Assembly: GCA_963718235.1 (NCBI GenBank)
Contig: CAVQYR010000001.1
Span: 480,001 to 544,000, forward strand
Direction of reading: 5' to 3'
Length of the DNA: 64,000 nucleotides
Origin: an uncultured Actinomycetota bacterium
GTDB lineage: Bacteria; Actinomycetota; Actinomycetes; JAHEKZ01
Part shown: in pieces, positions 1 to 64,000 of the stretch
Layout: each line of letters opens with the position of its first letter
Numbering within the stretch: the stretch's first letter is position 1
Notes under the pieces: generated by a model
The model's input: only the letters and a program-made list of their open reading frames with translations
Database searches by the model: none
What the model was told of the DNA's origin: nothing
Position numbers and translations under genes: made by a program

Positions 1-2
1 CG

Positions 3-517
3 TGCACGGTCGCGAGCGCGCAGCTGTTCGATGTCCTCTTCGGCTTCCTGCAGGGCCTGCACGACGTCCCGCGACTGCACATCGAGCACAACCTGGCTGA
101 CATTCGCTGGGTTCGGTTGGTGACCGGTCGCCAGGCGTTCGACGAGCATCAACTTCAGAGTCTCACTCAGCTCTTCGACATCGCGGAGGTCGTACAGCTG
201 CCCACGGACGATGTGGTGGCGGCCTGCATCGCCTTGAATGACTTCGACGTAGATGTGGGCATGTCCGCGGGTCCGGCCAGCATGTGGCACATCGAGCGAG
301 TCCATCCCGCCGCGCGAATCGCAACCGGGCCATGGCCAAGCCCGGAGAGTCTTGCGGTGAGGATTCTTGAAAGCCTCGAGGCAGCAGCGGATGCCGAACC
401 CGATGAGGTTAAGCGCGGAAGCTTCGAGCGGCGGTCGATGTCTTGGGCAGCACGGCCAAGGGTGTTGGAACGAGTGTGCTGACTGCCGTAGTCCTTAGGG
501 CCACGGGCATTTCCTGA
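3..517 (+). CDS. Hypothetical protein, 5'-truncated by the window edge, probably frameshifted near 420
   Basis: Frame of ORF 117-482 is open from base 3. A frame change near 'aagcgcggaagctt' continues as KLRAAVDVLGSTAKGVGTSVLTAVVLRATGIS to TGA at ~517. Lies inside the putative island end. Confidence 0.45.
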
Positions 518-688
518 TGGGGGTTGCCCACTCCAAATCCCCTCGCCGCCTGCGGGCGGTAGAAGCGTTGGCTGAAGTTAGCCGGTACCGGGGTACAGGG
601 TTGAATCCGAGGCTACGCCTGGACAAACAAGTCATCGGTGGGTGAATCCGCGGGTCACCAGACAAAGTGGCAGGAACTTCGCGGCCCC

Positions 689-731
689 CTCGTAATGCGT
701 AGGTCAAGGGTTCGACTCCCTTAGGCGGCTC
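689..731 (+). mobile_element. 3' half of tRNA-Thr(CGT): probable attR/att-core remnant of an element lying to the left
   Basis: CTCGTAATGCGTAGGTCAAGGGTTCGACTCCCTTAGGCGGCTC contains an anticodon loop (CGT), a T-arm (AAGGG-TTCGACT-CCCTT) and a 3' acceptor strand. No D-arm or 5' acceptor strand lies upstream. Confidence 0.8.
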
Positions 732-824
732 GGCGAGTGGCCCGGCTTTGGCGCCCCTTGGGCGGCCTGCTCATATGCCCGCGCAGGGTCTTGGGCCATC
801 GCTCCTCGACGCACGCGGTTTCGG

Positions 825-1127
825 CTAGGCAAAGATGTCTTCGAGGAAGCTCTTGCGCTTCTTGGAGGGCTTGCCACTCGGAGTCTGCGGTGGATAGCCC
901 TGGCGCTGAGGCGGGTACGGCTGTTGGTAGCCGTGCTCCGGGACAGCAGGTGCTGGAGCCGGGGAGGCAGTCTGGGCGGCCCACCGGAGTTCGGCGTCGA
1001 CCAGGCCGTCGAGCTCGCCGCGGTCCAGGAACACCCCGCGGCACTCGGTGCACTGGTCCACGTGGATGCCGCTGCGCTCGTACTGCCGCATGTCTCCATG
1101 GCACTTCGGGCAGGTCAGCACGCTCAT
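825..1127 (-). CDS. zf-TFIIB-type zinc-ribbon protein
   Basis: CPKC...VDQCTECRGVFLDRGEL motif; Pro/Gln-rich linker; KKRKSFLEDIF tail typical of the actinobacterial family. Confidence 0.85.
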   Translation of the reverse strand: MSVLTCPKCHGDMRQYERSGIHVDQCTECRGVFLDRGELDGLVDAELRWAAQTASPAPAPAVPEHGYQQPYPPQRQGYPPQTPSGKPSKKRKSFLEDIFA

Positions 1128-1354
1128 CCGAGGAGTCCTCTCTTCTGGTCCTTCAGCATCACAGGTGAATGTCGATTCCGCAATCTCACTGCTGAGTTAT
1201 GCTTCGCGCGGCAACGGCGCCAGCCACCAACGGATTCCACGACCTGCGGAGTGACTGGGCCGTTCCGCCGCTGGGAGCAGACAGTCCTGCGCCGACATGC
1301 ATGGTGGGTCGTCCACATCTACCTTTGGGTCTACACACTCATCCAGGAGGATCC

Positions 1355-2113
1355 GTGGCTGCGCCCACGATCGACGGACTACGGCGTTACAACCTCGTCG
1401 CGGCAGCGATTCACGCGGTGCAGGCTGTGCTCATCGTGCTGCTGTCGACCGACTTCACCCTGCCGGTCACCGCGACGTACCTCGAGGGTCCGCCTGGGAC
1501 GACCCCCGCGGACCAGATCGTCCTGTGGGACGTTCCGGTAGCGCTGGGGGTGGCCCTCTTCTTCGCCCTCTCGGCCGCCTTCCACCTGCTCGTTGCCAGC
1601 CCCTGGGGATTCCCGCGCTATCGCAAGGGGCTGCTGGCGGGGCACAACTACTTCCGCTGGATCGAGTACTCCCTTTCGGCGTCGGTGATGATCGTCCTGA
1701 TTGCCCAGCTGGTCGGCATCAGCGACGTTGCCGCGCTGCTCGCGATCTTCGGCGTCAACGTGTCCATGATCTTGTTCGGCTGGCTGCAGGAGCAGTATCA
1801 CGTTCCCGGCGACGGTGGCTGGTTGCCGTTCGTCTTCGGCTGCATCGCCGGCATCGTTCCCTGGCTGGTCATCACCTTCTACCTCGTCGGACCTGGTGCG
1901 ACCAGTGACGCCGAGCCGCCGGTGTTCGTCTACGGGATCTTCGTCTCGCTGTTCATCTTCTTCAACATATTCGCGCTGAACCAGTGGCTGCAGTACAGGC
2001 AGGTGGGGCGATGGCGCGACTACCTCGTCGGGGAGCGTGCGTACATCACGCTCAGTTTGCTGGCGAAGTCAGCACTCGCGTGGCAGGTCTTCGCGGGCAC
2101 GCTCGCCGGTTGA
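1355..2113 (+). CDS. Heliorhodopsin
   Basis: Seven hydrophobic segments; N-terminal 'LRRYNLVAAAIHAVQ', 'AFHLL', 'RWIEYSLS' and 'GERAYITLSLLAKSALAWQ' with the retinal-binding Lys. AGGAGG RBS before GTG 1355. Confidence 0.93.
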   Translation: MAAPTIDGLRRYNLVAAAIHAVQAVLIVLLSTDFTLPVTATYLEGPPGTTPADQIVLWDVPVALGVALFFALSAAFHLLVASPWGFPRYRKGLLAGHNYFRWIEYSLSASVMIVLIAQLVGISDVAALLAIFGVNVSMILFGWLQEQYHVPGDGGWLPFVFGCIAGIVPWLVITFYLVGPGATSDAEPPVFVYGIFVSLFIFFNIFALNQWLQYRQVGRWRDYLVGERAYITLSLLAKSALAWQVFAGTLAG

Positions 2114-2193
2114 TGGCGCCTCGGCGCCGGCGCTCGGTCGTCGCTGTGTCAGGTGTGGAGCGTTGACGCAGGATGCGGCCTAGGGTCAGTACC

Positions 2194-3395
2194 ATGACGC
2201 GTAGGGCAGGGTTCGACCTGGTCGGACTCGCCGCAGTCCGAGCGTGGATGCGCGCCTACGTCGACGACGGCCGCCTCCCCGGGGCATCGACTCTGATCGC
2301 CCGCCACGGCGAGATCGAGCTGTTCGAGTCCTACGGTGCTCGTGACCTGGAGCGGATGGCTCCCGTTCAGCTCGACACCCTCTTCCGCGTCTACTCGATG
2401 ACCAAGCCGGTCACCTCGGCGGCGGCCATGATCCTGGTCGAGCGGGGTGAGCTCGGGCTGGACGACCCGGTCCAGACGCTGATCCCGTCGTTTGCGGGGC
2501 TCACCGTGAATCGCCACGGAGCCGGGGACACCATCGAGCCCGAACCCCTGCGAGCCCCGATCACGGTCAGGCACCTGCTCACTCACACCTCAGGCCTCAC
2601 GTACGGGGAGGGCAACCCAGGTGCGGTGTCGCGCGCCTACGTGGAGCGCAGGACCGACTTCGGTGCCAGTGACGGGCCGCTGGCAGAGGTGGTCGACCGA
2701 CTTGCCACGATCCCCCTGCTGTTCCAGCCGGGTACGTCGTGGGCCTACGGAGTGTCGACCGACGTACTCGGCCGGGTGGTCGAGGTCGTGTCAGCACAGC
2801 CTCTGGACGCGTTCATGCATGCCCACGTCTTCGAGCCCCTGGGAGATGACTGGACACGTCGTTCGAGGTGGGGCCAGGCCAGGTGGAGCGCTTCGCCGCA
2901 CTGTATGAAGTGACAGAGGGCAACCGACTCACGTGCGTCGAGTCCCCGGAGAGCAGCCCGCAGACCGGTGCCGTCTCGACGCTGTCCGGTGGTGCCGGAC
3001 TCGTGTCCACCGCCTCCGACTACCTTCGTTTCGCTGAGATGCTGCGCCTGGGCGGGTCCATCGACGGTGTCCGCGTGCTGGCGCGCCGGACGGTCCAGGC
3101 GATGGTCAGCAACCAGCTGCCGCACGACCTGGCGGAGATGGGGCAGCCGACCTTCAACGAGACCAGCATGGACGGCGTGGGGTTCGGCCTCGGTGTCTCG
3201 GTGGTCGTCGACCCGAACCGTACGGCCTGGCGCTCGAGCGTCGGCGAGTTCGCCTGGGGCGGCTACGCGAGCACGGCGTTCTGGGTCGATCCGGTGCACG
3301 ACGTCAGCGTGGTCTTCATGACCCAGGTCATGCCTTCGGACCTCTACCCCATCCGGGCCGAGCTGCGATCCCTCGTTCTCGACGCTCTGGTCTAG
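2194..3395 (+). CDS. Serine hydrolase, beta-lactamase/esterase (class C-like) family; frameshift near 2845-2865
   Basis: YSMTKP (SxxK), HLLTHTSG, PLLFQPGTSWAYG in ORF 2173-2913; GGAGLVST and WGG in ORF 2868-3395. TAGGGT lies 7 nt before ATG 2194 (leaderless-type). Confidence 0.85.
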
Positions 3396-3407
3396 CCAGG
3401 GCAAGAG

Positions 3408-4649
3408 CTAGACGTCGACGACGTTTGGTCGCATGTTCATCCCGAACGGCTCGAGATAGCGACGGATCGCGATGGCTGCCGCGGCTCCCTCGCCTGCAGC
3501 AGACGCCGCCTGCTTCGTGCTTCCGCTGCGCACGTCGCCGGCCACGAACACGCCGGGGATCGAGGTCTGCATTCCGGCGTCCGACACGACGAACCCCTGC
3601 TCGTCGAGGTCGACGAGCTCGCGCACGAGTTCGGCATTGGGGGTCAGACCGACGAACACGAAAGCGGCCGGCACCGACAGGGTGCTGCGCGTACCTGACG
3701 GCGCCTCCTCGACCACCACGCCGGTGAGCTTGCCGTTCTCGCCGACGAACTCCACCGGGGACGTCCTCGCTCGAACGGTGATGTCCGCGTTTCGCTGCAC
3801 CTTGTCCACGGCGGCCCGACTCGCAGTGAGCTGCTCGCCGTCAGTGACCAGGGTGACCTGCTCGCCCAGGGTGGTCAGGTAGAGGCTTTCCTCGGTGGCG
3901 GAGTTGCCGCCCCCGACGACGACCACGTGCTCGCCCCGGTAGAAGGCCCCGTCGCAGGTCGCGCAGAAGTGCACCCCGGAACCGATGTAGTCGTCCTCTC
4001 CGGGGATTCCGAGCCGCCGGTAGGTAGAACCGCTCGCGAGCAGCAGCGCGTGGCAGCGATAGGCGGTCTCGGCGTCGGTACCCTCGCCGGTCCGGACGAC
4101 CCGCTGGTCGCCCTCGACGCCCACCGACGTGACCTGGGTGGCGGACAGGATCTCCACGCCGAACCGTTCAGCCTGCCGGCGCAGCCGATCGGCGAACTCC
4201 GCCCCCCGGACGCCCTCGGGGAACCCGGGGAAGTTGTCGATCTGGTCGGTGGTCCCGATGGCACCCCCGATGGCCGAGGCCTCGATGACCAGCGTCGGGA
4301 TTCCCTCACGGGCGGCGTAGATCGCAGTGGTGAGACCGGCCGGACCGCTCCCGATGACGATGAGGGAGTAGAAGCGCTCCTTGGCCTGCGTCTGGAGGCC
4401 GAGGGCCGCCGCCAGGTCTGCGTTGGACGGCTCGACCAGGGTCGTGCCGTCGGTCAGGAAGAGCACGGGGATGATGAGCTTCCCGTCGTTCACCTCCTCG
4501 ACCACGGCGCGTCCCTCGTCGTCGCCGTCGACATCGACGAAGTCGTAGGGCACTCGCTGCTCGCTGAGGAACTGCTTGGCGCGCTGGCAGTCAGGACACC
4601 ATGCGGTGCCGTACATCCGGATCGGGTGCGGAGGGTTTGTCTGGGGCAC
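3408..4649 (-). CDS. Glutaredoxin-like domain fused to thioredoxin-reductase-like FAD oxidoreductase
   Basis: N-terminal WCPDC Grx/NrdH-like domain, then GSGPAG, CATCDG, GGGNSA and TSIPGVFVAGDV. Confidence 0.88.
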   Translation of the reverse strand: MPQTNPPHPIRMYGTAWCPDCQRAKQFLSEQRVPYDFVDVDGDDEGRAVVEEVNDGKLIIPVLFLTDGTTLVEPSNADLAAALGLQTQAKERFYSLIVIGSGPAGLTTAIYAAREGIPTLVIEASAIGGAIGTTDQIDNFPGFPEGVRGAEFADRLRRQAERFGVEILSATQVTSVGVEGDQRVVRTGEGTDAETAYRCHALLLASGSTYRRLGIPGEDDYIGSGVHFCATCDGAFYRGEHVVVVGGGNSATEESLYLTTLGEQVTLVTDGEQLTASRAAVDKVQRNADITVRARTSPVEFVGENGKLTGVVVEEAPSGTRSTLSVPAAFVFVGLTPNAELVRELVDLDEQGFVVSDAGMQTSIPGVFVAGDVRSGSTKQAASAAGEGAAAAIAIRRYLEPFGMNMRPNVVDV

Positions 4650-4696
4650 GGTGGCGTCTCCTGAGGCGTGACGTGGGCACTTCTCGCGAAAGGGAG

Positions 4697-4722
4697 AACC
4701 CGAGGGCCCCAGGGATCCTTCC
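4697..4722 (-). promoter_or_regulatory. Candidate SigR/SigH-type (thiol-stress ECF sigma) promoter
   Basis: Minus strand reads GGAAG-N18-GTT ~48 nt upstream of the Grx-TrxR start, matching the GGAAT-N18-GTT consensus. Confidence 0.55.
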
Positions 4723-4759
4723 CGGGAGCGCCGGACAGTCGAGGAGGTAGGTCGACAGG

Positions 4760-5308
4760 CTAGAGATCAAGGCCGGGTAGGCCGTCCAGACTGGTCGCGT
4801 TGCGCTCCGCACGGTACGCGACCAGCTTCTCCGGTCCCTTCTTCGCCGCCGACCGGTCGAGCACGTCACGGTCGGCCTGGTAGCTCATGAGCGGCACGGC
4901 GAACCCGCAGGACTCCGCAACGCGATCGACGTCGACCACGATGACCGATCGGATCCCCGGGTGGGCGGAGAACCGCTGGACCAGGTCGGCGAAGCCCGGT
5001 TCCTCCGGCAGCACCACGTGACCCCGCCCGTGGAGGCGCACGATCCTCGGCGGCCCTTCGAACGCACAGAACATGAGGACGATCCGGGCGTTCTCGCGCA
5101 GATGGGCGACGGTCTCGATCCCGCTTCCGGTGAGGTCGAGGTAGGCGACGTGCCGATCGTCGAGCACGGCGAAGGTCCCGGCCAGCCCCTTGGGCGAGCA
5201 GTTGACCAGGCCGTCCCCAGCGAGCGGGGCTGTGGCCACGAAGAAGACTGGCTGCACGGTCAGCCAGTCGGTCAGTTTCGCGTCCAAGAATTCGATCTCT
5301 CGGCCCAT
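4760..5308 (-). CDS. Pyridoxamine 5'-phosphate oxidase family (FMN-binding split barrel) protein
   Basis: FFVATAPL...VNCSPKG...YLDLTGSGIETVAHLRENARIVLMFCAFEGPPRIVRLHG. Confidence 0.85.
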   Translation of the reverse strand: MGREIEFLDAKLTDWLTVQPVFFVATAPLAGDGLVNCSPKGLAGTFAVLDDRHVAYLDLTGSGIETVAHLRENARIVLMFCAFEGPPRIVRLHGRGHVVLPEEPGFADLVQRFSAHPGIRSVIVVDVDRVAESCGFAVPLMSYQADRDVLDRSAAKKGPEKLVAYRAERNATSLDGLPGLDL

Positions 5309-5407
5309 GACTTCGCCTCCCGATGACTTGAGCGGACGTTATCGCGGCCTTGAGGTTCGTTCCCAGAGCCTGAGGCTGGAGACGTCGACCGGAACGGGGA
5401 GGTCCTT

Positions 5408-6700
5408 ATGTTCGGACCGCGTATTGCCGCTACAGCACTGGCGTTGACGTCAGTCATCGGTGTCACCGCAGGACCTGCCGGTGCTGCAGTCGCAGCGACT
5501 TGGGGGGCCACGAAGACGCTGCAGGGCGTCTTCATGGTTTCCTCGCCGCCGGAGGCACCCAGCGTCGCCGCGAACTCGTCTGGTCATGCGGTTGCGGTCT
5601 GGGACAACACCGGCGTTGTTCGGTTCGCCGAGCACGACAAGGCGACCGGGTGGTCGTCATCTCGACCCGTGTACGCCGGTGCTGCCTGGTACGGCGGCCC
5701 GGCCTCCGTGGCGATCGGTTCTGACGGGACGACGGCGATCGCGTGGGCAACCGTGGCGACGCGTTACGTGCCGGCCAAGCTCGTGGCCTCCGTCCGGGCA
5801 CCTGGGGGTACCTTCACGCTCCCGGTTCAGCCGGCTCCCGGAGTGCTCGGAGGCTCATACTCCCTCGGTGTCGCCGGTGACGGCTCGGTGACCATGCTGT
5901 GGGCCGGGGCCTCCGGTGTGCAGTCCAGCACGAGATCACCGGCCGGTTTCTGGAGCCCCGCCCAGCAGCTGTCGGCCGGAACCGGAGTGAGCCTGCCCCG
6001 CCTCGTGGTGAACGACTCCGGTGCAGCGCTCGCGGTCTGGCAGCAAGGTGCGCCCGGGATTCCGACTGAGGTCGTCGCTGCCTATCGACCTGCCGGATCA
6101 GGTTCCTTCGACCCGGCCGCCACGGTCTCGGCGGGAACGGGCAAGGCCACCTGGAACCCCCAGCCCACGATCGATGCCACTGGTGACGTCGCCGTCGGAT
6201 TCGTGGAGGGCACGTCGATGGTGGTCTCCGAGCGCCCGCCAAGTGGCGCGTGGACAACACCTGTGACGATCTCCCCTGCTCTTCAGTCGGTGGGTGCTCC
6301 GGCGCTGGCCATGGACGATGCTGGTGACCTCGTCGCCGCGTGGCAGGCCATCGATGCGAGCGGGCTCAGCTCGGTATGGGAGAGCGGGAAGCCGGCTGGA
6401 GGCACTTTTGGCAACCCCTTGAGGTTGTCGGTGAAGGCGGACGACGCCACCGGACCGAGTGCGTCTTACTCCGGAGATGGCACGGTGGCGGCAGTGACCT
6501 GGATCGACAACGCTGCGTTGAGGGGCAAGGCATCCACCGGCACTGTCGGGGGAATCTGGACGCGATCGTCGTTGGGTCTGGGCTACTGGGGGTCGACCGT
6601 GCCGGTGGCGGCCGGTGGCGGTACGGCAGCTGCTGTCTGGGCCGCGGCGATTCCGACCAACGCGAACACATCGAAGATCGTGGGCCGTGCTTTCGGATGA
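5408..6700 (+). CDS. Secreted repeat (probable beta-propeller) protein
   Basis: Signal peptide ending AGA-A; repeated P-x-[VL]-[AV]-x-[DN]-x-x-G-x-[AV]-x-A-x-W units. Confidence 0.6.
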   Translation: MFGPRIAATALALTSVIGVTAGPAGAAVAATWGATKTLQGVFMVSSPPEAPSVAANSSGHAVAVWDNTGVVRFAEHDKATGWSSSRPVYAGAAWYGGPASVAIGSDGTTAIAWATVATRYVPAKLVASVRAPGGTFTLPVQPAPGVLGGSYSLGVAGDGSVTMLWAGASGVQSSTRSPAGFWSPAQQLSAGTGVSLPRLVVNDSGAALAVWQQGAPGIPTEVVAAYRPAGSGSFDPAATVSAGTGKATWNPQPTIDATGDVAVGFVEGTSMVVSERPPSGAWTTPVTISPALQSVGAPALAMDDAGDLVAAWQAIDASGLSSVWESGKPAGGTFGNPLRLSVKADDATGPSASYSGDGTVAAVTWIDNAALRGKASTGTVGGIWTRSSLGLGYWGSTVPVAAGGGTAAAVWAAAIPTNANTSKIVGRAFG

Positions 6701-6760
6701 TCGTTCGATCGAAAGCTGAGCGTTCGCCCTAGAGTCACCCTCACGGATCTGGAGGGTGCG

Positions 6761-8275
6761 ATGGATCAGGGTGTGTTCGCGGTCGGAGCGGCCACGCTTC
6801 CGCAGCTCCTCGACCAGCGGCGCCCCGAATCGGACGCGCCCTTCCTCGGTTGCCGCGATGGGCGGGTGCTCACCTACGACGACCTCGACGAGTGGGTGGC
6901 GCGCATCATCGGTGCAGTCCGTTCCTGTGGGGTGGTGTCGGGTGACCGGGTCGCCGTCCAGGTGGACAAGTCGCCAACCGCGGTGGCCCTGCACGTCGCC
7001 TTGCTGCGGGTGGGCGCCGTCCAGCTGCCCTTGAACCCGGCGTACACCGACGTCGAGGTGCGCGCACTGCTGGACGACGCCGAACCGTGTCTGGTGATCC
7101 GAGACCCGGCCCGGGACCGTCTTGACGGGCCGTGGCAGACGCTCACCCTGGACGTTGAGGGCGCCGGATCGTTGGCTGATGCTGCCGCTGGTCCTGCACC
7201 ACCCGTGGCCGAGTCTTCGCTGACGGCAGACAGCCCAGCAGCCCTCCTGTACACCTCCGGAACCACTGGTCGACCCAAGGGCGCCCTCCTCACCCACGGG
7301 AACCTGGTGCACAACGCCACGACACTGGTCGACGCCTGGGGCTTCAGGCGCGGCGACGTTCTCCTGCATGTCCTGCCCCTGTTCCACACGCACGGCCTGT
7401 TCGTCGCGACCCACTGTGTCCTGGCGAGTGGGTCGTCGATGGTGCTGTTACCCCGGTTCGAGATCGACGACGTTGTCCGTGCGCTGCCCGACTGCACGGT
7501 GGTCATGGGCGTGCCGACGCACTACGAGCGGATGCTGTCCGACCCGCGGTTCGACCAGGTGGCAACTCGGAACGTGCGGGTCTTCATCTCCGGCTCGGCG
7601 CCGATGACCGTCGGACTCCACGAGCGGTTTGCCACCCGGACGGGCCAGGTGGTGCTGGAGCGCTACGGAATGACCGAGACCTCGATGCTCACGTCCAACC
7701 CGCTGCACGGTGTTCGCAGACCCGGGTCCGTCGGGCCGGCGCTTCCCGGCGTCGAGGTGCGAGCCGTCGACGACGATGACCGTTCGGTGGGCGCTCACGC
7801 CGTCGGCGGCGTCCAGGTGCGGGGGCCGAACGTGTTCGCTGGGTACTGGCGACGTCCGGACCTGCAGGCCACCGAGTTCACACCCGACGGGTGGTTCCGC
7901 ACGGGGGACCTCGGACGGTTCGACGACGACGGGTACCTGGAGCTGGTCGGCCGGTCCAAGGACCTGGTGATCAGCGGAGGAATGAACGTGCATCCCAAGG
8001 AGGTCGAGGCGGTGCTGGATGCCCTCGACGGCGTACAGGAGTCCGCCGTGGTCGGTGTTCCCGACGCCGACCTCGGGGAAGCCGTGGTCGCCGTCGTGCG
8101 GGCCGAGCCCGGTGTCGTCCTCGACGAGGCGGTGCTGCGGGACGCGGCCCGACTGCGGCTGGCCGGGTTCAAGGTGCCCAAGCGGGTCCACGTCGTCAAC
8201 GACCTACCGCGCAATGCCATGGGCAAGGTGGAGAAGGCGCAGATCCGGGCCGACCTGGCGCGGTCGAAGCCGTGA
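6761..8275 (+). CDS. Acyl-CoA synthetase, MatB (malonyl-CoA synthetase)-like
   Basis: YTSGTTGRPKG, LPLFHTHGLFV, ERYGMTET, GWFRTGDLG, LPRNAMGKV. Confidence 0.85.
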   Translation: MDQGVFAVGAATLPQLLDQRRPESDAPFLGCRDGRVLTYDDLDEWVARIIGAVRSCGVVSGDRVAVQVDKSPTAVALHVALLRVGAVQLPLNPAYTDVEVRALLDDAEPCLVIRDPARDRLDGPWQTLTLDVEGAGSLADAAAGPAPPVAESSLTADSPAALLYTSGTTGRPKGALLTHGNLVHNATTLVDAWGFRRGDVLLHVLPLFHTHGLFVATHCVLASGSSMVLLPRFEIDDVVRALPDCTVVMGVPTHYERMLSDPRFDQVATRNVRVFISGSAPMTVGLHERFATRTGQVVLERYGMTETSMLTSNPLHGVRRPGSVGPALPGVEVRAVDDDDRSVGAHAVGGVQVRGPNVFAGYWRRPDLQATEFTPDGWFRTGDLGRFDDDGYLELVGRSKDLVISGGMNVHPKEVEAVLDALDGVQESAVVGVPDADLGEAVVAVVRAEPGVVLDEAVLRDAARLRLAGFKVPKRVHVVNDLPRNAMGKVEKAQIRADLARSKP

Positions 8276-9825
8276 CGTCCCCACTGACCCCTGACCTGGT
8301 GGGCAGTCCCGCCCACCGTCTGAGCGACGCCATCGCCTCACGTGAGGTGTCCTGCGTGGAGGTCGTCTCCGCTCATCTGGACCGGATCGAGAGTCTGGAC
8401 GGCACGTACCACGCGTTCGTCAGCCGGCGTCCGCGTGACGCGGTGCTGGCCGAGGCTCGTGAACGCGACTACGAGCTCGCCCATGGTGAACGTCGCGGCT
8501 GGATGCACGGGCTGCCGCACGCGGTGAAGGACCTCTCCGACGTACGCGGCCAGCCGACCACCGGTGGCTTCACCCCGGTCGACTGGGCGCCGCTTGCCAC
8601 CAGCGACAGCCTGTTCGTCGGCCGGCTGCGCGAGTCAGGGGCGGTCTTCGTCGGCAAGACCAACACGTCGGAGTTCGGTCTGGGCTCGCACACGTACAAC
8701 TCGATCGCCCCGACCACCCGAAACGCCGTCGCACCGGACCGCAGCGCCGGAGGCAGCAGTGGGGGAGCCGCAGTTGCGGTGGCGTTGGGCATGGTCCCGG
8801 TGGCCGACGGCAGTGACTTCATGGGCTCGCTGCGCAACCCGCCCGGCTGGAACGAGGTCCTGGGTCTGCGCCCGACGGTCGGACGCGTCCCGGACCTGGG
8901 CGACGACCCGTTCACCGTCGAGGCGGGCGTGGTGGGGCCGGTCGCACGCAACGTCCGCGACCTGGCGCTGCTGCTGGCCGCCATGTCCGGATACGACGTC
9001 CGGGCTCCGCTCTCCTTGGCCGAAGATCCTCGGCGACTGGTGTCACGCCTGGGCGATCCAACCGACTCTCCACGGATCGGCTGGCTGGGCGGCCTCGAGG
9101 GTTACCTGCCCACCGACCCCGGGATCCTTGAGACGTGTGACCGGTGGTTGCAGGGCTGGGCCGACATCGGAGCCACCGTCGAGCCGACCACGTTGCCACC
9201 GGCCATCGGATACGCCGGCGTCGGTGACCTCTGGCCGGCGTGGCTGACCTTGCGCCACCTCCAGGTCGGAGGGGCGTTGGCGCCGTTGCACTCAGACCCG
9301 GAGACCAGAGCGCGGATGGGGCCCGCCGCGGTCTGGGAGGTCGAGGGGTTCCGGCGGCTGAGTGTGGACGACGTGATCGAGTCGACCGCCGTCCGTTCGG
9401 GGCTGTACCGCTCGTTCCTGTCCCTGTTCGAGCGGTTCGACCTCCTCGCTCTGCCCACGGCGCAGACGTGGCCTTTCGCCGCTGAGCTCGAGTGGCCGCG
9501 GGAGATCGCCGGGCAGGCGATGGACACCTACCACCGCTGGATGGAGGTGACCACTCCGGCAACGATGGCGGGGTTGCCGGTGCTCGCAGTCCCGGCCGGA
9601 CGCGGAGTGAACGGCCTGCCGATCGGCGTCCAGCTGATCGGCCCACCACGTGCGGAGGGTGAGCTGCTGCGGACCGCAGCCCTGGCCGAGGCTCACGGCC
9701 TGATCGACGTGCTGTCTCGCCCTGCGACTTCGGTGTTGAACCGGTCGAGCATGTCCAGCCTCTCGCTCAACGAGACGTCGACATGGTCGGGGACGATGAA
9801 CTCGTCCAGGCCGGCTTCCTCGTAG
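8272..9825 (+). CDS. Amidase-signature family amidase
   Basis: GTG overlaps the upstream stop (GTGA); HGLPHAVKD, GKTNTSE, GGSSGG, DGSDFMGSLRNP. The 3' end overlaps the convergent LLM gene. Confidence 0.85.
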   Translation: MTSPLTPDLVGSPAHRLSDAIASREVSCVEVVSAHLDRIESLDGTYHAFVSRRPRDAVLAEARERDYELAHGERRGWMHGLPHAVKDLSDVRGQPTTGGFTPVDWAPLATSDSLFVGRLRESGAVFVGKTNTSEFGLGSHTYNSIAPTTRNAVAPDRSAGGSSGGAAVAVALGMVPVADGSDFMGSLRNPPGWNEVLGLRPTVGRVPDLGDDPFTVEAGVVGPVARNVRDLALLLAAMSGYDVRAPLSLAEDPRRLVSRLGDPTDSPRIGWLGGLEGYLPTDPGILETCDRWLQGWADIGATVEPTTLPPAIGYAGVGDLWPAWLTLRHLQVGGALAPLHSDPETRARMGPAAVWEVEGFRRLSVDDVIESTAVRSGLYRSFLSLFERFDLLALPTAQTWPFAAELEWPREIAGQAMDTYHRWMEVTTPATMAGLPVLAVPAGRGVNGLPIGVQLIGPPRAEGELLRTAALAEAHGLIDVLSRPATSVLNRSSMSSLSLNETSTWSGTMNSSRPASS

Positions 9826-10604
9826 GCAGCGAGCACCTCGACCAGCTCAGCTGCGGTTCCGGCCAGCGACTGACCGTCGTCCTCCGGTCGGTCCTGGCCG
9901 GGCTCGACGAGGTGGACCAGGGCCTGGGTCGACCGGCGCACCGTCGAAGGATCCCGGTCGATCCGCTCACACGACTCGTCGAGCACGGCAGACTTGCGGC
10001 GAAACGACTCCAGCGTCGTCCATGCGTTCCACTCGTCGGCCCATCGCGCGGCGGCTGGGATGGTTCGTCGCTCCCCGCTGCCGCCGATCAGGATGGGTAA
10101 CCGCTGCTGTCGTGGCTTGGGTGCGCATGGTGCGTCGTCGAGTCGGTAGTACCGACCGTCGAAGGTGGTTCGCTCATCGCGCAACAGGGACGAGATGACC
10201 GAGCACGCCTCTTCGAACTGGTCGATCCGGACGCCGGGAGGTGGCAGCTCGATGCCGTAGGCGTGGTGCTCGTTGACCTGCCATCCGGCGCCGAGACCCA
10301 GCAGCAGCCGCCCGTCGCTCACCTGGTCGAGCGTGGCCGCCATGTTGGCCACGACGGCGGGATGGCGGTAGAGGTTGCCGAGCACGAGGGTCCCCAGTCG
10401 AAGTCGCGTCGTGCGCGCGGCGACGGCAGTCAGCGTCGTCCAGCCCTCGAGCACCGGCCCATCCGTGGGGCGCCCGGCCCCGTCGTTGGGCATGAAGTGG
10501 TCGTAGACGTAGAGGCCGTCCCACCCTGTGCGCTCGGCATGGTCTGCCATCGCAGCGATCTCCGACCACGGTCGCCGTTGGTCGGGCCAGACGCTGAAGC
10601 GCAT
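9693..10604 (-). CDS. LLM-class F420-dependent oxidoreductase
   Basis: DHFMP, EGWTTL, RLGTLVLGNLYRHP, ATLDQVSDGRLLLGLGAGW, PILIGGSGE. Confidence 0.88.
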   Translation of the reverse strand: MRFSVWPDQRRPWSEIAAMADHAERTGWDGLYVYDHFMPNDGAGRPTDGPVLEGWTTLTAVAARTTRLRLGTLVLGNLYRHPAVVANMAATLDQVSDGRLLLGLGAGWQVNEHHAYGIELPPPGVRIDQFEEACSVISSLLRDERTTFDGRYYRLDDAPCAPKPRQQRLPILIGGSGERRTIPAAARWADEWNAWTTLESFRRKSAVLDESCERIDRDPSTVRRSTQALVHLVEPGQDRPEDDGQSLAGTAAELVEVLAAYEEAGLDEFIVPDHVDVSLSERLDMLDRFNTEVAGRDSTSIRP

Positions 10605-10648
10605 GGATCGACGCTAGCCGACGGCTCGTCGCGCTGCGGGACTCGCTG

Positions 10649-11419
10649 TCACCTCGACACGGTCGCGTGCATCTCCCACACGAGGACCTCAGCGGGTTCG
10701 GTCGCCGTCACGGTGTGGCCGCCCACTCCTGTGAAGCGGACTGCGTCGCCGGTCCGAAGCGGGCCGGCCCCCTCGAGCTCGACCGCCCCACGAGGGACGA
10801 ACAGGTGCACGAACGGGGCGTCGGGCAAGGAGATGGTTCGTCCCGGCGACAGCCGGGCAGCGTGGAGTGCGGCGTAGCGGTTCTTGATCCGGATGGCCGA
10901 GTGACCCTCGTGCTTGCTCATCCCTGACGCCACGGGGACCAGCCCGCCCGCGAGCAGCTCGGCCTCGATCTCCAGCTGCTCGTAGCCGGGTGTGATGCCG
11001 GACTCGTCAGGCACGATCCACATCTGGACGAAGTGAACCGGCTCGTCGTGAGCGCTGCCGCCGTCGACGCGCCACGAGTCGTTCTTCTCACTGTGCAGGA
11101 TGCCCCGACCGGCGCTCATCCGCTGCGCGAGCCCGGGGTAGATGACCCCGGAGTGCCCGGTGGAGTCCTGGTGCACCAGCGACCCCCGCATCACCCAGGT
11201 GACGATCTCCATGTCGCGGTGCGGATGGGTCTCGAAGCCCGTCCCGGGCACGACCGTGTCGTCGTTGTTGACCAGGAGCAGACCGTGATGGGTGTTGGCG
11301 TGGTCGTAGTGGTGGCCGAAGGAGAACGAGTGCTTGGAGTCGAGCCAGCCCAGATCGGTCGCGAAACGCTCGTCGGCGCGGCGGATGTCCACCGGCTCGG
11401 CGGTTGTCGTGGGCATCAC
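10649..11419 (-). CDS. Pirin family protein
   Basis: GFETHPHRDMEIVTWV...HQDSTG...QRMSAGRGILHSE. Confidence 0.92.
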   Translation of the reverse strand: MMPTTTAEPVDIRRADERFATDLGWLDSKHSFSFGHHYDHANTHHGLLLVNNDDTVVPGTGFETHPHRDMEIVTWVMRGSLVHQDSTGHSGVIYPGLAQRMSAGRGILHSEKNDSWRVDGGSAHDEPVHFVQMWIVPDESGITPGYEQLEIEAELLAGGLVPVASGMSKHEGHSAIRIKNRYAALHAARLSPGRTISLPDAPFVHLFVPRGAVELEGAGPLRTGDAVRFTGVGGHTVTATEPAEVLVWEMHATVSR

Positions 11420-11480
11420 GTGCTCCTCGGTCGGTGCGGGTGGGGACGGTCAGTACCTTGCGCACAACATCGTTACGCCT

Positions 11481-12236
11481 TCAACTATTTCCACCGGCCG
11501 TGGGCAGGACCGTCGTGTAGGGGGTGACACAGGGGCGCCCTTCGGCGTGCTCGAAGTGGACGCCCTCCGCGGTGACCACCACGCTCGCGCTGCTCACCGT
11601 CCCGAACTCGGCCTCGTGGATGCATGCGGCCGTCTCAGGACCGTCACCGGCCCGTTCGTGCGAGCGCAGCACGGCGCGGAACCCCGCCGTCAGCGCGGCA
11701 ACGTCCTCGGCCGCATCGGCGACCTCCCGCGCCGCGCGAAGCAGGCTGCTCGCCTTGACGCTCGTGCGGTCGTCCGGATCCTGTTCGGTGATGACGTGGA
11801 CGCCAGGCAAGAGCGGACCGCCGCGTCGACCGGACTCGTCGTCCAGCGCCACCCAGGCAGCGGACGTACCGGACAGGTAGACGACGTTGACCGGGTTGTA
11901 CTCGAAAGGACGCAGCTGCGCCATCGCCCGGACGACGCTCGTGTCGTCACCGGCGTTGAGCAGCTCGGTGGGCAGCCCACCACGGGAGCGTCGGACTGGG
12001 TCACGCGCAGGGGGTCGCCCGTGCGGGTGACGGTTCGTCACGGCACAGACCCGTCCCTGTGGGTCCACCGCGAGCCAGGTGCCCCCTGCCAGTCGGTCCC
12101 GGCCACCCCACAGCGGCGGGTCCTCTTGCAGGAGCGCGGGCGGGTCGCTGGGTCGGCTGGTCGACTCGTCGCGGTTCGCGACGAGAACGAGGGGCGTCTC
12201 CGCTCGCCACTGCCAGGCGAACACGATGCTGCACAT
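11481..12236 (-). CDS. NRDE (TANGO2) family protein
   Basis: N-terminal MC, ANRDE, GGRDRLAGGTWL, SRGGL, FGTVSS. Confidence 0.9.
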   Translation of the reverse strand: MCSIVFAWQWRAETPLVLVANRDESTSRPSDPPALLQEDPPLWGGRDRLAGGTWLAVDPQGRVCAVTNRHPHGRPPARDPVRRSRGGLPTELLNAGDDTSVVRAMAQLRPFEYNPVNVVYLSGTSAAWVALDDESGRRGGPLLPGVHVITEQDPDDRTSVKASSLLRAAREVADAAEDVAALTAGFRAVLRSHERAGDGPETAACIHEAEFGTVSSASVVVTAEGVHFEHAEGRPCVTPYTTVLPTAGGNS

Positions 12237-12316
12237 GACCGAACCCTAGGCGCGAGGCATCGAACGGTAGGCCTGGAGTGGTTGCGCTGGCGGGTGACGG
12301 GCTCCACCATGGCGGG

Positions 12317-13855
12317 ATGGTCAGTCGGCGCGTGCTGCACGTGGTGGTCGTCATGGCGCTGGGTCTGATCACGGCCGGATGCACCTCCGGTGACGCCCTT
12401 GACTCCTCCGCTGAGGAGACCAAGGCGGGAAGCCCGACCCTGACCCGGCTCAACGTCATGTCGTTCAACATCGAGTACGGCGGAGAAGGGGTCGATTTCG
12501 GCAGTGTCTCCAAGGCGATCGAGGCGGCCGATGCGGACGTCGTGGCGATCCAGGAGGGTTTTGGGAAAGTCCCCGAGATCGCGGGCGACCTGGGGTGGGA
12601 CTACTACGACACGCGCGCTCAGGTGGTGTCGAAGTACCCCTTGCTGAGCCAGTCCGATCCACAGGATCGAGCGGTCTTCGTCGAGGTAGAGCCCGGGGCG
12701 GTCGCGGCCTTGATCAACCTGCACCTCTCGTCAACGAAGTACGGTCCCCAGCTGATCGACAACGGCAGAGCCACAGCGTCCGAGGTGTTGCGGAACGAAG
12801 AAGCTCTCCGCATGCCCGAGCTGGAGCCGGTGCTCGACGAGGCATCGTCGTTGACCGAGCGTGGCATCCCCGTGTTCGTCACGGGGGACTTCAACGCCCC
12901 GTCTCATCGCGACTGGACCACGGCGACGGTCGGGCTGCGCGACCACATGGCCTTCCCCTTGCAGTGGCCGACCAGTGTCGCGGCCGAAGCGTCCGGTCTG
13001 GTGGATGCCTACCGTGCACTGTTCCCGGACCCGGTGGAGGATCCTGGTCTGACCTGGCCGGCGAGCCGGCCGTTCGTTCCCGGCTACAACCCCGGACCCA
13101 ACGGTGCGGCAGCCGACCGCATCGACCTGATGTTCACCGGAGGCCCGGTGGAACCAGTCGAGGCCAGAATTGTCGGAGAGAAGGGCTCGGCGTTCACTGA
13201 CGTCGCGGTATCGCCGTGGCCCACGGACCACCGCGCTCTCGTCGTCCGCGCCGAGGTGCTGCTTGCCGCGCCCCCCACCTTGGTCACCATTGACCAACGA
13301 CTCGTGACGATCGGGCAGGAACGCAACGTGCGATACGTCTCGGACGCAGGAGAGGCGGCGGTGCTGGCCGTGGTCCCTGCGGCTGGAGCCGCCGAGGACT
13401 CGACCATCGAGAAGCAGCTCGATGACGCCGGGAGTGGTTCGTGGCTCCTCCCCACCAAGGAGCTGGAGCAGGGGGCCTATGAGGTCGTTCTGCTCGACGA
13501 CGTCGGCAACGAGCTGGCACGGTCTCCCTTCTGGCTCATCGAGCCCGGGACGACGCCCCAGCTCACGACCGACAAGCGGGTGTACAAGCCGGGCGAGCCG
13601 ATCGGGGTAACGTGGCTATACGCGCCCGGGAACAAGTGGGACTGGCTGGGCATCTACGAGAGAGACGCCGATCCGGAGGTCGCCTCGTACACGACCTGGA
13701 CCTACACGGGCGGGACCATCGCCGGCACCGAGAGCCTGGACGGGTCCGACTTCGGTGGTCCATGGCCGTTGGTACCGGGCGCGTACAGCGTCTACCTGCT
13801 CGTCGACGACAGCTACGAGAAGGTGGCAGGCGCCGACTTCGACGTCCGGCGGTAG
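12317..13855 (+). CDS. Endonuclease/exonuclease/phosphatase-domain lipoprotein with C-terminal beta-sandwich domains
   Basis: Lipobox LITAGC; MSFNI, DVVAIQE, TGDFNAPSH, RIDLM, TDHR. Confidence 0.8.
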   Translation: MVSRRVLHVVVVMALGLITAGCTSGDALDSSAEETKAGSPTLTRLNVMSFNIEYGGEGVDFGSVSKAIEAADADVVAIQEGFGKVPEIAGDLGWDYYDTRAQVVSKYPLLSQSDPQDRAVFVEVEPGAVAALINLHLSSTKYGPQLIDNGRATASEVLRNEEALRMPELEPVLDEASSLTERGIPVFVTGDFNAPSHRDWTTATVGLRDHMAFPLQWPTSVAAEASGLVDAYRALFPDPVEDPGLTWPASRPFVPGYNPGPNGAAADRIDLMFTGGPVEPVEARIVGEKGSAFTDVAVSPWPTDHRALVVRAEVLLAAPPTLVTIDQRLVTIGQERNVRYVSDAGEAAVLAVVPAAGAAEDSTIEKQLDDAGSGSWLLPTKELEQGAYEVVLLDDVGNELARSPFWLIEPGTTPQLTTDKRVYKPGEPIGVTWLYAPGNKWDWLGIYERDADPEVASYTTWTYTGGTIAGTESLDGSDFGGPWPLVPGAYSVYLLVDDSYEKVAGADFDVRR

Positions 13856-13879
13856 GTTCTGCGGGTCAGAGGAGAACAG

Positions 13880-15301
13880 TTGACCGCGGACGAACCGATG
13901 AGGCTGGGCGCACAGCGCGACGCCGTGCTCGACCACGCCGCCGACCTCGTCAAGGAAGCATGGCGGTCGTTCGACGACGCTCGACCCACCGAGCCGACCA
14001 TGGACGACCGGGCTCTCGCCCTGCTCGCCGAGCGACTGCCGGAGGGCGCGCTCGACCCGGCGTCCGCACTCGATGAGCTCACGCATGTCCTCGACCGTTC
14101 GATCGCCCAGTCGCGCCCTCGCTACCTGGCCTACGTCGGCTCCAGCGGTCTCGAGATCGGGGCGGTCGCCGACCTCATCGCGGCCTCCTACGACGTCAAC
14201 CTCGCCGTCGACGCTCGGGCGGCCTCTCGGCTGGAGGAGCAGGCCGCCTCTTGGCTCAGTGACTTCCTCGGCTACCCGGCCGCCGGGGGGTGGTTCACCA
14301 GCGGGGGGACGGTCTCGAACCTGTCCGGCCTGGCCGCGGCCCGCGAGCGGGCGCTGCCCGGGTCCCGTCGCGACGGCATGTTCGGCGTCCGGTCCGCGCT
14401 GTACTGCTCGGCCGAGGCCCACTACTCGGTGAGCCGCGGCGCCGAGCTGCTCGGCATGGGCTCTCGGTCGGTGCGCGACATCCCAGTCGACCCGACGACG
14501 CGGCGGATGCGCACCAGTGAGCTGCGCAGCGCGCTCGAGTCCGACCTCGCAGCCGGGGTCGTGCCGGTGGCGGTCGTCGGGACCGCGGGGACGACGCTGA
14601 CCGGGGCCGTCGACCCGCTCGACGAGATCGCCGACATCTGTGCCGAGCACCGGGTCTGGATGCACGTCGACGGGGCCTACGGCCTGCCCGCGGCCGCGAC
14701 GTCGAGACACACCCTCTTCACCGGGCTGGACCGTGCCGACTCGGTGTCGGTCGATGCGCACAAGTGGTTGTTCGTGCCCAAGGCATGCAGCGCTGTACTG
14801 ACCAAGCACCCGTCCGCCTTCGCCGCCGTGTTCTCCCATGACGAGGCGTACATGCCCCACCAGGAGTCGACCCACAACGCGGTCGACCTCACCCTGGAGT
14901 ACTCACGCCCGCTGCGTGCCCTCAAGCTCTGGCTCGCCTTCCGGGTCCACGGGGCGCACGAGGTCCGGTCGGCCCTGGAGCGCAACCTGGGCCAGGCCCG
15001 GCTGTGCTACGACCTGAGCGCCAGGTCCGCCGACTTCGAGGTCATGTCATTGCCGCCAGCACTGTCGGTCGTCCCGATCAGGCACATGGTGCCGGGCTGT
15101 CCCGACGTCGACGCGCACAACCGGCTGCTGGCCCAGAGACTGCAGGACGACGGACGAGTCTTCATCTCGCCCGGGACGATCGACGGGCAGGACTGGCTGC
15201 GCCCGTGCTTCACCAACGTGCGGACGAGAACAAGCGACGTCGAGGTCCTCCTCGAGGTCGTCAGGGAACTGGGGGGCGCCCTGTGCCCCCAGCATCGTTG
15301 A
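13880..15301 (+). CDS. Group II PLP-dependent (aromatic amino acid-type) decarboxylase
   Basis: FTSGGTVSN, AHYSV, GTAGTTLTGAVDPL, HVDGAYG, DAHKW (PLP Lys); GAGGAG RBS before TTG. Confidence 0.88.
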   Translation: MTADEPMRLGAQRDAVLDHAADLVKEAWRSFDDARPTEPTMDDRALALLAERLPEGALDPASALDELTHVLDRSIAQSRPRYLAYVGSSGLEIGAVADLIAASYDVNLAVDARAASRLEEQAASWLSDFLGYPAAGGWFTSGGTVSNLSGLAAARERALPGSRRDGMFGVRSALYCSAEAHYSVSRGAELLGMGSRSVRDIPVDPTTRRMRTSELRSALESDLAAGVVPVAVVGTAGTTLTGAVDPLDEIADICAEHRVWMHVDGAYGLPAAATSRHTLFTGLDRADSVSVDAHKWLFVPKACSAVLTKHPSAFAAVFSHDEAYMPHQESTHNAVDLTLEYSRPLRALKLWLAFRVHGAHEVRSALERNLGQARLCYDLSARSADFEVMSLPPALSVVPIRHMVPGCPDVDAHNRLLAQRLQDDGRVFISPGTIDGQDWLRPCFTNVRTRTSDVEVLLEVVRELGGALCPQHR

Positions 15302-15320
15302 GTCGAACGAGAGCAGGCTG

Positions 15321-16553
15321 ATGACGGACGACGACCAGCAGCGAGCACCCAGCGATCGGGCCGAGGCCGCGGTCGCGGACTTCCTGGCCGCGGTGACCGT
15401 CGACGACCTGGACCGAGACCCCTACCCGATCTACGCCCGCCTTCGCCGCGAGGCACCAGTGGCTCACGTACCTGCGGTCGACACCTGGTTCGTCACTCGG
15501 TACGACGACGTCACCTTCGTCGCCGAGCACCCCGAGCTGTTCCCCGCCGAGCACGGTGAGTCCCCGGTCGAGGTCACCTTCGGCAAGCCCACCTTGATCA
15601 CCGTCGACGGTCCCGTGCACCACGACCTGCGGCGCAGCTTCGACCCGAACTTCCGCCCACGTCGGGTCCAGGAGTACGTCGACGACCTGGTTCGGCCCTT
15701 GGCCCTTCGTCGCGCCGGCGGGCTGACCGGACTTAGTGAGGCCGAGCTGATGGCGGAGTACTTCGAGCCGATCTCGGTGCTCAGCCTCGCGTCGGTGCTC
15801 GGTCTTGGGGACGTCGACGTCGAGACGCTGCGGCGCTGGTTCCACGGCATGAACCTCGGTGCGACGAACTTCGAGCGCGACCCGGACAAGCAGGCCGAGG
15901 CGGATGCCGTCTGCGCCGAGATCGACGCAGTCGCCGTCCCGCGCATGGAGCGACTCCTGACCGAGCCCGACGACTCGACGATGTCCCACCTGCTCCATGC
16001 GGGCGCTCCGCAGGGTCAGCCGCGGGCGATCGAGCACGTGCTGCCTTCGCTGAAGGTCGCGATCCTGGGCGGGATGCAGGAACCCGGGCACGCCGCCGGC
16101 ACCGTGATGTGTGGTCTGTTCAGCCAGCCGGACCAGCTGGCTGAGGTTCGCTCCGACCCGGTCGCGATGGTGGTCCCGGCGGTCGAGGAGGGCCTGCGGT
16201 GGGTCGCGCCGATCGGCACCCAGTTCCGTACGGCGGGCCGCGACGTCGAGCTCGGCGGAGCCACGATCCCCGCGGGGGCCGGAGTCTCCGCAGTGCTGGC
16301 GTCGGCCAACCGCGACGAGTCGCTGTTCGACGACCCGGACCGGTTCGACCTGCACCGCTCCAACCGCAAGCAGGCCGCCTTCGGCTTCGGCAAGCACTTC
16401 TGCTCCGGCCACTCCTTCGCCCGAAGGCAGATGCAGATCGCGGTCGAGGTGCTGTTCGCCACGTGCCCGGACGTGCGACCGGTACCGGACCGACCGGCCC
16501 GCTTCCGTGGCTGGGAGTTCAGGGCGCCGGCGGAGCTACCGGTCCTGCTGTAG
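15321..16553 (+). CDS. Cytochrome P450, CYP255/GcoA-like (aromatic O-dealkylase-like)
   Basis: EGLRW, FGFGKHFCSG heme motif; I-helix GGMQEPGH (GcoA has GAMQEPGH); GcoA-like segments TFGKP, DDLVRPLA, FRGWEFRAP. Confidence 0.85.
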   Translation: MTDDDQQRAPSDRAEAAVADFLAAVTVDDLDRDPYPIYARLRREAPVAHVPAVDTWFVTRYDDVTFVAEHPELFPAEHGESPVEVTFGKPTLITVDGPVHHDLRRSFDPNFRPRRVQEYVDDLVRPLALRRAGGLTGLSEAELMAEYFEPISVLSLASVLGLGDVDVETLRRWFHGMNLGATNFERDPDKQAEADAVCAEIDAVAVPRMERLLTEPDDSTMSHLLHAGAPQGQPRAIEHVLPSLKVAILGGMQEPGHAAGTVMCGLFSQPDQLAEVRSDPVAMVVPAVEEGLRWVAPIGTQFRTAGRDVELGGATIPAGAGVSAVLASANRDESLFDDPDRFDLHRSNRKQAAFGFGKHFCSGHSFARRQMQIAVEVLFATCPDVRPVPDRPARFRGWEFRAPAELPVLL

Positions 16554-17270
16554 CCGGGCGGCGTCGACGAAGGCGCGCACGATCGCCCTCTGCTGCGCGT
16601 CGTCGGCCATGTCCTCCGGGTGCCACTGCACGCCGAGGAACCACCAGCCGTCGCGACCCACGGTCGCGACCGCCTCGACGGTGCCGTCGTCCGCCCTGGC
16701 CAACGTCCGCAGACCCGCACCCAGTGTGTCGATGCGCTGGTGGTGGTAGCACGAGACGGCGAGGTCGTCGGTGACGTCGACTCCCTTGGGCCAGCCGTCG
16801 CCGTCGACCTCGACGGTGTGCCGCACCTCGGTGTGCACGACCTCGCGGTGAGGCTCCTCCATGTGCTGCTCGAGGGTTCCGCCCAACGCCACGTTGACGA
16901 CGTGCAGTCCACGGCAGACCGCGAGCAGCGGAACGCCACGGTCGAGCGCCCAGGTGGCTACTGCGAGGTCCATGGAGTCCTGCACGGTGTCGACGTCGTA
17001 GAGATGCTCGGAGTCGACGTCCTGGCCGTAGCGGCGTGGGTCGAGGTCGCCACCGCCGGGCAGCAGGATCCCGTCGATGAAGCTCAGCCGCTCACCTACC
17101 TCCTGGGGACTGAGTGCGTCGACATCGGGCCACGGCAGCAGGGACAGGGGCTCACCGCCGGCCTCATGGACCATCGTGAGCAGCGCTCGCGCGTTGACGG
17201 CAGCGGCGTACCTGAGGGCCGAGGTGGCGGCGGCGAACCGGGCCGGGATGCCGATCAGCGGGCGACTCAC
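16536..17270 (-). CDS. Gamma-glutamyl-amide hydrolase, PuuD/peptidase C26 family
   Basis: LLPGGGDLDP, LLAVCRG, YHHQ, GVQWHPE. Confidence 0.88.
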   Translation of the reverse strand: MSRPLIGIPARFAAATSALRYAAAVNARALLTMVHEAGGEPLSLLPWPDVDALSPQEVGERLSFIDGILLPGGGDLDPRRYGQDVDSEHLYDVDTVQDSMDLAVATWALDRGVPLLAVCRGLHVVNVALGGTLEQHMEEPHREVVHTEVRHTVEVDGDGWPKGVDVTDDLAVSCYHHQRIDTLGAGLRTLARADDGTVEAVATVGRDGWWFLGVQWHPEDMADDAQQRAIVRAFVDAARLQQDR

Positions 17271-18514
17271 CCGGCAGCGACCTTCACCGGGAATCGCTTG
17301 ATGCCATGGATGAAGTTCGAACGCACGTGCTCGACCTCACCGTTCAGCTCGAGGTGGACGTCGCGGCGCAGGAGCTCCTCGATCATGATCCGGACCTCCA
17401 GGCGCGCCAGCTGGTTGCCCAGGCAGAAGTGCGGACCGCCCTTGCCGAACGTCACGTGGTCGTTGTTCGTGCGCTTGATGTCGAAGACGTCGGGGGCTTC
17501 GAAGACAGCCTCGTCCCGGTTGCCGGAGGCGTACCACATGACGACTTTGTCGCCTTCTCGGATACTCCGGCCGTGCAGCTCGTGGTCGCGGGTCGCGGTG
17601 CGGCGGAAGTGGTAGACGGGTGAGGCCCAGCGCAGGAACTCCTCGACCGCTGCGGGAAGGAGCTCGGGCTGCTCGCGCAGTGTCTCCGCGGCGTCGGGAT
17701 GCTCGATGAGTGCCCGCATGGTGTGCGACAGCGTGTGCCGGGTCGTCTCGTTGCCAGCGGCGACCAGTAGCAGGAAGTAGTTGTGGAAGTCACGCTCGGA
17801 CAGCGGGACGCCGTCCTCTGGCACCTGGTTCACGAGCTTGCTGACGAGGTCGGTTCCGGAGCCTCCTTGGCGTTCACGGGCGAGGGAGTCGCCGTAGGCG
17901 AAGACCTCGAGTGCGGCAGGGGAGCGGAACGGAAGGTCGCGGTACTGCTCGGACTCCTCGCTCTCCAGCAGGACGTCGGCATAGTCGGGGTCGGTGTTGC
18001 CGACCAGCCGGTTGCTCCACTTGATGAACTGGTCACCCATCTCGTCGGGAACGTCCATCAGGCGGACCAGCACCCGGATCGGGTAGTCGGCGCTGACCGA
18101 CTTCACGAAGTCGAACTCGCCCTGGGCGAACGCAGCGTCCAAGGTGACCGCAGTGAGTCCGCGCAGGAATGTCTCGTAACCGGCCAGGCCACGTGCGGTG
18201 AACTCCCGCTGCAGCAGGCGGCGCAGGGCCCAGTGGCGGGCGCCGTCGGTCTCGAGCATCGACTTGCGCACCTCGAGCTGCGAGGCATCCAGCTCTTCGA
18301 TGCCCACCGCCCCGCGCTCGGAGGAGTACGTCTCGTCGTCCCGGCCGACCGCGACGATGTCGTCGTGGCGGGTCAGCGACCAGAAGCCGTGGTTCGGGGA
18401 AGGCTCGGGGTTCCAGTGGACCGGAGCCTGCTCGCGCAGCACGCGGAACGCGCCCCAGGGGGCGCCACCGGCGAAGAGGTCGAGGTCGGAGAGGTCGATG
18501 TCGTCAGGGGTCAC
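17267..18514 (-). CDS. Cytochrome P450
   Basis: AGNETT, EEFLRW, SGNRDE, FGKGGPHFCLG. Confidence 0.93.
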   Translation of the reverse strand: MTPDDIDLSDLDLFAGGAPWGAFRVLREQAPVHWNPEPSPNHGFWSLTRHDDIVAVGRDDETYSSERGAVGIEELDASQLEVRKSMLETDGARHWALRRLLQREFTARGLAGYETFLRGLTAVTLDAAFAQGEFDFVKSVSADYPIRVLVRLMDVPDEMGDQFIKWSNRLVGNTDPDYADVLLESEESEQYRDLPFRSPAALEVFAYGDSLARERQGGSGTDLVSKLVNQVPEDGVPLSERDFHNYFLLLVAAGNETTRHTLSHTMRALIEHPDAAETLREQPELLPAAVEEFLRWASPVYHFRRTATRDHELHGRSIREGDKVVMWYASGNRDEAVFEAPDVFDIKRTNNDHVTFGKGGPHFCLGNQLARLEVRIMIEELLRRDVHLELNGEVEHVRSNFIHGIKRFPVKVAAG

Positions 18515-18545
18515 GGGGCAGCTCCCGGTCTGGACGCGCGGGCGG

Positions 18546-19895
18546 TCAGAGGTGGTAGGAGTACTCGCGGAACTCCCAGTCGGTGACGAAGCGCTCGAAG
18601 CGCTCGATCTCGTTGCGCTTGTAGGTGACGAACGAGGTCACGAAGTACTCGCCCAGGGCCTCGCCGAGCACCGTGTCGGCCTCCAGCGCGTCGAGGGCGG
18701 CGACGAGGGTCTGCGGCAGCATCGGTGCGGACTCGGGGTCGTAGCCGTAGCCCTCCAGTGGCGCCGGAAGCTCGAGCTTGTCCCGCACGCCGATGTAGAT
18801 CGCGGCACCGACCGCCGCCATGATCAGGTACGGGTTGGCCGTGGCGTCGCCCAGCCGGACCTCCATCCGGGCGCCGGGGCCGCGCTCCGGCGGGACGCGC
18901 AGCATCGCGCTGCGGTTGTCCAGGCCCCAGTCGATGAGCCAGGGGGCCAGGGTGTCCGGGCCGAACCGCTTGTAGGAGTTGATCGTGGGGTTCGCGATGG
19001 CGGCGAGCGCGGGGGCGTGACGCAGGACACCGGCGATCGCGTGGCGTCCGACGGCTGAAAGGCCGTGCTCGCCGTCGGGGTCGCCGAACACGTTGGTTCC
19101 GGCGTCGTCGTTGAGCGAGACGTGGAGGTGGAAGCCGGAGCCGCCCTCGTCGTTGAAGGGCTTGGCCATGAAGGTGGCGAGCATGCCCTCGTAGCGGGCG
19201 ATCTCCTGGACGGCCGACTTCATCCGGAAGGCCCGGTCGGCGGCATCGACCAGCTCGGTGTGGTTGAGGTTGATCTCGAACTGACCTGGACTGAACTCGT
19301 GGTTGGCCGCGGTCACTTGCAGATCTGCGTCACGTAGCCAGCGCAGCGTGCGCAGCAGGATGCCGTTGGGGTCGCCCTTGCGGCCGACGACATAGACGTT
19401 GCCGGTGCTGTCGGCGTACCGGCTGTACCCGCTCGGCGTCGACGGGTCGGGTTCGCAGAGGTAGTACTCGAGCTCGGGTCCCACGATCGCGGTCAGGCCG
19501 ACCTCGGACAGCAGCCCCGCAACGCGGCGTACGACGTTGCGCGGTGACTCCGGTGCGGGAGACCCGTCGACCAGGAAGGCGTCGCCGAGGCAGCTTCGCG
19601 CTCCGGGCTCCCAGGGCATCGGTGCCAAGGTGGCGAAGTCGGGTCTGACCAGCACGTCGGGGAGCCCGGCCTCGATGCCTCCCTGCACCGGGACGACGTC
19701 GCCCATCGGGCTGGTGTGGTAGGTCGCCCGGCAGAAGGCCATTCCGTGTCCAGCGGCGGTCTTGAGCTCATCGATGAGGACGTCACGCCCTCGGTCGACC
19801 CCGATCATGTCGGGGAACGAGACGCGCACGACGTCGATCCCCTCGGAGCGCAGCTGCTCCACAACCTGCCGGACGTCCGCGCTCTCGCTGCCCAC
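18546..19895 (-). CDS. Glutamine synthetase-like gamma-glutamyl-amine ligase (PuuA/IpuC/GlnA3-4-like)
   Basis: GPELEYY, HEFSPGQFE, TFMAKP, GSGFHLH, NSYKRF, DNRSAMLRVP, EVRLGD. AGGAGG RBS before GTG 19895; co-oriented with a P450 and a PuuD-like gene. Confidence 0.85.
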   Translation of the reverse strand: MGSESADVRQVVEQLRSEGIDVVRVSFPDMIGVDRGRDVLIDELKTAAGHGMAFCRATYHTSPMGDVVPVQGGIEAGLPDVLVRPDFATLAPMPWEPGARSCLGDAFLVDGSPAPESPRNVVRRVAGLLSEVGLTAIVGPELEYYLCEPDPSTPSGYSRYADSTGNVYVVGRKGDPNGILLRTLRWLRDADLQVTAANHEFSPGQFEINLNHTELVDAADRAFRMKSAVQEIARYEGMLATFMAKPFNDEGGSGFHLHVSLNDDAGTNVFGDPDGEHGLSAVGRHAIAGVLRHAPALAAIANPTINSYKRFGPDTLAPWLIDWGLDNRSAMLRVPPERGPGARMEVRLGDATANPYLIMAAVGAAIYIGVRDKLELPAPLEGYGYDPESAPMLPQTLVAALDALEADTVLGEALGEYFVTSFVTYKRNEIERFERFVTDWEFREYSYHL

Positions 19896-19913
19896 GGTGC
19901 CTCCTGGGAACTC

Positions 19914-19927
19914 GTTTGGACCCGAAC
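19914..19927. promoter_or_regulatory. Operator copy 1 (GTTTGGACCCGAAC)
   Basis: Imperfect palindrome between the divergent GS-like and LLM genes; one of five similar sites. Confidence 0.7.
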
Positions 19928-20029
19928 CATAGTGACGGGGCTCGCCCGGCACAAGGGCTTCGTCCAGTCTTCCGGCACGGCGGCGGCGTGGGTAGGGTCC
20001 GGCGCAGCCCAGTCGTCCAGGAGGCGTCC

Positions 20030-20965
20030 GTGCCCGTTCCGAAGCTGCTCCTCGTGCTCAGCGAGAACTGGACCCTCACCTCGCCCCGAGACCTTCGGGG
20101 TCTGGTCCGGATCGCGGTCGAGGCCGAGCAGGCCGGAGTCGACGGGGTCATGCTGAGCGAGCACGTCGTGCTCGGGGGGTCGGCAGGATCCGAGGGGGTC
20201 ATGGCGAACCCCCGGGACTACGCGCTGCCGGGCAACCAGGAGCCGGACATGCCGTGGCCGAGCTCGCTGGTGCTCCTGTCGGCGATCGCGGCCGTCACCG
20301 AGCGGCTGCGGCTCGTGGCGGGGGCGATCATCGCTCCTCTTCGGCATCCGCTTCTGCTGGCGCGTGAGCTCGGCACCCTGGACCTGCTCGCCGAGGGGCG
20401 GCTCGTCGTGATCCCCACCGTGAGCTGGCACCAGGACGAGTACGACGCGCTGGGGGTGCCCTTCCGCATGCGTGGGGCGATCCTGGACGAGCAGCTGGAG
20501 GTGCTGGGCAAGGCGTGGGGGCCTGGTCCGTTCTCCCACGAGGGGTCGTTCTTCCGGTTCGACGACGTGTGGCTGGAGCCGCACCCGTACCGAGAGCAGG
20601 GTCCGGTGCTGTGGTTCGGGGGGCAGCGGATGCATGGGGCCCTGCTTCGCCGGCTGGTGCGGTACGGCTCCGGGTTCAACCCGCTCGGGCGTCCGAGCGA
20701 CGAGGACCTCGGGCTGCTCCGACAGGGCATGCTGGACGCCGGCCGCGACCCCGGTGAGCTGGAGCTCGTCGGGGGCATCCGCGGCCGCTTCCCTGACGCC
20801 GTGGGTCCAGCGGACCTCGACGAGGCGCTCGCGTCGGTGCCCAGCCAGGTGGAGCGCGGGTTCACCACGCTGTGCTTCAAACCGTCGATGTACATCGACG
20901 ACGCGCGCGACGTCGCACTGCTGTGCCGGTCCATCGCGACCAAGCTGGAGGCGCTCGGCTGCTGA
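20030..20965 (+). CDS. LLM-class flavin/F420-dependent oxidoreductase
   Basis: DGVMLSEHV, LSAIAAVTERLRL, LRHPLLLARELGTLDLLAEGRL; AGGAGG RBS before GTG 20030. Confidence 0.85.
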   Translation: MPVPKLLLVLSENWTLTSPRDLRGLVRIAVEAEQAGVDGVMLSEHVVLGGSAGSEGVMANPRDYALPGNQEPDMPWPSSLVLLSAIAAVTERLRLVAGAIIAPLRHPLLLARELGTLDLLAEGRLVVIPTVSWHQDEYDALGVPFRMRGAILDEQLEVLGKAWGPGPFSHEGSFFRFDDVWLEPHPYREQGPVLWFGGQRMHGALLRRLVRYGSGFNPLGRPSDEDLGLLRQGMLDAGRDPGELELVGGIRGRFPDAVGPADLDEALASVPSQVERGFTTLCFKPSMYIDDARDVALLCRSIATKLEALGC

Positions 20966-21016
20966 GTCCGGATCGCGCGTTTGACCTTCACAGGTCCGGT
21001 GCTGGCGGCTAACCTC

Positions 21017-21030
21017 GTACGGACCCGAAC
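21017..21030. promoter_or_regulatory. Operator copy 2 (GTACGGACCCGAAC)
   Basis: Directly after the -10-like TAACCT and before the RBS of the ADC-family gene. Confidence 0.65.
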
Positions 21031-21043
21031 GAATGGAGCTGTC

Positions 21044-21847
21044 GTGGCTGAGCTCGGTGGATTCCTACCGCCCTACACCCCCTCGGGGCGGTCGGCGCTC
21101 GTCCCCTCCCCACCGTGGCACTACTCCGGCGACCTCCTGACGGTCGAGTACCGGACCGACCCCGAGCGGGTGGCTGCCCTGCTGCCCGCCGGGGTCGATC
21201 CGGCCCCGGCGGACCCAGGCGCGGTCGCGCTGATCTGGGCCGACTGGCAGTCGTGCTCCGACGGCGGTGAGGAGCTGCTCGACCCGGCGCGCTCGCAGTA
21301 CAAGGAGGCGTTCGCCGTCGTCCGCTGCAGCCATGCAGGTGTTACCTACTCGCGGTGCGCGCTGATCTGGGTGACTACCGACTTCGCGATCGGGCGCGGG
21401 CTGCACCAGGGGTACCCGAAGAAGCTCGGGTCGATCCAGATGACCCGGCCCATGCCCCACGGGAAGGCCGCCCCGCGCGTCGGGGCCGGAGGTCGCTTCG
21501 GGGCGACGCTGGCCGCCTACGACCACCGCCTGGCCACCGCCCAGATCACCTTGACCCACCCCAACGAGACCAATGGGTTCGTCAACGACCTCCCGATGCT
21601 GCACAACCGTCAGGTCCGGGCGATCGAGCGGGACGGCGGGCTGGTCCTCGACGAGCTGATCACGATGTCGGGTTACGACGCCGACCTGGGCCAGCCCTGG
21701 GCCGCTGACGCGCAGCTCGAGCTGTCCGACTCGCCCTGGGACGAGCTCGCCTCGGTGCTGCCGGTCCGGGAGATCATCGGCGGGTTCTACCGACAGGTCG
21801 GTGTCAGCTGGAACGGCGGAACCACGGTGGAGCGCCGTCCCATCTGA
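21044..21847 (+). CDS. Acetoacetate decarboxylase-like superfamily protein (MppR/Sbi00515-like)
   Basis: PPWHYSG, ADWQ, LDPARSQYKE, RGLHQGYPKKLG (Schiff-base Lys). Confidence 0.85.
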   Translation: MAELGGFLPPYTPSGRSALVPSPPWHYSGDLLTVEYRTDPERVAALLPAGVDPAPADPGAVALIWADWQSCSDGGEELLDPARSQYKEAFAVVRCSHAGVTYSRCALIWVTTDFAIGRGLHQGYPKKLGSIQMTRPMPHGKAAPRVGAGGRFGATLAAYDHRLATAQITLTHPNETNGFVNDLPMLHNRQVRAIERDGGLVLDELITMSGYDADLGQPWAADAQLELSDSPWDELASVLPVREIIGGFYRQVGVSWNGGTTVERRPI

Positions 21848-21856
21848 CCCCCTCGC

Positions 21857-23116
21857 TCAGCGAGTGGTGACGGCGACCGGCATGCGCTTGACGCCGTTGA
21901 CGAAGTTGGAGCGCACGCGCTCGACCGAACCGTCCAGCCGTGCGGTGTCGACCCGGGCGACGAGCTCCTCGAGGGTGACCCGCAGCTCGAGCCGCGCCAG
22001 GTGTGACCCCATGCAGAAGTGCGGTCCCCCCTTGCCGAACGTGAGCAGGTCGACGCTGGGCCGGTCGAGGTCGATCTCGTCGGGGTGGTCGATGGCCCGT
22101 TCGTCGCGGTTGCCCGCCGCGAACCAGATCGCGACCTTGTCGCCGGCCTTCATCTGCACACCGTTGAGCTCGACGTCCTTGGTTGTCGTGCGCCGCATGT
22201 GGTGCACCGGCGGTCCCCAGCGCAGCATCTCGTCGAGAGCCGGTCCTTGCAGCAGCTCCGGCTGCTCCTGCAGGCGCACGAGAACCTGTGGTTGGTCGAT
22301 CAGCGTGAGCATGGCCAGCGTGATGGCCTGCCGGGTGGTCTCCTGGCCCGCCAGGGCGAGCAGCAGGAAGTAGTTGTCGAGGTCCTGCTGGGTGAGCTTC
22401 TCTCCCTCGACCTCCGCCTGGACCAGCCGGGTGATCACGTCGTCGGTCGGCTGAGCCCGACGTTGGGCCTGAACCTCGCGGCCGTACTCGAACACCTCGA
22501 GTGCGGCAGGGGAGCGGAACGGAACGAGTCGGTACTCCTCGCTCTCCTCAGAGCCGAGCAGGACGTCGGCGAGCTCCGGGTCGGTGTGGCCCACGAGCCG
22601 GTCCCCCCACGAGGTGAGCTGGTTGCGGTCCTCGTCGGGAACCGAAAGCAGGCGGCACAGAACGCGCACCGGAATCTCGCTGGAAACCGCGTGCACGAAG
22701 TCGAAGGTCGAGGACGCGAGTGCGTGGTCGAGGGTGTGGGCGACGATGCCCCTGAGGAAGGTCTCGTACCCGTTGATCACCCGGGGGAAGAACGCGCTGG
22801 CCGCAACCTTGCGCAGCTCGGCGTGCCGTGGCGGGTCGGTGTCGATGAGTGCGCGGCGCACCTTGAGCTGCTCGTCGTCGAGCTCCTCGAGGGACACCCC
22901 TCGGCTCGACGTGAAGGTCTCCCAGTCGCGGCTGACGTGGACGATGTCGGCGTGCCGGGTCACCGACCAGAATCCGGTGTGCGGCGCATCCTCCGGGGTC
23001 CACGCAACGGGCGCCTCGTCGCGCAGATGCTTGTACAGGGCCCACGGAGGTCCGGCCGAGAAGGTGTCAGGGTCGGCCAAGGGTGCAGCCAGTGCGCCGC
23101 CGTCCGGAGTGGTCAT
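21857..23116 (-). CDS. Cytochrome P450, paralogue of 17267-18514
   Basis: AGQETT, EMLRW, FGKGGPHFCMG; ATG 23116 preceded by GGAAGG. Confidence 0.92.
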   Translation of the reverse strand: MTTPDGGALAAPLADPDTFSAGPPWALYKHLRDEAPVAWTPEDAPHTGFWSVTRHADIVHVSRDWETFTSSRGVSLEELDDEQLKVRRALIDTDPPRHAELRKVAASAFFPRVINGYETFLRGIVAHTLDHALASSTFDFVHAVSSEIPVRVLCRLLSVPDEDRNQLTSWGDRLVGHTDPELADVLLGSEESEEYRLVPFRSPAALEVFEYGREVQAQRRAQPTDDVITRLVQAEVEGEKLTQQDLDNYFLLLALAGQETTRQAITLAMLTLIDQPQVLVRLQEQPELLQGPALDEMLRWGPPVHHMRRTTTKDVELNGVQMKAGDKVAIWFAAGNRDERAIDHPDEIDLDRPSVDLLTFGKGGPHFCMGSHLARLELRVTLEELVARVDTARLDGSVERVRSNFVNGVKRMPVAVTTR

Positions 23117-23142
23117 GTGATCGCCTTCCCGCCGGAAAAGTT

Positions 23143-23156
23143 GTTCGTTGCCAAAC
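23143..23156. promoter_or_regulatory. Operator copy 3 (GTTCGTTGCCAAAC)
   Basis: Between the divergent P450 and GATase genes. Confidence 0.6.
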
Positions 23157-23229
23157 GTTCTCGCAGCGGGGATGCTAGAGCCTCGATCGGTTGTTCGGAA
23201 GGGCAAGACGTCGCTGATTGGGGTGGGCC

Positions 23230-23940
23230 GTGCGCGTGCTGTTCGTCCAGCAGGACCACGTGTCTCCCACCGGACCGGTGGGAGACGCCTTCGCGTCCCG
23301 GGGATACGACGTCCAGGAGTTCCTGGTCGTTCCCGAGGAGCACTTCCACGCACCAGCCGTCGTAGCCGACTTCCCGGATCCCCTGTCCTATGACGCGCTG
23401 GTGCCGATGGGCGCGCCCTGGTCGGTGTACGACCACGACACGATCGGCACGTGGATTCGCGACGAGATCGACTTCCTGCGCACGGCTCACGAGGCGGGTG
23501 TGCCGATCCTGGGCATCTGCTTCGGCGGCCAGGCGCTGGCGGCCGCGCTGGGCGGTGCGGTCATTCCGGCGGAGCGCCCTGAGGTCGGTTGGACGACGGT
23601 CGACACCGACCGGCCCGACCTGGTCGAACCGGGGCCGTGGTTCCAGTGGCACGGCGACCGGTGGGTGCTGCCCGAGGGTGTGCCCGCCTTCGCCCGCACC
23701 GAGCTCGCCGACCAGGCGTTCGTGGTGGAGCGCTCGCTCGGCCTCCAGTTCCATCCCGAGCTGACGCCCTCGATGCTCGACGGCTGGCTGGACAACGGCG
23801 GAGACGAGCACGCCGCCGCGCTCGGGATCGACGCCCAGCAGCTGCGGGACGAGACAGCGCGCGGAGCCGCCGAGGCGGCCGAGCGAGCAACCCGCCTGGT
23901 CGACGTCTTCCTCGACCGTGTGGCCACGGCCGGTCGGTGA
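23230..23940 (+). CDS. Type 1 glutamine amidotransferase-like (gamma-glutamyl hydrolase candidate)
   Basis: ILGICFGGQ, EVGW, QWHGD, LQFHPE. Confidence 0.88.
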   Translation: MRVLFVQQDHVSPTGPVGDAFASRGYDVQEFLVVPEEHFHAPAVVADFPDPLSYDALVPMGAPWSVYDHDTIGTWIRDEIDFLRTAHEAGVPILGICFGGQALAAALGGAVIPAERPEVGWTTVDTDRPDLVEPGPWFQWHGDRWVLPEGVPAFARTELADQAFVVERSLGLQFHPELTPSMLDGWLDNGGDEHAAALGIDAQQLRDETARGAAEAAERATRLVDVFLDRVATAGR

Positions 23941-24083
23941 CGACGGTGCGCGCGCGACCCGCTCCCCACGATGCGCCTGGGCCGGCGTCGACCGACACCT
24001 GCGACCCGGCGTCCTGTCCGTGCCTGGTCGGGACATGCACCCTGAGCCGAGTCGCTCGAGCAGTGGCAGGAGAGGATGAGCTC

Positions 24084-24602
24084 ATGGCCGGCCAGCACAC
24101 GCTCACCGAGACCGAGCGCGCCGTGGGTGACCGACTCGCGTCGATGTCGCTCGACATGGCGGCCATGGCAGCTGTGAGCAACATCTACCGCGCGGCGGGG
24201 GCGATCCGGAACCGGTTCGAGCGAACCGTTCTCGCGCCGGCCGACCTCACCTGGACGGCCTGGGTCGTCCTGTGGGTCGTGTGGATCTGGGAGGACATCG
24301 AGTCCCGGCACGTCGCTACGGAGGCCGGGATCTCCAAGGGGACCCTCACGGGCGTGGCGAGCACCCTGGAGCGTCGCGGTCTGCTTCGCCGCCGGACCCA
24401 CCCCGACGACGCACGGCGAGTTCTGCTCTCGCTCACACCGGCCGGCAAGCGCCTGATGGGAAAGCTGTTCCCGCAGTTCAACGCGCAGGAGGCCGAGGTC
24501 GTCCAGCCGCTCGGCGCACGTGAGACCCAGGTTCTGACCACGGCGCTGCGCAAGATCGTGATGGGCCTGGAGGAGCCGACCGAATCCCCCGCGACTTCTT
24601 GA
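24084..24602 (+). CDS. MarR family transcriptional regulator
   Basis: DLTWTAWVVL...GISKGTLTGVASTLERRGLLRRRTHPDDARRVLLSLTPAG winged helix. Confidence 0.9.
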   Translation: MAGQHTLTETERAVGDRLASMSLDMAAMAAVSNIYRAAGAIRNRFERTVLAPADLTWTAWVVLWVVWIWEDIESRHVATEAGISKGTLTGVASTLERRGLLRRRTHPDDARRVLLSLTPAGKRLMGKLFPQFNAQEAEVVQPLGARETQVLTTALRKIVMGLEEPTESPATS

Positions 24603-24638
24603 CGCCCTTCTCGACGTCACATATGTTCGGCCCCGAAC
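24599..24638 (+). promoter_or_regulatory. Sigma-A-type promoter (TTGACG-N17-TATGTT) overlapped by operator copy 4 (GTTCGGCCCCGAAC, 24625-24638)
   Basis: Canonical 17-bp spacing; the operator with perfect arms overlaps the -10 element, a repressor geometry. Confidence 0.75.
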
Positions 24639-24689
24639 GATTTTCCTCGGGAGCGCACACCCTCGATTCGCCGGCTCGGGAGGCGACAC

Positions 24690-26156
24690 ATGACGATGGC
24701 CACGGTCGACGGCGTCGCGGTCGACACCCGGCACTGGATCGGTGGTCGTCGGGTCGAGAGCGCAGAGACCTTCGACGACGTGTCGCCCATCGACGAGCAG
24801 GTGATCGCCCAGGTCTCGCGGGGCCGTTCCGACGTGGCCGATGCTGCGGTGGCCGCGGCGCGAGACGCGTTTCCCGCGTGGGCGGCCACGTCACCGGAGG
24901 AGCGCTCGCGCATCCTCCATGCCGTTGCGGACGGCGTGGAGGCTCGGCTGGAGGACCTCGCCCGCCTCGAGACCCGTGACAACGGGTCCCTGATCCGGTC
25001 GCACCGTCGCGGCGTCATGCCCCGCGTGGCGATGAACTTCCGGTTCTTCGCCGACCACCTGCTGAAGCTGCACCACGACGACTTCGAGACGCGAGGGCAC
25101 CGCAACCACGTCAGCTGGGACCCGGCCGGGGTCACCGCCGTCATCACGCCGTGGAACGCTCCACTGATGCTGGCCACGTGGCGGATCGCGCCGGCCCTGG
25201 CAGCCGGGAACACCGTGGTGGCCAAGCCGCCGGAGTGGGCGCCGCTCACGGCCTCTCTGTTGGCCGACATCGCTGCTGAGGCCGGGCTGCCCGACGGGGT
25301 GTTCAACGTCGTGCAGGGGTTCGGGGCGGAGGCAGGCGCACCGATCGTGGAGCACCGCGACGTCCGCCGGATCAGCTTCACCGGCTCGGTGCCGACCGCA
25401 CGGACGATCGGTGCCGCTGCAGCCGCCAACGTCACCCCGGTCTCGTTCGAGCTGGGCGGCAAGTCCCCGCTCCTCGTCTTCGAGGACGCCGACCTCGACC
25501 TCGCCGTCGACCTCGCCGTCGAGCAGTACGACAACACGGGCCAGGTGTGCCTGGCGGCCGTCCGTCTCCTCGTCCACGAGTCGCTGGCCGACCAGTTCAC
25601 CGAGGCCTTCCTGGCCAGGGCGGCGTCGATCAGGCAGGGCGATCCCCGCGACGAGACCACCGACATCGGGCCCCTGATCAGCCGCCGGCACTTCGAGCGG
25701 GTCGACGGGTTCGTCCAGCGCGCCAAGGCGAGTGGTGCCACCGCGCTGCTGGGAGGGGGACCCAACGCCGACCTCGGTGGTCTCTACTACCGGCCCACCC
25801 TGTTCGTGGGGGCAGCCCCGGCGAGCGAGATCCTGTGCGACGAGGTGTTCGGTCCGGTGCTCACCCTGCAGACCTTCCGCACCGAGGCCGAGGCCGTGGC
25901 CATGGCCAACGCCACGAGGTACGGCCTGGCCGCGACGCTCGTCACCGGTGACCGGGCACGCGCCGAACGCGTGAGCAGCCAGCTCTCCGCCGGCACCGTC
26001 TGGGTCAACTGCTTCTTCGTGCGTGACCTGAGTGCCCCGTTCGGCGGCAACGGCGACTCCGGGATCGGACGCGAGGGCGGCACCTGGAGCTTCGACTTCT
26101 ACTGCGACGTGAAGAACAGCGTCTTCGCACCGAAGGGATGGATCGACCATGGGTGA
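24690..26156 (+). CDS. Aldehyde dehydrogenase, 2-hydroxymuconic semialdehyde dehydrogenase (HpaE/XylG)-like
   Basis: ITPWNAP, SFTGS, FELGGKSP, GQVCLA, EVFGPV, WVNCFFVRDLSAPFGG. Confidence 0.88.
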   Translation: MTMATVDGVAVDTRHWIGGRRVESAETFDDVSPIDEQVIAQVSRGRSDVADAAVAAARDAFPAWAATSPEERSRILHAVADGVEARLEDLARLETRDNGSLIRSHRRGVMPRVAMNFRFFADHLLKLHHDDFETRGHRNHVSWDPAGVTAVITPWNAPLMLATWRIAPALAAGNTVVAKPPEWAPLTASLLADIAAEAGLPDGVFNVVQGFGAEAGAPIVEHRDVRRISFTGSVPTARTIGAAAAANVTPVSFELGGKSPLLVFEDADLDLAVDLAVEQYDNTGQVCLAAVRLLVHESLADQFTEAFLARAASIRQGDPRDETTDIGPLISRRHFERVDGFVQRAKASGATALLGGGPNADLGGLYYRPTLFVGAAPASEILCDEVFGPVLTLQTFRTEAEAVAMANATRYGLAATLVTGDRARAERVSSQLSAGTVWVNCFFVRDLSAPFGGNGDSGIGREGGTWSFDFYCDVKNSVFAPKGWIDHG

Positions 26157-27099
26157 GGTCGTCGGCGCCGGGATCCTCGCGCACGTCCCGACCATCATGC
26201 TTCCCCCGGAGACCCGGTTGGCCCTCAACGCGGGCCGAGAGATCAGTCTCGTCCCGGCATTGCACCAGCTGCGGCGGGAGGTGTTCGAGACCCTCGACTA
26301 CGACACGGTCGTGGTGCTGGACTCCCACTGGTTCACCACGGTGGAGTTCGTCGTGACCGCCCAGGGTCGCCGGGCGGGGCTGTTCACCGCCGAGGAGCTG
26401 CCGAGAGGCATGACCCGGATCCCCTACGACTGGGTCGGTGACCCCGAGCTGGCCGAGACGATGGCTGGGCTTGGGCCCAGGCACAGCACGTGGGTCACCG
26501 CCAACGACGATCCCTACCTCCCGCTCTACTATGCGACCCTGAACCTCTGGAAGTTCCTCGGTGAGGGTCTCGACAAGCGGTGGGTCACCGTCAGTACCTG
26601 CCAGACGGGGGAGACCGAGGACTTCCTGCGCGCCGGTCGCGCCCTGGGCGACGCCATCGAGCAGACTGACCGCAAGGTGCTGCTGGTCGCGTCCGGAGCG
26701 TTGTCGCACACCTTCTGGAAGCTGCGCGAGCTGCGTGACCACGAGGCCAGCGACCCCGAGCACATCCGGACCCCCGAGGCGTACGCCGCTGACCTGGAGC
26801 GGATCGCCTGGTTCGAGCAGGGGGACCACGCCCAGGTACTCGCGACGATGCCGGAGTTCCTGAAGTACAGACCGGAGGCGATGTTCGCCCACTACCTGAT
26901 GATGGCTGGGGCGCTCGGTGAGGACCGGCTGGCGGCTCCTGCGCGCCGGTTCGGCGAGTACGAGAACTCGATCGGAACCGGACAGGTCCACCTCTGGTTC
27001 GACCGGCCGTCGGGCGGTTTCCCCCGACCGGCGAGCACACCGAGCGACCCCGAGTACGTCCGCCAGATGGGTGGACCCGACCTGGTGGCCGCGGGCTGA
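26149..27099 (+). CDS. Extradiol ring-cleavage dioxygenase, LigB/HpaD-type
   Basis: AHVPTI, DSHW, GDPELA, ASGALSHTF. Confidence 0.85.
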   Translation: MGEVVGAGILAHVPTIMLPPETRLALNAGREISLVPALHQLRREVFETLDYDTVVVLDSHWFTTVEFVVTAQGRRAGLFTAEELPRGMTRIPYDWVGDPELAETMAGLGPRHSTWVTANDDPYLPLYYATLNLWKFLGEGLDKRWVTVSTCQTGETEDFLRAGRALGDAIEQTDRKVLLVASGALSHTFWKLRELRDHEASDPEHIRTPEAYAADLERIAWFEQGDHAQVLATMPEFLKYRPEAMFAHYLMMAGALGEDRLAAPARRFGEYENSIGTGQVHLWFDRPSGGFPRPASTPSDPEYVRQMGGPDLVAAG

Positions 27100-27115
27100 C
27101 CACCGAAGGAGCAGC

Positions 27116-27961
27116 GTGACCGAGTACCGACGCATCGTGCTGGACGGCAACGTCGTCCGGGTCAGGCGTGAGGGCAACACCCTGCGGTCAGCAGACGGGC
27201 GCGAGACGTCGGTCGACGAGGCTATCCATCTCCCGCCGGTCGAGCCGACCAAGATCGTGGCCGTGCACCTGAACCACATCAGCCGGGTGAACGAGTTCCA
27301 GATCGGGCTGCCGACCACGCCGACCTACTTCCACAAGCCCATCTCGTCGTTGAACGCGCACAAGGGCGCGGTGGTACGTCCCGAGCGGTGCAAGTGGCTG
27401 AACTACGAGGGCGAGGTGGCGATCGTCATCGGTCGTACCGCCCGTAACATCTCCCCGGCGGAGGCGGGCGACTACATCGCCGGCTACACGGTGGCCAACG
27501 ACTACGGGCTGCACGACTTCCGCGACACCGACGCGGGGTCGATGCTGCGGGTGAAGGGGTCGGACACGCTGTGTCCACTCGGTCCCGGTCTGGTGACCGA
27601 CTGGGACTTCCGGGGCAAGGGCCTGCGCACCCTGGTCAACGGCGAGGTGCGCCAGGACGGGAACACCGACGAGATGACCTGGGACATGCACTACCTCGTC
27701 GCCGACATCGCCCGCACGATCACCCTGGTACCGGGCGACGTGCTGCTGTCCGGCACGCCGGCGAACTCCCGCACGGTCTACCCGGGCGACGTCGTCGAGG
27801 TGGAGGTCGAGGGGCTGGGAACCCTGAGCAACCACATCGTGCAGGGGCCGGTGCCCATCCGCGACGACGTGGGCGCCCAGCCCACCGAGTCCGAAGAGGT
27901 GCTGTCCACGGCCCTCGGCGGAGACTGGGAGTTTCGGGGCGTGCGCGCTCCACAGCGGTGA
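27116..27961 (+). CDS. Fumarylacetoacetate hydrolase family (HpaG-like)
   Basis: YFHKP, YEGEVAIVIG, GYTVANDYG, TLVPGDVLLSGTP. Confidence 0.88.
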   Translation: MTEYRRIVLDGNVVRVRREGNTLRSADGRETSVDEAIHLPPVEPTKIVAVHLNHISRVNEFQIGLPTTPTYFHKPISSLNAHKGAVVRPERCKWLNYEGEVAIVIGRTARNISPAEAGDYIAGYTVANDYGLHDFRDTDAGSMLRVKGSDTLCPLGPGLVTDWDFRGKGLRTLVNGEVRQDGNTDEMTWDMHYLVADIARTITLVPGDVLLSGTPANSRTVYPGDVVEVEVEGLGTLSNHIVQGPVPIRDDVGAQPTESEEVLSTALGGDWEFRGVRAPQR

Positions 27962-27999
27962 CATCCACTCACATCGAACAGCAGCGATCAGGAGGGTTC

Positions 28000-28194
28000 A
28001 TGAAGGTCGTCGTCGACATGGACAAGTGCCAGGACCACGGGCAGTGCGCCTTCGAGGCGCCCGAGGTCTTCCAGATCGACGCCGGGACCGGCAAGCTCGT
28101 GGTCCTGACCGACGAGCCGGACGAGGCGCTGCGCGACAAGGTCGAGGCCGCCGCCGACGTCTGCCCGGTCCAGGCCATCGAGATCGTGGACTGA
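28000..28194 (+). CDS. Ferredoxin ([3Fe-4S]-type, P450-associated)
   Basis: CQDHGQC...CPVQAI, 64 aa; AGGAGG RBS. Confidence 0.9.
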   Translation: MKVVVDMDKCQDHGQCAFEAPEVFQIDAGTGKLVVLTDEPDEALRDKVEAAADVCPVQAIEIVD

Positions 28195-28198
28195 CCGG

Positions 28199-29418
28199 AT
28201 GACCCGTGTCGTCGTCGTCGGGGCCGGCATGGCGGGACTGCGCACTTCGGAGTCCCTGCGCAAGAGTGGCTACGACGACGAGCTCGTCGTCGTCGGCGAG
28301 GAGATCCACCTGCCGTACAACCGGCCCCCGCTGTCCAAGGAGGTGCTGGCCGCAGAGGTGCACCACGAGAAGGTGGCCTTTCCGCTGCGCACTGCCCTGG
28401 GCGAGATCGACTGGCGGCTCGGCTGCCGGGCCACGGGACTCGACCGGGACAGGCGCGCAGTCACCCTCGACGACGGCGAAGTGCTGGAGTTCGACGGGCT
28501 GGTGGTGGCCACCGGCCTCCGTCCACGGCGCCTCGACCTGCCCGGCCCGCCGCCCGACCCGGCAGCGGGTCGCCATGTCCTGCGGACGCTGGATGACGCG
28601 GCCCGACTGCGCGACGAGCTCGTCCCGGGAGCCCGGGTCGTCGTGCTCGGGGCCGGCTTCATCGGCTGCGAGGTCGCTGCCACGGCCCGCGGACTCGGCT
28701 GCGACGTCGTCAGTGTGGCGATCGACCCCTTCCCGATGGTGCGTCCGCTGGGTCCTGCTCTGGGCGCGGAGATGCAGCGTCGGCACGAGGAGCAGGGCGT
28801 GCGGTTCCGGCTCGGCGTGGGGATCGTCGGGTACACCGGCGACGACCGAGTCACGGGTGTGGAGCTCGCCAACGGCGAGACCCTGCGGGCCGATGTGGTC
28901 GTCGAGGCGATCAGCAGCCACTGCAACACCGAGTGGCTGGCGGGCTCGGGGTATGACCTCACGGACGGGCTCTCTGTGCGACAACGTGCTGCGGGTGGTG
29001 CGTCGAGGACGGTGTCGTGGAGGACGGAGTCCACGTCGTCGGTGACCTTGCACGCTTCCCCAACCCGCTCTTCGACGACGTCCCGCGTCGGGTCGAGCAC
29101 TGGAACATCCCTACCGAGACGGGTAAGCGGGTCGGGCCCGCCTTGGCGGCGTACCTGCGTGGTGACGGCTACGACGAGGCGCTCAGCAAGTCGTTTGCGC
29201 CCCTTCCGGCGTTCTGGTCCGACCAGTACGACATTCGGCTCCAGTCCTACGGCATGCCCGGCCTGGCCGACCCCGAGGGGATCGCGGTCCTCGAGGGTGA
29301 CCTGTCCGGGGAGGTCGTGGTCGGGTACCACCGCGGCGACATTCTCGTGGGTGTGGTCGGCCTGGGCATGCTGCCACGCGTCAACAGCTATCGGCCACTG
29401 ATCGGCACGGTTGCATAA
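28199..29418 (+). CDS. Ferredoxin reductase; frameshift near 28970
   Basis: GAGMAG, PYNRPPLSK and GAGFIGCE in the first frame; VVGDLA, RVEHW and FWSDQY in the second. Confidence 0.88.
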
Positions 29419-29499
29419 CGGCTCGGGCGAACTGGTGAGTAGTTCCCTCGAAAGCCTTGACAAGACCCCGTAATCCCGAGACTCTCGGCGCAATCTTTC

Positions 29500-29513
29500 G
29501 TTCGGCCCCATAC
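29500..29513. promoter_or_regulatory. Operator copy 5 (GTTCGGCCCCATAC, flanked by TTTC...GAAA)
   Basis: Downstream of TTGACA (29457) and ~30 nt before the permease start. Confidence 0.65.
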
Positions 29514-29544
29514 GAAACCAGACCCCTCGACTCTGGAGAACCGC

Positions 29545-31094
29545 ATGGACCAGCTCAAGCCCGCACCCGAAGAGACCGCTGGTACCGCCCTGCGCAAGGG
29601 CAGGCTCGGCGTTGCCGGCGTCGTCTTCTTCGTCGTCGCAGCGGCCGCTCCCCTGGTGGGCATGACCGGTGCGGTGCCGGTGGCCATCGTGCTCGGCAAC
29701 GGGGCTGCAGTTCCCGGCGCCTACGTCGCAGTCGGCATCACGCTGCTGCTGTTCAGCGTCGGCTACGCCGCGATGAGCCACCGGGTGACCAACACCGGTG
29801 CCTTCTTCGCCTACGTGGGTCGGGGTCTGGGCATCGGCCCCGGCGTGGGAAGCGCCTTCGTGTCGCTCGTGGCGTACTTGGCCGTCCAGCTGGCGATCTT
29901 TGGCTTCTTCGGCGCGGTCGCCTCCGCGGAGCTTGCCGACAAGATCAGCATCGACTGGCCCTGGTACGTGGTGGAGCCTGATCGCGTGGGCTCTCGTGAC
30001 CGCACTCTCGCTCTTCAGCGTCGATGTCGGCGCCAAGGTGCTCGGGGTCTTCATGACTTTGGAGGTGCTGTCACTGTTCATCATGGCGCTCGCTGTCCTC
30101 TTTACCGGCGGCGGCCCCGACGGGTTCGATCTCAACGCCTCCTTCGCCCCTAACAACGTTCTCGTGGGCGGGCTTGGCGGGACCGCGGGCATTGCGCTGG
30201 CTTTTGCTTTCGCCTCCTACATCGGATTCGAGGCCACCGCGATCTACGGTGAGGAGTCCAAGGACCCGAAGCGGACTGTCCCGAGAGCCACGTACATCGC
30301 GGTCATCCTGATCACGGTCCTGTTCGGCCTTTCGACCTTCGCGATCGTCACGGCGCTCGGCTCGAAGGACGTCGTGAACCAGGTCGTGGCGACTAGCTGG
30401 AGACGACTTGGGCAACCCGGCCAACGTCGTGTTCACCGTGGCCGAGCAGAGCGTCGGCGACTGGCTCGGGAGCTGGGCCGGGTCGTTGGTCTCGAACACC
30501 ATGGAGTGGCTGGTCCTGAGCAGTCTGTTCGCCGGGCTCCTGGCTTTTCAGAATTCGGCAGCTCGCTACTTCTTCTCCATGGGCCGGGCCGGCGTCCTGC
30601 CCACCGCGTTGGACCGGGTGAACAAGTGGGGAGCGCCGCAGGTGGCCACTCTCACGACCTCGGTGATTTCCCTTGCGGTGATCGTCACCTTCTGGCTGAC
30701 CGACAAGGACCCCGTCACCAACCTGTTCTTCTGGTTCAGCGGGCTGGCGGTGCTGGCCATCGTGCTCGTCGAGATCCTCGTCAGCATCGCCGTCATCGCC
30801 TACTTCACCCGGACCAAGGAGGACAAGCGGGTCTGGAACACGATCATCGCGCCCGTTCTTGCGATCATCGGGCTCGCGGTAGGGATGTATCTGCTGATGT
30901 CCCGCTTTGGGCTGCTCGGCGGCTCCGACACGATCCAGAGCACAGTGGACCCAACGACGCAGGCCTGGGGGCTGAGCGCCCTTGGCTGGACGCTCGTCCT
31001 GCTGCCGTTCGCTATGTTCTTGATCGGCTGGGTGATCGGTCTGCTGCGCAAGTCCGAGGAGAACGAGGACGCCGTCAAGGACCTCGTCACCTGA
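29545..31094 (+). CDS. APC family amino acid/amine permease; frameshifts near 29968 and 30400
   Basis: FFVVAAAAPL, GAFFAYV, FASYIGFEATAIYGEE, ARYFFSMGRAGVLP across three consecutive frames. Confidence 0.85.
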
Positions 31095-31632
31095 GTGGTG
31101 CGGGTGCGCTCTTCGCGTACACGACTGCGTCGAACGTCACGCCGTCTTCCTCCAGCGCGGCCCGGTGGTCGAAGGTCATTCCAAGGCGGGTCATCACGGC
31201 GATGCTCCGAGCATTCGGTGCATCGGTGACCGAGATGACTCGGGGGTACTGCTTGACGGTGAAGCCGTAGTCGAGCCAGGCCCGCGCCGCCTCGGTGGCG
31301 TAGCCGTGACCCCAGTGCTCGCGGGCCAGTCGCCAGCCGATCTCGATGTCGTCGGGGTACCACTCGAGGTGGTGCAGGCCGCACATGCCCAGGAACCGCT
31401 GGTCATGCGTGCGCTCGACCGCGAGCAGCCCGATCGACTCGTGGGAGTGCAGCTCGTTGGCCCACTTCGCTATCTCGTCCGAGTACTCCCGGGTCAGGGG
31501 CTGTCCACCCAGGTACTCCACGACCTCCGGGTCGGCGTTCAGGGCGGCGTACAGCGGGAGGTCGTCGCGACGGAATGTGCGCAGGGTCAGGCGTGACGTC
31601 GTCAGCACGGTCTCACCGGACCACTCCATCAT
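31087..31632 (-). CDS. GNAT N-acetyltransferase (RimJ/RimL-like)
   Basis: TSRLTLR, EIGWRLAREHWGHGYATEAA, NARSIAVMTRLGM. Confidence 0.9.
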   Translation of the reverse strand: MMEWSGETVLTTSRLTLRTFRRDDLPLYAALNADPEVVEYLGGQPLTREYSDEIAKWANELHSHESIGLLAVERTHDQRFLGMCGLHHLEWYPDDIEIGWRLAREHWGHGYATEAARAWLDYGFTVKQYPRVISVTDAPNARSIAVMTRLGMTFDHRAALEEDGVTFDAVVYAKSAPAPLR

Positions 31633-31689
31633 GAAGTCGTACCACGGTCTGCCGGTACCGGTCGATGAGGTTGTCCCAGGAGCAAGCCC

Positions 31690-32970
31690 TCAGGCGGAGA
31701 AGTCCAGCGACTGGTCGTCCACGGCGACCACGGTCCGCTGCATCCCGTCGGTGTCGGTCAACGCGTAGGCGGGGATGAGGACGGCCGAGCCGTCGGGCTG
31801 GGTGTAGAGGGCGAGCCCGAGCCGAGCCCGGGTGATCGTCACCTGCTGGACCGGCCAGCCGAAGTCGTCGCCTGCCCGCACGGTCGGCGGGAGCTTTGGG
31901 CTCGCCACGCCCGTGGCGGCACCGTCGGAGGCGCTGCCGCCACCCGACAGGGTCGAGACGGGACGGTCGGCTGCTGCAGCGATGCCCATCGGCATCGGAC
32001 CACCGAAGAAGCCGAACCCGTACCTGGGGTCGGACAGCCGGTCAACAGCCTGGGCCGGGCTCACGACGTCGTAGGCCCCGAGGGGTACGAGCGGCGCCAG
32101 CCCGCCGTACAGCGCCTGGACCTGCCGGCCGACGAGGGTGACACTCCACACCGCGTCGGTGCGCTGCCCGTCGACCACGGGGAAGGCAGCGACGTACGCA
32201 GCGCGCGGTGTCCCGTAGTCGCCGACCTCGAACTCCATGGAGGAGACGTCGATGCCGAGCGACGTCAGCACATCTTTGACCGCGTCGATGGCTGCGTCAC
32301 CGGACGGCGCATCGAGTCCCTTGGGTCCGCAGTCCGGGGCGGGGGCGGGCACCGGGTCTACCGAGCCGCCGGACCCGGAGTCTCCCGGTTGGTCGCCTTC
32401 CGCAGCAGCAACTGCGCATCCGTACGGGTCGAGCGTCGGGTTCCAGAAGCTGAGCGAGGCAAGGCCGTCCGGCGCCAGCTGCAGGGTCGGTCCCGAGCCG
32501 TCGTTGGGTCCGACGGTCCAGACGCCGTCCGCCAGTCTGGGCTCCTGGTCGAGACCGAGCGCAGACGCTGCGTCGGCAGCTGTGCGCCGGGAGAACGCCT
32601 GGCTCGGGTCGTACGCCCAGGCGGTTGCGGTGTCGGGGTCGTCGGACAAGCCTGACGAGGTGAAGACGAGGCGCCCGTAGCCGTACGGCATGACGTCGAC
32701 ACCGATGCGGCTACCGATGGACGGAGCCGGCTCCTCGGCCCCGGTCGTCGTCGGACGGCCGAGCTGCATGCCTACCGATGCGCTGCCCGACCACGAGATC
32801 GCGGACGCAGCCGCCTTGTGGGTGTCACCCGATCGGCCGAATGCGTAGCCGGTCGTGCCGGCGACGACAACTCCGACCGACAGTGCCGCGACCCCGATCC
32901 ACCAGGCAGGAGCAGCCCGACCCGGCTTCGCGCTCGGGTGGTCTGACGTCAACATCTCGTGCTCGGTCAT
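31690..32970 (-). CDS. Hypothetical membrane-anchored/exported protein
   Basis: GGAGG RBS before ATG 32970; one N-terminal TM helix; long ORF with GC-type codon use. Confidence 0.6.
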   Translation of the reverse strand: MTEHEMLTSDHPSAKPGRAAPAWWIGVAALSVGVVVAGTTGYAFGRSGDTHKAAASAISWSGSASVGMQLGRPTTTGAEEPAPSIGSRIGVDVMPYGYGRLVFTSSGLSDDPDTATAWAYDPSQAFSRRTAADAASALGLDQEPRLADGVWTVGPNDGSGPTLQLAPDGLASLSFWNPTLDPYGCAVAAAEGDQPGDSGSGGSVDPVPAPAPDCGPKGLDAPSGDAAIDAVKDVLTSLGIDVSSMEFEVGDYGTPRAAYVAAFPVVDGQRTDAVWSVTLVGRQVQALYGGLAPLVPLGAYDVVSPAQAVDRLSDPRYGFGFFGGPMPMGIAAAADRPVSTLSGGGSASDGAATGVASPKLPPTVRAGDDFGWPVQQVTITRARLGLALYTQPDGSAVLIPAYALTDTDGMQRTVVAVDDQSLDFSA

Positions 32971-33067
32971 GGCGACCTCCGCCGTCGGTGTCTCGTGCAC
33001 CAACAGACGGGGCGGCGAGCGCCCCGGTTCCGTGAACCCACTCGCCGATCTCCGGGCGGTAGCGTTC

Positions 33068-33898
33068 ATGTCGGTCCAACCCTTCCTGCAGGCCCCGACC
33101 CAGCGAGGTGACGTGCCCGGTTCCGTCGTGACCGTGGGTGAGGTGGGCCCGACCGGCACTCCCGCGCCTGGAGGCGCGAGGGTCGCCGTCCTCGCCTCGC
33201 TCAACCTCCCGGACCAGGACGAGCACCTGGCGGCTCTCATCCGTCAGCTGACCCGCACCGCGTTCAAGACACTCGTTGACGTGGGGGCCGATCCATGGCT
33301 GGTCGACCTCACGGCTCGTACCCGCGCCGGGTTGACCGAGCTGGGAGAGGCGGACGCGCTCGTCCTCCTCGGGGGTGGCGACATGGACCCCTCCCTGTAC
33401 GGCTACGAGGGGGAGGTCGCGAACGAGTACGGCGTCGACCGCGATGCCGACGAGTACTCGATGGCTGCCGTCCGACAGGCTCTCGTGGCCGACCAGCCCC
33501 TTCTGGCGATCTGCCGAGGCGTGCAGGTCCTCAATGTCGCGTGCGGCGGCACGCTGCACCCCGACCTCGCGGACTGGTCCTTGCATCGGGGTGCCAGCCA
33601 CGACGCCCTGTTCGTCGACGAGCACGTCACGATCGACCCGCAGTCACGGCTGGCGTCGTGGGCCGGCTCGACCGACCTCGTCGTACGAACCGGTCACCAT
33701 CAGGCGGTGGACCGGGTCGCTGACGAGCTGGTTGCCGTGGGCTGGGCCGACGACGGCCTGGTGGAGGCGGTCGAGCATCCGACGAGTCGGGCGGTGGGCG
33801 TGCAGTGGCACCCCGAGCAGGAGTCCGCGTCGCACGCCGACCGGCATCGGCTCTTCGCAGCCTTCGTCAACCAGACTGGCTCTGCACTCTCCGCCTGA
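33068..33898 (+). CDS. Second PuuD/peptidase C26-like gamma-glutamyl hydrolase (start uncertain)
   Basis: LLGGGDMDP, LAICRGVQVLNV, GHHQAV, GVQWHPE. Confidence 0.83.
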   Translation: MSVQPFLQAPTQRGDVPGSVVTVGEVGPTGTPAPGGARVAVLASLNLPDQDEHLAALIRQLTRTAFKTLVDVGADPWLVDLTARTRAGLTELGEADALVLLGGGDMDPSLYGYEGEVANEYGVDRDADEYSMAAVRQALVADQPLLAICRGVQVLNVACGGTLHPDLADWSLHRGASHDALFVDEHVTIDPQSRLASWAGSTDLVVRTGHHQAVDRVADELVAVGWADDGLVEAVEHPTSRAVGVQWHPEQESASHADRHRLFAAFVNQTGSALSA

Positions 33899-34517
33899 GT
33901 CCCCGGATCATGCTCGTCGCCATGACGAAGTCCGCTGGAACGATCAGTACGACATAACCGGCGTTGATCCACCAGGGTTGCGTGCGGCCCCGGGTGCGGA
34001 GCAGGAATCTCGTGCCCGAACCCTCCGGCTCCAACACGAAGGTCCATGCCCATTCCAGCCGAGCGCCGAAGCGGTCTCGCCACGAAGCCGGAAAGTGCGT
34101 CGTCGAATGCAGGACGAGCAGGTGAGGTGCCTCGGCGCATCGGACGACGAACTCGGCGGTCCCGGGTGGCCCATCGGGGATGGTGTCACCTACCACGAGG
34201 TCTCGCATCAGCTCGGGTCTGAGGTCGTCGGCGCTGGCCCAGTTCGCCGGGAACAGCAGTGCGTCGACCCAGCGCGCGGTGTACCAGCCGCCACGGTGCC
34301 ATCCAGTCTGGGTCAGCCATGGCCAGACCTGCTCGGGCGGCGCCGGCAGCGACCCGGCGTGGTTCGTCACCACGGTGGGTCGAGTGACCAGTCCGTCACT
34401 GACGAGCTGTCGGCGACGTTCGTCTCGGCGAGTTCCGGAGGTGCGGCCTAGCCACTGCATCGCTGCGTATGCCGTCCCAGCAGCGAGGACTGCAACGAAC
34501 TCTGTCCGAGTTCTCAT
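33867..34517 (-). CDS. Conserved hypothetical protein (SRPBCC-like)
   Basis: APPEQVWPWLTQ.G..RGGWY, WTFVLEP..GTR. Confidence 0.6.
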   Translation of the reverse strand: MRTRTEFVAVLAAGTAYAAMQWLGRTSGTRRDERRRQLVSDGLVTRPTVVTNHAGSLPAPPEQVWPWLTQTGWHRGGWYTARWVDALLFPANWASADDLRPELMRDLVVGDTIPDGPPGTAEFVVRCAEAPHLLVLHSTTHFPASWRDRFGARLEWAWTFVLEPEGSGTRFLLRTRGRTQPWWINAGYVVLIVPADFVMATSMIRGLRRRVQSQSG

Positions 34518-34561
34518 GGGTGGCTCTCACTGGCTCGCCGTTACCTGTTCAGCACCGTACC

Positions 34562-36205
<1,644 letters not shown>

Positions 36206-36249
36206 CCTGCACACGTTCGGGGGGCCGGCGATTGACGCGAGGAGCCGAC

Positions 36250-36903
36250 GTGACTGCCCAACAGCCGATCGAAGTCCGTGACATGGCGATCGTCCACCGC
36301 ACGTTCCGGGCTGCGTACGACGAAGCCGCCCGGCTGGTCGAGGCCGAGACCGATCCGACCCCGGAGCGCGTGGCGTTCCTCGCCGACCACATCGAGATGA
36401 CCCTCGACCTGCTGCACCACCACCACGAGGGCGAGGACGAGCTGTTGTGGCCCCTGCTGCTCGAACGGGTGCCCGAGCAGGCCGAGATGGTCCAGCACGT
36501 GGCCGACCAGCATGACGATGTCGCAGCCGCCGTCGAGCACGCCAGGATCGCGGTGTCGACCTGGCGGGTGAGCCCTCAGGCCGCTGAACGGGAGGCCCTC
36601 GCGGCGTCGCTTCGCGGGCTGAACGGCGTCCTGCAGACGCATCTGGACGCGGAGGAGCAGCAGGTCGTCCCACTGGCTGCAGTGACGCTGACCCAGGAGG
36701 AATGGAACGCCATCGGCGCGCACTCGAGGGGGTCCATCCCGAAGGACAAGCTCTTCATCGCGTTCGGCATGCTGCTCGAACCGCTGTCCGACGCCGACCG
36801 CGCCTACATGCTGTCGGAGGTGCCAGCGCCAGTGAAGCTGGTCTGGAGGACGTTGGGTCAACGGTCCTGGCGTTCCTACGCCCGGCGCCTACGGCCGGCC
36901 TGA
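36250..36903 (+). CDS. Hemerythrin-like (HHE) domain protein
   Basis: MAIVHRTFR, LHHHHEGEDELLWP, QH, HLDAEE; GAGGAG RBS. Confidence 0.85.
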   Translation: MTAQQPIEVRDMAIVHRTFRAAYDEAARLVEAETDPTPERVAFLADHIEMTLDLLHHHHEGEDELLWPLLLERVPEQAEMVQHVADQHDDVAAAVEHARIAVSTWRVSPQAAEREALAASLRGLNGVLQTHLDAEEQQVVPLAAVTLTQEEWNAIGAHSRGSIPKDKLFIAFGMLLEPLSDADRAYMLSEVPAPVKLVWRTLGQRSWRSYARRLRPA

Positions 36904-36967
36904 CGCGCGGCTCGCACAACCTCGCGGCGCGTCGTTGCACGCGAACTGCGACGCCTCTGCCCAGAAT

Positions 36968-37128
36968 GTGACGAGGCCCCTCCAACCAAGAGATGGAGGG
37001 GCCTCGCCCGATCCGACCGAAGTCGGACCGGCCGCCGGTTCGCTCTCCCGCCCCCCGGTCCTGAAGTTGCCCTCTGGTCCAGGTGGTCCGGAAGTTGCCC
37101 TCCGGCCGGGTGCGCCTCGCGGCGACGT
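36968..37128 (-). ncRNA. Candidate structured small RNA (~160 nt), family not recognised
   Basis: Minus strand: TTGCGG-N17-TAGAAC(T) promoter-like element; hairpins with GCGA, GCAA, GCAA and UUCG tetraloops; terminator stem; no credible ORF. Confidence 0.6.
36972..37006. terminator. Strong stem-loop, probable (bidirectional) terminator
   Basis: CGAGGCCCCTCCA-N9-TGGAGGGGCCTCG, perfect 13-bp stem. Confidence 0.75.
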
Positions 37129-37189
37129 AGGAGAGTTCTAGTCGCTGGCTCGTGGGACCGCAAGGGGTTCACGCCAGGCTTTTCCAGGG

Positions 37190-37275
37190 ATTTCTCCACC
37201 CACAGGTCGGTCCACAGGCTCGTCCGCGTGTGTCCCCAGCCGGTCCCCAGTCCCGTCCACAGCTGCTGTGGACGA
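37190..37275. promoter_or_regulatory. Cluster of DnaA-box-like sequences
   Basis: TTCTCCACC, CGGTCCACA, GTGTCCCCA, CGGTCCCCA, CCGTCCACA and inverted TGTGGACGA versus TT(A/G)TCCACA. Confidence 0.4.
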
Positions 37276-37284
37276 CGGGGTGCT

Positions 37285-37321
37285 GTCGATCACCGACCGA
37301 CGTCGCCGGTCGGTGATCGAC
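37285..37321. repeat. Perfect 15-bp inverted repeat
   Basis: GTCGATCACCGACCG-ACGTCGC-CGGTCGGTGATCGAC. Confidence 0.8.
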
Positions 37322-37390
37322 TGACGGGCCGTCCCGGACCTTCTAGGGTGAGTACGAACGATCTGGGCAAGATCCCTCGTGGGGTGACTC

Positions 37391-38806
37391 GTGCGCCGAC
37401 TCGCCGTTGTCGGGTCGATGCTGGCCCTTCTCGCCGTGCTGGTGCTTCTTGCTTCGCTTCGCCCAACATCCCCCTCCAGAGAGGTGCTCGTCGGCAAGAC
37501 TGGTGCTGTGGAGCAACCGCGTGGACCGGCACCCGTGGATGCCAATGCCTCCCTAGCGGCCGGCCTCCTGCGTGCGGTGCGTGCCGCCGACTTCGCGTCG
37601 GTGGTGGACTACCAGTTCGACAAGGCCGGGGCGCCCGCTCCGCAGGTGTCCGCACCACCCAACGTCGACGTTGCCGTGATCCGGCTCGACCGCCATGGAC
37701 GACCGTCGGGGGCGGCGAACGTCGTGTACTCACGCGACTTTCCGCGCGGCCGGGTGGTGCGACTCGACGACAACCTGGCTGCGACCGGTATCGACTGGCG
37801 GGCGTGGGACTCCGCCCGGTCGGACGGCAACTGGAAGGCACGGTTCCCACCCGGCTCTTCGCTCGTCCCCGGCGTTGAGGGCAAGGTCTTCATGTCGCCC
37901 TACCCGGCGTCGACGTTCAAGCTGCTCGTGGCCTTCAACACCCTGCGGCTCGTAGACGACGGGACGATCTCCCTTCGCCGTACCGTGCGCTACGGCCCGC
38001 TGGGTGCGTCGACGTGCCCCGGGGGTCAGCCCACGATGGTTGCCACCACCCGAGAGCTGCTCGACCGCATGATCACCTACTCGGACAACACCTCCGCGTG
38101 TGTGCTGCTCGAGCAGATCGCCGACCTGCACGAGAACCAGGCGCTGAATCGCGGCTTCCGGGCGCTCGGCCTGCCGACCCTGCAGGTCACCGGGATCGAT
38201 GGGGCGAGCGGAGGGATGTGGAGCCCCGGCAAGATCACCATGACGGCCATGGACACCGCCCGGTTGCTTCTGCTCGTCGAGGGAGCGAGGGGCACGTTGT
38301 GGACCGATCCTTCGGGTGATCCCGTGCGGGCGTCTGCGGTCCTCAGCCGCCGGTCGAGGAGTCTGCTGAAGTCGATGCTGGCCCAGCAGGGCTTTCACAA
38401 GGTTCTGTCGACGACCAACTGGTGTGGTGCTTCCTACCCCCAACCGGGGATCCCCGCTCGGATGCCTCGACGCTGGATCGATCCGGCCGACGGAACCGTG
38501 ACCGTCGCCGGCTTCTCCTTCGGCCGAGACGTGCGTCCGTGCAATGACGAAGCCGAGGTGACCTTCGCCCACAAGACCGGCCTGACGTACGACTTCGTGT
38601 CCGACGCAGGGATCGTCGAGGCGCTCCCGGGTCAGGACGGGCGCCGCTACATCGTGGCGGTCTTCGCCAACTTGGGCTCTCGATTCGGCGATCCCCGCCG
38701 AGCCTCATCGTCGAAGACTCCGTGTCGCACCCCTGGTATGTGTTCCACGGAGAAGATGGGCATCCTCGGCCGAGCCATTGACGACCTGATGCGACGCGAT
38801 GCCTGA
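37391..38806 (+). CDS. Exported serine hydrolase, class A beta-lactamase-like fold
   Basis: N-terminal TM/signal; PASTFK (SxxK), SDN, HKTG. Confidence 0.8.
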   Translation: MRRLAVVGSMLALLAVLVLLASLRPTSPSREVLVGKTGAVEQPRGPAPVDANASLAAGLLRAVRAADFASVVDYQFDKAGAPAPQVSAPPNVDVAVIRLDRHGRPSGAANVVYSRDFPRGRVVRLDDNLAATGIDWRAWDSARSDGNWKARFPPGSSLVPGVEGKVFMSPYPASTFKLLVAFNTLRLVDDGTISLRRTVRYGPLGASTCPGGQPTMVATTRELLDRMITYSDNTSACVLLEQIADLHENQALNRGFRALGLPTLQVTGIDGASGGMWSPGKITMTAMDTARLLLLVEGARGTLWTDPSGDPVRASAVLSRRSRSLLKSMLAQQGFHKVLSTTNWCGASYPQPGIPARMPRRWIDPADGTVTVAGFSFGRDVRPCNDEAEVTFAHKTGLTYDFVSDAGIVEALPGQDGRRYIVAVFANLGSRFGDPRRASSSKTPCRTPGMCSTEKMGILGRAIDDLMRRDA

Positions 38807-38833
38807 ACGCACGGCAGCCGATGGCTCGACCCG

Positions 38834-39430
38834 ATGACCCGGGTCGCGTGGTGGGGGGCTGTGTCATCGGTCGCTGCACCGGTGCTGCTGGTCGGAGGCT
38901 GGACGATTGCGGCCGCGCGACAGGAGCCGCCCTTCGACCCGGTGACGGGGACCATCAGTGCGCTGGCCGCGCGCGGGGCCGACGACCGGTGGATCATGAC
39001 CGGGGCGCTGCTGGGCGTCGGGCTCTGCCACGTGGCCACGGCGGCGGCACTCCGACCGGCCCGTCGACCAGGTCGGTGGATCCTGGCGGTCGGAGGCCTG
39101 GCCACGGTCGGCGTCGCCCTGATCCCGCTGCCCGCTGACGACGGCTACTCGGTGGGGCACGCGGTGTCGGCGACTACGGCGTTCGTGGCTCTCGCAGCGT
39201 GGCCGGCCCTGTCGAGCCGCCGCGGCGCCGAGGTGCCCTGGGGGCTTCGGCCACTGGTCGCTCGCGTCGCGGCCCTCGTCCTGCTGGCCGCGGTCGCCTG
39301 GTTCTTCGTGACAGCCGTCACGGGCGCCGCGGGCGTCGGACGGGCCGAGCGGGTGGCGGCCGCAGCACAGTCCGTGTGGCCCGCGGTGGTGGTCGGGTCG
39401 GCGCTGGCGAGTACTCGCGCTCGGAGTTGA
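38834..39430 (+). CDS. DUF998-like membrane protein
   Basis: FDPVTGTISALAA, H in TM helix, GRAERV; about five TM segments. Confidence 0.7.
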   Translation: MTRVAWWGAVSSVAAPVLLVGGWTIAAARQEPPFDPVTGTISALAARGADDRWIMTGALLGVGLCHVATAAALRPARRPGRWILAVGGLATVGVALIPLPADDGYSVGHAVSATTAFVALAAWPALSSRRGAEVPWGLRPLVARVAALVLLAAVAWFFVTAVTGAAGVGRAERVAAAAQSVWPAVVVGSALASTRARS

Positions 39431-39439
39431 GCGTCGGGC

Positions 39440-40544
39440 TCAGGCCCGTGGGCGTCGCTTCTGCGGGTCGTACAGCGCCAGCTCGTCGACGACGGCACCG
39501 ACGGCGGTGCCGTCGATGTCGACGCTCAGCCGGGTGCCGTTGGAGGCGACGTCGCGCAGGAGCACCGCCAGGCCGATCGTGCCGAGGCGCGGGCTGACGG
39601 TCGGACTGGTGAGCGTTCCGACGACCTCACCGCCGAGGGTGACCTCACTGCCGTACTCAGGGGCCCGGTCGCCGTCGATGCGCAGGGTCTTGAACCGGTG
39701 CTTCGGGGAGTTGGCGGCCGACACGAGCGCTTCGCGGCCGAGGAAGTCGGCGCCGGAGGCCAGGGCGACCACGCCGTCGAGGCCGACGATCGAAAGGCGA
39801 TCGATCTCCTGCGTGGTAGTCGTAGTCGTGCACGATGAGTCCGGCTTCGACGCGCGCGATCTCCACCCCGCTGAACCCGATGGGACGCACGCCGGCTTCG
39901 GCCAGCGCAAGCCAAAGCGGCTCGGCGTCGTCGCGATCGGCGATGAGCTCGAACCCGAGCTCACCGGAGAAGCCGGTGCGCGACAGCCACACGGGGAAGC
40001 CGGCGACCTCGACCCGCTCGGTGAGGAAGCGGAAGTAGCGCAACGTCGACAGGTCGAAAGCGGTCAGCGACTGCAGCAGCTCGCGCGACTGCTGGCCCTG
40101 CACCGAGATGAGCGGCATCTCCTGGGTGCGGTTCGTGATCGTCAGCGTGGCATCGGGGCTGTGCTGTCGAAGGTGCTCGCCGAAGCCACCGCTGTTGGTG
40201 AAGACGAAGTAGCGTTCGGCGGCCAGGCGATAGACGGTCCCCTCGTCGAGCAGGAGCCCGTCGGCATCGGTGAACGCCCCGTAGCGCACCTGGCCGTCGA
40301 CCATGGAACCGACGTCGTTGGTGAACACCCGCTGGATCGCGCTGGCGGCGTCGGCACCATCGACCGTCCACTTGACCAGTGCGTAGACGTCCCACATGCC
40401 GGCGCCGGTGCGGATGGCCTCGTACTCGGCCAACGGGTCGCCGAGGTCCATCGTCCAGATGGCGCCGTCGAAGTCCTCGAAATGCGCGCCCTGCCTGGCC
40501 TGGACGTCGTAGAGGACCGACCGAACGGCCTCGCCGCTACTCAC
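39440..40544 (-). CDS. GcvT/aminomethyltransferase-family folate-binding protein; frameshift near 39800
   Basis: EYEAIRTGAGMWDV, LISVQG, SRTGFSGELGFE, ARVEAGL; C-terminal DFLGREAL, VGTLTS, LYDPQKRRPR. Confidence 0.85.
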
Positions 40545-41641
40545 CGGTTCCGCGCACCTTCCGGTAGTACTCGTTGAACTGGTGCACGTAGTCGTCCTTC
40601 GCGGGGTAGACGCCGTGGTCGAACCCGCGGGACCGAACGCCCTTCTGGACCTTCTCCGAGACGGCGTAGTCCTGGCCGGCCACGAGCTCACAGAAGTCGA
40701 CGACGGGCGCCGGGTCGAAGTCGTCAGCGGCGATGTCCTCGGGGAGGAAGAGGTACTCGGTGTGCACCCGGGTCTGGAGTGGACCCTCCGGCACGAGTCG
40801 GGTCGCGACGGCGTTGCTGCCGGCGATGTCGATGAACATGTTGGGGAAGACCTGGCTGCCGAAGATCGAGTGGGTCTGCTCCTCGGTCATGTTGGGGAGC
40901 ACCGCGCGGCGAGCACGCTGGTCGTCGGAGTAGCTGGTGCCGCCGGTCTTGAGCGCGACGCCACCGTCGGACCGCCCGGGCTCGAAGACGACGCCCTTCT
41001 TGTAGGCGGGTACGACCTCGACGAGCTCGGGGTGGACGATCGGGCAGTGCAGGCACTCGTTGTAGTTCTCGATCAGGATCTTCCAGTTGGCCGCCACGAC
41101 GCTCTCGGTGCGGTGCACCGTGCGCAGCTGAGCGAGGTCGTGGATCTCGAACCGGATCGGGGAGTCGTAGTGGGCGTCGAGTGACTCACGCAACGGGGTC
41201 GGGGTCTCGCGGTCGAGGTTGACGAAGACGAAGCCCTGCCACTCGTCGACGTGCACCTGGCGCAGCGACAGCGAGGAGCGGTCGACCTCGTCGGCGTCCA
41301 CCCGAGGGGTTGCCACGAGTGCTCCGTCGAGGTCGTAGCACCAGGCGTGGTACGGACACTGGAAGACGGCCTTCGTGCTGCCCCGCTCGTCCTCGCAGAG
41401 CAGGGAGCCGCGGTGTCGGCACACGTTGTAAAAGGCGCGCAGCTGACCCGACTCGTTGCGGGTCACCAGGACGCTCTCACCGGCGACGTCGACCGTGAAG
41501 AACTGCGCCGGCCTCGCCGGCCTGCTCACTGCGTCCCGCGTACACCCACTGTCGGAACCAGATCTGCTCCTGCTCGAGGGCGTAGGTCTGGTCGTCGTAG
41601 TACTCGTGCGCTGGAAGGGTGCGTCGGGCCGCGGTGCTCAT
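40537..41641 (-). CDS. Rieske non-heme iron oxygenase alpha subunit (GbcA/choline monooxygenase-like); frameshift near 41510
   Basis: CRHRG...CPYHAW Rieske motif; ANWKILIENYNECLHCPIVHPEL; GGAGGAG RBS before ATG 41641. Confidence 0.88.
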
Positions 41642-41655
41642 GTCTCCTCCGAAGT

Positions 41656-41677
41656 TGACCGACTGAACAGTCAGTCA
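41656..41677. promoter_or_regulatory. Palindromic operator candidate (TetR-like)
   Basis: TGACCGACTG-AA-CAGTCAGTCA (one mismatch) immediately upstream of the Rieske gene RBS. Confidence 0.55.
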
Positions 41678-41756
41678 GTGAACGCCCACGATACCTCGGG
41701 TGACCGACACACGTACAGCCTTCGGGCCGGAACCGACCGCGTGGCATCGTCGTCCC

Positions 41757-42584
41757 ATGCACATGAAGCGACTCGTCAAGCCACTGGTGATCCTGTTCGG
41801 ACTCACCCTGGTGCTGGGTGCGTGCGGCCAGGCGGATGAAGACACCGGTGCGGATGGGGTGACCATGGCCCAGCTCGACGGACGGACCTTCATCGCGACG
41901 GACGGCACCAAGAGCGGTGAGCCGTTCACCGTCGTCGACGGCTCAACCCTCAGGGTCTCCTTCTCCGACGGGCAGATTGCGGCGAACGCGGGCTGCAACA
42001 ACATGGGTGGGGCCGTCTCGCTGGACGGCGACGTCCTGGTGGTCGACGGTGGGCTCATCCAGACCGAGATGGCCTGCAGTGAGCCGCTCATGCGGCAGGA
42101 GCAGTGGTTCTCGACCTTCCTGAGCTCCAAGCCCACGGTCCGCCTCGACGGTGTCACGCTGACGCTGACCCAGGGGACCGACGAGGTGGTCTTCTCCGAG
42201 CAGCAGCCACCGGCCGACCAACCGCTCGTCTCCACGACGTGGCAGCTCGACGGGATCATCAAGGGCGCCGGTGCTCAGGGCAGCGTCTCCAGCGTTCCCG
42301 TGGGGATCGCGGCAACCGTGCAGTTCGACGAGTCCGGTCGGGTCAGCATGTACGCCGGCTGCAACCGGATGAGCGGCCAGTACACGGAAGCCGGCGGCAG
42401 CCATGACGTTGAAGCGCGATGGGGTCGACCAAGATGGCGTGCAGCCCGCCCGAAGGGCGACGGTCGAGGCGGCGATGCTCTCGGTCCTGGACGAGGGTGA
42501 GACGTCGAATACTTGATCGACGGCGACACGCTGACCCTCACCCGCGGTGACGCCGGGTTGGTGCTCAAGGCTGCAGGGGAGTAG
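41757..42584 (+). CDS. META/HslJ-domain lipoprotein (two domains); frameshift(s) near 42400-42460
   Basis: Lipobox VLGAC; AGCNNM...TEMAC and AGCNRM; C-terminal EYLIDGDTLTLTRGDAGLVLKA in another frame. Confidence 0.75.
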
Positions 42585-43392
42585 CGAGCAGCCGCGGCGC
42601 GGTGTCCTTGGGCTCGACGCCGTCACCGCTGGAGACACCGCGCAGCCTTCGGCCCAGCCACGGCGCAAGGTGGGTGCGCGCCCAGTGCGCGTCCTCGAGC
42701 ACGGCCTGACGACGTGCCATCGGAGCCTGCGGCGGAAGTGGCTGGGACCACCACGCCGGGTCGCAACCGGCGGCGCTCGACTCGGCGCCGCTGAGCACGT
42801 GCCAGACCAGGGCGGCGACCCGGCGGTGTCCCTCCGGTCCCAGGTGCAGCCGGTCGGCGTCCCACATCCGTCGGTCGCCGAGCGCCGGCAGCGCTGCCTG
42901 GTCGACCAGGTTCGCTTCGTATCGCCCGGCCGTCGCGCGGATGGAGTCGTTGAATCGGCCGAACCGGTCGGCCAGTCGGCTCGCCGTGCGACCCGTGCCC
43001 CCCGCACGCTCGATGACCGTGAACAGCAGGACGCTGACACCACGGTCGGAGAGCAGACGCACCGCCCGGTCGTAGCGGTTGGCCAGGTCGTGCAGGTCGA
43101 CCCGGGGGCGCAGCGCGTCGTTCGGCCCGCCGTGGAAGGAGACGAGCGTGGTCGGTGGGTCATCGATCATCCGAAGGGCCGGAACGAGCTGCTCGACGAC
43201 GACCTGGTCCAGCAGCTTTCCCCGTACGGCCAGGTTGGCGTAGCGCACCGACCCGTTCGTCGCGGCCAGGGTCTCGACCACGCGGTCGGCCCAGCCGCGG
43301 TAGTGCCCGTCGGGTCGCAGCTCGTCGCTCATGCCCTCGGTGAACGAGTCGCCAAGGGCGAGGAACAGCGAGCAAGGGACTGGTGTGGGCAC
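42565..43392 (-). CDS. SGNH/GDSL hydrolase
   Basis: ALGDSFTEG, YANLAVRG, GGPND, DRLHL. Confidence 0.9.
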   Translation of the reverse strand: MPTPVPCSLFLALGDSFTEGMSDELRPDGHYRGWADRVVETLAATNGSVRYANLAVRGKLLDQVVVEQLVPALRMIDDPPTTLVSFHGGPNDALRPRVDLHDLANRYDRAVRLLSDRGVSVLLFTVIERAGGTGRTASRLADRFGRFNDSIRATAGRYEANLVDQAALPALGDRRMWDADRLHLGPEGHRRVAALVWHVLSGAESSAAGCDPAWWSQPLPPQAPMARRQAVLEDAHWARTHLAPWLGRRLRGVSSGDGVEPKDTAPRLLATPLQP

Positions 43393-43553
43393 ACCGTCAC
43401 GGTAGACGGCCCGGGAATCCCGCGACCGCATCCGGCCTCCGGTACCTAAGGCCCTGGCTGGTCCCAGCAGCCCTGGCTAGCGTGAAAGCGGGCCCGAACT
43501 CGGCGGTTCTCGGGTTTGGGCGGCCAGGGGGCCTAGAGGCTGAGGGAGTCGTC

Positions 43554-44585
43554 ATGACGAGCAGTCAGAGGATTCGGGTCGTCACCGGTGGGGTCGTCTG
43601 GGGCCTGGGCATGGCTCTGGCCGCAACGTTCGTCGCAGCCCCAGTTCAAGCATCGGCGGGACAGGGGGTCGTTCCCCCGCCACCGAGCAGTCTCGTGGTC
43701 AAGGCGAGGGATCTGGGAACGCTCCCCGGGGACTACTCGAGCGCTGCCACCGACATCAACGGCAGCGGGCTCGTCGTCGGCTACAGCTCCTCCGTCTCGA
43801 ACGTGACTCACGCCGCCTTGTGGCGCAGAGGAGTTGTGGTCCGCCTGCCCAGCCCTGGGAGCGAACAGGCCGAGGCCTTCGGCGTGAACGACCGTGGCTT
43901 CGTGGTCGGACGAGTCGGTGCCACTGCGGCCCTGTGGATGCGCGGGAAGCTCATTCGTCTCCAGCCACTTCCGGGAGGAGTCGGCAGCCGCGCCGAGGAC
44001 ATCTCGAACCGCGGACTCATCGTCGGCTACAGCGTCGACGCCGGCGGACATCCGGTTCCGGTGACGTGGTCGTGCGGCCGGGTGCGGGCCCTGGCTCTTC
44101 CTGTGGGTCGTACGGGCGGGCACGCTGACGGAGTGAGCAACTCCGGGCTCGTCGTCGGTGCGGCCGGGCCGGCGCTCAAGTGGACCCGTGGGGTTCCGAG
44201 CGAGCTGGGTCCGCTGGAAGGTGACCTTGGGGGCGTGGCCAGGTCCGTGAACGACCGCGGAGTGGCTGTTGGGTTCAGCTCGAGCAGCACGACGTGGCCG
44301 GTGGTCTGGAAAGGCTCGGCGCCCGCCGCGCTCCAGACCCCGGAAGGGACGACTGCCGGTACCGCCGAGTCCATCAACCGCTGGGGGAACGTCGTGGGCT
44401 GGCTGTCGGTGTCGGGAATGTCGCACCCGGCGCTCTGGTGGCACGGTACGTACGTCGACCTCGGCCCCGCCGGCCGTAGCGGGTACGCCTACGCGATCAA
44501 CGACTACGGGCGAGTCGTCGGGTGGTCGAGCTACGGCGCCACTCTGCATGCCACGCTCTGGAAGGTGACGACACCCGGCACATAG
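43554..44585 (+). CDS. Secreted HAF-repeat protein
   Basis: Signal peptide; repeated S-x-A-x-[DG]-[IV]-N-x-x-G-x-[VI]-V-G...HAALW units. Confidence 0.8.
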   Translation: MTSSQRIRVVTGGVVWGLGMALAATFVAAPVQASAGQGVVPPPPSSLVVKARDLGTLPGDYSSAATDINGSGLVVGYSSSVSNVTHAALWRRGVVVRLPSPGSEQAEAFGVNDRGFVVGRVGATAALWMRGKLIRLQPLPGGVGSRAEDISNRGLIVGYSVDAGGHPVPVTWSCGRVRALALPVGRTGGHADGVSNSGLVVGAAGPALKWTRGVPSELGPLEGDLGGVARSVNDRGVAVGFSSSSTTWPVVWKGSAPAALQTPEGTTAGTAESINRWGNVVGWLSVSGMSHPALWWHGTYVDLGPAGRSGYAYAINDYGRVVGWSSYGATLHATLWKVTTPGT

Positions 44586-44696
44586 ACCGACCGGTCGTTG
44601 CGCGAGCATGATCAGGTGGACCTGTCCTCTCACTCGCCCCCCGTGGAGACCTGTTAATCCCTTGCGCCCGGCGCGGGATTGTTGGACGTTGGGCAC

Positions 44697-45695
44697 ATGG
44701 GTTCGCTGCGCGCCGCGCTCGACCGGGAGGCCGAGAGAACGCTTTTCTCGGGCGTGGTGCGGGTCGACCGCGACGGCGCGACCGAGATGATGGCGTACGG
44801 CCACGCTGATCGCGCGTACAGCATCGGGATGACGACCGCTCACCAACTGGGGACCGCGAGCGTGACCAAGGGTTTCACCGCCCTGACGATCCTCAGCATC
44901 GTGGCCGCCGGCGACCTCGAGCTAGCGACGCCGGCGCGCTCGGTGCTCGGCTCCGACCTGCTGCTCGTCGACGACGAGGTCACCGTCGAGCAACTGCTGA
45001 GCCACAGGTCCGGCATTGCTGACTACTTCGACGAGTGGTCGGCGACGAGCAGCGACGACTACGTCATGCCGGTGCCGGTGCACCAGCTCGCGACCAGCGA
45101 GGACTACCTGCCGCTTCTCGACGGCCGGGCACCGGTCTCGGCACCGGGAGCCACGTTCGAGTACAACAACGGGGGCTTCGTCCTTCTCGCGCTCATCGCC
45201 GAGCGCGTGGCCCAGCTGCCGTTCCACGACCTTGTCGCCGAGCGCGTATGGAAGCCAGCCGGCATGGTGCGCACCGCGTTCCTGCGGTCCGACGCTCTGC
45301 CCGGCACGGCAGCGGTGGGTTATCTGGACACTGAGGGACTGCGCACCAATGTGCTGCACCTTCCGGTCCGTGGCAGCGGCGACGGAGGAGCATTCACGAC
45401 TGTCGCGGACATGAGCGCGTTCTGGGATGCGCTCCTCGCTGGCCGTATCGTCCCGGAGCGGTGGGTGGCCGAGATGCTGGTGCCGCGACAGGCGCCAGCC
45501 GGAACGGAGCTCGGCTACGGCCTCGGCGTCTGGCTGCACGCCGGTGGCGTCCTCGAGCTGCACGGGTACGACGCAGGCGTTTCGTATCGGTCGATGCACG
45601 ACCCTGCTTCGGCCAGCACCTGGACGGTCGGGTCCAACACGAGCGGCGGTTCGTGGCCTATGGAGGCGATCCTCGTTGCCGACCTCCCGCCGTGA
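44697..45695 (+). CDS. Serine hydrolase, beta-lactamase family
   Basis: FSGVV, ASVTKG (SxxK), QLLSHRSG, PGATFEYNN, GDGGAFTT, YGLG. Confidence 0.88.
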   Translation: MGSLRAALDREAERTLFSGVVRVDRDGATEMMAYGHADRAYSIGMTTAHQLGTASVTKGFTALTILSIVAAGDLELATPARSVLGSDLLLVDDEVTVEQLLSHRSGIADYFDEWSATSSDDYVMPVPVHQLATSEDYLPLLDGRAPVSAPGATFEYNNGGFVLLALIAERVAQLPFHDLVAERVWKPAGMVRTAFLRSDALPGTAAVGYLDTEGLRTNVLHLPVRGSGDGGAFTTVADMSAFWDALLAGRIVPERWVAEMLVPRQAPAGTELGYGLGVWLHAGGVLELHGYDAGVSYRSMHDPASASTWTVGSNTSGGSWPMEAILVADLPP

Positions 45696-45855
45696 CGGGA
45701 TGCAGCTCCAATCCTGCTGAATGCCGAAGATTGCCAGGGTCGGGTACAGCCAAGAAGACCATCGGGCACATCTGCGCTTGCCCGGCCCGTGCCGATCACC
45801 GGCACATCGCGCCACGATCACCGGCATGTCCAGATCTATGGGCCGCACTCCCGCG

Positions 45856-46231
45856 ATGCGGTTGACTGGATCTGTGCCAGTCGAGCCTGCGGCGTCCCGG
45901 TGGGGTGTGGCACTTGACCGCCCGTCCACGCGCCGATGGCTCTGGTTCGTCGCCTGGGTTGCGGTGGGGGCCATGGTGCCCATGGTTGTCCTGGGCGCTT
46001 TCACCATCGGCATCTTGTTCATCCCGGTCGCCGGGGTGCTGACATTGATCCTGCTCAGCCGTCGCGCCTCCTGGGTTGGCTTGCCAGGACTGATCACGGG
46101 CATCGGAGTGCCTCTGCTGGTGTTGGTAGGAGTGGGCCCCGTGGCCGTTTCTGCTGGTCAGCCTTGGACTCCTCATCGGCGGCATCGTCGTGTTCACCAG
46201 GCAGCGACCCAAGCCACCTGCCCCCGACTGA
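45856..46231 (+). CDS. Small membrane protein, probably frameshifted near 46140
   Basis: Three TM segments in ORF 45721-46266; a fourth (WPFLLVSLGLLIGGIVVF) continues in another frame to TGA ~46231. Confidence 0.5.
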
Positions 46232-46452
46232 TACCCCGACCCAGTGCAACCCGGAGGCCCTCGTGAGTGGGACGGTCGCTCCCGCACCGGCTAAGCCCTG
46301 AACGCCAACGAGAACGGCACATCGACGTGGCGACCGCCCCTTGAGACCGCGTTTCGCCTCGCTTCGTGGGCCACGCCTTTGTGTCCGTGTGGTGAGCGCG
46401 AACACGACGCTCTCCGTTGGCGGGGAGCCGGTACCGCGTCTAGCGTTGAGAC

Positions 46453-47376
46453 ATGAGAGCCATGGCCTATGACGCGTACGGTTCCGACGACGCTTTGACC
46501 TTGCGGGACATGCCCGATCCGAAGGTGGGTCCAGGCGAAGTGCGCATCCGGGTGAGACGCGCCGGAGTGAATCCGGTCGACTGGAAGGTGATGTCCGGTG
46601 GGCTGGATGGCCTCATGGACGCCGTCTTCCCGGTCATCCCCGGCTGGGATGTCGCCGGAACGGTCGAGACAGTCGGCATCGACGCCCCAGAGTTCGAGGT
46701 CGGCGACGAAGTCGTGGCATACGCACGCAAGGACGTGGTCCACGGCGGCACCTTCGCCGAACTGGTGACGATGAGCGTCCGGGGCGTGGCTCGCAAGGCG
46801 GAAGCGTTGAGTTGGGACGAGGCGGGCGGCCTCCCGCTCGCCGGGCTGACAGCCCTCCAGACGCTCGACCGGTTGACCGTCTCCGCCGCGGATACGGTTC
46901 TCGTGCACGGCGGAGCAGGGGGTGTCGGCGCCCTCGCCATCCAGATCGCCAAGGCGCGCGGCGCCCGTGTGATCGCCACCGCGTCGCCGGCCAACCACGA
47001 GTTCCTCTCCGGCCTCGGGGCCACGCCGGTCGCGTATGGCGACGGCGTCGTGCAGCGCATCCTCGAGGTTGCGCAGGACGGTGTCGACGTCGTCGCTGAC
47101 TTCGTGGGCGGGGTTCGCGACGTCACAATGGCCGTGCTCGCCACTGGCGGAAGGCACGCCTCCATCGCCGACGCTTCGGTGCTGGAGACCGGAGGCTCGT
47201 GGTTCTGGGTGCGGCCCTCGTCCGAGGGCCTGGCCGAGCTCGGTCAGCTGGCAGACGCCGGGCAGCTGTACGTCCCGGTTGCCGACGTCCTACCTTTGGA
47301 GGAGCTGACCGCTGCTTTCGCGCGCAGCCGGGAGGGTCATGTGCGCGGCAAGCTCGTCATCTCCGTCGCGGACTGA
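46453..47376 (+). CDS. NADP-dependent MDR/quinone oxidoreductase-like protein
   Basis: AGVNPVDWK, PGWDVAG, LAGLTALQ, HGGAGGVG, GHVRGKLVI. Confidence 0.92.
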   Translation: MRAMAYDAYGSDDALTLRDMPDPKVGPGEVRIRVRRAGVNPVDWKVMSGGLDGLMDAVFPVIPGWDVAGTVETVGIDAPEFEVGDEVVAYARKDVVHGGTFAELVTMSVRGVARKAEALSWDEAGGLPLAGLTALQTLDRLTVSAADTVLVHGGAGGVGALAIQIAKARGARVIATASPANHEFLSGLGATPVAYGDGVVQRILEVAQDGVDVVADFVGGVRDVTMAVLATGGRHASIADASVLETGGSWFWVRPSSEGLAELGQLADAGQLYVPVADVLPLEELTAAFARSREGHVRGKLVISVAD

Positions 47377-47429
47377 AGTGCCGTAGAACGGCACTCGGCG
47401 GCAGAGCGGTTAGGCCAGGGTGTAGTCGA

Positions 47430-47840
47430 TCATCGGTAGGGGAGGTAGTCGATGCGGGTCGCGCGTCGCCGCCACCCTGGAAGGGGCCAGACGTTGTGCC
47501 AGGTACGGCTGACTGCGGTGCCGTCGCGCTCCTCAACGCAACCGCCCCGCCCCAGGTGGTAGGCGGTGGCTCTGCCCGCGACTGCTATGTCGAGGGTGTG
47601 CTCAACCGCCGGGCGGTCCCTGCTCGCGTCCTCTCCGAGTACTGCCGGGGCTGAGGCTGGGTCATCCAGGCGCACAGTTCCTGTTCCACCGATACCGAGG
47701 TACAGCACGACCCCTACTGATCCGGGGTTGTTGGGCTGGAGTCGGCAGGTGGACGAGCCGTCCTCGTCCGTGACCTCTAGGACTGCACAGTCAGGGAGTT
47801 GCGCGGCGCGTTCCTCGGAGTAGCTGCGCAGCTGCGACAT
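47430..47840 (-). CDS. Hypothetical protein
   Basis: Open frame from ATG 47840 filling the gap between two repeat sites; no recognisable motif. Confidence 0.5.
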   Translation of the reverse strand: MSQLRSYSEERAAQLPDCAVLEVTDEDGSSTCRLQPNNPGSVGVVLYLGIGGTGTVRLDDPASAPAVLGEDASRDRPAVEHTLDIAVAGRATAYHLGRGGCVEERDGTAVSRTWHNVWPLPGWRRRATRIDYLPYR

Positions 47841-47996
47841 GAGGACACGATTCGGGGAAGCCGTGGACCGTTCGTCGCATACCAACGCGAGCGAGATCGG
47901 CACGTCTGCTCGCGTTTCGGAGGGATGCGACCACCTGTCCAGCGTCATCCCGAGTGAGGATCCGCCTGCCTCCGGGTCCCGTGCCCCGGCGCGCCT

Positions 47997-48677
47997 TCAC
48001 GACTGCTCGGCGTCCGCGACCCCGAACTGTGTCCACTGCCCCTCGGAGATCACCTCGACGGAGCCGTCGACGACCTTGATGGCCGTCTGCTCGTCGATGG
48101 CGTAGGCGGGGATGCCGAGGTCAGCCGCCCACCGCTCCGCGTTGGCCAGGGTGTTGTCGGGGAAGGCGTTCAGGTGCGGGAAGATCGAGAAGTCGACGAC
48201 TCCCAACGTGCGGTCGTCCGGCGCGGACGGCCACTCCACGAAGGCCGCACCGACCCTCGGCGTCATCACCATGCTCCCAGCGCTCACCCCGACCCAGGCC
48301 TTGTCCGACAGCGTCGGCAGCAGGTCCGCTAACCCTGACTCGCGCATCCAATGGCACAGGTACGTCGCGTCACCGCCGTCGACAAGTAGCACGTCGGCCT
48401 CTCTGACCCATGGCACCCACCGCTCGGGCCCGATCGTGGGCAGTGCGGTGAGCTCGAGGACGCCAAGGGACGCCCAGCCCAAGCCGGACAGGTAACGGAA
48501 GTCGGGTTCGCACGCGACCAAGCCCCGCACCGATGTCGGGCCGCACATCGGGTGACCCCACTGCGCGGTCGGGACGCAGAGGGCGTGGCACTCCTCGACC
48601 GGCTTGCCAAGAAGTAGCACGAGCGCTGAGTGGATGGTTGGGTTCGTTACGCCCCCCGACGTAAGCAGCAGCTTCAT
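47997..48677 (-). CDS. Peptidase E / S51 family (type 1 GATase-like)
   Basis: MKLLLTSGG, VDGGDA, GVSAGSM, IFPHL, YAIDEQTAI. Confidence 0.88.
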   Translation of the reverse strand: MKLLLTSGGVTNPTIHSALVLLLGKPVEECHALCVPTAQWGHPMCGPTSVRGLVACEPDFRYLSGLGWASLGVLELTALPTIGPERWVPWVREADVLLVDGGDATYLCHWMRESGLADLLPTLSDKAWVGVSAGSMVMTPRVGAAFVEWPSAPDDRTLGVVDFSIFPHLNAFPDNTLANAERWAADLGIPAYAIDEQTAIKVVDGSVEVISEGQWTQFGVADAEQS

Positions 48678-48825
48678 GGTGCCTCCCGATTCGTGTGCGG
48701 GCTCGCAGACCGGCAGTAGCAGTCAAGCTCAAGTCAGACTCAGCCGACCGCGAATACATGTTCAACCGCGGGAGGCGATGCAGATCGGCACATAGAGGGC
48801 GGTTGTTCGCACCCAGGAGTGCCGT

Positions 48826-49233
48826 TCAGTTGATGATCTCGCTGCCATCTGCGCGAATCGCCGCCAACCGGTCCCGCCACTCCTGTAGGGCCGCCGGTGT
48901 CAGCCGCGTCCAGTCGGTCACCTCGCCAACGATCCTGAGTGCCTCTCCGCTGCGGTAGGACCGGGTTGGGTTACCGGGGAACTTCCTGTCGGTCACGTTC
49001 GGGTCGTCCTCGAACGCCCCAATCGGCTCAACGGCGTAGACCCGGGGAGCTGCGTCGCCTGGCGCGAGTTCCGCAGCGAGCCCCGCACCGTCACGCAGTG
49101 CAGTGAAGTAGATGTGGTTCATCAGGACTTCCGGTCGGTAGTTCGACCGGAAGCCCGGGATGAGGAGATCCCCCATCCCCAGGTCGGCTTTCGTTCCGTG
49201 GAAGAACGGCCCCTCATCCAGCACGTCGCTCAA
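48826..49233 (-). CDS. arr: NAD(+)-rifampin ADP-ribosyltransferase
   Basis: GPFFHGTKADL, NHIYFT, AAELA, VEPIGAFEDDPNVTDRKFPGNPTRSYRS; GGAGG RBS before TTG 49233. Confidence 0.95.
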   Translation of the reverse strand: MSDVLDEGPFFHGTKADLGMGDLLIPGFRSNYRPEVLMNHIYFTALRDGAGLAAELAPGDAAPRVYAVEPIGAFEDDPNVTDRKFPGNPTRSYRSGEALRIVGEVTDWTRLTPAALQEWRDRLAAIRADGSEIIN

Positions 49234-49361
49234 GGCCACTACCTCCGGGGACGAGACAAAGGTGCACTCGGACATCTTCGCGGATCATGCGAGAACCGAG
49301 CGCGATTTGCACATAGGCACGGCCTTGCCCAGTTCAGCCGTTACCGAGGATCATCCTCCGT

Positions 49362-49559
49362 ATGACATGGCGGCGATTCGCCCTCGGCGGACTCAGTTCC
49401 CTTGTGGCGCTCGTCGGCTATGTCGTGCTGTACCCGAGGCTTGTCGCTGCGGGCCATGCACCTCTGGACGCCCTCGGTTGGGCGCTGGCAGCTGCGTGTC
49501 TGGGCCTGTTCCTGGGCTCTCTCCTCATGGCGATCATGTCGCCGGCCAGGAGGCGCTGA
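49362..49559 (+). CDS. Small two-TM membrane protein
   Basis: 65 aa, two hydrophobic helices, basic tail. Confidence 0.55.
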   Translation: MTWRRFALGGLSSLVALVGYVVLYPRLVAAGHAPLDALGWALAAACLGLFLGSLLMAIMSPARRR

Positions 49560-49609
49560 CCCATCCCGTCCAGATCGGCACATCGGCGCGGCAGTGCCGG
49601 TGGTGACTG

Positions 49610-50071
49610 TCAATCGACAACTACTGGATCGTCGTCGGGGTTGAACACCGCTATCTCCTCGGGATCCAGGTCACAGGCGGTGGGGACCTCCAGAGCGATG
49701 TCAGCCGAGTCGGGGGCGTGGAAGCCACCCGCGCCTTGGACCGACTGACCCTCGGCGACCAGTGACCCGGACGGTAGCCGCACGACGAGCGGGTCAGCAT
49801 CGTCGAGCTCGGTGCCGCTCGGCCAGATGACCGCCACCACGCGATCCGGCGCGTATCCGAGCGCCAGGCCGACGCAGCCGTTGCGCAGGATCAGCGTTCC
49901 CGTGATCAGCGCGTCCTCCCCGCCACGCGGCAGCAGCGAGTCCTTGTGGACCATCAGGGTGACATCGCCTTCCGTCACAACCGTCTGCCCGCCACAAGCC
50001 GCGACGGTCGCCATGAGAACCACGGCGGCGCCCATGTAACCCGCCCGACGCCAATCAGCCGGTGCTCCCAT
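49610..50071 (-). CDS. Hypothetical lipoprotein
   Basis: Lipobox VAAC; DALITGTL...GCVGL...IWPSGT. Confidence 0.65.
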   Translation of the reverse strand: MGAPADWRRAGYMGAAVVLMATVAACGGQTVVTEGDVTLMVHKDSLLPRGGEDALITGTLILRNGCVGLALGYAPDRVVAVIWPSGTELDDADPLVVRLPSGSLVAEGQSVQGAGGFHAPDSADIALEVPTACDLDPEEIAVFNPDDDPVVVD

Positions 50072-50173
50072 AAGGGTCAGAATGCCGGATTGGGTGCAGG
50101 AAGGCGATCGAGAACGGCACCTCGGTGCGCCGGGCTCGGACTGGTTTCGTCGGGTCGTGGATAGCATCAGACG

Positions 50174-50779
50174 ATGTCCTTCGATGCCGTCATCTTCGAC
50201 CTTGGTGGCGTGCTCATCGACTATCAAGGAGTCGAACCGCTGAAGGTTCTCGCCGGCATTCAGGACGAGCAAGAGTTGTGGCGGCGCTGGCTCAGCTGCG
50301 AGTGGGTTCGCCGCTTCGAGCGGGGCCAGTGCTTGCCGGCGGAGTTCGCGAGTGGGGTTGTCGCCGATTGGGACCTTGGCGTGACCCCGGATGTGTTCCT
50401 GGCCCAGTTCCGGAGCTGGGTCCACGGGACGATCCCGGGTGCTGATGCCTTGGTCGCGGCCGTGCGGACCGAGGTTCCGGTGGCGTGCCTGAGCAATACC
50501 AACAGCCTGCACTGGCTCGACGGGGCATCGCAGTGGCCCTTCGTCGACCTGCTCGACCATGTCTTCTTGTCGTTCCAGCTGGGGATGGTCAAGCCCGACC
50601 GGGAGATCTTCGACCACGTCAGCCGGCAACTAGGGGCACCGGGCCGACGGCTGCTGTTCCTGGACGACAACACCTTGAACGTCGAGGCGGCAGTCGATGC
50701 TGGGTGGATCGCGGCAAAGGTGGACGGGGTGAATCAGGCCACGCAGGCACTCGCCCACCATGGGGTCCTACCCAGATGA
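50174..50779 (+). CDS. HAD-superfamily phosphatase
   Basis: FDLGGVL, LSNTN, KPD, FLDD. Confidence 0.92.
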   Translation: MSFDAVIFDLGGVLIDYQGVEPLKVLAGIQDEQELWRRWLSCEWVRRFERGQCLPAEFASGVVADWDLGVTPDVFLAQFRSWVHGTIPGADALVAAVRTEVPVACLSNTNSLHWLDGASQWPFVDLLDHVFLSFQLGMVKPDREIFDHVSRQLGAPGRRLLFLDDNTLNVEAAVDAGWIAAKVDGVNQATQALAHHGVLPR

Positions 50780-50823
50780 CCGCACCTGTCCTCCGACGCA
50801 CATAGCGGCACTTCGGGGCGGCG

Positions 50824-51609
50824 TCAGGGCACCTGCCCGATTGCCTCCAGAACTGAGTCTTCGAGCCCGCGATAGCAGGTGAGGCACTCATCAATGGCCT
50901 CGAAGCCGACCGACTCATAGAGGGGCCGCCCGGCTGGCGTGGCCAGGAGAAGCGCTTCCGATGTTGCAGTCGACCATGTCGCGGCGAGGGCAGTCGTCAG
51001 GGCCGCCCTGCCTGCCCCTCGTCCCTGATGTCGCTTTGGCGTCATCATCTCCATGACTCCGATGCTGGATCCGGACCGACAGATCCAGACGGTGCTTACC
51101 GGTTGTCCACCGTGTCGAGCCAGCCACACCTGGGCCGCACCGAAACGAGCCGCCTGGCCCATGCTGGCGTCGAGCAAGTCGAGATCGACCGTGTGCGCCT
51201 CAGAGGTCAGGCGCAGCGCGACCTCGAGGTCCCCGTCGGTTTCGCAGCGCGAGACGCTGAACTTCGACGGGACGACCTCGGGTCGGTATCCGCACCTCAT
51301 CAAGGGCTCGGACATCTCGCCAGTGGTGAACCCCGCGTCAGTCAGGACGCGACGCGACGCAGGGATCAGATGCTCGGACGTGAAGACGATCCCCGGTTGA
51401 TCGGTGCCAACAACCTGTGCCAGATCGGAGGCGGACTTGTCGGATGCCCTCGGGGAGAGGCCGCAGACGTTCAGCTCGGCACTGCTCATCCGAGACAGCG
51501 CGGCGAACCAGCCATCCGACAGCACTCGTTCCGCCTCGACCCCGGCGGCGTAGAAATCGACGCACAGCGAAGCGAAGGACTCCCACGACTTCTGAAGGGC
51601 TGGATCCAT
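50824..51609 (-). CDS. GNAT N-acetyltransferase
   Basis: HQGRGAG acetyl-CoA motif; ATPAGRPLYESVGF. Confidence 0.85.
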   Translation of the reverse strand: MDPALQKSWESFASLCVDFYAAGVEAERVLSDGWFAALSRMSSAELNVCGLSPRASDKSASDLAQVVGTDQPGIVFTSEHLIPASRRVLTDAGFTTGEMSEPLMRCGYRPEVVPSKFSVSRCETDGDLEVALRLTSEAHTVDLDLLDASMGQAARFGAAQVWLARHGGQPVSTVWICRSGSSIGVMEMMTPKRHQGRGAGRAALTTALAATWSTATSEALLLATPAGRPLYESVGFEAIDECLTCYRGLEDSVLEAIGQVP

Positions 51610-51779
51610 GTGAGCGATACTGGCACCGATATTGCTCGGGTGACGTCGCCAGCTCGTGGGTACGAGCCGAACTGGAGAGCGCGAGGAGGACACCGGGCGT
51701 TCGGCACCGAGGTCGCCGGCGTCACTCGCATACCTTCGCTCGTCCGACCTGGCGCGGGCTCGATCGCCTGACTGCCGGG

Positions 51780-52622
51780 TCAGGACTTGGCGGGCGTGAA
51801 CGACATGTGGCGATAGCCGGACTCGTCAAGCACCACCACGGTCGACTCGGGCACCTCGAGAAAGGCCCCCGGTAGGTCGTTCAGCGGCTCGGAGACGATG
51901 ACGTGGGCCGCCTCGCCAAAGGTATTCAGGCGCTCGACGTCCGGGTACATCTGCCGCAGTGCGCTGATGTCCGCGGAGTGGAACAGGCTGCGCGACTGGC
52001 CCTGCGAGGAGTACCGGAAGGCCCAGACCGTCGCGCCGTCGGAGACCGCGAGGGTGCCCTGCATCGGGAAGCGGATGTCGTGGGCGTGGCCCACCGACTC
52101 GACGAGCTCGATCGTTCGCTGCATGGCGGTAACCGGGTCGTCGCGCAGGTCGAAGGTGAGCGCGAGGTGGAACAACACCTCCGAGTCGGTCGTCCCCTTG
52201 ATGTCCGGGTACAGGGACGGGTCGACGGCGAACGTGAGCTCGCGCTTGACGGAGCCGAAGTCGGCGAGGGCGCCGTTGTGCATGAACAGCCAGTTCTCGA
52301 AGCGGAAGGGGTGGCAGTTCGTCTGCTGGATCGGTGGCCCCGCAGCGGCTCGCACGTGGGAGAAGAACAGAGGCGAGGACACGGCCTGGGTGATCTCACG
52401 CAGGTTCTGGTCGTTCCACGCGGGCTCGGTGCTGTGGAACACGCCCGGAGTCACGGGCGAGGACCCGGCGTCGGGGTACCAGCCGAAGCCGAAGCCGTCA
52501 CCGTTAACGGTCTCCGCGCCCAGGGGCGAGTCGAGGGACTGGGCGACCAGGGAGTGCTTGGGGTGCAAGACCAGTTCTGAGGCTCGGATCGGTTCACCTG
52601 AGTACGCCAGCCAACGGCACAT
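51780..52622 (-). CDS. Class II glutamine amidotransferase (YafJ/EgtC-like)
   Basis: N-terminal MCRW, NGDGFGFGWY, HVRAA, NCHPF, HNG, GTTDSE. Confidence 0.9.
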   Translation of the reverse strand: MCRWLAYSGEPIRASELVLHPKHSLVAQSLDSPLGAETVNGDGFGFGWYPDAGSSPVTPGVFHSTEPAWNDQNLREITQAVSSPLFFSHVRAAAGPPIQQTNCHPFRFENWLFMHNGALADFGSVKRELTFAVDPSLYPDIKGTTDSEVLFHLALTFDLRDDPVTAMQRTIELVESVGHAHDIRFPMQGTLAVSDGATVWAFRYSSQGQSRSLFHSADISALRQMYPDVERLNTFGEAAHVIVSEPLNDLPGAFLEVPESTVVVLDESGYRHMSFTPAKS

Positions 52623-52714
52623 GGCGAGACCTCCTGACGGGGTCGGTGGGTGCTTCGGGTTGCCAGCTTCGACGCTAGTGTGCGGACGGCCGCACTTCGA
52701 AGGGACTTCTGTCA

Positions 52715-53437
52715 GTGAGCACTCACCTGTCTGCCGAGCCGGGGGCCATCGCCGAGCGGGTCCTGCTGCCCGGTGACCCGCTGCGGGCCCAGTGGGTGGC
52801 GGAGACGTTCCTGGACGACGCGTCCTGCTACAGCAGCGTGCGCAGCATGTTCGGCTACACGGGCACCTTCGAGGGTGTCCCGGTCTCGGTGCAGGGGACG
52901 GGCATGGGGATCCCCTCGATGTCGATCTACGCCCACGAGCTGTTCGCCGAGTACGGCGTGCGCACGGCGATCCGGATCGGAACGGCCGGCGCCCTGAGGC
53001 CGGAGGTCGGGGTCCGCGACGTCGTCCTGGCGCAGGCCGCGAGCACCGACTCCGGGACCAACCGTGGTCGGTTCCCTGGGGTCGACTTCGCCCCGGTGGC
53101 CGACTTCGGGCTGCTCGCGCGGGCCCACGCCATCGCCACCGAGCGCGACCTGTCGGTGCATGTGGGGGGAGTGCTGACCTCCGACCTGTTCTACGGCGAC
53201 CTCGAGGCGACCCTGCGGCTCGCGGAGTTCGGGGTCCTGGCCGTGGAGATGGAGACCAACGCCCTTTACACCCTGGCCGCGCAGTTCGGGGTGCGCGCAC
53301 TGTCGGTGCTCACGATCTCCGACCACCTCCTCACCAAGGAGGAGACCTCGGCCGACGAACGTCAGCGAACCTTCGGTGAGATGGTCGAGGTTGCCCTGCG
53401 GGCTGCCGTCGGCGAGCCCGGAGCCGTACAGTCGTAG
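52715..53437 (+). CDS. deoD: Purine-nucleoside phosphorylase DeoD-type
   Basis: [37 protein letters not shown]. Confidence 0.93.
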
Positions 53438-53439
53438 GC

Positions 53440-53658
53440 ATGGAAGACACCCCTGTCGACGACGGTCGCAAGCCGACTCCAGACGAGCCACAGGCAACGC
53501 CCGAGGACGACCTGCGCCGCAAGTACCGCGAGGCACTCGATCGCAAGAACCACGCGTCACACGCATCCGCGGCCGAGGCCGAGTCCAGCGGCAAGGCGGT
53601 GGCCGGACACACCAACGCCAAGACCCAGCGGATGTTCCGTCGCAAGTCCGGCGGCTGA
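53440..53658 (+). CDS. Small conserved actinobacterial protein (DUF5302-like)
   Basis: LRRKYREALDRK...RMFRRKSGG. Confidence 0.75.
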   Translation: MEDTPVDDGRKPTPDEPQATPEDDLRRKYREALDRKNHASHASAAEAESSGKAVAGHTNAKTQRMFRRKSGG

Positions 53659-53700
53659 GGCGTCACGGTCGCATGGCGCCGAGGGGTCGGTGAGGGGACG

Positions 53701-54852
53701 ATGAGCCACTCCGGGCTGTCCGCCGAGCACGAGGCGCTGCGCCGGACGGTGGAGGAGTTCGCACGCGAGGTCGTCGCACCCGTCATGGGTGAGCACGACG
53801 AGGCCCACACGTTTCCCTACGACGTCGTCCGGCAGATGGGCGAGCTGGGCCTGTTCGGCCTGCCGTTCCCGGAGGAGTACGGAGGACAAGGGGGCGACTA
53901 CTTCGCCCTGTGCCTGGCGATCGAGGAGCTGGCCAGGGTCGACTCCTCGGTGGCGATCACCCTCGAGGCGGCGGTCTCACTGGGAGCGATGCCGCTGTTC
54001 CGGTTCGGCACGCCCGAGCAGTGTCGTCAGTGGCTCCCCGAGCTGACCTCCGGACGCCGACTGGGTGCCTTCGGGCTCACCGAGCCCGCCAGCGGCTCCG
54101 ACGCCGGCGGACTGGCCACCTCGGCGGTCCGCGACGGCGACGAGTGGGTCATCAACGGCAGCAAGTCCTTCATCACCAACTCCGGCACGGACATCACCGG
54201 GTTCGTGACCGTGGCCTCCGTCACCGGCCGCAAGCCCGACGGGCGACCGGAGATCTCGACGATCCTGGTGCCCGCCGGCACCCCCGGTCTGACCGTCGAC
54301 CCTGCGTACTCCAAGGTCGGCTGGAACGCCTCGGACACCCACGGGCTGACCTTCGACGACTGTCGGGTGCCGGTGGGCAACCTCGTCGGTGAGGAGGGGC
54401 GCGGCTACGCCCAGTTCCTGCAGATCCTCGACGAGGGCCGGATCGCGATCGCTGCGCTGTCCGTGGGACTGGCCCAGGGGTGCCTCGACGAGTCCCTGCG
54501 GTACGCCGGCGAGCGTCAGGCGTTCGGTGCGCCGATCGGCGCCAACCAGGCGATCGCCTTCAAGGTGGCTGACCTCGAGGTGCGGGCGTACACGGCACGG
54601 CTGGCCTACTACGAGGCCGCGCGCCTGATGGCGGCCGGCGTGCCGTTCAAGCGTCAGGCAGCAATCGCCAAGCTGTACGCCTCGGAGGCCGCCGTCACCA
54701 ACGCGCGCGAGGCGACGCAGATCTTCGGGGGCTACGGGTTCATGAACGAGTATCCCGTGGCCCGGATGTGGCGCGACAGCAAGGTGCTCGAGATCGGTGA
54801 GGGCACCTCAGAGGTGCAGCGGATGCTCATCGCCCGCGACCTGGGGCTGTGA
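53701..54852 (+). CDS. Acyl-CoA dehydrogenase
   Basis: FGLTEPASGSD, INGSKSFITN, QAFGAPI, QIFGGYG, IGEGTSEVQR. Confidence 0.93.
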   Translation: MSHSGLSAEHEALRRTVEEFAREVVAPVMGEHDEAHTFPYDVVRQMGELGLFGLPFPEEYGGQGGDYFALCLAIEELARVDSSVAITLEAAVSLGAMPLFRFGTPEQCRQWLPELTSGRRLGAFGLTEPASGSDAGGLATSAVRDGDEWVINGSKSFITNSGTDITGFVTVASVTGRKPDGRPEISTILVPAGTPGLTVDPAYSKVGWNASDTHGLTFDDCRVPVGNLVGEEGRGYAQFLQILDEGRIAIAALSVGLAQGCLDESLRYAGERQAFGAPIGANQAIAFKVADLEVRAYTARLAYYEAARLMAAGVPFKRQAAIAKLYASEAAVTNAREATQIFGGYGFMNEYPVARMWRDSKVLEIGEGTSEVQRMLIARDLGL

Positions 54853-54886
54853 CCGACCGAATCCGAACATCCCTGTCGCCGCCGGC

Positions 54887-55396
54887 TCAGGGAAGCGGGT
54901 CGATGATCTCCTGGTGGGCCTGCGCGTTGCGGGCGAACGAGGCCTCGATCTCCAGCTCGGTCTCGGCCCGGTTGGCCCAGGTGGCGCCCTCGACTGACTT
55001 GCCGGGCTCGAGGTCCTTGTAGACCTCGAAGAAGTGCTGGATCTCCAGCTTGTCGAACTCGGGCATGTGGTGGATGTCGCGCAGGTGCTCCTTGCGCGGA
55101 TCGTGCGCGGGGACGCAGACCACCTTGTCGTCGCCGCCGGCCTCGTCGGTCATCCGGAACATCCCGATGGCGCGGCACATGATCACGCACCCGGGGAAGG
55201 TCGGCTCGTCGAGCAGGACGAGCGCGTCGAGCGGGTCGCCGTCCTGGCCCAGGGTGTTCTCGATGAAGCCGTAGTCGGCTGGGTACCGGGTCGAGGTGAA
55301 CAGCATCCGGTCGAGGCGGATGCGCCCGGTGTTCTTGTCCAGCTCGTACTTGTTGCGGTGACCCATGGGGATCTCCACGAAGACGTCGAACTCCAC
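54887..55396 (-). CDS. ppa: Inorganic pyrophosphatase
   Basis: [39 protein letters not shown]. Confidence 0.95.
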
Positions 55397-55611
55397 GTCG
55401 GCACCTCTCGGGTCCTTGTCGCCAGGGCCGGTTCCGCCGGACCCGTGTGGGGCGGCAGCCGGATGGGGTCCAGTCTCGCGCAGCGGACGACGCCCCGGGG
55501 AGCCGGGTCGAGGTGGTCCCCCGACCGGGCTAGGTCCTAAGGTCCGGGAGCACTGGACCGAGCACTGTCCGAGCACTGACCTGACCCACTCGTACCGGAG
55601 GAGCCGTCACC

Positions 55612-57045
55612 GTGCGCCGCATGACCCCCCTGCGCTGGCTTCTGGTGGCCGGCCTGGCTGCGGTCACCCTCGTGGTGGTGCTGCTCGACGTCTCCGGGGT
55701 CCTGTTCCCGAGCGGGGCCCCGGACCAGGCATCGAGCTCAGCATCGAGCTCAGTCTCGACGTCGGCCCCTGCCGACACCACGCCCCAGCCGTCGGCCACG
55801 GCCGCGAGCGGCCTCCCGGTCGACCTGCCGCTGCAGCCGGTCGACCTGACCCTCGAGGCACCGATGGGCCCGGTGCTGGCCCGGGCGCTGCGTCGGGACC
55901 TGACCGACCCGGCCCTGGGCGAGTCGGTGAGCGCCGTGGTGGTCGACGCCACCGGCAGCACGCTCTTCGCGAGCCGCACCTCCGCGCCGGTGGTCCCGGC
56001 GTCCAGCCTGAAGCTGGTCACCGCGATCGCCGTCCTGCAGAACCTCGGTCCGGGCACTCGCCTCGAGACCCGGGTGGTCGAGGCGACGCGCCCCGGCGAG
56101 ATCGTGCTCGTCGGAGGGGGGGACTCCACGCTGGTCCGGGAGAGCGCCCTTCGGGGTCCGGACGCGTCGGCCTCCCTGCGCCAACTGGCGCGCGACACTG
56201 CCGCCACCTTGCGGAGCGACGGCCGAGCTGCCGTGCGCCTTGCCTACGACGACACGGCGTTCGTCGGGCCCGCGGTGTCCCCGGCCTGGGAGCCGACCTA
56301 CGTGTCGAGCGGGGTCATCGCCCCGGTCACCGCGCTGATGGTCGACCAGGGTCTGGCCGACCCCAACTCCGGGACACTGGCCCGCGTCGAGGACCCGGCC
56401 GTGCAGGCGGCGTCGGTGTTCGCTGCCGAGCTCAAGGCGGCGGGGGTCCGCGTGCTCGGGCCACTGCGACCAGTCAGCGCACCGACCGGGGCGGCGGTCG
56501 TCGCGGCGGTGGAGTCGCCCCCGGTCGACCTGTTGGTGCAGCGGATGCTCACCGACTCGGACAACCAGCTCGCCGAGGCGCTGGGTCGGCTGGCCGCGCA
56601 AGCCGCGGGACGCCCGGCGAGCTTCGTCGGGGCGGCGGCCACCCTGCGGGCCGCGGCAGCCGAGGCGGGCGTCTCGGTGACGGGGCTTCGGGTCTTCGAC
56701 GCAAGTGGTCTGTCCCGAGACGACCGGCTGACCGTGCCGACGCTGGCTGAGTGCCTGGTCGCCGCGGTGTCCGACGACGCGCTGCGCCCGATGCTCGTGG
56801 GCCTCCCCGTGGCCGGCTTCAGCGGAACTTTGGTCGATCGGTATCTCACGGCCCCCAGCCGGGCCGCGGCTGGGGTGCTGCGGGCCAAGACCGGGACCCT
56901 GACCGGGATCACGGCCGAGGCGGGGCTGGTCAGGTCGGCCGACGGAGGGCTGCGGGTCTTCGCCGTCGTCGCCGACGCCGTGCCCTACGACACCGACGCT
57001 GCCCGCGCCGCCCTGGACGACGCCGTGAGCCGCCTGGCGTCCTGA
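55612..57045 (+). CDS. dacB: D-alanyl-D-alanine carboxypeptidase/endopeptidase (S13)
   Basis: PASSLK, SDN, DASGLS, AKTGTL; conserved position after ppa. Confidence 0.92.
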   Translation: MRRMTPLRWLLVAGLAAVTLVVVLLDVSGVLFPSGAPDQASSSASSSVSTSAPADTTPQPSATAASGLPVDLPLQPVDLTLEAPMGPVLARALRRDLTDPALGESVSAVVVDATGSTLFASRTSAPVVPASSLKLVTAIAVLQNLGPGTRLETRVVEATRPGEIVLVGGGDSTLVRESALRGPDASASLRQLARDTAATLRSDGRAAVRLAYDDTAFVGPAVSPAWEPTYVSSGVIAPVTALMVDQGLADPNSGTLARVEDPAVQAASVFAAELKAAGVRVLGPLRPVSAPTGAAVVAAVESPPVDLLVQRMLTDSDNQLAEALGRLAAQAAGRPASFVGAAATLRAAAAEAGVSVTGLRVFDASGLSRDDRLTVPTLAECLVAAVSDDALRPMLVGLPVAGFSGTLVDRYLTAPSRAAAGVLRAKTGTLTGITAEAGLVRSADGGLRVFAVVADAVPYDTDAARAALDDAVSRLAS

Positions 57046-57087
57046 GCGCGTCGGCGGGCCAGCCGGTCACGCCGTACGGTGGCTGCC

Positions 57088-58161
57088 ATGGCAGACAGCG
57101 TGGTCGACTGGGGAACGGCAGTGTCCACCGGCGCGCGGATCGCCGGCGCCGGGCCGGTGCTGAGCCTCGACGAGGCGCGGGCCGCCGTCAGCGACCTGCG
57201 TGCCTGTGCCCGGGAGGCCGTGGGCTACGTCGCCGAGCACACCGGTCTGGTCGCACCGGCCACACCGGGTGCGGTCACCGTCGTCGACCGGCGGGGGTGG
57301 ATCACGGCCAACGTCGAGGGCTTCGCCGCGGTGATCGACCCGGTCCTCGCCCGGCTGCGGGCTCAGCGGTCCGCGAACGGATCGGCGGTGCTGGGTCGCG
57401 TGACGGCCACCGTCACCGGTGCCGAGGTGGGGGCCGCGCTCGGCTTCCTGGGGTCGAAGGTGCTGGGGCAGTACGAGCTGTTCACCCCGCCGGGTCAACG
57501 ACCGAGGTTGCTCCTCGTGGCGCCGAACGTGGTCCAGGTGGAGCGCCAGCTCGACGTCGACCCGCACGACTTCCGGCTGTGGGTCTGCCTGCACGAGGAG
57601 ACCCATCGCGTCCAGTTCACCGCGGTCGAGTGGCTGGGGCCGTGGCTTCGCGCCGAGATCGAGGGGTATCTGGCCGTCGTCGACCTCGACCCGCAGGCGC
57701 TGGCCCAGCGGCTGCGCCAGGTCGGGGGTACCGCGGTCGGTGCGTTGCGGGGTCTCGACGCGATCGCCGTCCTCGAGACGCTGATGACCCCGCAGGAGAA
57801 GGAGGTGCTCGACCGGCTGACCGCGGTCATGTCCCTGCTCGAGGGTCACGCCGACGTCGTCATGGACGGCGTCGGCCCGCAGGTGGTCGGGTCGGTGACC
57901 ACGATCCGGGAGCGCTTCCAGCAACGACGCTCCGACCCCACGGCCAGCGAGGCGCTGGTGCGTCGCCTGCTGGGCGTGGACAGCAAGCTGAAGCAGTACC
58001 GCGACGGCGCCCGCTTCGTCCGGGCGGTCGTCGAGGAGGTGGGCATGGCCGGGTTCAACCAGGTCTGGACGTCACCGGAGACCCTTCCCCGCCGGGCCGA
58101 GCTGGACGACCCAGCCGGCTGGGTGCGGCGGGTCGTCGGCCCACGGGTGTCCTCGACCTGA
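57088..58161 (+). CDS. Zincin-like metalloprotease (conserved upstream of tilS)
   Basis: LGQYE, WVCLHEETH, MSLLEGHAD, KLKQYRDG. Confidence 0.88.
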   Translation: MADSVVDWGTAVSTGARIAGAGPVLSLDEARAAVSDLRACAREAVGYVAEHTGLVAPATPGAVTVVDRRGWITANVEGFAAVIDPVLARLRAQRSANGSAVLGRVTATVTGAEVGAALGFLGSKVLGQYELFTPPGQRPRLLLVAPNVVQVERQLDVDPHDFRLWVCLHEETHRVQFTAVEWLGPWLRAEIEGYLAVVDLDPQALAQRLRQVGGTAVGALRGLDAIAVLETLMTPQEKEVLDRLTAVMSLLEGHADVVMDGVGPQVVGSVTTIRERFQQRRSDPTASEALVRRLLGVDSKLKQYRDGARFVRAVVEEVGMAGFNQVWTSPETLPRRAELDDPAGWVRRVVGPRVSST

Positions 58162-59216
58162 TGGAAGACGCGCTGTGGCAGCTGCGTCGAGAGGTGCGGC
58201 GAGGCCTCGCCGACGTCGAGCCGGGCCGCTCGCTGGTGGTCGGGCTCAGCGGAGGGCCGGACTCGCTGGCCCTGGCCGCGGCGACAGCAGCCGAGGCGCA
58301 CGACCCGGCGTGGCGGGTCACCGGGGTGGTGGTCGACCACGGACTCCAGGACGGGTCGGGCGCGACGGCGGACGCGGCGGCAGCCCACGGCCTGGCCGTC
58401 GGCCTGGACCAGGTGGAGGTCGTTCCGGTCGACGTCGTCGCCGACGGAGCGGGGCCGGAGGCCGCGGCCCGAGCAGCCCGATACGCCGCGCTGTCCGCAG
58501 CGGCGTCGCGGCTCGGGTCGGTCGCGGTGCTGCTCGGGCACACCCTGGACGACCAGGCCGAGACGGTGCTCCTGGGGCTCGCCCGAGGGTCCGGGGCCCG
58601 GTCGCTGGCGGGGATGTCCCCGCGTCGTGGGCTGTTTCGTCGCCCGCTGCTCGGTGTGCGCCGCACGGTCACCCACCAGGTGTGCACCACCCTCGGGATC
58701 ACCCCGTGGCAGGACCCGCACAACCACGATCCGAGCTTCACCCGGGTGCGGGTGCGCCACGGCGCGCTGCCCGCGCTCCAGGCCGCCCTCGGTGACCGGG
58801 TCGTGGAGTCCCTGGCCCGCACCGCGGACCGGCTGAGGGAGGACGACGACGCGCTGGCCCAGTGGGCGAGCGAGGCGCTGGACCAGGCGCTGGCCCAGCC
58901 GCTGAGGCAGCCGCTGAACGAGGCGCCTTGCGAGGCCGAGCGGCTCGGCCTCGACGTGGAGCGGCTGGCCGGCCTTCCGGCCGCGGTGCGCCGCCGGGTG
59001 CTCCGGTTGGCCGCACTGCGCGCCGACGTGCCGTCGGGCTCGTTGACCACCGGGCACCTGCTGGCCGTCGACGCCCTGGTCGTCGACTGGCACGGCCAGG
59101 GCGCGGTGTCCCTGCCTGGAGGCGTCAGCGCCGTTCGGCGCTGTGGCAGGCTCTCCCTCGCCGGCGACGTCGCTCGCGGGCAAAGCCAGCCGACTCCCAC
59201 CCACGACGGACCGTGA
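58161..59216 (+). CDS. tilS: tRNA(Ile)-lysidine synthetase
   Basis: SGGPDS, VDHGL, EAAARAARY, HTLDDQAET, RPLL, DPHN. Confidence 0.93.
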   Translation: MEDALWQLRREVRRGLADVEPGRSLVVGLSGGPDSLALAAATAAEAHDPAWRVTGVVVDHGLQDGSGATADAAAAHGLAVGLDQVEVVPVDVVADGAGPEAAARAARYAALSAAASRLGSVAVLLGHTLDDQAETVLLGLARGSGARSLAGMSPRRGLFRRPLLGVRRTVTHQVCTTLGITPWQDPHNHDPSFTRVRVRHGALPALQAALGDRVVESLARTADRLREDDDALAQWASEALDQALAQPLRQPLNEAPCEAERLGLDVERLAGLPAAVRRRVLRLAALRADVPSGSLTTGHLLAVDALVVDWHGQGAVSLPGGVSAVRRCGRLSLAGDVARGQSQPTPTHDGP

Positions 59217-59225
59217 AGGGGCAGC

Positions 59226-59783
59226 GTGGACGCGGACGACATGGGCCAGGACCTCTCGGGGATCCTGGTCTCCGAGCAGGAGATCCAGGAGCGCGTCCAG
59301 GCCCTGGCGGCTGAGATCAGTGCCGACTACGCCGACCGTGACCTGCTGCTCGTGGGTGTCCTCAAGGGCGCGGTCATGGTGATGGCCGACCTCTCCCGCG
59401 CGCTGCACGCCCCCGTCGAGATGGACTGGATGGCGGTCTCGTCGTACGGGTCCGGCACGCGCTCGTCCGGAGTGGTCCGGATCCTGAAGGACCTCGACCG
59501 GGACATCACCGACCGCCACGTCCTGGTCGTCGAGGACATCGTCGACTCCGGTCTCACCCTGTCGTGGCTGCTGCGGAACCTGCGCTCGCGAGGGCCCGCC
59601 TCGGTCGAGGTCTGCGCCCTGCTGCGCAAGCCCGATGCGGTGACGGTGCCGGTCGGCGTCAAGTACGTGGGGTTCGACATCCCCAACGAGTTCGTCGTGG
59701 GGTACGGGCTGGACTACGCGGAGCGGTACCGGAACCTGCCGTTCATCGGCACACTCGCCCAGCACGTCTACGGGCGCAGCTGA
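59226..59783 (+). CDS. hpt: Hypoxanthine phosphoribosyltransferase
   Basis: [31 protein letters not shown]. Confidence 0.96.
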
Positions 59784-59934
59784 CCGGTCTTCGTCTCTCC
59801 CCGGGAACAATCCTTGCCCCGCCGCCCGTTCCTGGGGCGCGGGCCTCTGCGACCGGCGTGGGGCCGGTGTACCGTCGAACGTCCGTACGACCGTTGATCC
59901 CGGCAGGAGGTAGGGGCGCCGCACGCCCCCCACG

Positions 59935-61948
<2,014 letters not shown>

Positions 61949-61951
61949 CCG

Positions 61952-62566
61952 GTGGTCGACCGGATCTCGATGGGCCAGGCGTCGAGCCGCGAGCCCGCGC
62001 CGTTCGACCACGAGCGTGCGGCTGCCGCCGTCACCGAGCTGCTGCTGGCGATCGGCGAGGACCCCGAGCGCGACGGGCTCAAGGACACACCGGCCCGGGT
62101 GGCGCGCATGTTCGCCGAGACCTTCGCCGGCCTGCGTCAACGCCCCGAGGACGTGCTCACCACCACCTTCGACCTCGGGCACGACGAGATGGTGATGGTG
62201 AAGGACATCGAGGTGTACAGCACCTGCGAGCACCACCTGGTGCCGTTCCACGGGGTGGCCCACGTGGGCTACATCCCCAGTGAGTCCGGCCGGATCACCG
62301 GGCTGTCCAAGCTGGCCCGGCTGGTCGACGTGTTCGCTCGTCGGCCACAGGTGCAGGAGCGGCTCACCACCCAGGTCGCCGACTCGCTGGTCGAGCTGCT
62401 GGACCCCCGAGGAGTCATTGTGGTCGTGGAGTGCGAGCACCTGTGCATGTCGATGCGGGGGGTGCGCAAGCCAGGGGCGCGCACGGTCACGTCGGCCGTG
62501 CGCGGCCAGCTGCGTGACGCCGCCACCCGGGCCGAGGCGATGAGCCTGATCCTCGACCCCCGCTGA
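61952..62566 (+). CDS. folE: GTP cyclohydrolase I
   Basis: [34 protein letters not shown]. Confidence 0.96.
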
Positions 62567-62594
62567 CCACCGGCCCACGCTCTAGGCTCCAGCC

Positions 62595-63458
62595 GTGACC
62601 CTTCGACCCGTGGCCGGTCTCCCCGACCGGCTGTCCGTCGACCGGTGTCTGGTCATGGGTGTGGTCAACGTGACCCCGGACTCGTTCTCCGACGGCGGCT
62701 CCTACCTGGACGTCGACGCAGCGGTCACCCGGGGACGACACCTGGCCGCCACCGGCGCCGACCTGGTCGACGTGGGTGGGGAGTCGACCCGGCCCGGCGC
62801 GCAGCGGGTGAGTGCCGCTGAGGAGATCGCCCGTGTCGGTCCCGTCGTCGAGCAGCTCGTCGCGGGCGGCGTGCTCGTCAGCATCGACACGATGCGGGCC
62901 GAGGTGGCGCAGGCAGCCGTGGCGGCGGGGGCCGTGCTGGTCAACGATGTGAGTGGGGGTCTGGCCGACCCGCAGATGCTTGCCTTTCTCGCGACCTCCC
63001 GAACCCCGTGCGTGCTCATGCACTGGCGGGGGCACAGCGACCACATGATGGGCCGCACCGACTACCCGTCAGGAGTGGTCGCGGAGGTTCGGTCCGAGCT
63101 GCGGGCGCGACTGGACGACGCCGTCGACGCCGGTGTCGAGGTCGACCGGATCGTGCTGGACCCCGGGATCGGATTCGCCAAGGAGCCGGCCGACAACTGG
63201 CCGCTGCTGGCCGAGCTGGACGTGCTGATGGGTCTGGGGCGTCCGGTGCTGGTGGGTGCGTCGCGCAAGCGCTTCCTGGGGGTCGCCCTCGGCTCCTCGC
63301 AGGTGCCGAGGCCCGCTGAGGAACGTGACCAGGCCACCGCGGCGGTCACCGCGCTGGTGGCGGCCGCAGGCGCCTGGTGCGTGCGCGTGCACGAGGTCGC
63401 GGCCAGCCACGACGCCGTCCAGGTGGCGTCCGCGTTGCGAGGGGCGAGCCGGCGGTGA
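62595..63458 (+). CDS. folP: Dihydropteroate synthase
   Basis: VNVTPDSFSDGG, GGESTRPG, NDVSG, DPGIGF, SRKRF, RVHEV. Confidence 0.96.
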   Translation: MTLRPVAGLPDRLSVDRCLVMGVVNVTPDSFSDGGSYLDVDAAVTRGRHLAATGADLVDVGGESTRPGAQRVSAAEEIARVGPVVEQLVAGGVLVSIDTMRAEVAQAAVAAGAVLVNDVSGGLADPQMLAFLATSRTPCVLMHWRGHSDHMMGRTDYPSGVVAEVRSELRARLDDAVDAGVEVDRIVLDPGIGFAKEPADNWPLLAELDVLMGLGRPVLVGASRKRFLGVALGSSQVPRPAEERDQATAAVTALVAAAGAWCVRVHEVAASHDAVQVASALRGASRR

Positions 63459-63883
63459 GCGCTGACGCGGACGTGCAGGCGGTCGAGGCGGCCAACGCGG
63501 CCCTGTACGACGCCTTCGAGCGGGCAGACGTCGACGCCATGGCACAGGTCTGGGTCGGCGGGGCGCTGGCGTCGTCGGCGTGGTGCGTGCACCCGGGGTC
63601 GGCCCCGGTGGTGGGTCGCGACGCCGTCCTGCGGTCCTGGACCCTCCTCATGGCCAACACCGCCTACATCCAGTTCGTCCTGACCGGCGTCACGGTGCGG
63701 GTCGACGGCGACCATGCCGTGGTCACCTGTACCGAGAACGTGCTCACCGCCCACTCCGACGAGAGTGACCTCGGCGGCGGCGCGGCCGTCGCGACCAATG
63801 CGTTCCTGCGCGAGGACGGCCGATGGAGGGTGTGGCTGCACCACGCCTCGCCGATCCTGGGCAGCGAGCAGGAGGCGTCGTGA
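63455..63883 (+). CDS. NTF2/SnoaL-like family protein
   Basis: ANAALYDAFE, CVHPG, ATNAF, WLHHAS; GTG overlaps the folP stop. Confidence 0.85.
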   Translation: MSADADVQAVEAANAALYDAFERADVDAMAQVWVGGALASSAWCVHPGSAPVVGRDAVLRSWTLLMANTAYIQFVLTGVTVRVDGDHAVVTCTENVLTAHSDESDLGGGAAVATNAFLREDGRWRVWLHHASPILGSEQEAS

Positions 63884-64000
63884 CCGACCACATCGAGGTG
63901 CTGGGAATCCGCACGTTCGGCCACCACGGGGTCCTGCCCGAGGAGCGCCGAGATGGTCAGCCGTTCGTCGTCGACCTGGACGTCGAGCTCGACCTGTCGG
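63880..64000 (+). CDS. folB: Dihydroneopterin aldolase (3'-truncated by the window edge)
   Basis: MTDHIEVLGIRTFGHHGVLPEERRDGQPFVVDL. Confidence 0.9.
   Translation, partial: MTDHIEVLGIRTFGHHGVLPEERRDGQPFVVDLDVELDLS

Follow-up and report, generated by a model that had tools for sequence, protein, structure and literature searches.

Gene content and organization of the locus

The analysed window comprised 64,000 nt of a contig from an uncultured Actinomycetota bacterium. The genes and operator-like sites (no strand assigned) were as follows, with Pfam E-values unless stated otherwise.

13880–15301, plus: group II PLP decarboxylase, aromatic-amino-acid-decarboxylase-like (Pyridoxal_deC, 2.7e-52)
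15321–16553, plus: P450a, CYP255A/GcoA-like, aromatic O-demethylase-type; separated from the decarboxylase gene by 20 nt
16536–17270, minus: C26a, PuuD-like putative gamma-glutamyl amide hydrolase (Peptidase_C26, 1.2e-46)
17267–18514, minus: P450b, CYP125/CYP124-like (PDB 8vxi, 'CYP125MRCA', 1.5e-116)
18546–19895, minus: GS-like putative gamma-glutamyl-amine ligase, 449 aa (Gln-synt_C, 1.2e-99)
19914–19927: operator-like palindrome 1, divergent ligase/LLM gap, 19 nt upstream of the ligase start
20030–20965, plus: LLM-class oxidoreductase (Bac_luciferase, 1.8e-34)
21017–21030: operator-like palindrome 2, with one mismatch, preceding the ADC-family gene by 14 nt
21044–21847, plus: ADC-superfamily, MppR/Sbi00515-like protein (ADC, 1.3e-52)
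21857–23116, minus: P450c, paralogue of P450b (53% identity over 406 aa)
23143–23156: operator-like palindrome 3, divergent P450c/GATase gap, exact match
23218–23940, plus: class I GATase-like hydrolase (GATase, 5.5e-14); start anywhere in 23218–23278
24084–24602, plus: MarR-family regulator, HpaR-like (top NCBIfam model HpaR, 62.5 bits, cut-off 121.2)
24625–24638: operator-like palindrome 4, perfect palindrome, preceding the ALDH operon by 52 nt
24690–26156, plus: HpaE-like ring-fission semialdehyde dehydrogenase, ALDH (Aldedh, 4.5e-160)
26149–27099, plus: LigB-type (class III) extradiol dioxygenase (LigB, 2.7e-17)
27116–27961, plus: FAH-family enzyme, HpaG-like decarboxylase/isomerase or hydratase (FAA_hydrolase, 1.9e-55)
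28000–28194, plus: small Fe-S ferredoxin (Fer4_13, 2.4e-14)
28199–29401, plus: FAD ferredoxin reductase (Pyr_redox_2, 2.6e-50)
29500–29513: operator-like palindrome 5, with one mismatch, preceding the permease start by 32 nt
29545–31094, plus: APC-family permease, in three frames in the assembly, with shifts near 29968 and 30400

Minus-strand operon: ligase (18546–19895), P450b (17267–18514), C26/PuuD-like hydrolase (16536–17270)
Plus-strand operon: ALDH (24690–26156), LigB (26149–27099), FAH (27116–27961), ferredoxin (28000–28194), reductase (28199–29401)

Every gene of the original prediction was recovered with ORF calling, Pfam, NCBIfam and a start-site check. Both of the P450s claimed there were present, but the locus encoded three: P450a, together with the PLP decarboxylase, lay just left of the earlier boundary at 16536. 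The minus-strand operon was tightly packed, with a 31-nt gap followed by a 4-nt overlap of the hydrolase start and the P450b stop. Amine oxidase and aminotransferase domains were absent from the called ORFs of the window, as had been stated before, and the window was likewise free of scaffold genes such as those for NRPS or PKS. No two-component Rieske dioxygenase was detected with Pfam within 13–31 kb of the window. The LLM-class oxidoreductase (TIGR03619, 165.3 bits, cut-off 166.9) is probably F420-dependent. The GATase scored 125 bits with PRK07053 (cut-off 250), and its translation contained GICFGGQ and FHPE motifs. The reductase matched HcaD- and AndAa-like NCBIfam models below their cut-offs, and the ferredoxin is proposed as a P450 redox partner encoded inside the ring-cleavage operon.

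The three pieces of the permease were 84%, 74% and 73% identical to the orthologue from a related locus (L003) and spanned its residues 1–511 (tblastn). Metagenome contigs from runs X2 and X4 had one base fewer at 29970 and a contig from run X1 had one base fewer at 30392, all being otherwise identical; these contigs had a depth of 2–3.7 and came from one study, possibly from the source sample. Given these one-base differences and the other split genes in the window (beta-lactamase, 2173–3395; FtsH, 59935–61948), the shifts look like assembly errors and the permease is probably intact in the organism.

Conservation and regulation

The gene set is real, widely conserved and jointly regulated in actinobacteria. 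In the synteny survey suggested with the original prediction, the modules co-occurred in 80 related loci, 52 of them with full flanks and all holding a ligase orthologue; the loci are kin, and their counts overstate independence. This recurrence indicates that the grouping is more than chance, and it contradicts the refuting case named with the original prediction, in which the modules would be scattered in other genomes. Carriers of the cluster include Longivirga, Blastococcus, Kitasatospora and Actinomadura isolates. Scored within 10 kb in the full-flank loci, the lower-pathway genes were nearly constant (LigB 51/52, ADC 50/52, FAH 50/52, ALDH 45/52) and all four occurred together in 43. A P450b-like gene (at least 40% identity) was present in 48/52 and MarR in 46/52. 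Less constant were the LLM oxidoreductase (29/52), the C26 hydrolase (22/52), the GATase (22/52, and 24 of all 80 loci) and the ferredoxin reductase (18/52). Relatives of the permease were encoded in 21 of the 80 loci. A reverse search from the dioxygenase covered a sample of 300 other genomes from the phylum and yielded orthologues in 24; a GS-like gene was within 15 kb of the dioxygenase gene in 16 of these genomes, at 27 kb in one, far away in one and on another contig in six.

Five promoter gaps within the cluster contained the 14-bp palindrome GTTCGNNNCCRAAC. It gave 10 strand-matches at 7 places, compared with 2.59 ± 1.72 expected, and none of 100 shuffles reached 10. In 21/80 loci, the ligase gene was also preceded by an exact palindrome at a distance of up to approximately 250 nt. 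The MarR protein is presumed to be the repressor acting on these sites. The claim that the modules form one unit was thus borne out by co-occurrence across actinobacterial families in both search directions and by the palindrome in five gaps. A motif scan found no palindrome upstream of the decarboxylase–P450a pair, which leaves the regulon membership of the decarboxylase uncertain and counts against the pathway proposed below.

Ligase, decarboxylase and oxygenases

The genome encoded five GS-family genes, including the cluster ligase. The ligase remained below the cut-offs of all NCBIfam models (type III GS, 288/470; gamma-glutamylputrescine synthetase, 263/650) and matched a 510-aa GS-like chain (PDB 8wwu) at 2.6e-53. 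In nine aligned sequences, the catalytic Asp (Asp50 equivalent) was retained, 'GSS' was replaced by 'VVP' and the Tyr179 equivalent by Val. The cluster ligase and eight orthologues carried GDVVP and GNVYVV, where the genome's two genuine GS genes encoded FDGSS and GGYF. The alteration of two ammonium-pocket positions suggests that the protein is no ordinary glutamine synthetase, consistent with its original assignment.

The top PDB matches of the decarboxylase were 4obu (6e-57) and 7xin ('DOPA decarboxylase', 4.6e-51), and the enzyme is a probable feeder step from amino acid to amine. None of the 80 related loci encoded a homologue at ≥40% identity, but a different, TyrDC-like decarboxylase family occurred in 16/80, beside amino-acid permeases. 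Import of the amine had been predicted. The APC permease is indeed present, but the amine need not be imported, given the decarboxylase-like genes here and in those 16 loci.

GcoA (CYP255A) is the guaiacol O-demethylase of Amycolatopsis. P450a aligned over its full length with 8u09 (2.8e-94), 6ycn ('Aromatic O-demethylase, cytochrome P450 subunit', 1.3e-86) and 5ncb ('GcoA', 7.2e-86), and shared with GcoA the unusual I-helix motif MQEPGH. It differs from GcoA in having genes for a ferredoxin and a reductase in its vicinity, and it presumably acts on a glutamylated methoxyphenol amine, not on guaiacol. Homologues of P450a (54–74% identity) were found in 7/80 loci, in one of which (L026) the gene immediately followed the ligase gene. 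P450b, which matched CYP124, CYP125 and CYP268 structures in the PDB at approximately 1e-69, was the conserved partner of the ligase and was often encoded directly 3' of it. Exactly one CYP125-like P450 was present in 44/52 full-flank loci and two in 3/52. In P450c, the heme Cys motif and the ETT pair were intact. Relatives in CYP125/124 are known for terminal hydroxylation of lipid and sterol side chains, not for phenol hydroxylation, which counts against the ring hydroxylation proposed below. Other ligase-coupled oxygenases were a P450-reductase fusion (4 loci) and VanA-like Rieske oxygenases (11/80). The ligase-coupled oxygenases include relatives of known catechol makers, namely GcoA-like P450s and VanA-like Rieske oxygenases, which supports the catechol formation inferred in the original prediction.

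Predicted ring cleavage and deglutamylation

The top NCBIfam model of the ALDH was HpaE (527 bits, cut-off 638), and the FAH enzyme matched the HpaG C-terminal model (205.7 bits, cut-off 276.4). HpaD_Fe was the only match of the dioxygenase (121.9 bits, cut-off 316). Its HVP, DSHW and LSH motifs aligned, and it was closer to DHPAO (8iq8, 1.5e-23) than to aminophenol dioxygenases (approximately 1e-10). The genome, 95% complete, yielded neither an HpaI aldolase nor an HpaB hydroxylase. The otherwise missing hydratase-aldolase step is probably catalysed by the ADC-family protein. This protein scored 181.6 bits with the MppR model (cut-off 380) and matched 4jm3 (MppR, 1.2e-44) and 4zbo (Sbi00515, 1.2e-41) over the full length. 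Sbi00515 is an ADC-superfamily enzyme that condenses pyruvate with aldehydes, and this Schiff-base chemistry, reversed, is what a meta-pathway hydratase-aldolase needs. MppR, of the same Pfam family, is cited for the same type of condensation in PMC7820114, where ADC-superfamily proteins are also described as phenol-induced in S. solfataricus and proposed as a meta-pathway aldolase. In contrast to MppR, the context here is catabolic and not enduracididine biosynthesis.

The hydrolase contained the Cys and HPE motifs, and its top NCBIfam model was gamma-glutamyl-GABA hydrolase (83.5 bits, cut-off 266). A second ALDH was encoded in 14/80 loci; PuuC was its top model in 5 of 7 scanned (511–579 bits, cut-off 850), with phenylacetaldehyde dehydrogenase models second, 50–90 bits lower (441–523 bits). 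In 8 of 9 loci showing both genes, the PuuC-like ALDH gene was immediately upstream of the C26 hydrolase gene on the same strand. These PuuC-like/PuuD-like pairs indicate that the glutamyl group is probably retained through ring cleavage and not lost right after hydroxylation. The ALDH–hydrolase pair would also fit oxidation of an arylacetaldehyde with hydrolysis of glutamine, and co-transcription of the hydrolase with the ligase and P450b in the window suggests glutamate removal directly after the P450 step. A PuuC-like ALDH was missing from the cluster in the window, the best candidate in the genome being far off and split, which also counts against the pathway proposed below.

Proposed pathway

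We tentatively propose, as the likeliest of the readings considered, that the locus is one MarR-controlled catabolic regulon for a glutamyl-tagged arylethylamine such as tyramine, dopamine, 3-methoxytyramine or a similar compound. The gene families, the conservation as a unit, the shared operator-like motif and the altered ligase pocket are established here; from these we infer the substrate class and the order of steps. An arylethylamine origin is suggested by the similarity of the decarboxylase to 4obu and DOPA decarboxylase and by the TyrDC-like family beside amino-acid permeases in 16 loci. The earlier pathway inference gained support for a single unit, an altered ligase pocket and catechol-making oxygenases, but not for obligatory import.

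The APC permease would import the amine, or the PLP decarboxylase would form it inside the cell from an amino acid. The GS-like ligase would use ATP to couple the amine to the gamma-carboxyl of glutamate. A P450, with electrons from the ferredoxin and reductase, would then convert the glutamylated phenol to a catechol; ring hydroxylation may be carried out by the CYP125-like P450b and P450c, and O-demethylation of a guaiacol-type ring by the GcoA-like P450a. The LigB-type dioxygenase would cleave the ring and the HpaE-like dehydrogenase oxidize the semialdehyde. Decarboxylation or isomerization by the FAH enzyme would be followed by the ADC-family hydratase-aldolase, yielding pyruvate and gamma-glutamyl-4-aminobutanal. 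The latter would be oxidized to gamma-glutamyl-GABA by a PuuC-like ALDH and hydrolysed to GABA and glutamate by the PuuD-like C26 hydrolase. This scheme gives the GATase and the LLM oxidoreductase no step, which counts against it, as does the patchy presence of these two genes and of the hydrolase gene within 10 kb in the full-flank loci.

Comparison with known systems

The E. coli Puu pathway consists of the ligase PuuA, the oxidase PuuB, the aldehyde dehydrogenase PuuC and the hydrolase PuuD. The cluster resembles it in amine tagging by an ATP-dependent GS-like ligase, untagging by a C26 hydrolase with gamma-glutamyl-GABA hydrolase as its top model and the PuuC-like gene directly upstream of the hydrolase gene in eight loci; moreover, gamma-glutamyl-GABA, the end product proposed for the cluster, is also formed in the course of the Puu pathway. 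However, the scores were under the equivalog cut-offs (ligase 263/650, hydrolase 83.5/266, ALDH 511–579/850), a PuuB-type oxidase was absent from the cluster, and P450s and a full ring-cleavage set are placed between tagging and untagging. The Ipu system of Pseudomonas sp. KIE171, attributed to work by de Azevedo Waesch et al. in 2002, reportedly converts a small aliphatic amine to alaninol without ring cleavage. Logic and gene order are alike (ligase, P450 and gamma-glutamyl hydrolase, with ferredoxin and reductase), the glutamyl group giving protection or a handle during oxidation by the P450, whereas the cluster here includes an aromatic ring-cleavage set.

Aniline and 1-naphthylamine pathways (the subject of PMC11335346 and PMC4539516) employ a GS-like ligase (AtdA1/TdnQ/NpaA1), a GATase-like protein (AtdA2/TdnT) and a Rieske dioxygenase. 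The cluster has in common with them a GS-like ligase with a class I GATase-like protein before oxygenation of an aromatic compound to a catechol and meta-cleavage. The oxygenases here are P450s, with single-component VanA-like Rieske enzymes in other loci, and the decarboxylases and amino-acid permeases favour arylethylamines over ring-bound amines. HpaR has been described with the homoprotocatechuate pathway hpaGEDFHI of E. coli W (PMC7180172). HpaE, HpaD, HpaG and HpaR were the top models for the ALDH, dioxygenase, FAH enzyme and regulator, and DHPAO (8iq8) was the nearest solved structure of the dioxygenase. In contrast to Hpa, all scores were below the equivalog cut-offs, HpaB, HpaI, HpaH and HpaF equivalents were absent from the cluster, an ADC-family protein takes the place of the required hydratase-aldolase, and the dioxygenase subfamily is mostly linked to a gene for a GS-like protein (no more than 15 kb away in 16/24 genomes).

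Alternative explanations

It is unlikely that the P450 acts by oxidative deamination, hydroxylating the glutamylated amine at the carbon adjoining the amide nitrogen to a carbinolamide that gives arylacetaldehyde and glutamine. An ALDH would then form (di)hydroxyphenylacetate for homoprotocatechuate meta-cleavage, and the GATase or C26 hydrolase would recycle the glutamine. Aniline-type pathways are thought to lose the N substituent after oxygenation at the N-bearing carbon, which supports this course, as do the standalone GATase beside the ligase, as in aniline-type clusters, the fit of the second ALDH to phenylacetaldehyde dehydrogenase models and the top scores with Hpa models (HpaE 527, HpaD 122, HpaG-C 206, HpaR 62.5 bits). 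Yet every Hpa-like protein was under its equivalog cut-off, a dedicated glutaminase appears needless, and O-demethylase-type oxygenases right behind the ligase gene indicate ring chemistry on the glutamylated compound. With a single CYP125-like P450 in 44/52 loci and no HpaB-type hydroxylase in the genome, tyramine would be left without a catechol-making enzyme, and deamination would fit dopamine-type substrates only. Slightly less likely still is an Ipu-like sequence in which ligase, P450b and hydrolase release a free catecholamine, whose ring cleavage leads to 4-aminobutanal and GABA. The three genes do form one tight operon here in the Ipu order, but elsewhere the hydrolase partnered the PuuC-like ALDH rather than a P450 (8 of 9 assessable loci) and it was absent within 10 kb in 30/52 full-flank loci. 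Moreover, free-amine ring-fission products of DOPA cyclize spontaneously, according to PMC11926856, which would drain such a pathway.

A ring-bound arylamine of the aniline or aminophenol type, degraded in a Tdn/Atd/Npa-like manner with a P450 replacing the Rieske dioxygenase, is improbable. The recurrent aromatic-amino-acid-decarboxylase-like genes and amino-acid permeases, the greater proximity of the dioxygenase to DHPAO (1.5e-23) and the lack of a two-component Rieske dioxygenase within 13–31 kb of the window speak against such a substrate, despite the paired GS-like and GATase proteins, the match of the ligase to 8wwu (2.6e-53) and the distant kinship with aminophenol 1,6-dioxygenases (approximately 1e-10). 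Very improbable is that the genes belong to no single pathway, either as a polyamine or ethanolamine glutamylation module merely adjoining a meta-cleavage operon or as a secondary-metabolite set. Each module by itself resembles a known system, and MppR-like proteins, going by the model name, occur in antibiotic biosynthesis; however, the modules co-occurred in both search directions and across classes, five promoter gaps shared an operator-like motif, the P450 redox partners lay within the ring-cleavage operon and scaffold genes were absent from the window.

A literature search yielded no published description of a glutamate-tagged route for aromatic amines of the kind proposed here. In the proposed glutamyl-tagged arylethylamine pathway, the acylated nitrogen would block quinone cyclization of the catecholamine, and would also block Schiff-base cyclization of the ring-fission aldehyde.

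Gene content and organization of the cluster

The window had a GC content of approximately 69%, and its source genome comprised 3.17 Mb on two contigs with 95% completeness. Genes were called by third-position GC, the products were scanned against Pfam and NCBIfam, and start codons were then refined. The gene calls and scans recovered every element listed in the original prediction of a cluster combining a glutamine synthetase (GS)-like ligase, P450s, a hydrolase and a ring-cleavage gene set. The two P450s it had named were present, but the total was three, with the additional gene (P450a) just left of the region it had delimited.

Genes of the cluster and its left flank, in window coordinates
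13880–15301, group II PLP decarboxylase, 20 nt ahead of P450a
15321–16553, plus strand, P450a
16536–17270, minus strand, C26/PuuD-like hydrolase
17267–18514, minus strand, P450b
18546–19895, minus strand, GS-like ligase
20030–20965, F420-type LLM oxidoreductase
21044–21847, acetoacetate decarboxylase (ADC)-family protein
21857–23116, minus strand, P450c, 53% identical to P450b
23218–23940, class I GATase
24084–24602, MarR regulator
24690–26156, plus strand, aldehyde dehydrogenase (ALDH)
26149–27099, plus strand, LigB dioxygenase
27116–27961, plus strand, FAH protein
28000–28194, plus strand, ferredoxin
28199–29401, plus strand, ferredoxin reductase
29545–31094, APC permease, after the plus-strand operon

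The ligase, P450b and hydrolase genes formed a tightly packed minus-strand operon, and the plus-strand operon ran from the ALDH gene to the ferredoxin/ferredoxin reductase pair. A repeat search between 13 and 34 kb of the window returned nothing beyond chance matches and the paralogy of P450b and P450c. The permeases received no informative NCBIfam name. At the left end of the window, a heliorhodopsin gene was located at 1199–2113 on the plus strand (Pfam Heliorhodopsin, 7.2e-103).

The permease of the window was written in three frames, and its pieces (84%, 74% and 73% identity) together spanned the whole of an intact orthologue. In contigs from public metagenome runs, one base was missing at 29970 in X2 and X4 and at 30392 in X1, the sequences being otherwise identical; this comparison drew on low depth (2–3.7) in four runs of one freshwater-sediment study, possibly the source sample. 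The public runs listed for the permease stretch included no RNA run. The one-base differences coincided exactly with the two permease shifts. Split genes also occurred elsewhere in the window, namely a beta-lactamase(-fold) gene (2173–3395, plus strand) and the essential ftsH (59935–61948, plus strand), and a GcvT-like/Rieske ring-hydroxylating pair (39657–41529, minus strand) likewise consisted of overlapping ORFs in different frames. Because of the base-lacking contigs and the other split genes, the shifts were attributed to errors of assembly, and the permease was taken to be intact. These observations suggest that one-base assembly errors occur throughout the source genome.

A candidate MarR operator

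The palindrome GTTCGNNNCCRAAC, missed by a strict palindrome scan, came to light on inspection of the cluster's promoter gaps. With at most one mismatch, it gave 10 strand-matches at seven places in the 64-kb window, compared with an expectation of 2.59 ± 1.72, and 10 matches were reached in none of 100 shuffles. Five of the seven places, including all three exact matches, were in promoter gaps of the cluster: ligase/LLM oxidoreductase, ADC-family gene, P450c/GATase, MarR–ALDH and permease. Among the best 80 related loci, 21 had an exact copy no more than approximately 250 nt ahead of the ligase gene. A palindrome repeated in the regulated promoter gaps beside a MarR gene is the pattern of a MarR–operator regulon, and GTTCGNNNCCRAAC is thus a candidate operator. 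The best model for the regulator was HpaR (TIGR02337), at 62.5 bits with a cut-off of 121.2. In the scan of the 64-kb window, no motif site was found upstream of the decarboxylase–P450a pair, and the pair may thus lie outside the regulon as an accessory feeder. In four of the closest related loci (L001, L002, L005 and L007), genes for a DoxX-like membrane protein and a second MarR-type protein lay next to the ligase gene on its downstream side.

Conservation of the cluster

At least 568 stretches of public genomes contained an orthologue of the ligase (59–77% identity), and the 80 best loci were surveyed. These 80 came from metagenome-assembled genomes labelled Nanopelagicales, Kineosporiaceae and Streptosporangiaceae, and from Streptomyces, Kitasatospora, Actinomadura, Actinoplanes, Blastococcus, Longivirga and others; isolates with the cluster exist. 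Of the surveyed loci, 52 had full 10-kb flanks, and at ≥40% identity the LigB dioxygenase was found in 51 of them, the ADC-family and FAH genes in 50 each, a P450b-like gene in 48, MarR in 46 and the ALDH in 45. All four lower-pathway genes occurred together in 43 of the 52.

A survey starting from the dioxygenase covered 301 genomes sampled from the phylum and detected it in 25, namely the source genome and, as orthologues, 24 of the 300 others. In these 24, a GS-like gene lay within 15 kb of the dioxygenase gene in 16, at 27 kb in one and approximately 930 kb away in another, and was on a different contig in six fragmented assemblies. Most of the linked genomes belonged to other classes and their linked ligases were only 36–41% identical; the ligase–dioxygenase linkage is therefore old. 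Synteny from both sides thus bore out the expectation that the modules co-occur in other genomes.

The genes to the right of the permease were rejected as cluster members. The GNAT gene (31087–31632, minus strand) had no operator and was present in 2 of the best 80 loci only, with 31–32% identity. Neither an operator nor conserved linkage was found for the ORF at 31690–33240 (minus strand; 516 codons, one predicted membrane helix, no Pfam match) or for a second C26 gene (approximately 33113–33898, plus strand), whose product was 37% identical to the first C26 hydrolase.

Ligase and hydrolase

The source genome encoded five GS-family genes, including the cluster ligase. Two that resembled true glutamine synthetases kept the motifs FDGSS and GGYF, in place of which the cluster ligase and eight orthologues had GDVVP and GNVYVV. 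Substitutions had removed the Ser and Tyr of what we take to be the ammonium pocket, whereas the catalytic Asp was conserved. None of the NCBIfam cut-offs for GS or PuuA was reached by the ligase, which scored 278.8 bits for type I GlnA (TIGR00653, cut-off 429.15) and 263.2 bits for gamma-glutamylputrescine synthetase (PuuA, NF045547, cut-off 650). Another GS-like paralogue, directly followed by an aldehyde dehydrogenase gene, was located at G000:C2:439701–442119 in the source genome and may represent a separate Puu-like module.

A second ALDH gene was found in 14 of the best 80 loci. PuuC was the best model for five of the seven scanned (511–579 bits, 50–90 bits above the next model). In eight of the nine loci where both genes were visible, the second ALDH gene immediately preceded that of the C26 hydrolase in the same orientation; in the remaining five, the ALDH gene lay at the boundary of the retrieved sequence. 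No PuuC-like ALDH was present in the cluster of the window, and the best candidate in the genome was far away and split.

P450s and other oxygenases

P450a matched the guaiacol O-demethylase P450 GcoA (5ncb) over its full length (residues 21–408, 7.2e-86) and 8u09 (2.8e-94), and all three had the unusual I-helix motif MQEPGH. P450a is a CYP255A (GcoA-like) protein by sequence, with a predicted role as an O-demethylase. P450b and P450c came closest to the CYP125/CYP124 group; the established reaction of CYP125-type enzymes is aliphatic hydroxylation.

The oxygenase adjoining the ligase differed among the best 80 loci. A GcoA-like P450 was within the cluster in seven, once directly after the ligase gene, a self-sufficient P450–reductase fusion was beside the ligase in four, and a VanA-like Rieske oxygenase in 11. 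Two of these alternative types are known O-demethylases yielding catechols. The fusion protein (approximately 747 aa; P450 with FNR-like and 2Fe-2S reductase domains) replaced the gene beside the ligase in loci L013, L018 and L043 (about 11420–13670) and L003 (13282–15585), and was followed by a VanA-like Rieske oxygenase in three of the four.

Ring cleavage, lower pathway and decarboxylases

The dioxygenase belonged to the class III LigB family (PF02900, 63.2 bits, cut-off 26.3). Its nearest structure was DHPAO (8iq8, 1.5e-23), while aminophenol dioxygenases matched at approximately 1e-10. Its HVP, DSHW and LSH motifs aligned with 8iq8 and, mapped by eye, correspond to the positions with metal-ligand or catalytic roles in LigB (PMC11926856). 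The models HpaD, HpaE, HpaG and HpaR were each the best or sole match for their protein, all at scores below the cut-offs: the dioxygenase reached 121.9 of 315.95 bits for HpaD (TIGR02298), the ALDH 527.2 of 638.35 bits for HpaE (TIGR02299) and the FAH protein 205.7 of 276.4 bits for HpaG (TIGR02303). No match to the HpaB hydroxylase (PF03241) or the HpaI aldolase (TIGR02311) was found in the 95%-complete genome.

The ADC-family protein is a member of the acetoacetate decarboxylase superfamily (PF06314, 179.1 bits, cut-off 29.8) and not an MppR equivalog (TIGR04460, 181.6 bits, cut-off 380). It matched the structures of MppR (4jm3, 1.2e-44) and 4zbo (1.2e-41), the latter being, we assume, the pyruvate aldolase-dehydratase Sbi00515. 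ADC-superfamily proteins were independently proposed as the aldolase of a phenol meta-pathway of Saccharolobus (PMC7820114).

The decarboxylase ahead of P450a was closest to 4obu (6e-57), presumably a gut-bacterial tryptophan decarboxylase, followed by DOPA decarboxylase 7xin (4.6e-51). A separate TyrDC-like decarboxylase family, adjoining amino-acid permeases, occurred in 16 of the best 80 loci. The cluster contained neither an amine oxidase nor a transaminase. The genome gave no match to copper amine oxidase, a weak blank since the control E. coli, which carries tynA, also gave no signal.

Proposed pathway

We tentatively propose a widespread route of actinobacteria that would keep an aromatic amine gamma-glutamylated during ring hydroxylation or O-demethylation, extradiol cleavage and all of the lower meta-cleavage pathway, which would use an ADC-fold hydratase-aldolase and join polyamine catabolism at gamma-glutamyl-4-aminobutanal and gamma-glutamyl-GABA; this combination as a whole is judged less likely than not. 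An arylethylamine would be taken up, or formed by the decarboxylase from tyrosine, DOPA or a methoxy analogue, and the ligase would attach glutamate to it. A P450 would convert the glutamylated phenol or methoxyphenol to a catechol, the LigB enzyme would cleave the ring, and the ALDH, FAH and ADC-family enzymes would carry out a shortened meta-pathway. If a glutamyl-aminoethyl group occupies the position that carboxymethyl has in homoprotocatechuate, the aldolase would yield pyruvate and gamma-glutamyl-4-aminobutanal. Given the latter product, the route would be expected to end with a PuuC-like dehydrogenase and a PuuD-like hydrolase, and such a pair was found among the related loci. Retention of the glutamyl group would also have a chemical reason, since DOPA ring-fission products with a free amine cyclize spontaneously to betalamic acid or muscaflavin, as described in PMC11926856.

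The operon order in the window points the other way: the hydrolase gene apparently shares a transcription unit with those of the ligase and P450b, an arrangement like that of the Ipu pathway, which suggests early removal of glutamate. The aliphatic specialization of CYP125-type enzymes and the lack of a PuuC-like gene in the window's cluster also count against the proposal. Alternatively, the P450 could hydroxylate the carbon beside the nitrogen, releasing an arylacetaldehyde and glutamine, after which a plain homoprotocatechuate pathway would follow. The second-ALDH/hydrolase gene pair would also fit this deamination, but tyramine would then need a second hydroxylase, which most loci lack (exactly one CYP125-like P450 in 44 of the 52 full-flank loci). 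Deamination by the P450 was therefore ranked below retention of the glutamate.

Comparison with known systems

The system resembles four known ones. It shares the tag, oxidize and untag logic of the Puu pathway, of which gamma-glutamyl-4-aminobutanal is an intermediate, and has ligase-like and C26 genes, but the cluster of the window contained neither an oxidase domain (PuuB) nor a PuuC-like ALDH. As in the Ipu pathway, a P450 would act on a glutamylated amine, and the likeness is one of architecture only: a ligase/P450/hydrolase operon (19895 to 16536, minus strand) with a ferredoxin and reductase (28000–29401). The GS-like and GATase genes ahead of a catechol recall the aniline-type systems (Tdn/Atd/Npa), but no Rieske dioxygenase was found between 13 and 31 kb. 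The ring-cleavage set resembles that of the homoprotocatechuate meta-pathway, of which HpaB and HpaI are missing. As the proteins fell short of the equivalog cut-offs and PuuB, the Rieske dioxygenase, HpaB and HpaI were missing, the system is hybrid-like and a member of none of the four.

A Rieske alpha subunit was encoded 9 kb outside the cluster (40537–41529), without the operator motif. It adjoined or was fused with an aminomethyltransferase (GCV_T) domain (39657–41529, minus strand), and the two may form a demethylase system.

Significance

Decaying plant matter and protein commonly yield tyramine, dopamine and their methyl ethers, and textbook bacterial routes for such amines begin with an amine oxidase or a transaminase. 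No description of the gene combination was found in the literature searched, most subscription journals being outside it. Judged by title and opening of the abstract, none of the papers found on gamma-glutamyl-tyramine or -dopamine dealt with bacterial catabolism, the nearest subject being the methanofuran and methylofuran cofactors. The cluster, conserved across many actinobacterial families, is apparently an undescribed route for biogenic aromatic amines. If the proposal is true, bacteria would have a new way of recycling tyramine and catecholamines that needs neither amine oxidase nor transaminase, with glutamylation as a protecting group retained through aromatic ring cleavage. A branch of the acetoacetate decarboxylase superfamily that is at present an orphan would also receive a physiological role, substrates could be assigned to a GS-like clade, a LigB clade and a large clade of CYP125-like P450s, and aromatic amine catabolism would be joined to the GABA shunt.

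Follow-up and report, generated by a model that had tools for sequence, protein, structure and literature searches.

The closest described counterparts of the locus reported herein include integrons, whose attC sites are conserved mainly in structure, and pdif modules, which carry alternating C/D and D/C sites on plasmids. Two sources deal with pdif modules of Acinetobacter plasmids and with integrative elements that exploit Xer recombination (IMEX) (PMC7399989, PMC9455709). For the phylum of the host examined here, two other sources record no complete integron by IntegronFinder (PMC9024848, PMC4889954). The actinobacterium in question, which is high in GC, holds unrelated accessory genes, including the rifampicin-modifying arr, as single-gene units parted by a conserved site of constant direction. 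Units have been swapped at this site between distant relatives, and the whole resembles gene capture in the style of integrons, in a group said to have none.

We consider it probable that the region from 44.57 to 51.7 kb of the window (the whole 64-kb stretch of DNA that was analyzed) consists of about ten mobile single-gene cassettes, which lie between direct-repeat recombination sites of ~30-60 nt, termed S, and are served by a tyrosine recombinase in trans. Excision and insertion of cassettes by such an enzyme are inferred, and its likeliest identity, again by inference, would be a 303-aa Xer-like recombinase known from S-adjacent loci. Clustering, breakpoints, and shuffled units support the original prediction of an integron-like or dif-module-like gene-accretion system, although its circles and activity remain undemonstrated: neither circular cassettes nor excision junctions nor activity of an enzyme were observed, and all the evidence is comparative.

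The decamer AGAWCGGCAC matches exactly at seven places in the window. Six of these, on the + strand, start at the positions given earlier (46311, 47385, 47894, 48782, 49572, and 50111; span 46311-50120), and the lone − strand match, at 60590, has a coding-like context. In 100 dinucleotide-preserving shuffles of the window, the mean expectation was 0.23 and a count of seven was never reached (0/100), in rough agreement with the chance estimate made earlier. The decamer is the center of the longer site S, gCGAnSS-AGAW-CGGCAC-nTCGG-nGCGG, whose downstream half, CGGCAC-nT[AC]G, occurs between 44000 and 52000 seven times on the + strand and not at all on the − strand (0.3 expected per strand). Five degenerate copies had also been proposed. 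Four of these stand: the one at 49303 (previously placed at 49304; CGATTTGCAC) by its score with a position matrix trained on sites of the same genome (17.1; 13.5 in the genome-wide scan), and those at 44576, 45800, and 50806 by the presence of the downstream half. The fifth, at 51702 (CGGCACCGAG), lacks both arms and cannot be told from chance. As had been claimed, every S site in the window is + oriented irrespective of gene direction, with four array genes antiparallel and four parallel to the sites.

The array probably begins at its left-most site (CACCCGGCAC followed by ATAG; 44572..44581, +), which carries CGGCAC-nT[AC]G, scores below the matrix cut, has a chromosomal left arm, and overlaps the 3′ end of a HAF-repeat ORF. 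Unit 1 encodes a serine hydrolase of beta-lactamase fold (44679..45695, +; PF00144, E 1.5e-39) and is followed by TCACCGGCAC plus ATCG (45796..45805, +), where CGGCAC-nT[AC]G is again present. Unit 2 (45806..46310, no strand assigned) has overlapping ORFs at 45721-46266 (+) and 45796-46287 (−), and is followed by the exact core AGAACGGCAC (46311..46320, +; matrix score 35.1). The gene of unit 3 is an MDR/zinc-type dehydrogenase (ADH/MDR; 46453..47376, +), and the exact core after it (47385..47394, +) directly follows an exact inverted copy of itself (GTGCCGT-AGA-ACGGCAC, 47378-47394). Unit 4 is assigned to 47430..47893 (−), its listed ORF (47430-47948) crossing the next core, and unit 5 encodes a Peptidase_S51 protein (47997..48677, −); the sites following these two units are exact copies of AGATCGGCAC (47894..47903 and 48782..48791, both +).

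Unit 6 encodes Arr (rifampin ADP-ribosyltransferase family, Arr-ms; 48826..49275, −; PF12120, E 3e-45), has homologous units in at least five related genomes, and precedes the variant CGATTTGCAC plus ATAG with left arm GAACCGAGCG (49303..49312, +). A 65-aa ORF (49362..49559, +) makes up unit 7, after which come another exact AGATCGGCAC core (49572..49581, +) and unit 8 (49582..50110, no strand assigned). The long form of S at 50080..50135 (+) comprises the left element ATGCCGGAT, a spacer, GCGATCG, the core AGAACGGCAC (50111-50120), and CTCGG, and is 82% identical to C1:1185630-1185686 of the same genome. Beyond it are the HAD hydrolase gene of unit 9 (50174..50779, +), a site with the downstream half (ATAGCGGCAC plus TTCGGGGCGG; 50802..50811, +) whose core variant recurs in other arrays, and the GNAT acetyltransferase gene of unit 10 (50824..51693, −). 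The right-most site (CGTTCGGCAC CGAG; 51698..51707, +) is doubtful and without the arm motif, and homology with a same-genus genome (G001) picks up again at 51798. The ten-gene list drawn up earlier is roughly right. Pfam matches, by which the unit genes were assigned, back the serine hydrolase, MDR, Peptidase_S51, Arr, HAD, and GNAT genes, and the Pfam search of the array gave no family match for units 2, 4, 7, and 8, among which the earlier labels of membrane protein, 2-TM protein, and lipoprotein are putative.

A comparison of 66 S sites indicates how the site may be built. Positions −2 and +2 flanking CGGCAC are complementary in 57 of them, with the caveat that the inverted-arm symmetry is short (2-3 positions). 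A second, left element, TGCCGGATC, is often found 28-29 nt upstream of the core; it lies upstream in 26/66 sites versus downstream in 5/66, and starts 28-29 nt ahead of the core in 20 of 27 placements. We propose that CGGCAC is an asymmetric 6-nt crossover stretch at the center of S, flanked by short, imperfectly inverted left (gCGAnSS)AGAW and right nTCGG(nGCGG) arms, a layout that would have the anatomy of a tyrosine-recombinase core site. S would have polarity because its center is asymmetric. A cassette would extend from one crossover to the next, bearing only the short right arm at one end and, at the other, the left arm, a spacer, and, in about one-third of sites, TGCCGGATC at a fixed distance. 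Separately, the second inverted element of S contains an extra base (TGCCG(G)ATC versus GAWCGGCA).

Homology between genomes breaks at the same place. Among 108 ends of 27 inter-genome alignments, 19 fall at an S core (−10 to +20 around the core) compared to 1.31 expected. A DinB/MST unit is shared at 97.7% identity over 683 nt (L001:10417-11099 and L018:12615-11933 of G196) by two genomes labeled as different families; in each genome the match spans core position 2 to 5 nt beyond the following core and is flanked by unrelated DNA. Unit 5 (47898-48791) matches G003:C5:200941-201838 core to core at 78% identity, from core position 5 to core position 10, and its 3′ part has a 91% copy in the second array of its own genome. 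Unit 8 matches G003:C5:195835-196257 (72%) from 2 nt ahead of the core in both genomes, and homology of unit 3 to the DNA of three other genomes (81-88%) stops at 47376-47384. Breakpoints in CGGCAC are as well established as the sites, their clustering, and the presence of one gene per unit, and the crossover, judged from these alignments, maps to CGGCAC. Unit homology had been expected to start and stop in the motif, with units shuffled or absent elsewhere, and this is what we observe. Two genomes (G157 and G092) have a tRNA-Gly(gcc)-Cys-Val flank in common (68% over 4.2 kb), beyond which their arrays share nothing. Both the occurrence of one unit in different arrays and families and that of different units at one chromosomal spot are established. 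A contig of metagenomic run X2 carries the HAD unit, starting at 50115 (core position 5), after a different sequence ending in GGCGAGCCCTAT; the junction restores an S site whose left arm is a different one. X2 also contains the reference junction. This variant rests on a single low-depth Logan contig, and the four metagenome runs are from one study that may include the sample of origin of the genome.

Across 50 inter-site intervals (8 loci, 6 genomes), there is one gene per unit, and the median interval is 755 nt; 31 intervals have their gene antiparallel to the site, 17 have it parallel, and 2 have no gene. The cargo consists of accessory enzymes and transporters, with enrichment of detoxification-type enzymes (DinB/MST, NUDIX, HAD, GNAT, SnoaL, and Arr). 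A strict S pattern is found in 6/6 genomes of genus g49, which belongs to another family, and its reversed control gave 0 matches. A metagenome scan found S sites in 38 of 120 loci, at least two sites in 26, and a single-strand arrangement in 20 of those 26.

Within the 3.17-Mb genome, the decamer occurs exactly 50 times, and matches outside two clusters look like scattered coding-sequence matches. The only cluster besides the window array is at C1:1.176-1.191 Mb, and all 13 matrix matches scoring at least 29 fall in the window array or in C1:1179564-1191373. S is thus confined to two accessory loci and is not a REP-like, genome-wide motif; the latter pattern would have counted against the original prediction. 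At the second locus, S orientation flips along with the prevailing gene orientation. The array there lies within an 11.8-kb segment bounded by a 300-nt direct repeat, one end of which is in the tRNA-Gly(tcc) anticodon loop, while the other coincides exactly with the 3′ end of an S core. An adjoining phage-type integrase has an in-frame stop in G000 and a frameshift in G115, and in both genomes S sites adjoin tRNA-Gly(tcc). Other arrays abut tRNA clusters or sit a few kilobases from tRNA or tmRNA genes.

The recombinase was predicted to be encoded elsewhere and to co-occur with such arrays. No recombinase gene exists in the window, and a candidate, still unproven, does adjoin S sites at other loci. 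Tyrosine recombinases are present in all array genomes examined; of five such genomes, one has a Resolvase-family (serine) recombinase, far from its arrays, and none has a Y1 transposase. The 303-aa Xer-like tyrosine recombinase is the best candidate. Intact copies adjoin S sites in L194 and G092, at a distance of 0.1-0.6 kb, and another lies ~3.2 kb from an S site in L259; broken or cut copies exist in G000, G001, G005, G247, and MAG L114. The copy in the genome under study, which borders the second array (C1:1174616-1175368), is 5′-truncated, having lost ~52 N-terminal residues. Because L194 and L259 were found via the S pattern, they are biased as evidence; among six recombinase loci (≥76% identity) found without reference to S, four have S within about 3 kb. 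A left-element copy also precedes the recombinase start by 55-110 nt in 4/4 loci examined. However, several of the copies could represent orthologous loci within a single lineage, and the copies do not all point the same way with respect to the nearest S site. No candidate above 37% identity was found in array-bearing G003, G063, G177, and G157, G196 has just one frameshifted copy (57% identity), whose contig is devoid of S sites, and the arrays examined in G196, G063, G177, and G157 have no recombinase at the edge.

It remains possible, if unlikely, that the same cassette system is run by the housekeeping XerC/XerD enzymes and that the array-side Xer-like gene is a passenger. No recombinases other than XerC- and XerD-like ones (150-160 bits to PF00589) occur in every array genome examined, and in G177, a 99% complete genome, Xer-like genes number just three. 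Enzymes of the serine and Y1 types are otherwise missing, S has an arm-6 nt-arm layout, and its reversed core (GTGCCGATCT, variant GTGCCGATAT) contains the GCCGAT(A) that is also present in the XerC arm of the host dif (TTCGCCGATAA-TAGACA-TTATGTCATTT). In addition, arrays persist, and a unit has moved recently (97.7% identity), without an intact dedicated enzyme. However, beyond these 6-7 letters S is unlike dif: the conserved inner ATAA/TTATG found in the two dif arms gives way mostly to AGAW/nTCGG in S, and a XerD-like arm is absent. Furthermore, S sites are direct repeats, compared to the alternating orientation in pdif modules, and the arrays are away from the terminus (dif at C1:1.739 Mb).

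Part of S resembles a promoter that would serve leaderless cassette genes. On the gene strand, the left element reads as a −10-like CAsTAT 7 nt ahead of the start codon, which is exactly 11 nt from the element in 19/66 sites (other offsets score 0-6), so that many cassettes seem to come with a promoter of their own. Because only about one-third of sites have the left element and the window array is split four versus four, this applies to a subset only. We find it improbable that S is mainly an expression signal (promoter, leaderless start, or transcript end) of a stress or xenobiotic regulon, with sharp boundaries created by occasional homologous or short-homology recombination after DNA uptake and no dedicated recombinase. 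The promoter-like spacing, the detoxification-type cargo, the location of the core 15-47 nt past the stop codon of antiparallel genes, and the lack of an adjacent recombinase in most arrays are consistent with this proposal. However, S direction is fixed even though 17/48 genes are parallel, unlike a promoter or terminator, and scans of both arrays gave no sigma-70 promoter or T-tract terminator at S. Likewise, breakpoints fall within one 6-nt stretch and not across 30-60 nt of shared sequence, RecA-type exchange would have little to work with in 10-30 nt of shared sequence, and the proposal leaves unexplained how unrelated genes became S-flanked.

That S is a selfish REP-, MITE-, or BIME-like repeat spreading by itself, or mere chance, is very improbable and already largely refuted: some copies could form hairpins (47378-47394) and several predicted folds have the left element paired with the core, but core intergenic regions are free of S, a Y1/RAYT-type gene is present in 0/5 genomes examined, S has no Rfam match, genomes share whole gene-plus-site units and not bare repeats, and the shuffle, arm-motif, and breakpoint counts exclude chance.

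The cassette array that we favor can be compared with three known systems. Like tRNA-targeting integrative islands, the second array has a repeat in tRNA-Gly(tcc) and an adjoining phage-type integrase. However, such an integrase accounts for island delivery and not for one-gene periodicity or CGGCAC breakpoints, and the window array has neither a tRNA nor an integrase nearby. With pdif modules and IMEX, S arrays share small gene modules, short arm-6 nt-arm sites of tyrosine-recombinase type, and an enzyme encoded outside the module. In contrast to these, S has just 6-7 letters in common with the host dif, the arrays lie away from dif, they are long, chromosomal, and built on direct-repeat sites, and a plasmid collection contained no S arrays.

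Integrons differ in several respects. As originally noted, S has no attC layout (RYYYAAC...GTTRRRY boxes), and the genome has no integron integrase (best model match 74 bits, cut-off 265); membership among integrons is rejected in the absence of IntI and attC. Moreover, the S sequence (CGGCAC plus arms) is well conserved across arrays and families, the bulk of S is 5′ of the usual cassette gene and not 3′, about one-third of the genes are reversed, and the cassettes seem to carry their own promoter with no reliance on a common Pc. Yet, as in integrons and CALINs (arrays without an integrase), most units consist of one accessory gene of about 0.5-1 kb that is unrelated to the others, recombination sites of constant direction, each a hybrid of two cassettes, delimit the units, and cassettes are common to and shuffled among genomes. 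S also parallels integron sites in its inverted second element, which includes one additional base, and some arrays have at their edge a tyrosine recombinase gene, often decayed, that is divergent from the cassette genes (L194, G000), while many have none. Both arrays in this genome are probably sedentary at present because their recombinase copy is truncated, and in this they resemble integron arrays without integrase.

The decamer AGAWCGGCAC, the core of the sites that we call S, occurs seven times in the 64-kb window, a count reached in none of 100 dinucleotide-preserving shuffles of the whole window (shuffle mean 0.23). An exact-match search places six of these on the + strand at 46311, 47385, 47894, 48782, 49572, and 50111, precisely where the original prediction had put the exact sites of a gene-cassette array. 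Five variant sites had also been proposed, four of which can be upheld. The site at 49303 scores 17.1 with a position matrix built from the sites themselves, and those at 44576, 45800, and 50806 each bear the half-motif CGGCAC-nT[AC]G, which is present seven times on the + strand and never on the – strand between 44000 and 52000 (0.3 expected per strand). The fifth, at 51702, has neither arm of the site and may be a chance match. The only exact decamer beyond the array, at 60590-60599 on the – strand, is taken as chance because its context is coding-like and it lacks the S arms.

Among the gene names given to the units, Pfam confirms the beta-lactamase fold, MDR dehydrogenase, Peptidase_S51, Arr, HAD, and GNAT; no family match was obtained for the other units. 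The array seems to start inside the end of a chromosomal gene, since the last codons of a 400-aa ORF with HAF repeats (43383-44585, + strand; NCBIfam TIGR02913) overlap the first S variant. The sole tRNA of the window lies 20 kb from the array. No tyrosine recombinase was found inside the window, in keeping with the prediction that the enzyme is encoded elsewhere.

The exact decamer occurs 50 times throughout the 3.17-Mb genome (two contigs, 70% G+C), mostly at scattered, coding-like positions. Scanning with the position matrix, the motif clusters at two places only: the window array and a second locus on contig C1 (C1:1176629-1191373). An alignment of 66 sites from nine loci in seven genomes yields the consensus gCGAnSS-AGAW-CGGCAC-nTCGG-nGCGG. 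In 57 of the 66, the letters two positions out from CGGCAC on the left and on the right complement each other, and S can therefore be described as short inverted arms flanking an asymmetric six-letter center. A second motif, the left element TGCCGGATC (up to two changes), stands upstream of the core in 26 of the 66 sites and downstream in five, and begins 28-29 nt ahead of the core in 20 of 27 placements. No shared structure emerged when 26 sites were folded as single sequences, and only some of the predicted folds pair the left element with the core. Identity with an Rfam family was rejected, as permissive-threshold searches of both arrays returned only chance-level matches and tRNAs.

The proposal that the array arose by integron-like gene accretion is supported by this clustering, by homology bounded by S, and by shuffling of the units. 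In BLASTN comparisons with 20 relatives, single units match at scattered places, and homology stops at or beside S. For example, the MDR unit (46434-47384) has matches of 88% identity in a genome of another family, 86% within the genus, and 81% in a third genome. In genome G003, the match to the Peptidase_S51 unit extends from core to core, and the match to the unit following 49572 begins 2 nt before the core, in an order unlike that of the window. A 683-nt DinB/MST unit is 97.7% identical between the genome under study (G000) and G196, whose families differ by database labels; in both, identity runs from core position 2 to 5 nt past the next core, and the neighbors differ. In other unit pairs, identity can start at core position 5 and always ends at or just after the final CAC. 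These end points indicate that the crossover lies in CGGCAC, such that a unit carries the right arm at one end and the left arm, spacer, and left element at the other.

This pattern extends to the full set of 27 inter-genome alignments of at least 150 nt (17 loci, 10 genomes), in which 19 of 108 alignment ends fall between –10 and +20 of a core (1.31 expected). As the ends of an alignment come in dependent pairs, the binomial statistic overstates the case. In G196, from another family, a large same-strand array of at least 18 matrix-positive sites extends over 15 kb, and G063, G157, G177, and G092 have arrays as well, with 13 sites on a single contig in G092. The strict S pattern was found in all six genomes of one genus of that family, and a reversed control gave no matches. 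The median of 50 inter-site intervals is 755 nt. The arrays of G157 and G092 share a tRNA-Gly(gcc)-Cys-Val flank and nothing beyond it, and S sites adjoin tRNA-Gly(tcc) in both G000 and G115. Seven genomes flagged as unpublished (G025, G270, G372, G054, G042, G033, and G308) enter only the tallies of the relatives BLASTN and of a 16-letter pattern scan, and no claim depends on them. From these comparisons of genomes, the assignment of S as a putative recombination site is well supported.

In the second locus of G000 (L001, C1:1174001-1194000), the site scan found S on the – strand at 2629, 3971, and 5564, nine sites on the + strand from 7457 to 12426, and five on the – strand from 13989 to 17373. 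The prevailing gene direction flips together with S orientation. The cargo includes SnoaL, HAD, F420H2-dependent quinone reductase, 2′-5′ RNA ligase family, and two DinB/MST genes, as well as NUDIX, methyltransferase, APH-type kinase, epimerase, arginase, and rhodanese genes. An 11.8-kb segment is flanked by a 300-nt direct repeat of 98% identity (L001:5559-5858 and 17368-17667, or C1:1179559-1179858 and 1191368-1191667), which ends in the anticodon loop of tRNA-Gly(tcc) on one side and at the exact 3′ end of an S core on the other. A copy of the 3′ part of the Peptidase_S51 unit with its S core (window 47887-48141; C1:1187036-1187289, – strand; 91% identity) sits in this array where S orientation flips. 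We also observed that GAACCGGCA, in the T-arm region of tRNA-Gly(tcc) (L001:5844 and 17653, and likewise in loci L010, L144, and L295), has the same nine letters as the reversed left element. This likeness may be due to chance, or may hint that S descended from a tRNA attachment site.

Metagenomic data provide a glimpse of array variation. Four runs from one study, examined as low-depth Logan contigs that may include the genome's own source sample, contain 26-42% of the array's sampled words; no RNA data set is listed among the runs that contain it. One contig of run X2 matches the window from 50115 (core position 5) onward; the 82 letters ahead of the match differ from the window and end in GGCGAGCCCTAT, which restores an S site with a different left arm. 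A second X2 contig spans the reference junction. The variant, a single contig, looks as a different upstream cassette would. Joints between non-adjacent units were absent from the four runs, where depth is low and uncovered parts are uninformative.

Wider scans were less informative. A search of genome contigs with CGANSSAGAWCGGCACNTCGG gave at least 120 stretches, nearly all of those listed being single chance matches in many phyla, and says little on distribution. Among the matches listed, the only convincing array is that of L114, an uncultured Actinomycetes MAG with three sites, two of them high-scoring; nine more loci have two or three mostly low-scoring sites each. A metagenome scan with TGCCGGATC-N19-20-AGAWCGGCAC gave at least 120 loci, and 82 of those listed have no matrix-positive S and are chance or coding matches that include a recurrent conserved enzyme gene. 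About 20 of the loci listed as L151-L270 (e.g., L153, L163, L173, and L175) carry a conserved coding stretch containing GTCGAATCCGAGGAGATCGGCACCGTCGGCGTGGGCG, which fits the bipartite pattern by accident and accounts for many false metagenome matches. The 16-letter pattern occurs in 264 of 401 genomes of the class, a tally made uninformative by a background of about one match per genome; only clustered matches were used. A blastn search of a plasmid collection with 5.1 kb of the second array revealed no arrays, only gene-level matches (NUDIX, DinB, and quinone reductase).

The left element has features that suggest a role in expression. Read on the gene strand, it takes the form GAWCCGGCA-sTAT-CrCTCGs followed by ATG or GTG. 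Among 66 sites with the element, drawn from 190 distinct S sites, the start codon lies exactly 11 nt from the element in 19, and every other offset has between zero and six. Within the element, CAsTAT carries an A at position 2 and a T at position 6, as a –10 box does, and 7 nt separate its end from the start codon. Such a geometry between –10 box and start codon is expected for leaderless transcripts in actinobacteria. We infer that, in a subclass of sites only, the left element may be a cassette-borne promoter for a leaderless mRNA, where expression itself remains an inference. Simple consensus scans of both arrays found neither a sigma-70 promoter nor a T-tract terminator at S.

Of the recombinase classes, only tyrosine recombinases were found in every array genome. 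We consider a 303-aa Xer-like member the most likely S enzyme, with both this identity and any present-day activity unshown. In G000, its gene lies at the far left of the second locus (L001 616-1368, – strand) and is 5′-truncated, some 52 residues short of intact copies. Two metagenome contigs have an intact 303-aa copy beside S: L194 (88% identity), in which gene and first cassette are divergent and the stop of that cassette adjoins an S core, and L259 (84% identity). Both were found through the S pattern and therefore constitute a biased sample. When 251 genomes of the class were searched without reference to S, 19 contained the family at E ≤ 1e-70. Identity reaches 76% or more at six loci (intact in G092, at C7:1055570-1056478; two copies in G150; truncated in G000; broken in G005; and cut by a contig end in G247). 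In four of the six, S lies no more than about 3 kb away; for the more distant homologs, a site within 1.5 kb is mostly lacking. Each of the four loci examined (L194, G092, G247, and G150) has a left-element copy 55-110 nt ahead of the recombinase start, and remnants of the gene occur near S in G001 and L114.

Judged by NCBIfam equivalog cut-offs, the candidate (domains PF13495, PF00589, and PF02899) belongs to neither XerC nor XerD, with 123.7 bits against the XerD model (cut-off 329.6), 118.6 against XerC (335.15), and 130 against PRK00283 (279). The integron-integrase model gives 72.6 bits and aligns only with the C-terminal part. Falling below the XerC, XerD, and IntI cut-offs, the candidate forms a Xer-like family of its own within a large environmental family in which one homolog (74% identity) is labeled Dermatophilaceae. 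At locus L295 in G092 (G092:C7:1052857-1058998), the neighbors of the intact gene are a 459-aa phage-type integrase, an IS30-like (HTH_38 and rve) transposase, and an SBF transporter gene, and the S sites on the recombinase's two sides run in opposite directions. The IS110 and rve transposases in the vicinity of the gene in L259 and G092 appear to be unrelated insertions.

A tyrosine recombinase stands beside S in several genomes, but none was found at the array edge in G196, G063, G177, or G157. Three further observations argue against the 303-aa candidate. No copy above 37% identity is present in array-bearing G003, G063, G177, or G157; the copy in G196 has a frameshift and lies on a contig that lacks S; and orientation relative to S varies. 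The main alternative is that the housekeeping XerC and XerD drive S recombination, their binding and catalysis at S being hypothetical. XerC/D-like genes are present in all array genomes, where two Xer-like tyrosine recombinase genes per genome are all that is held in common, and G177 has three Xer-like tyrosine recombinases only. However, S differs from the sites of pdif modules and IMEX elements, which resemble the host dif (XerC arm, 6 nt, XerD arm), as the reversed S core has only GCCGAT(A) in common with the XerC arm of the host dif and S has no XerD-like arm. The probable dif, TTCGCCGATAA-TAGACA-TTATGTCATTT (G000:C1:1739233-1739266), is one of two ATAA-N6-TTAT palindromes genome-wide and the only one with dif-like arms.

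Other candidates were set aside. A phage-type tyrosine integrase (L001:5902-7407, + strand) lies inside the repeat-bracketed segment and adjoins the tRNA fragment, but is interrupted by a single in-frame stop (6547-6549). Its relative in G115 (42-46% identity; L144:9086-10101), which is followed by an S site, is frameshifted, and G115 has the only homolog among the array loci searched. Both genes occupy the same tRNA-Pro/tRNA-Gly(tcc) spot, as fits a tRNA-integrating island, and we therefore set this integrase aside as the S enzyme. Among serine recombinases, a Resolvase-type gene is present in one of five array genomes, far from the arrays. A REP/RAYT or IS200/IS605-type repeat is dismissed, as the sites form two clusters without genome-wide spread and Y1 transposases (PF01797) occur in none of the five array genomes.

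Integrons are the textbook bacterial device for collecting and reshuffling single genes. We tentatively propose, at odds that we place a little short of even, that Actinomycetes have their own independently evolved counterpart, with the Xer-like 303-aa recombinase capturing single-gene cassettes and reshuffling them at a site defined by sequence (crossover CGGCAC) that has a promoter and leaderless start inside it, and with cassettes, including arr, that cross families and gather at tRNA-adjacent and other hot spots. If true, a separate cassette system, distinct in its site and probably in its recombinase, and with leaderless cassettes that supply their own promoters, would fill the integron gap in this group. 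It would also open a new route by which accessory and resistance-type genes, among them arr and those for APH-like kinases, GNAT, beta-lactamase-fold enzymes, and efflux pumps, could spread among soil and sediment bacteria. Cassettes would be easy to spot in metagenomes by the sequence-defined S, and the recombinase-site pair would be new to genetic tools for high-GC bacteria. IntegronFinder surveys report no complete integron in Actinobacteria, for reasons called unclear (PMC9024848, PMC4889954). A full-text literature search found no published description of such arrays, with supplementary lists, which possibly hold Actinobacteria CALIN calls, outside its scope.

Comparison with integrons reveals both shared and distinct features. 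Cassettes of one ORF plus one site, sites in the same direction, and shuffling between arrays are common to both, as are hybrid junction sites and a tyrosine recombinase beside some arrays that is often decayed. In contrast, G000 has no IntI (best genome-wide TIGR02249 score 74.2 bits; cut-off 265). The attC sites of integrons are imperfect palindromes of 57-141 nt, R''(RYYYAAC)...R'(GTTRRRY), conserved in structure rather than sequence. As had been anticipated, the 66-site S consensus has neither the GTTRRRY nor the RYYYAAC box, although the inverted second element in 26 of the 66 sites leaves a distant structural likeness to attC. Promoterless, co-oriented cassettes served by a common Pc next to attI also seem to be absent: of the 50 inter-site intervals, 31 have a gene antiparallel to the site, 17 have a parallel one (17 of 48 genes), and two have none, and in a subclass of sites a –10-like box and start codon lie at a fixed distance inside the cassette. 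The system is integron-like in its working but does not qualify as an integron, a Xer/dif module, or a REP element by the membership criteria, and it has a fair chance of being an independent invention.
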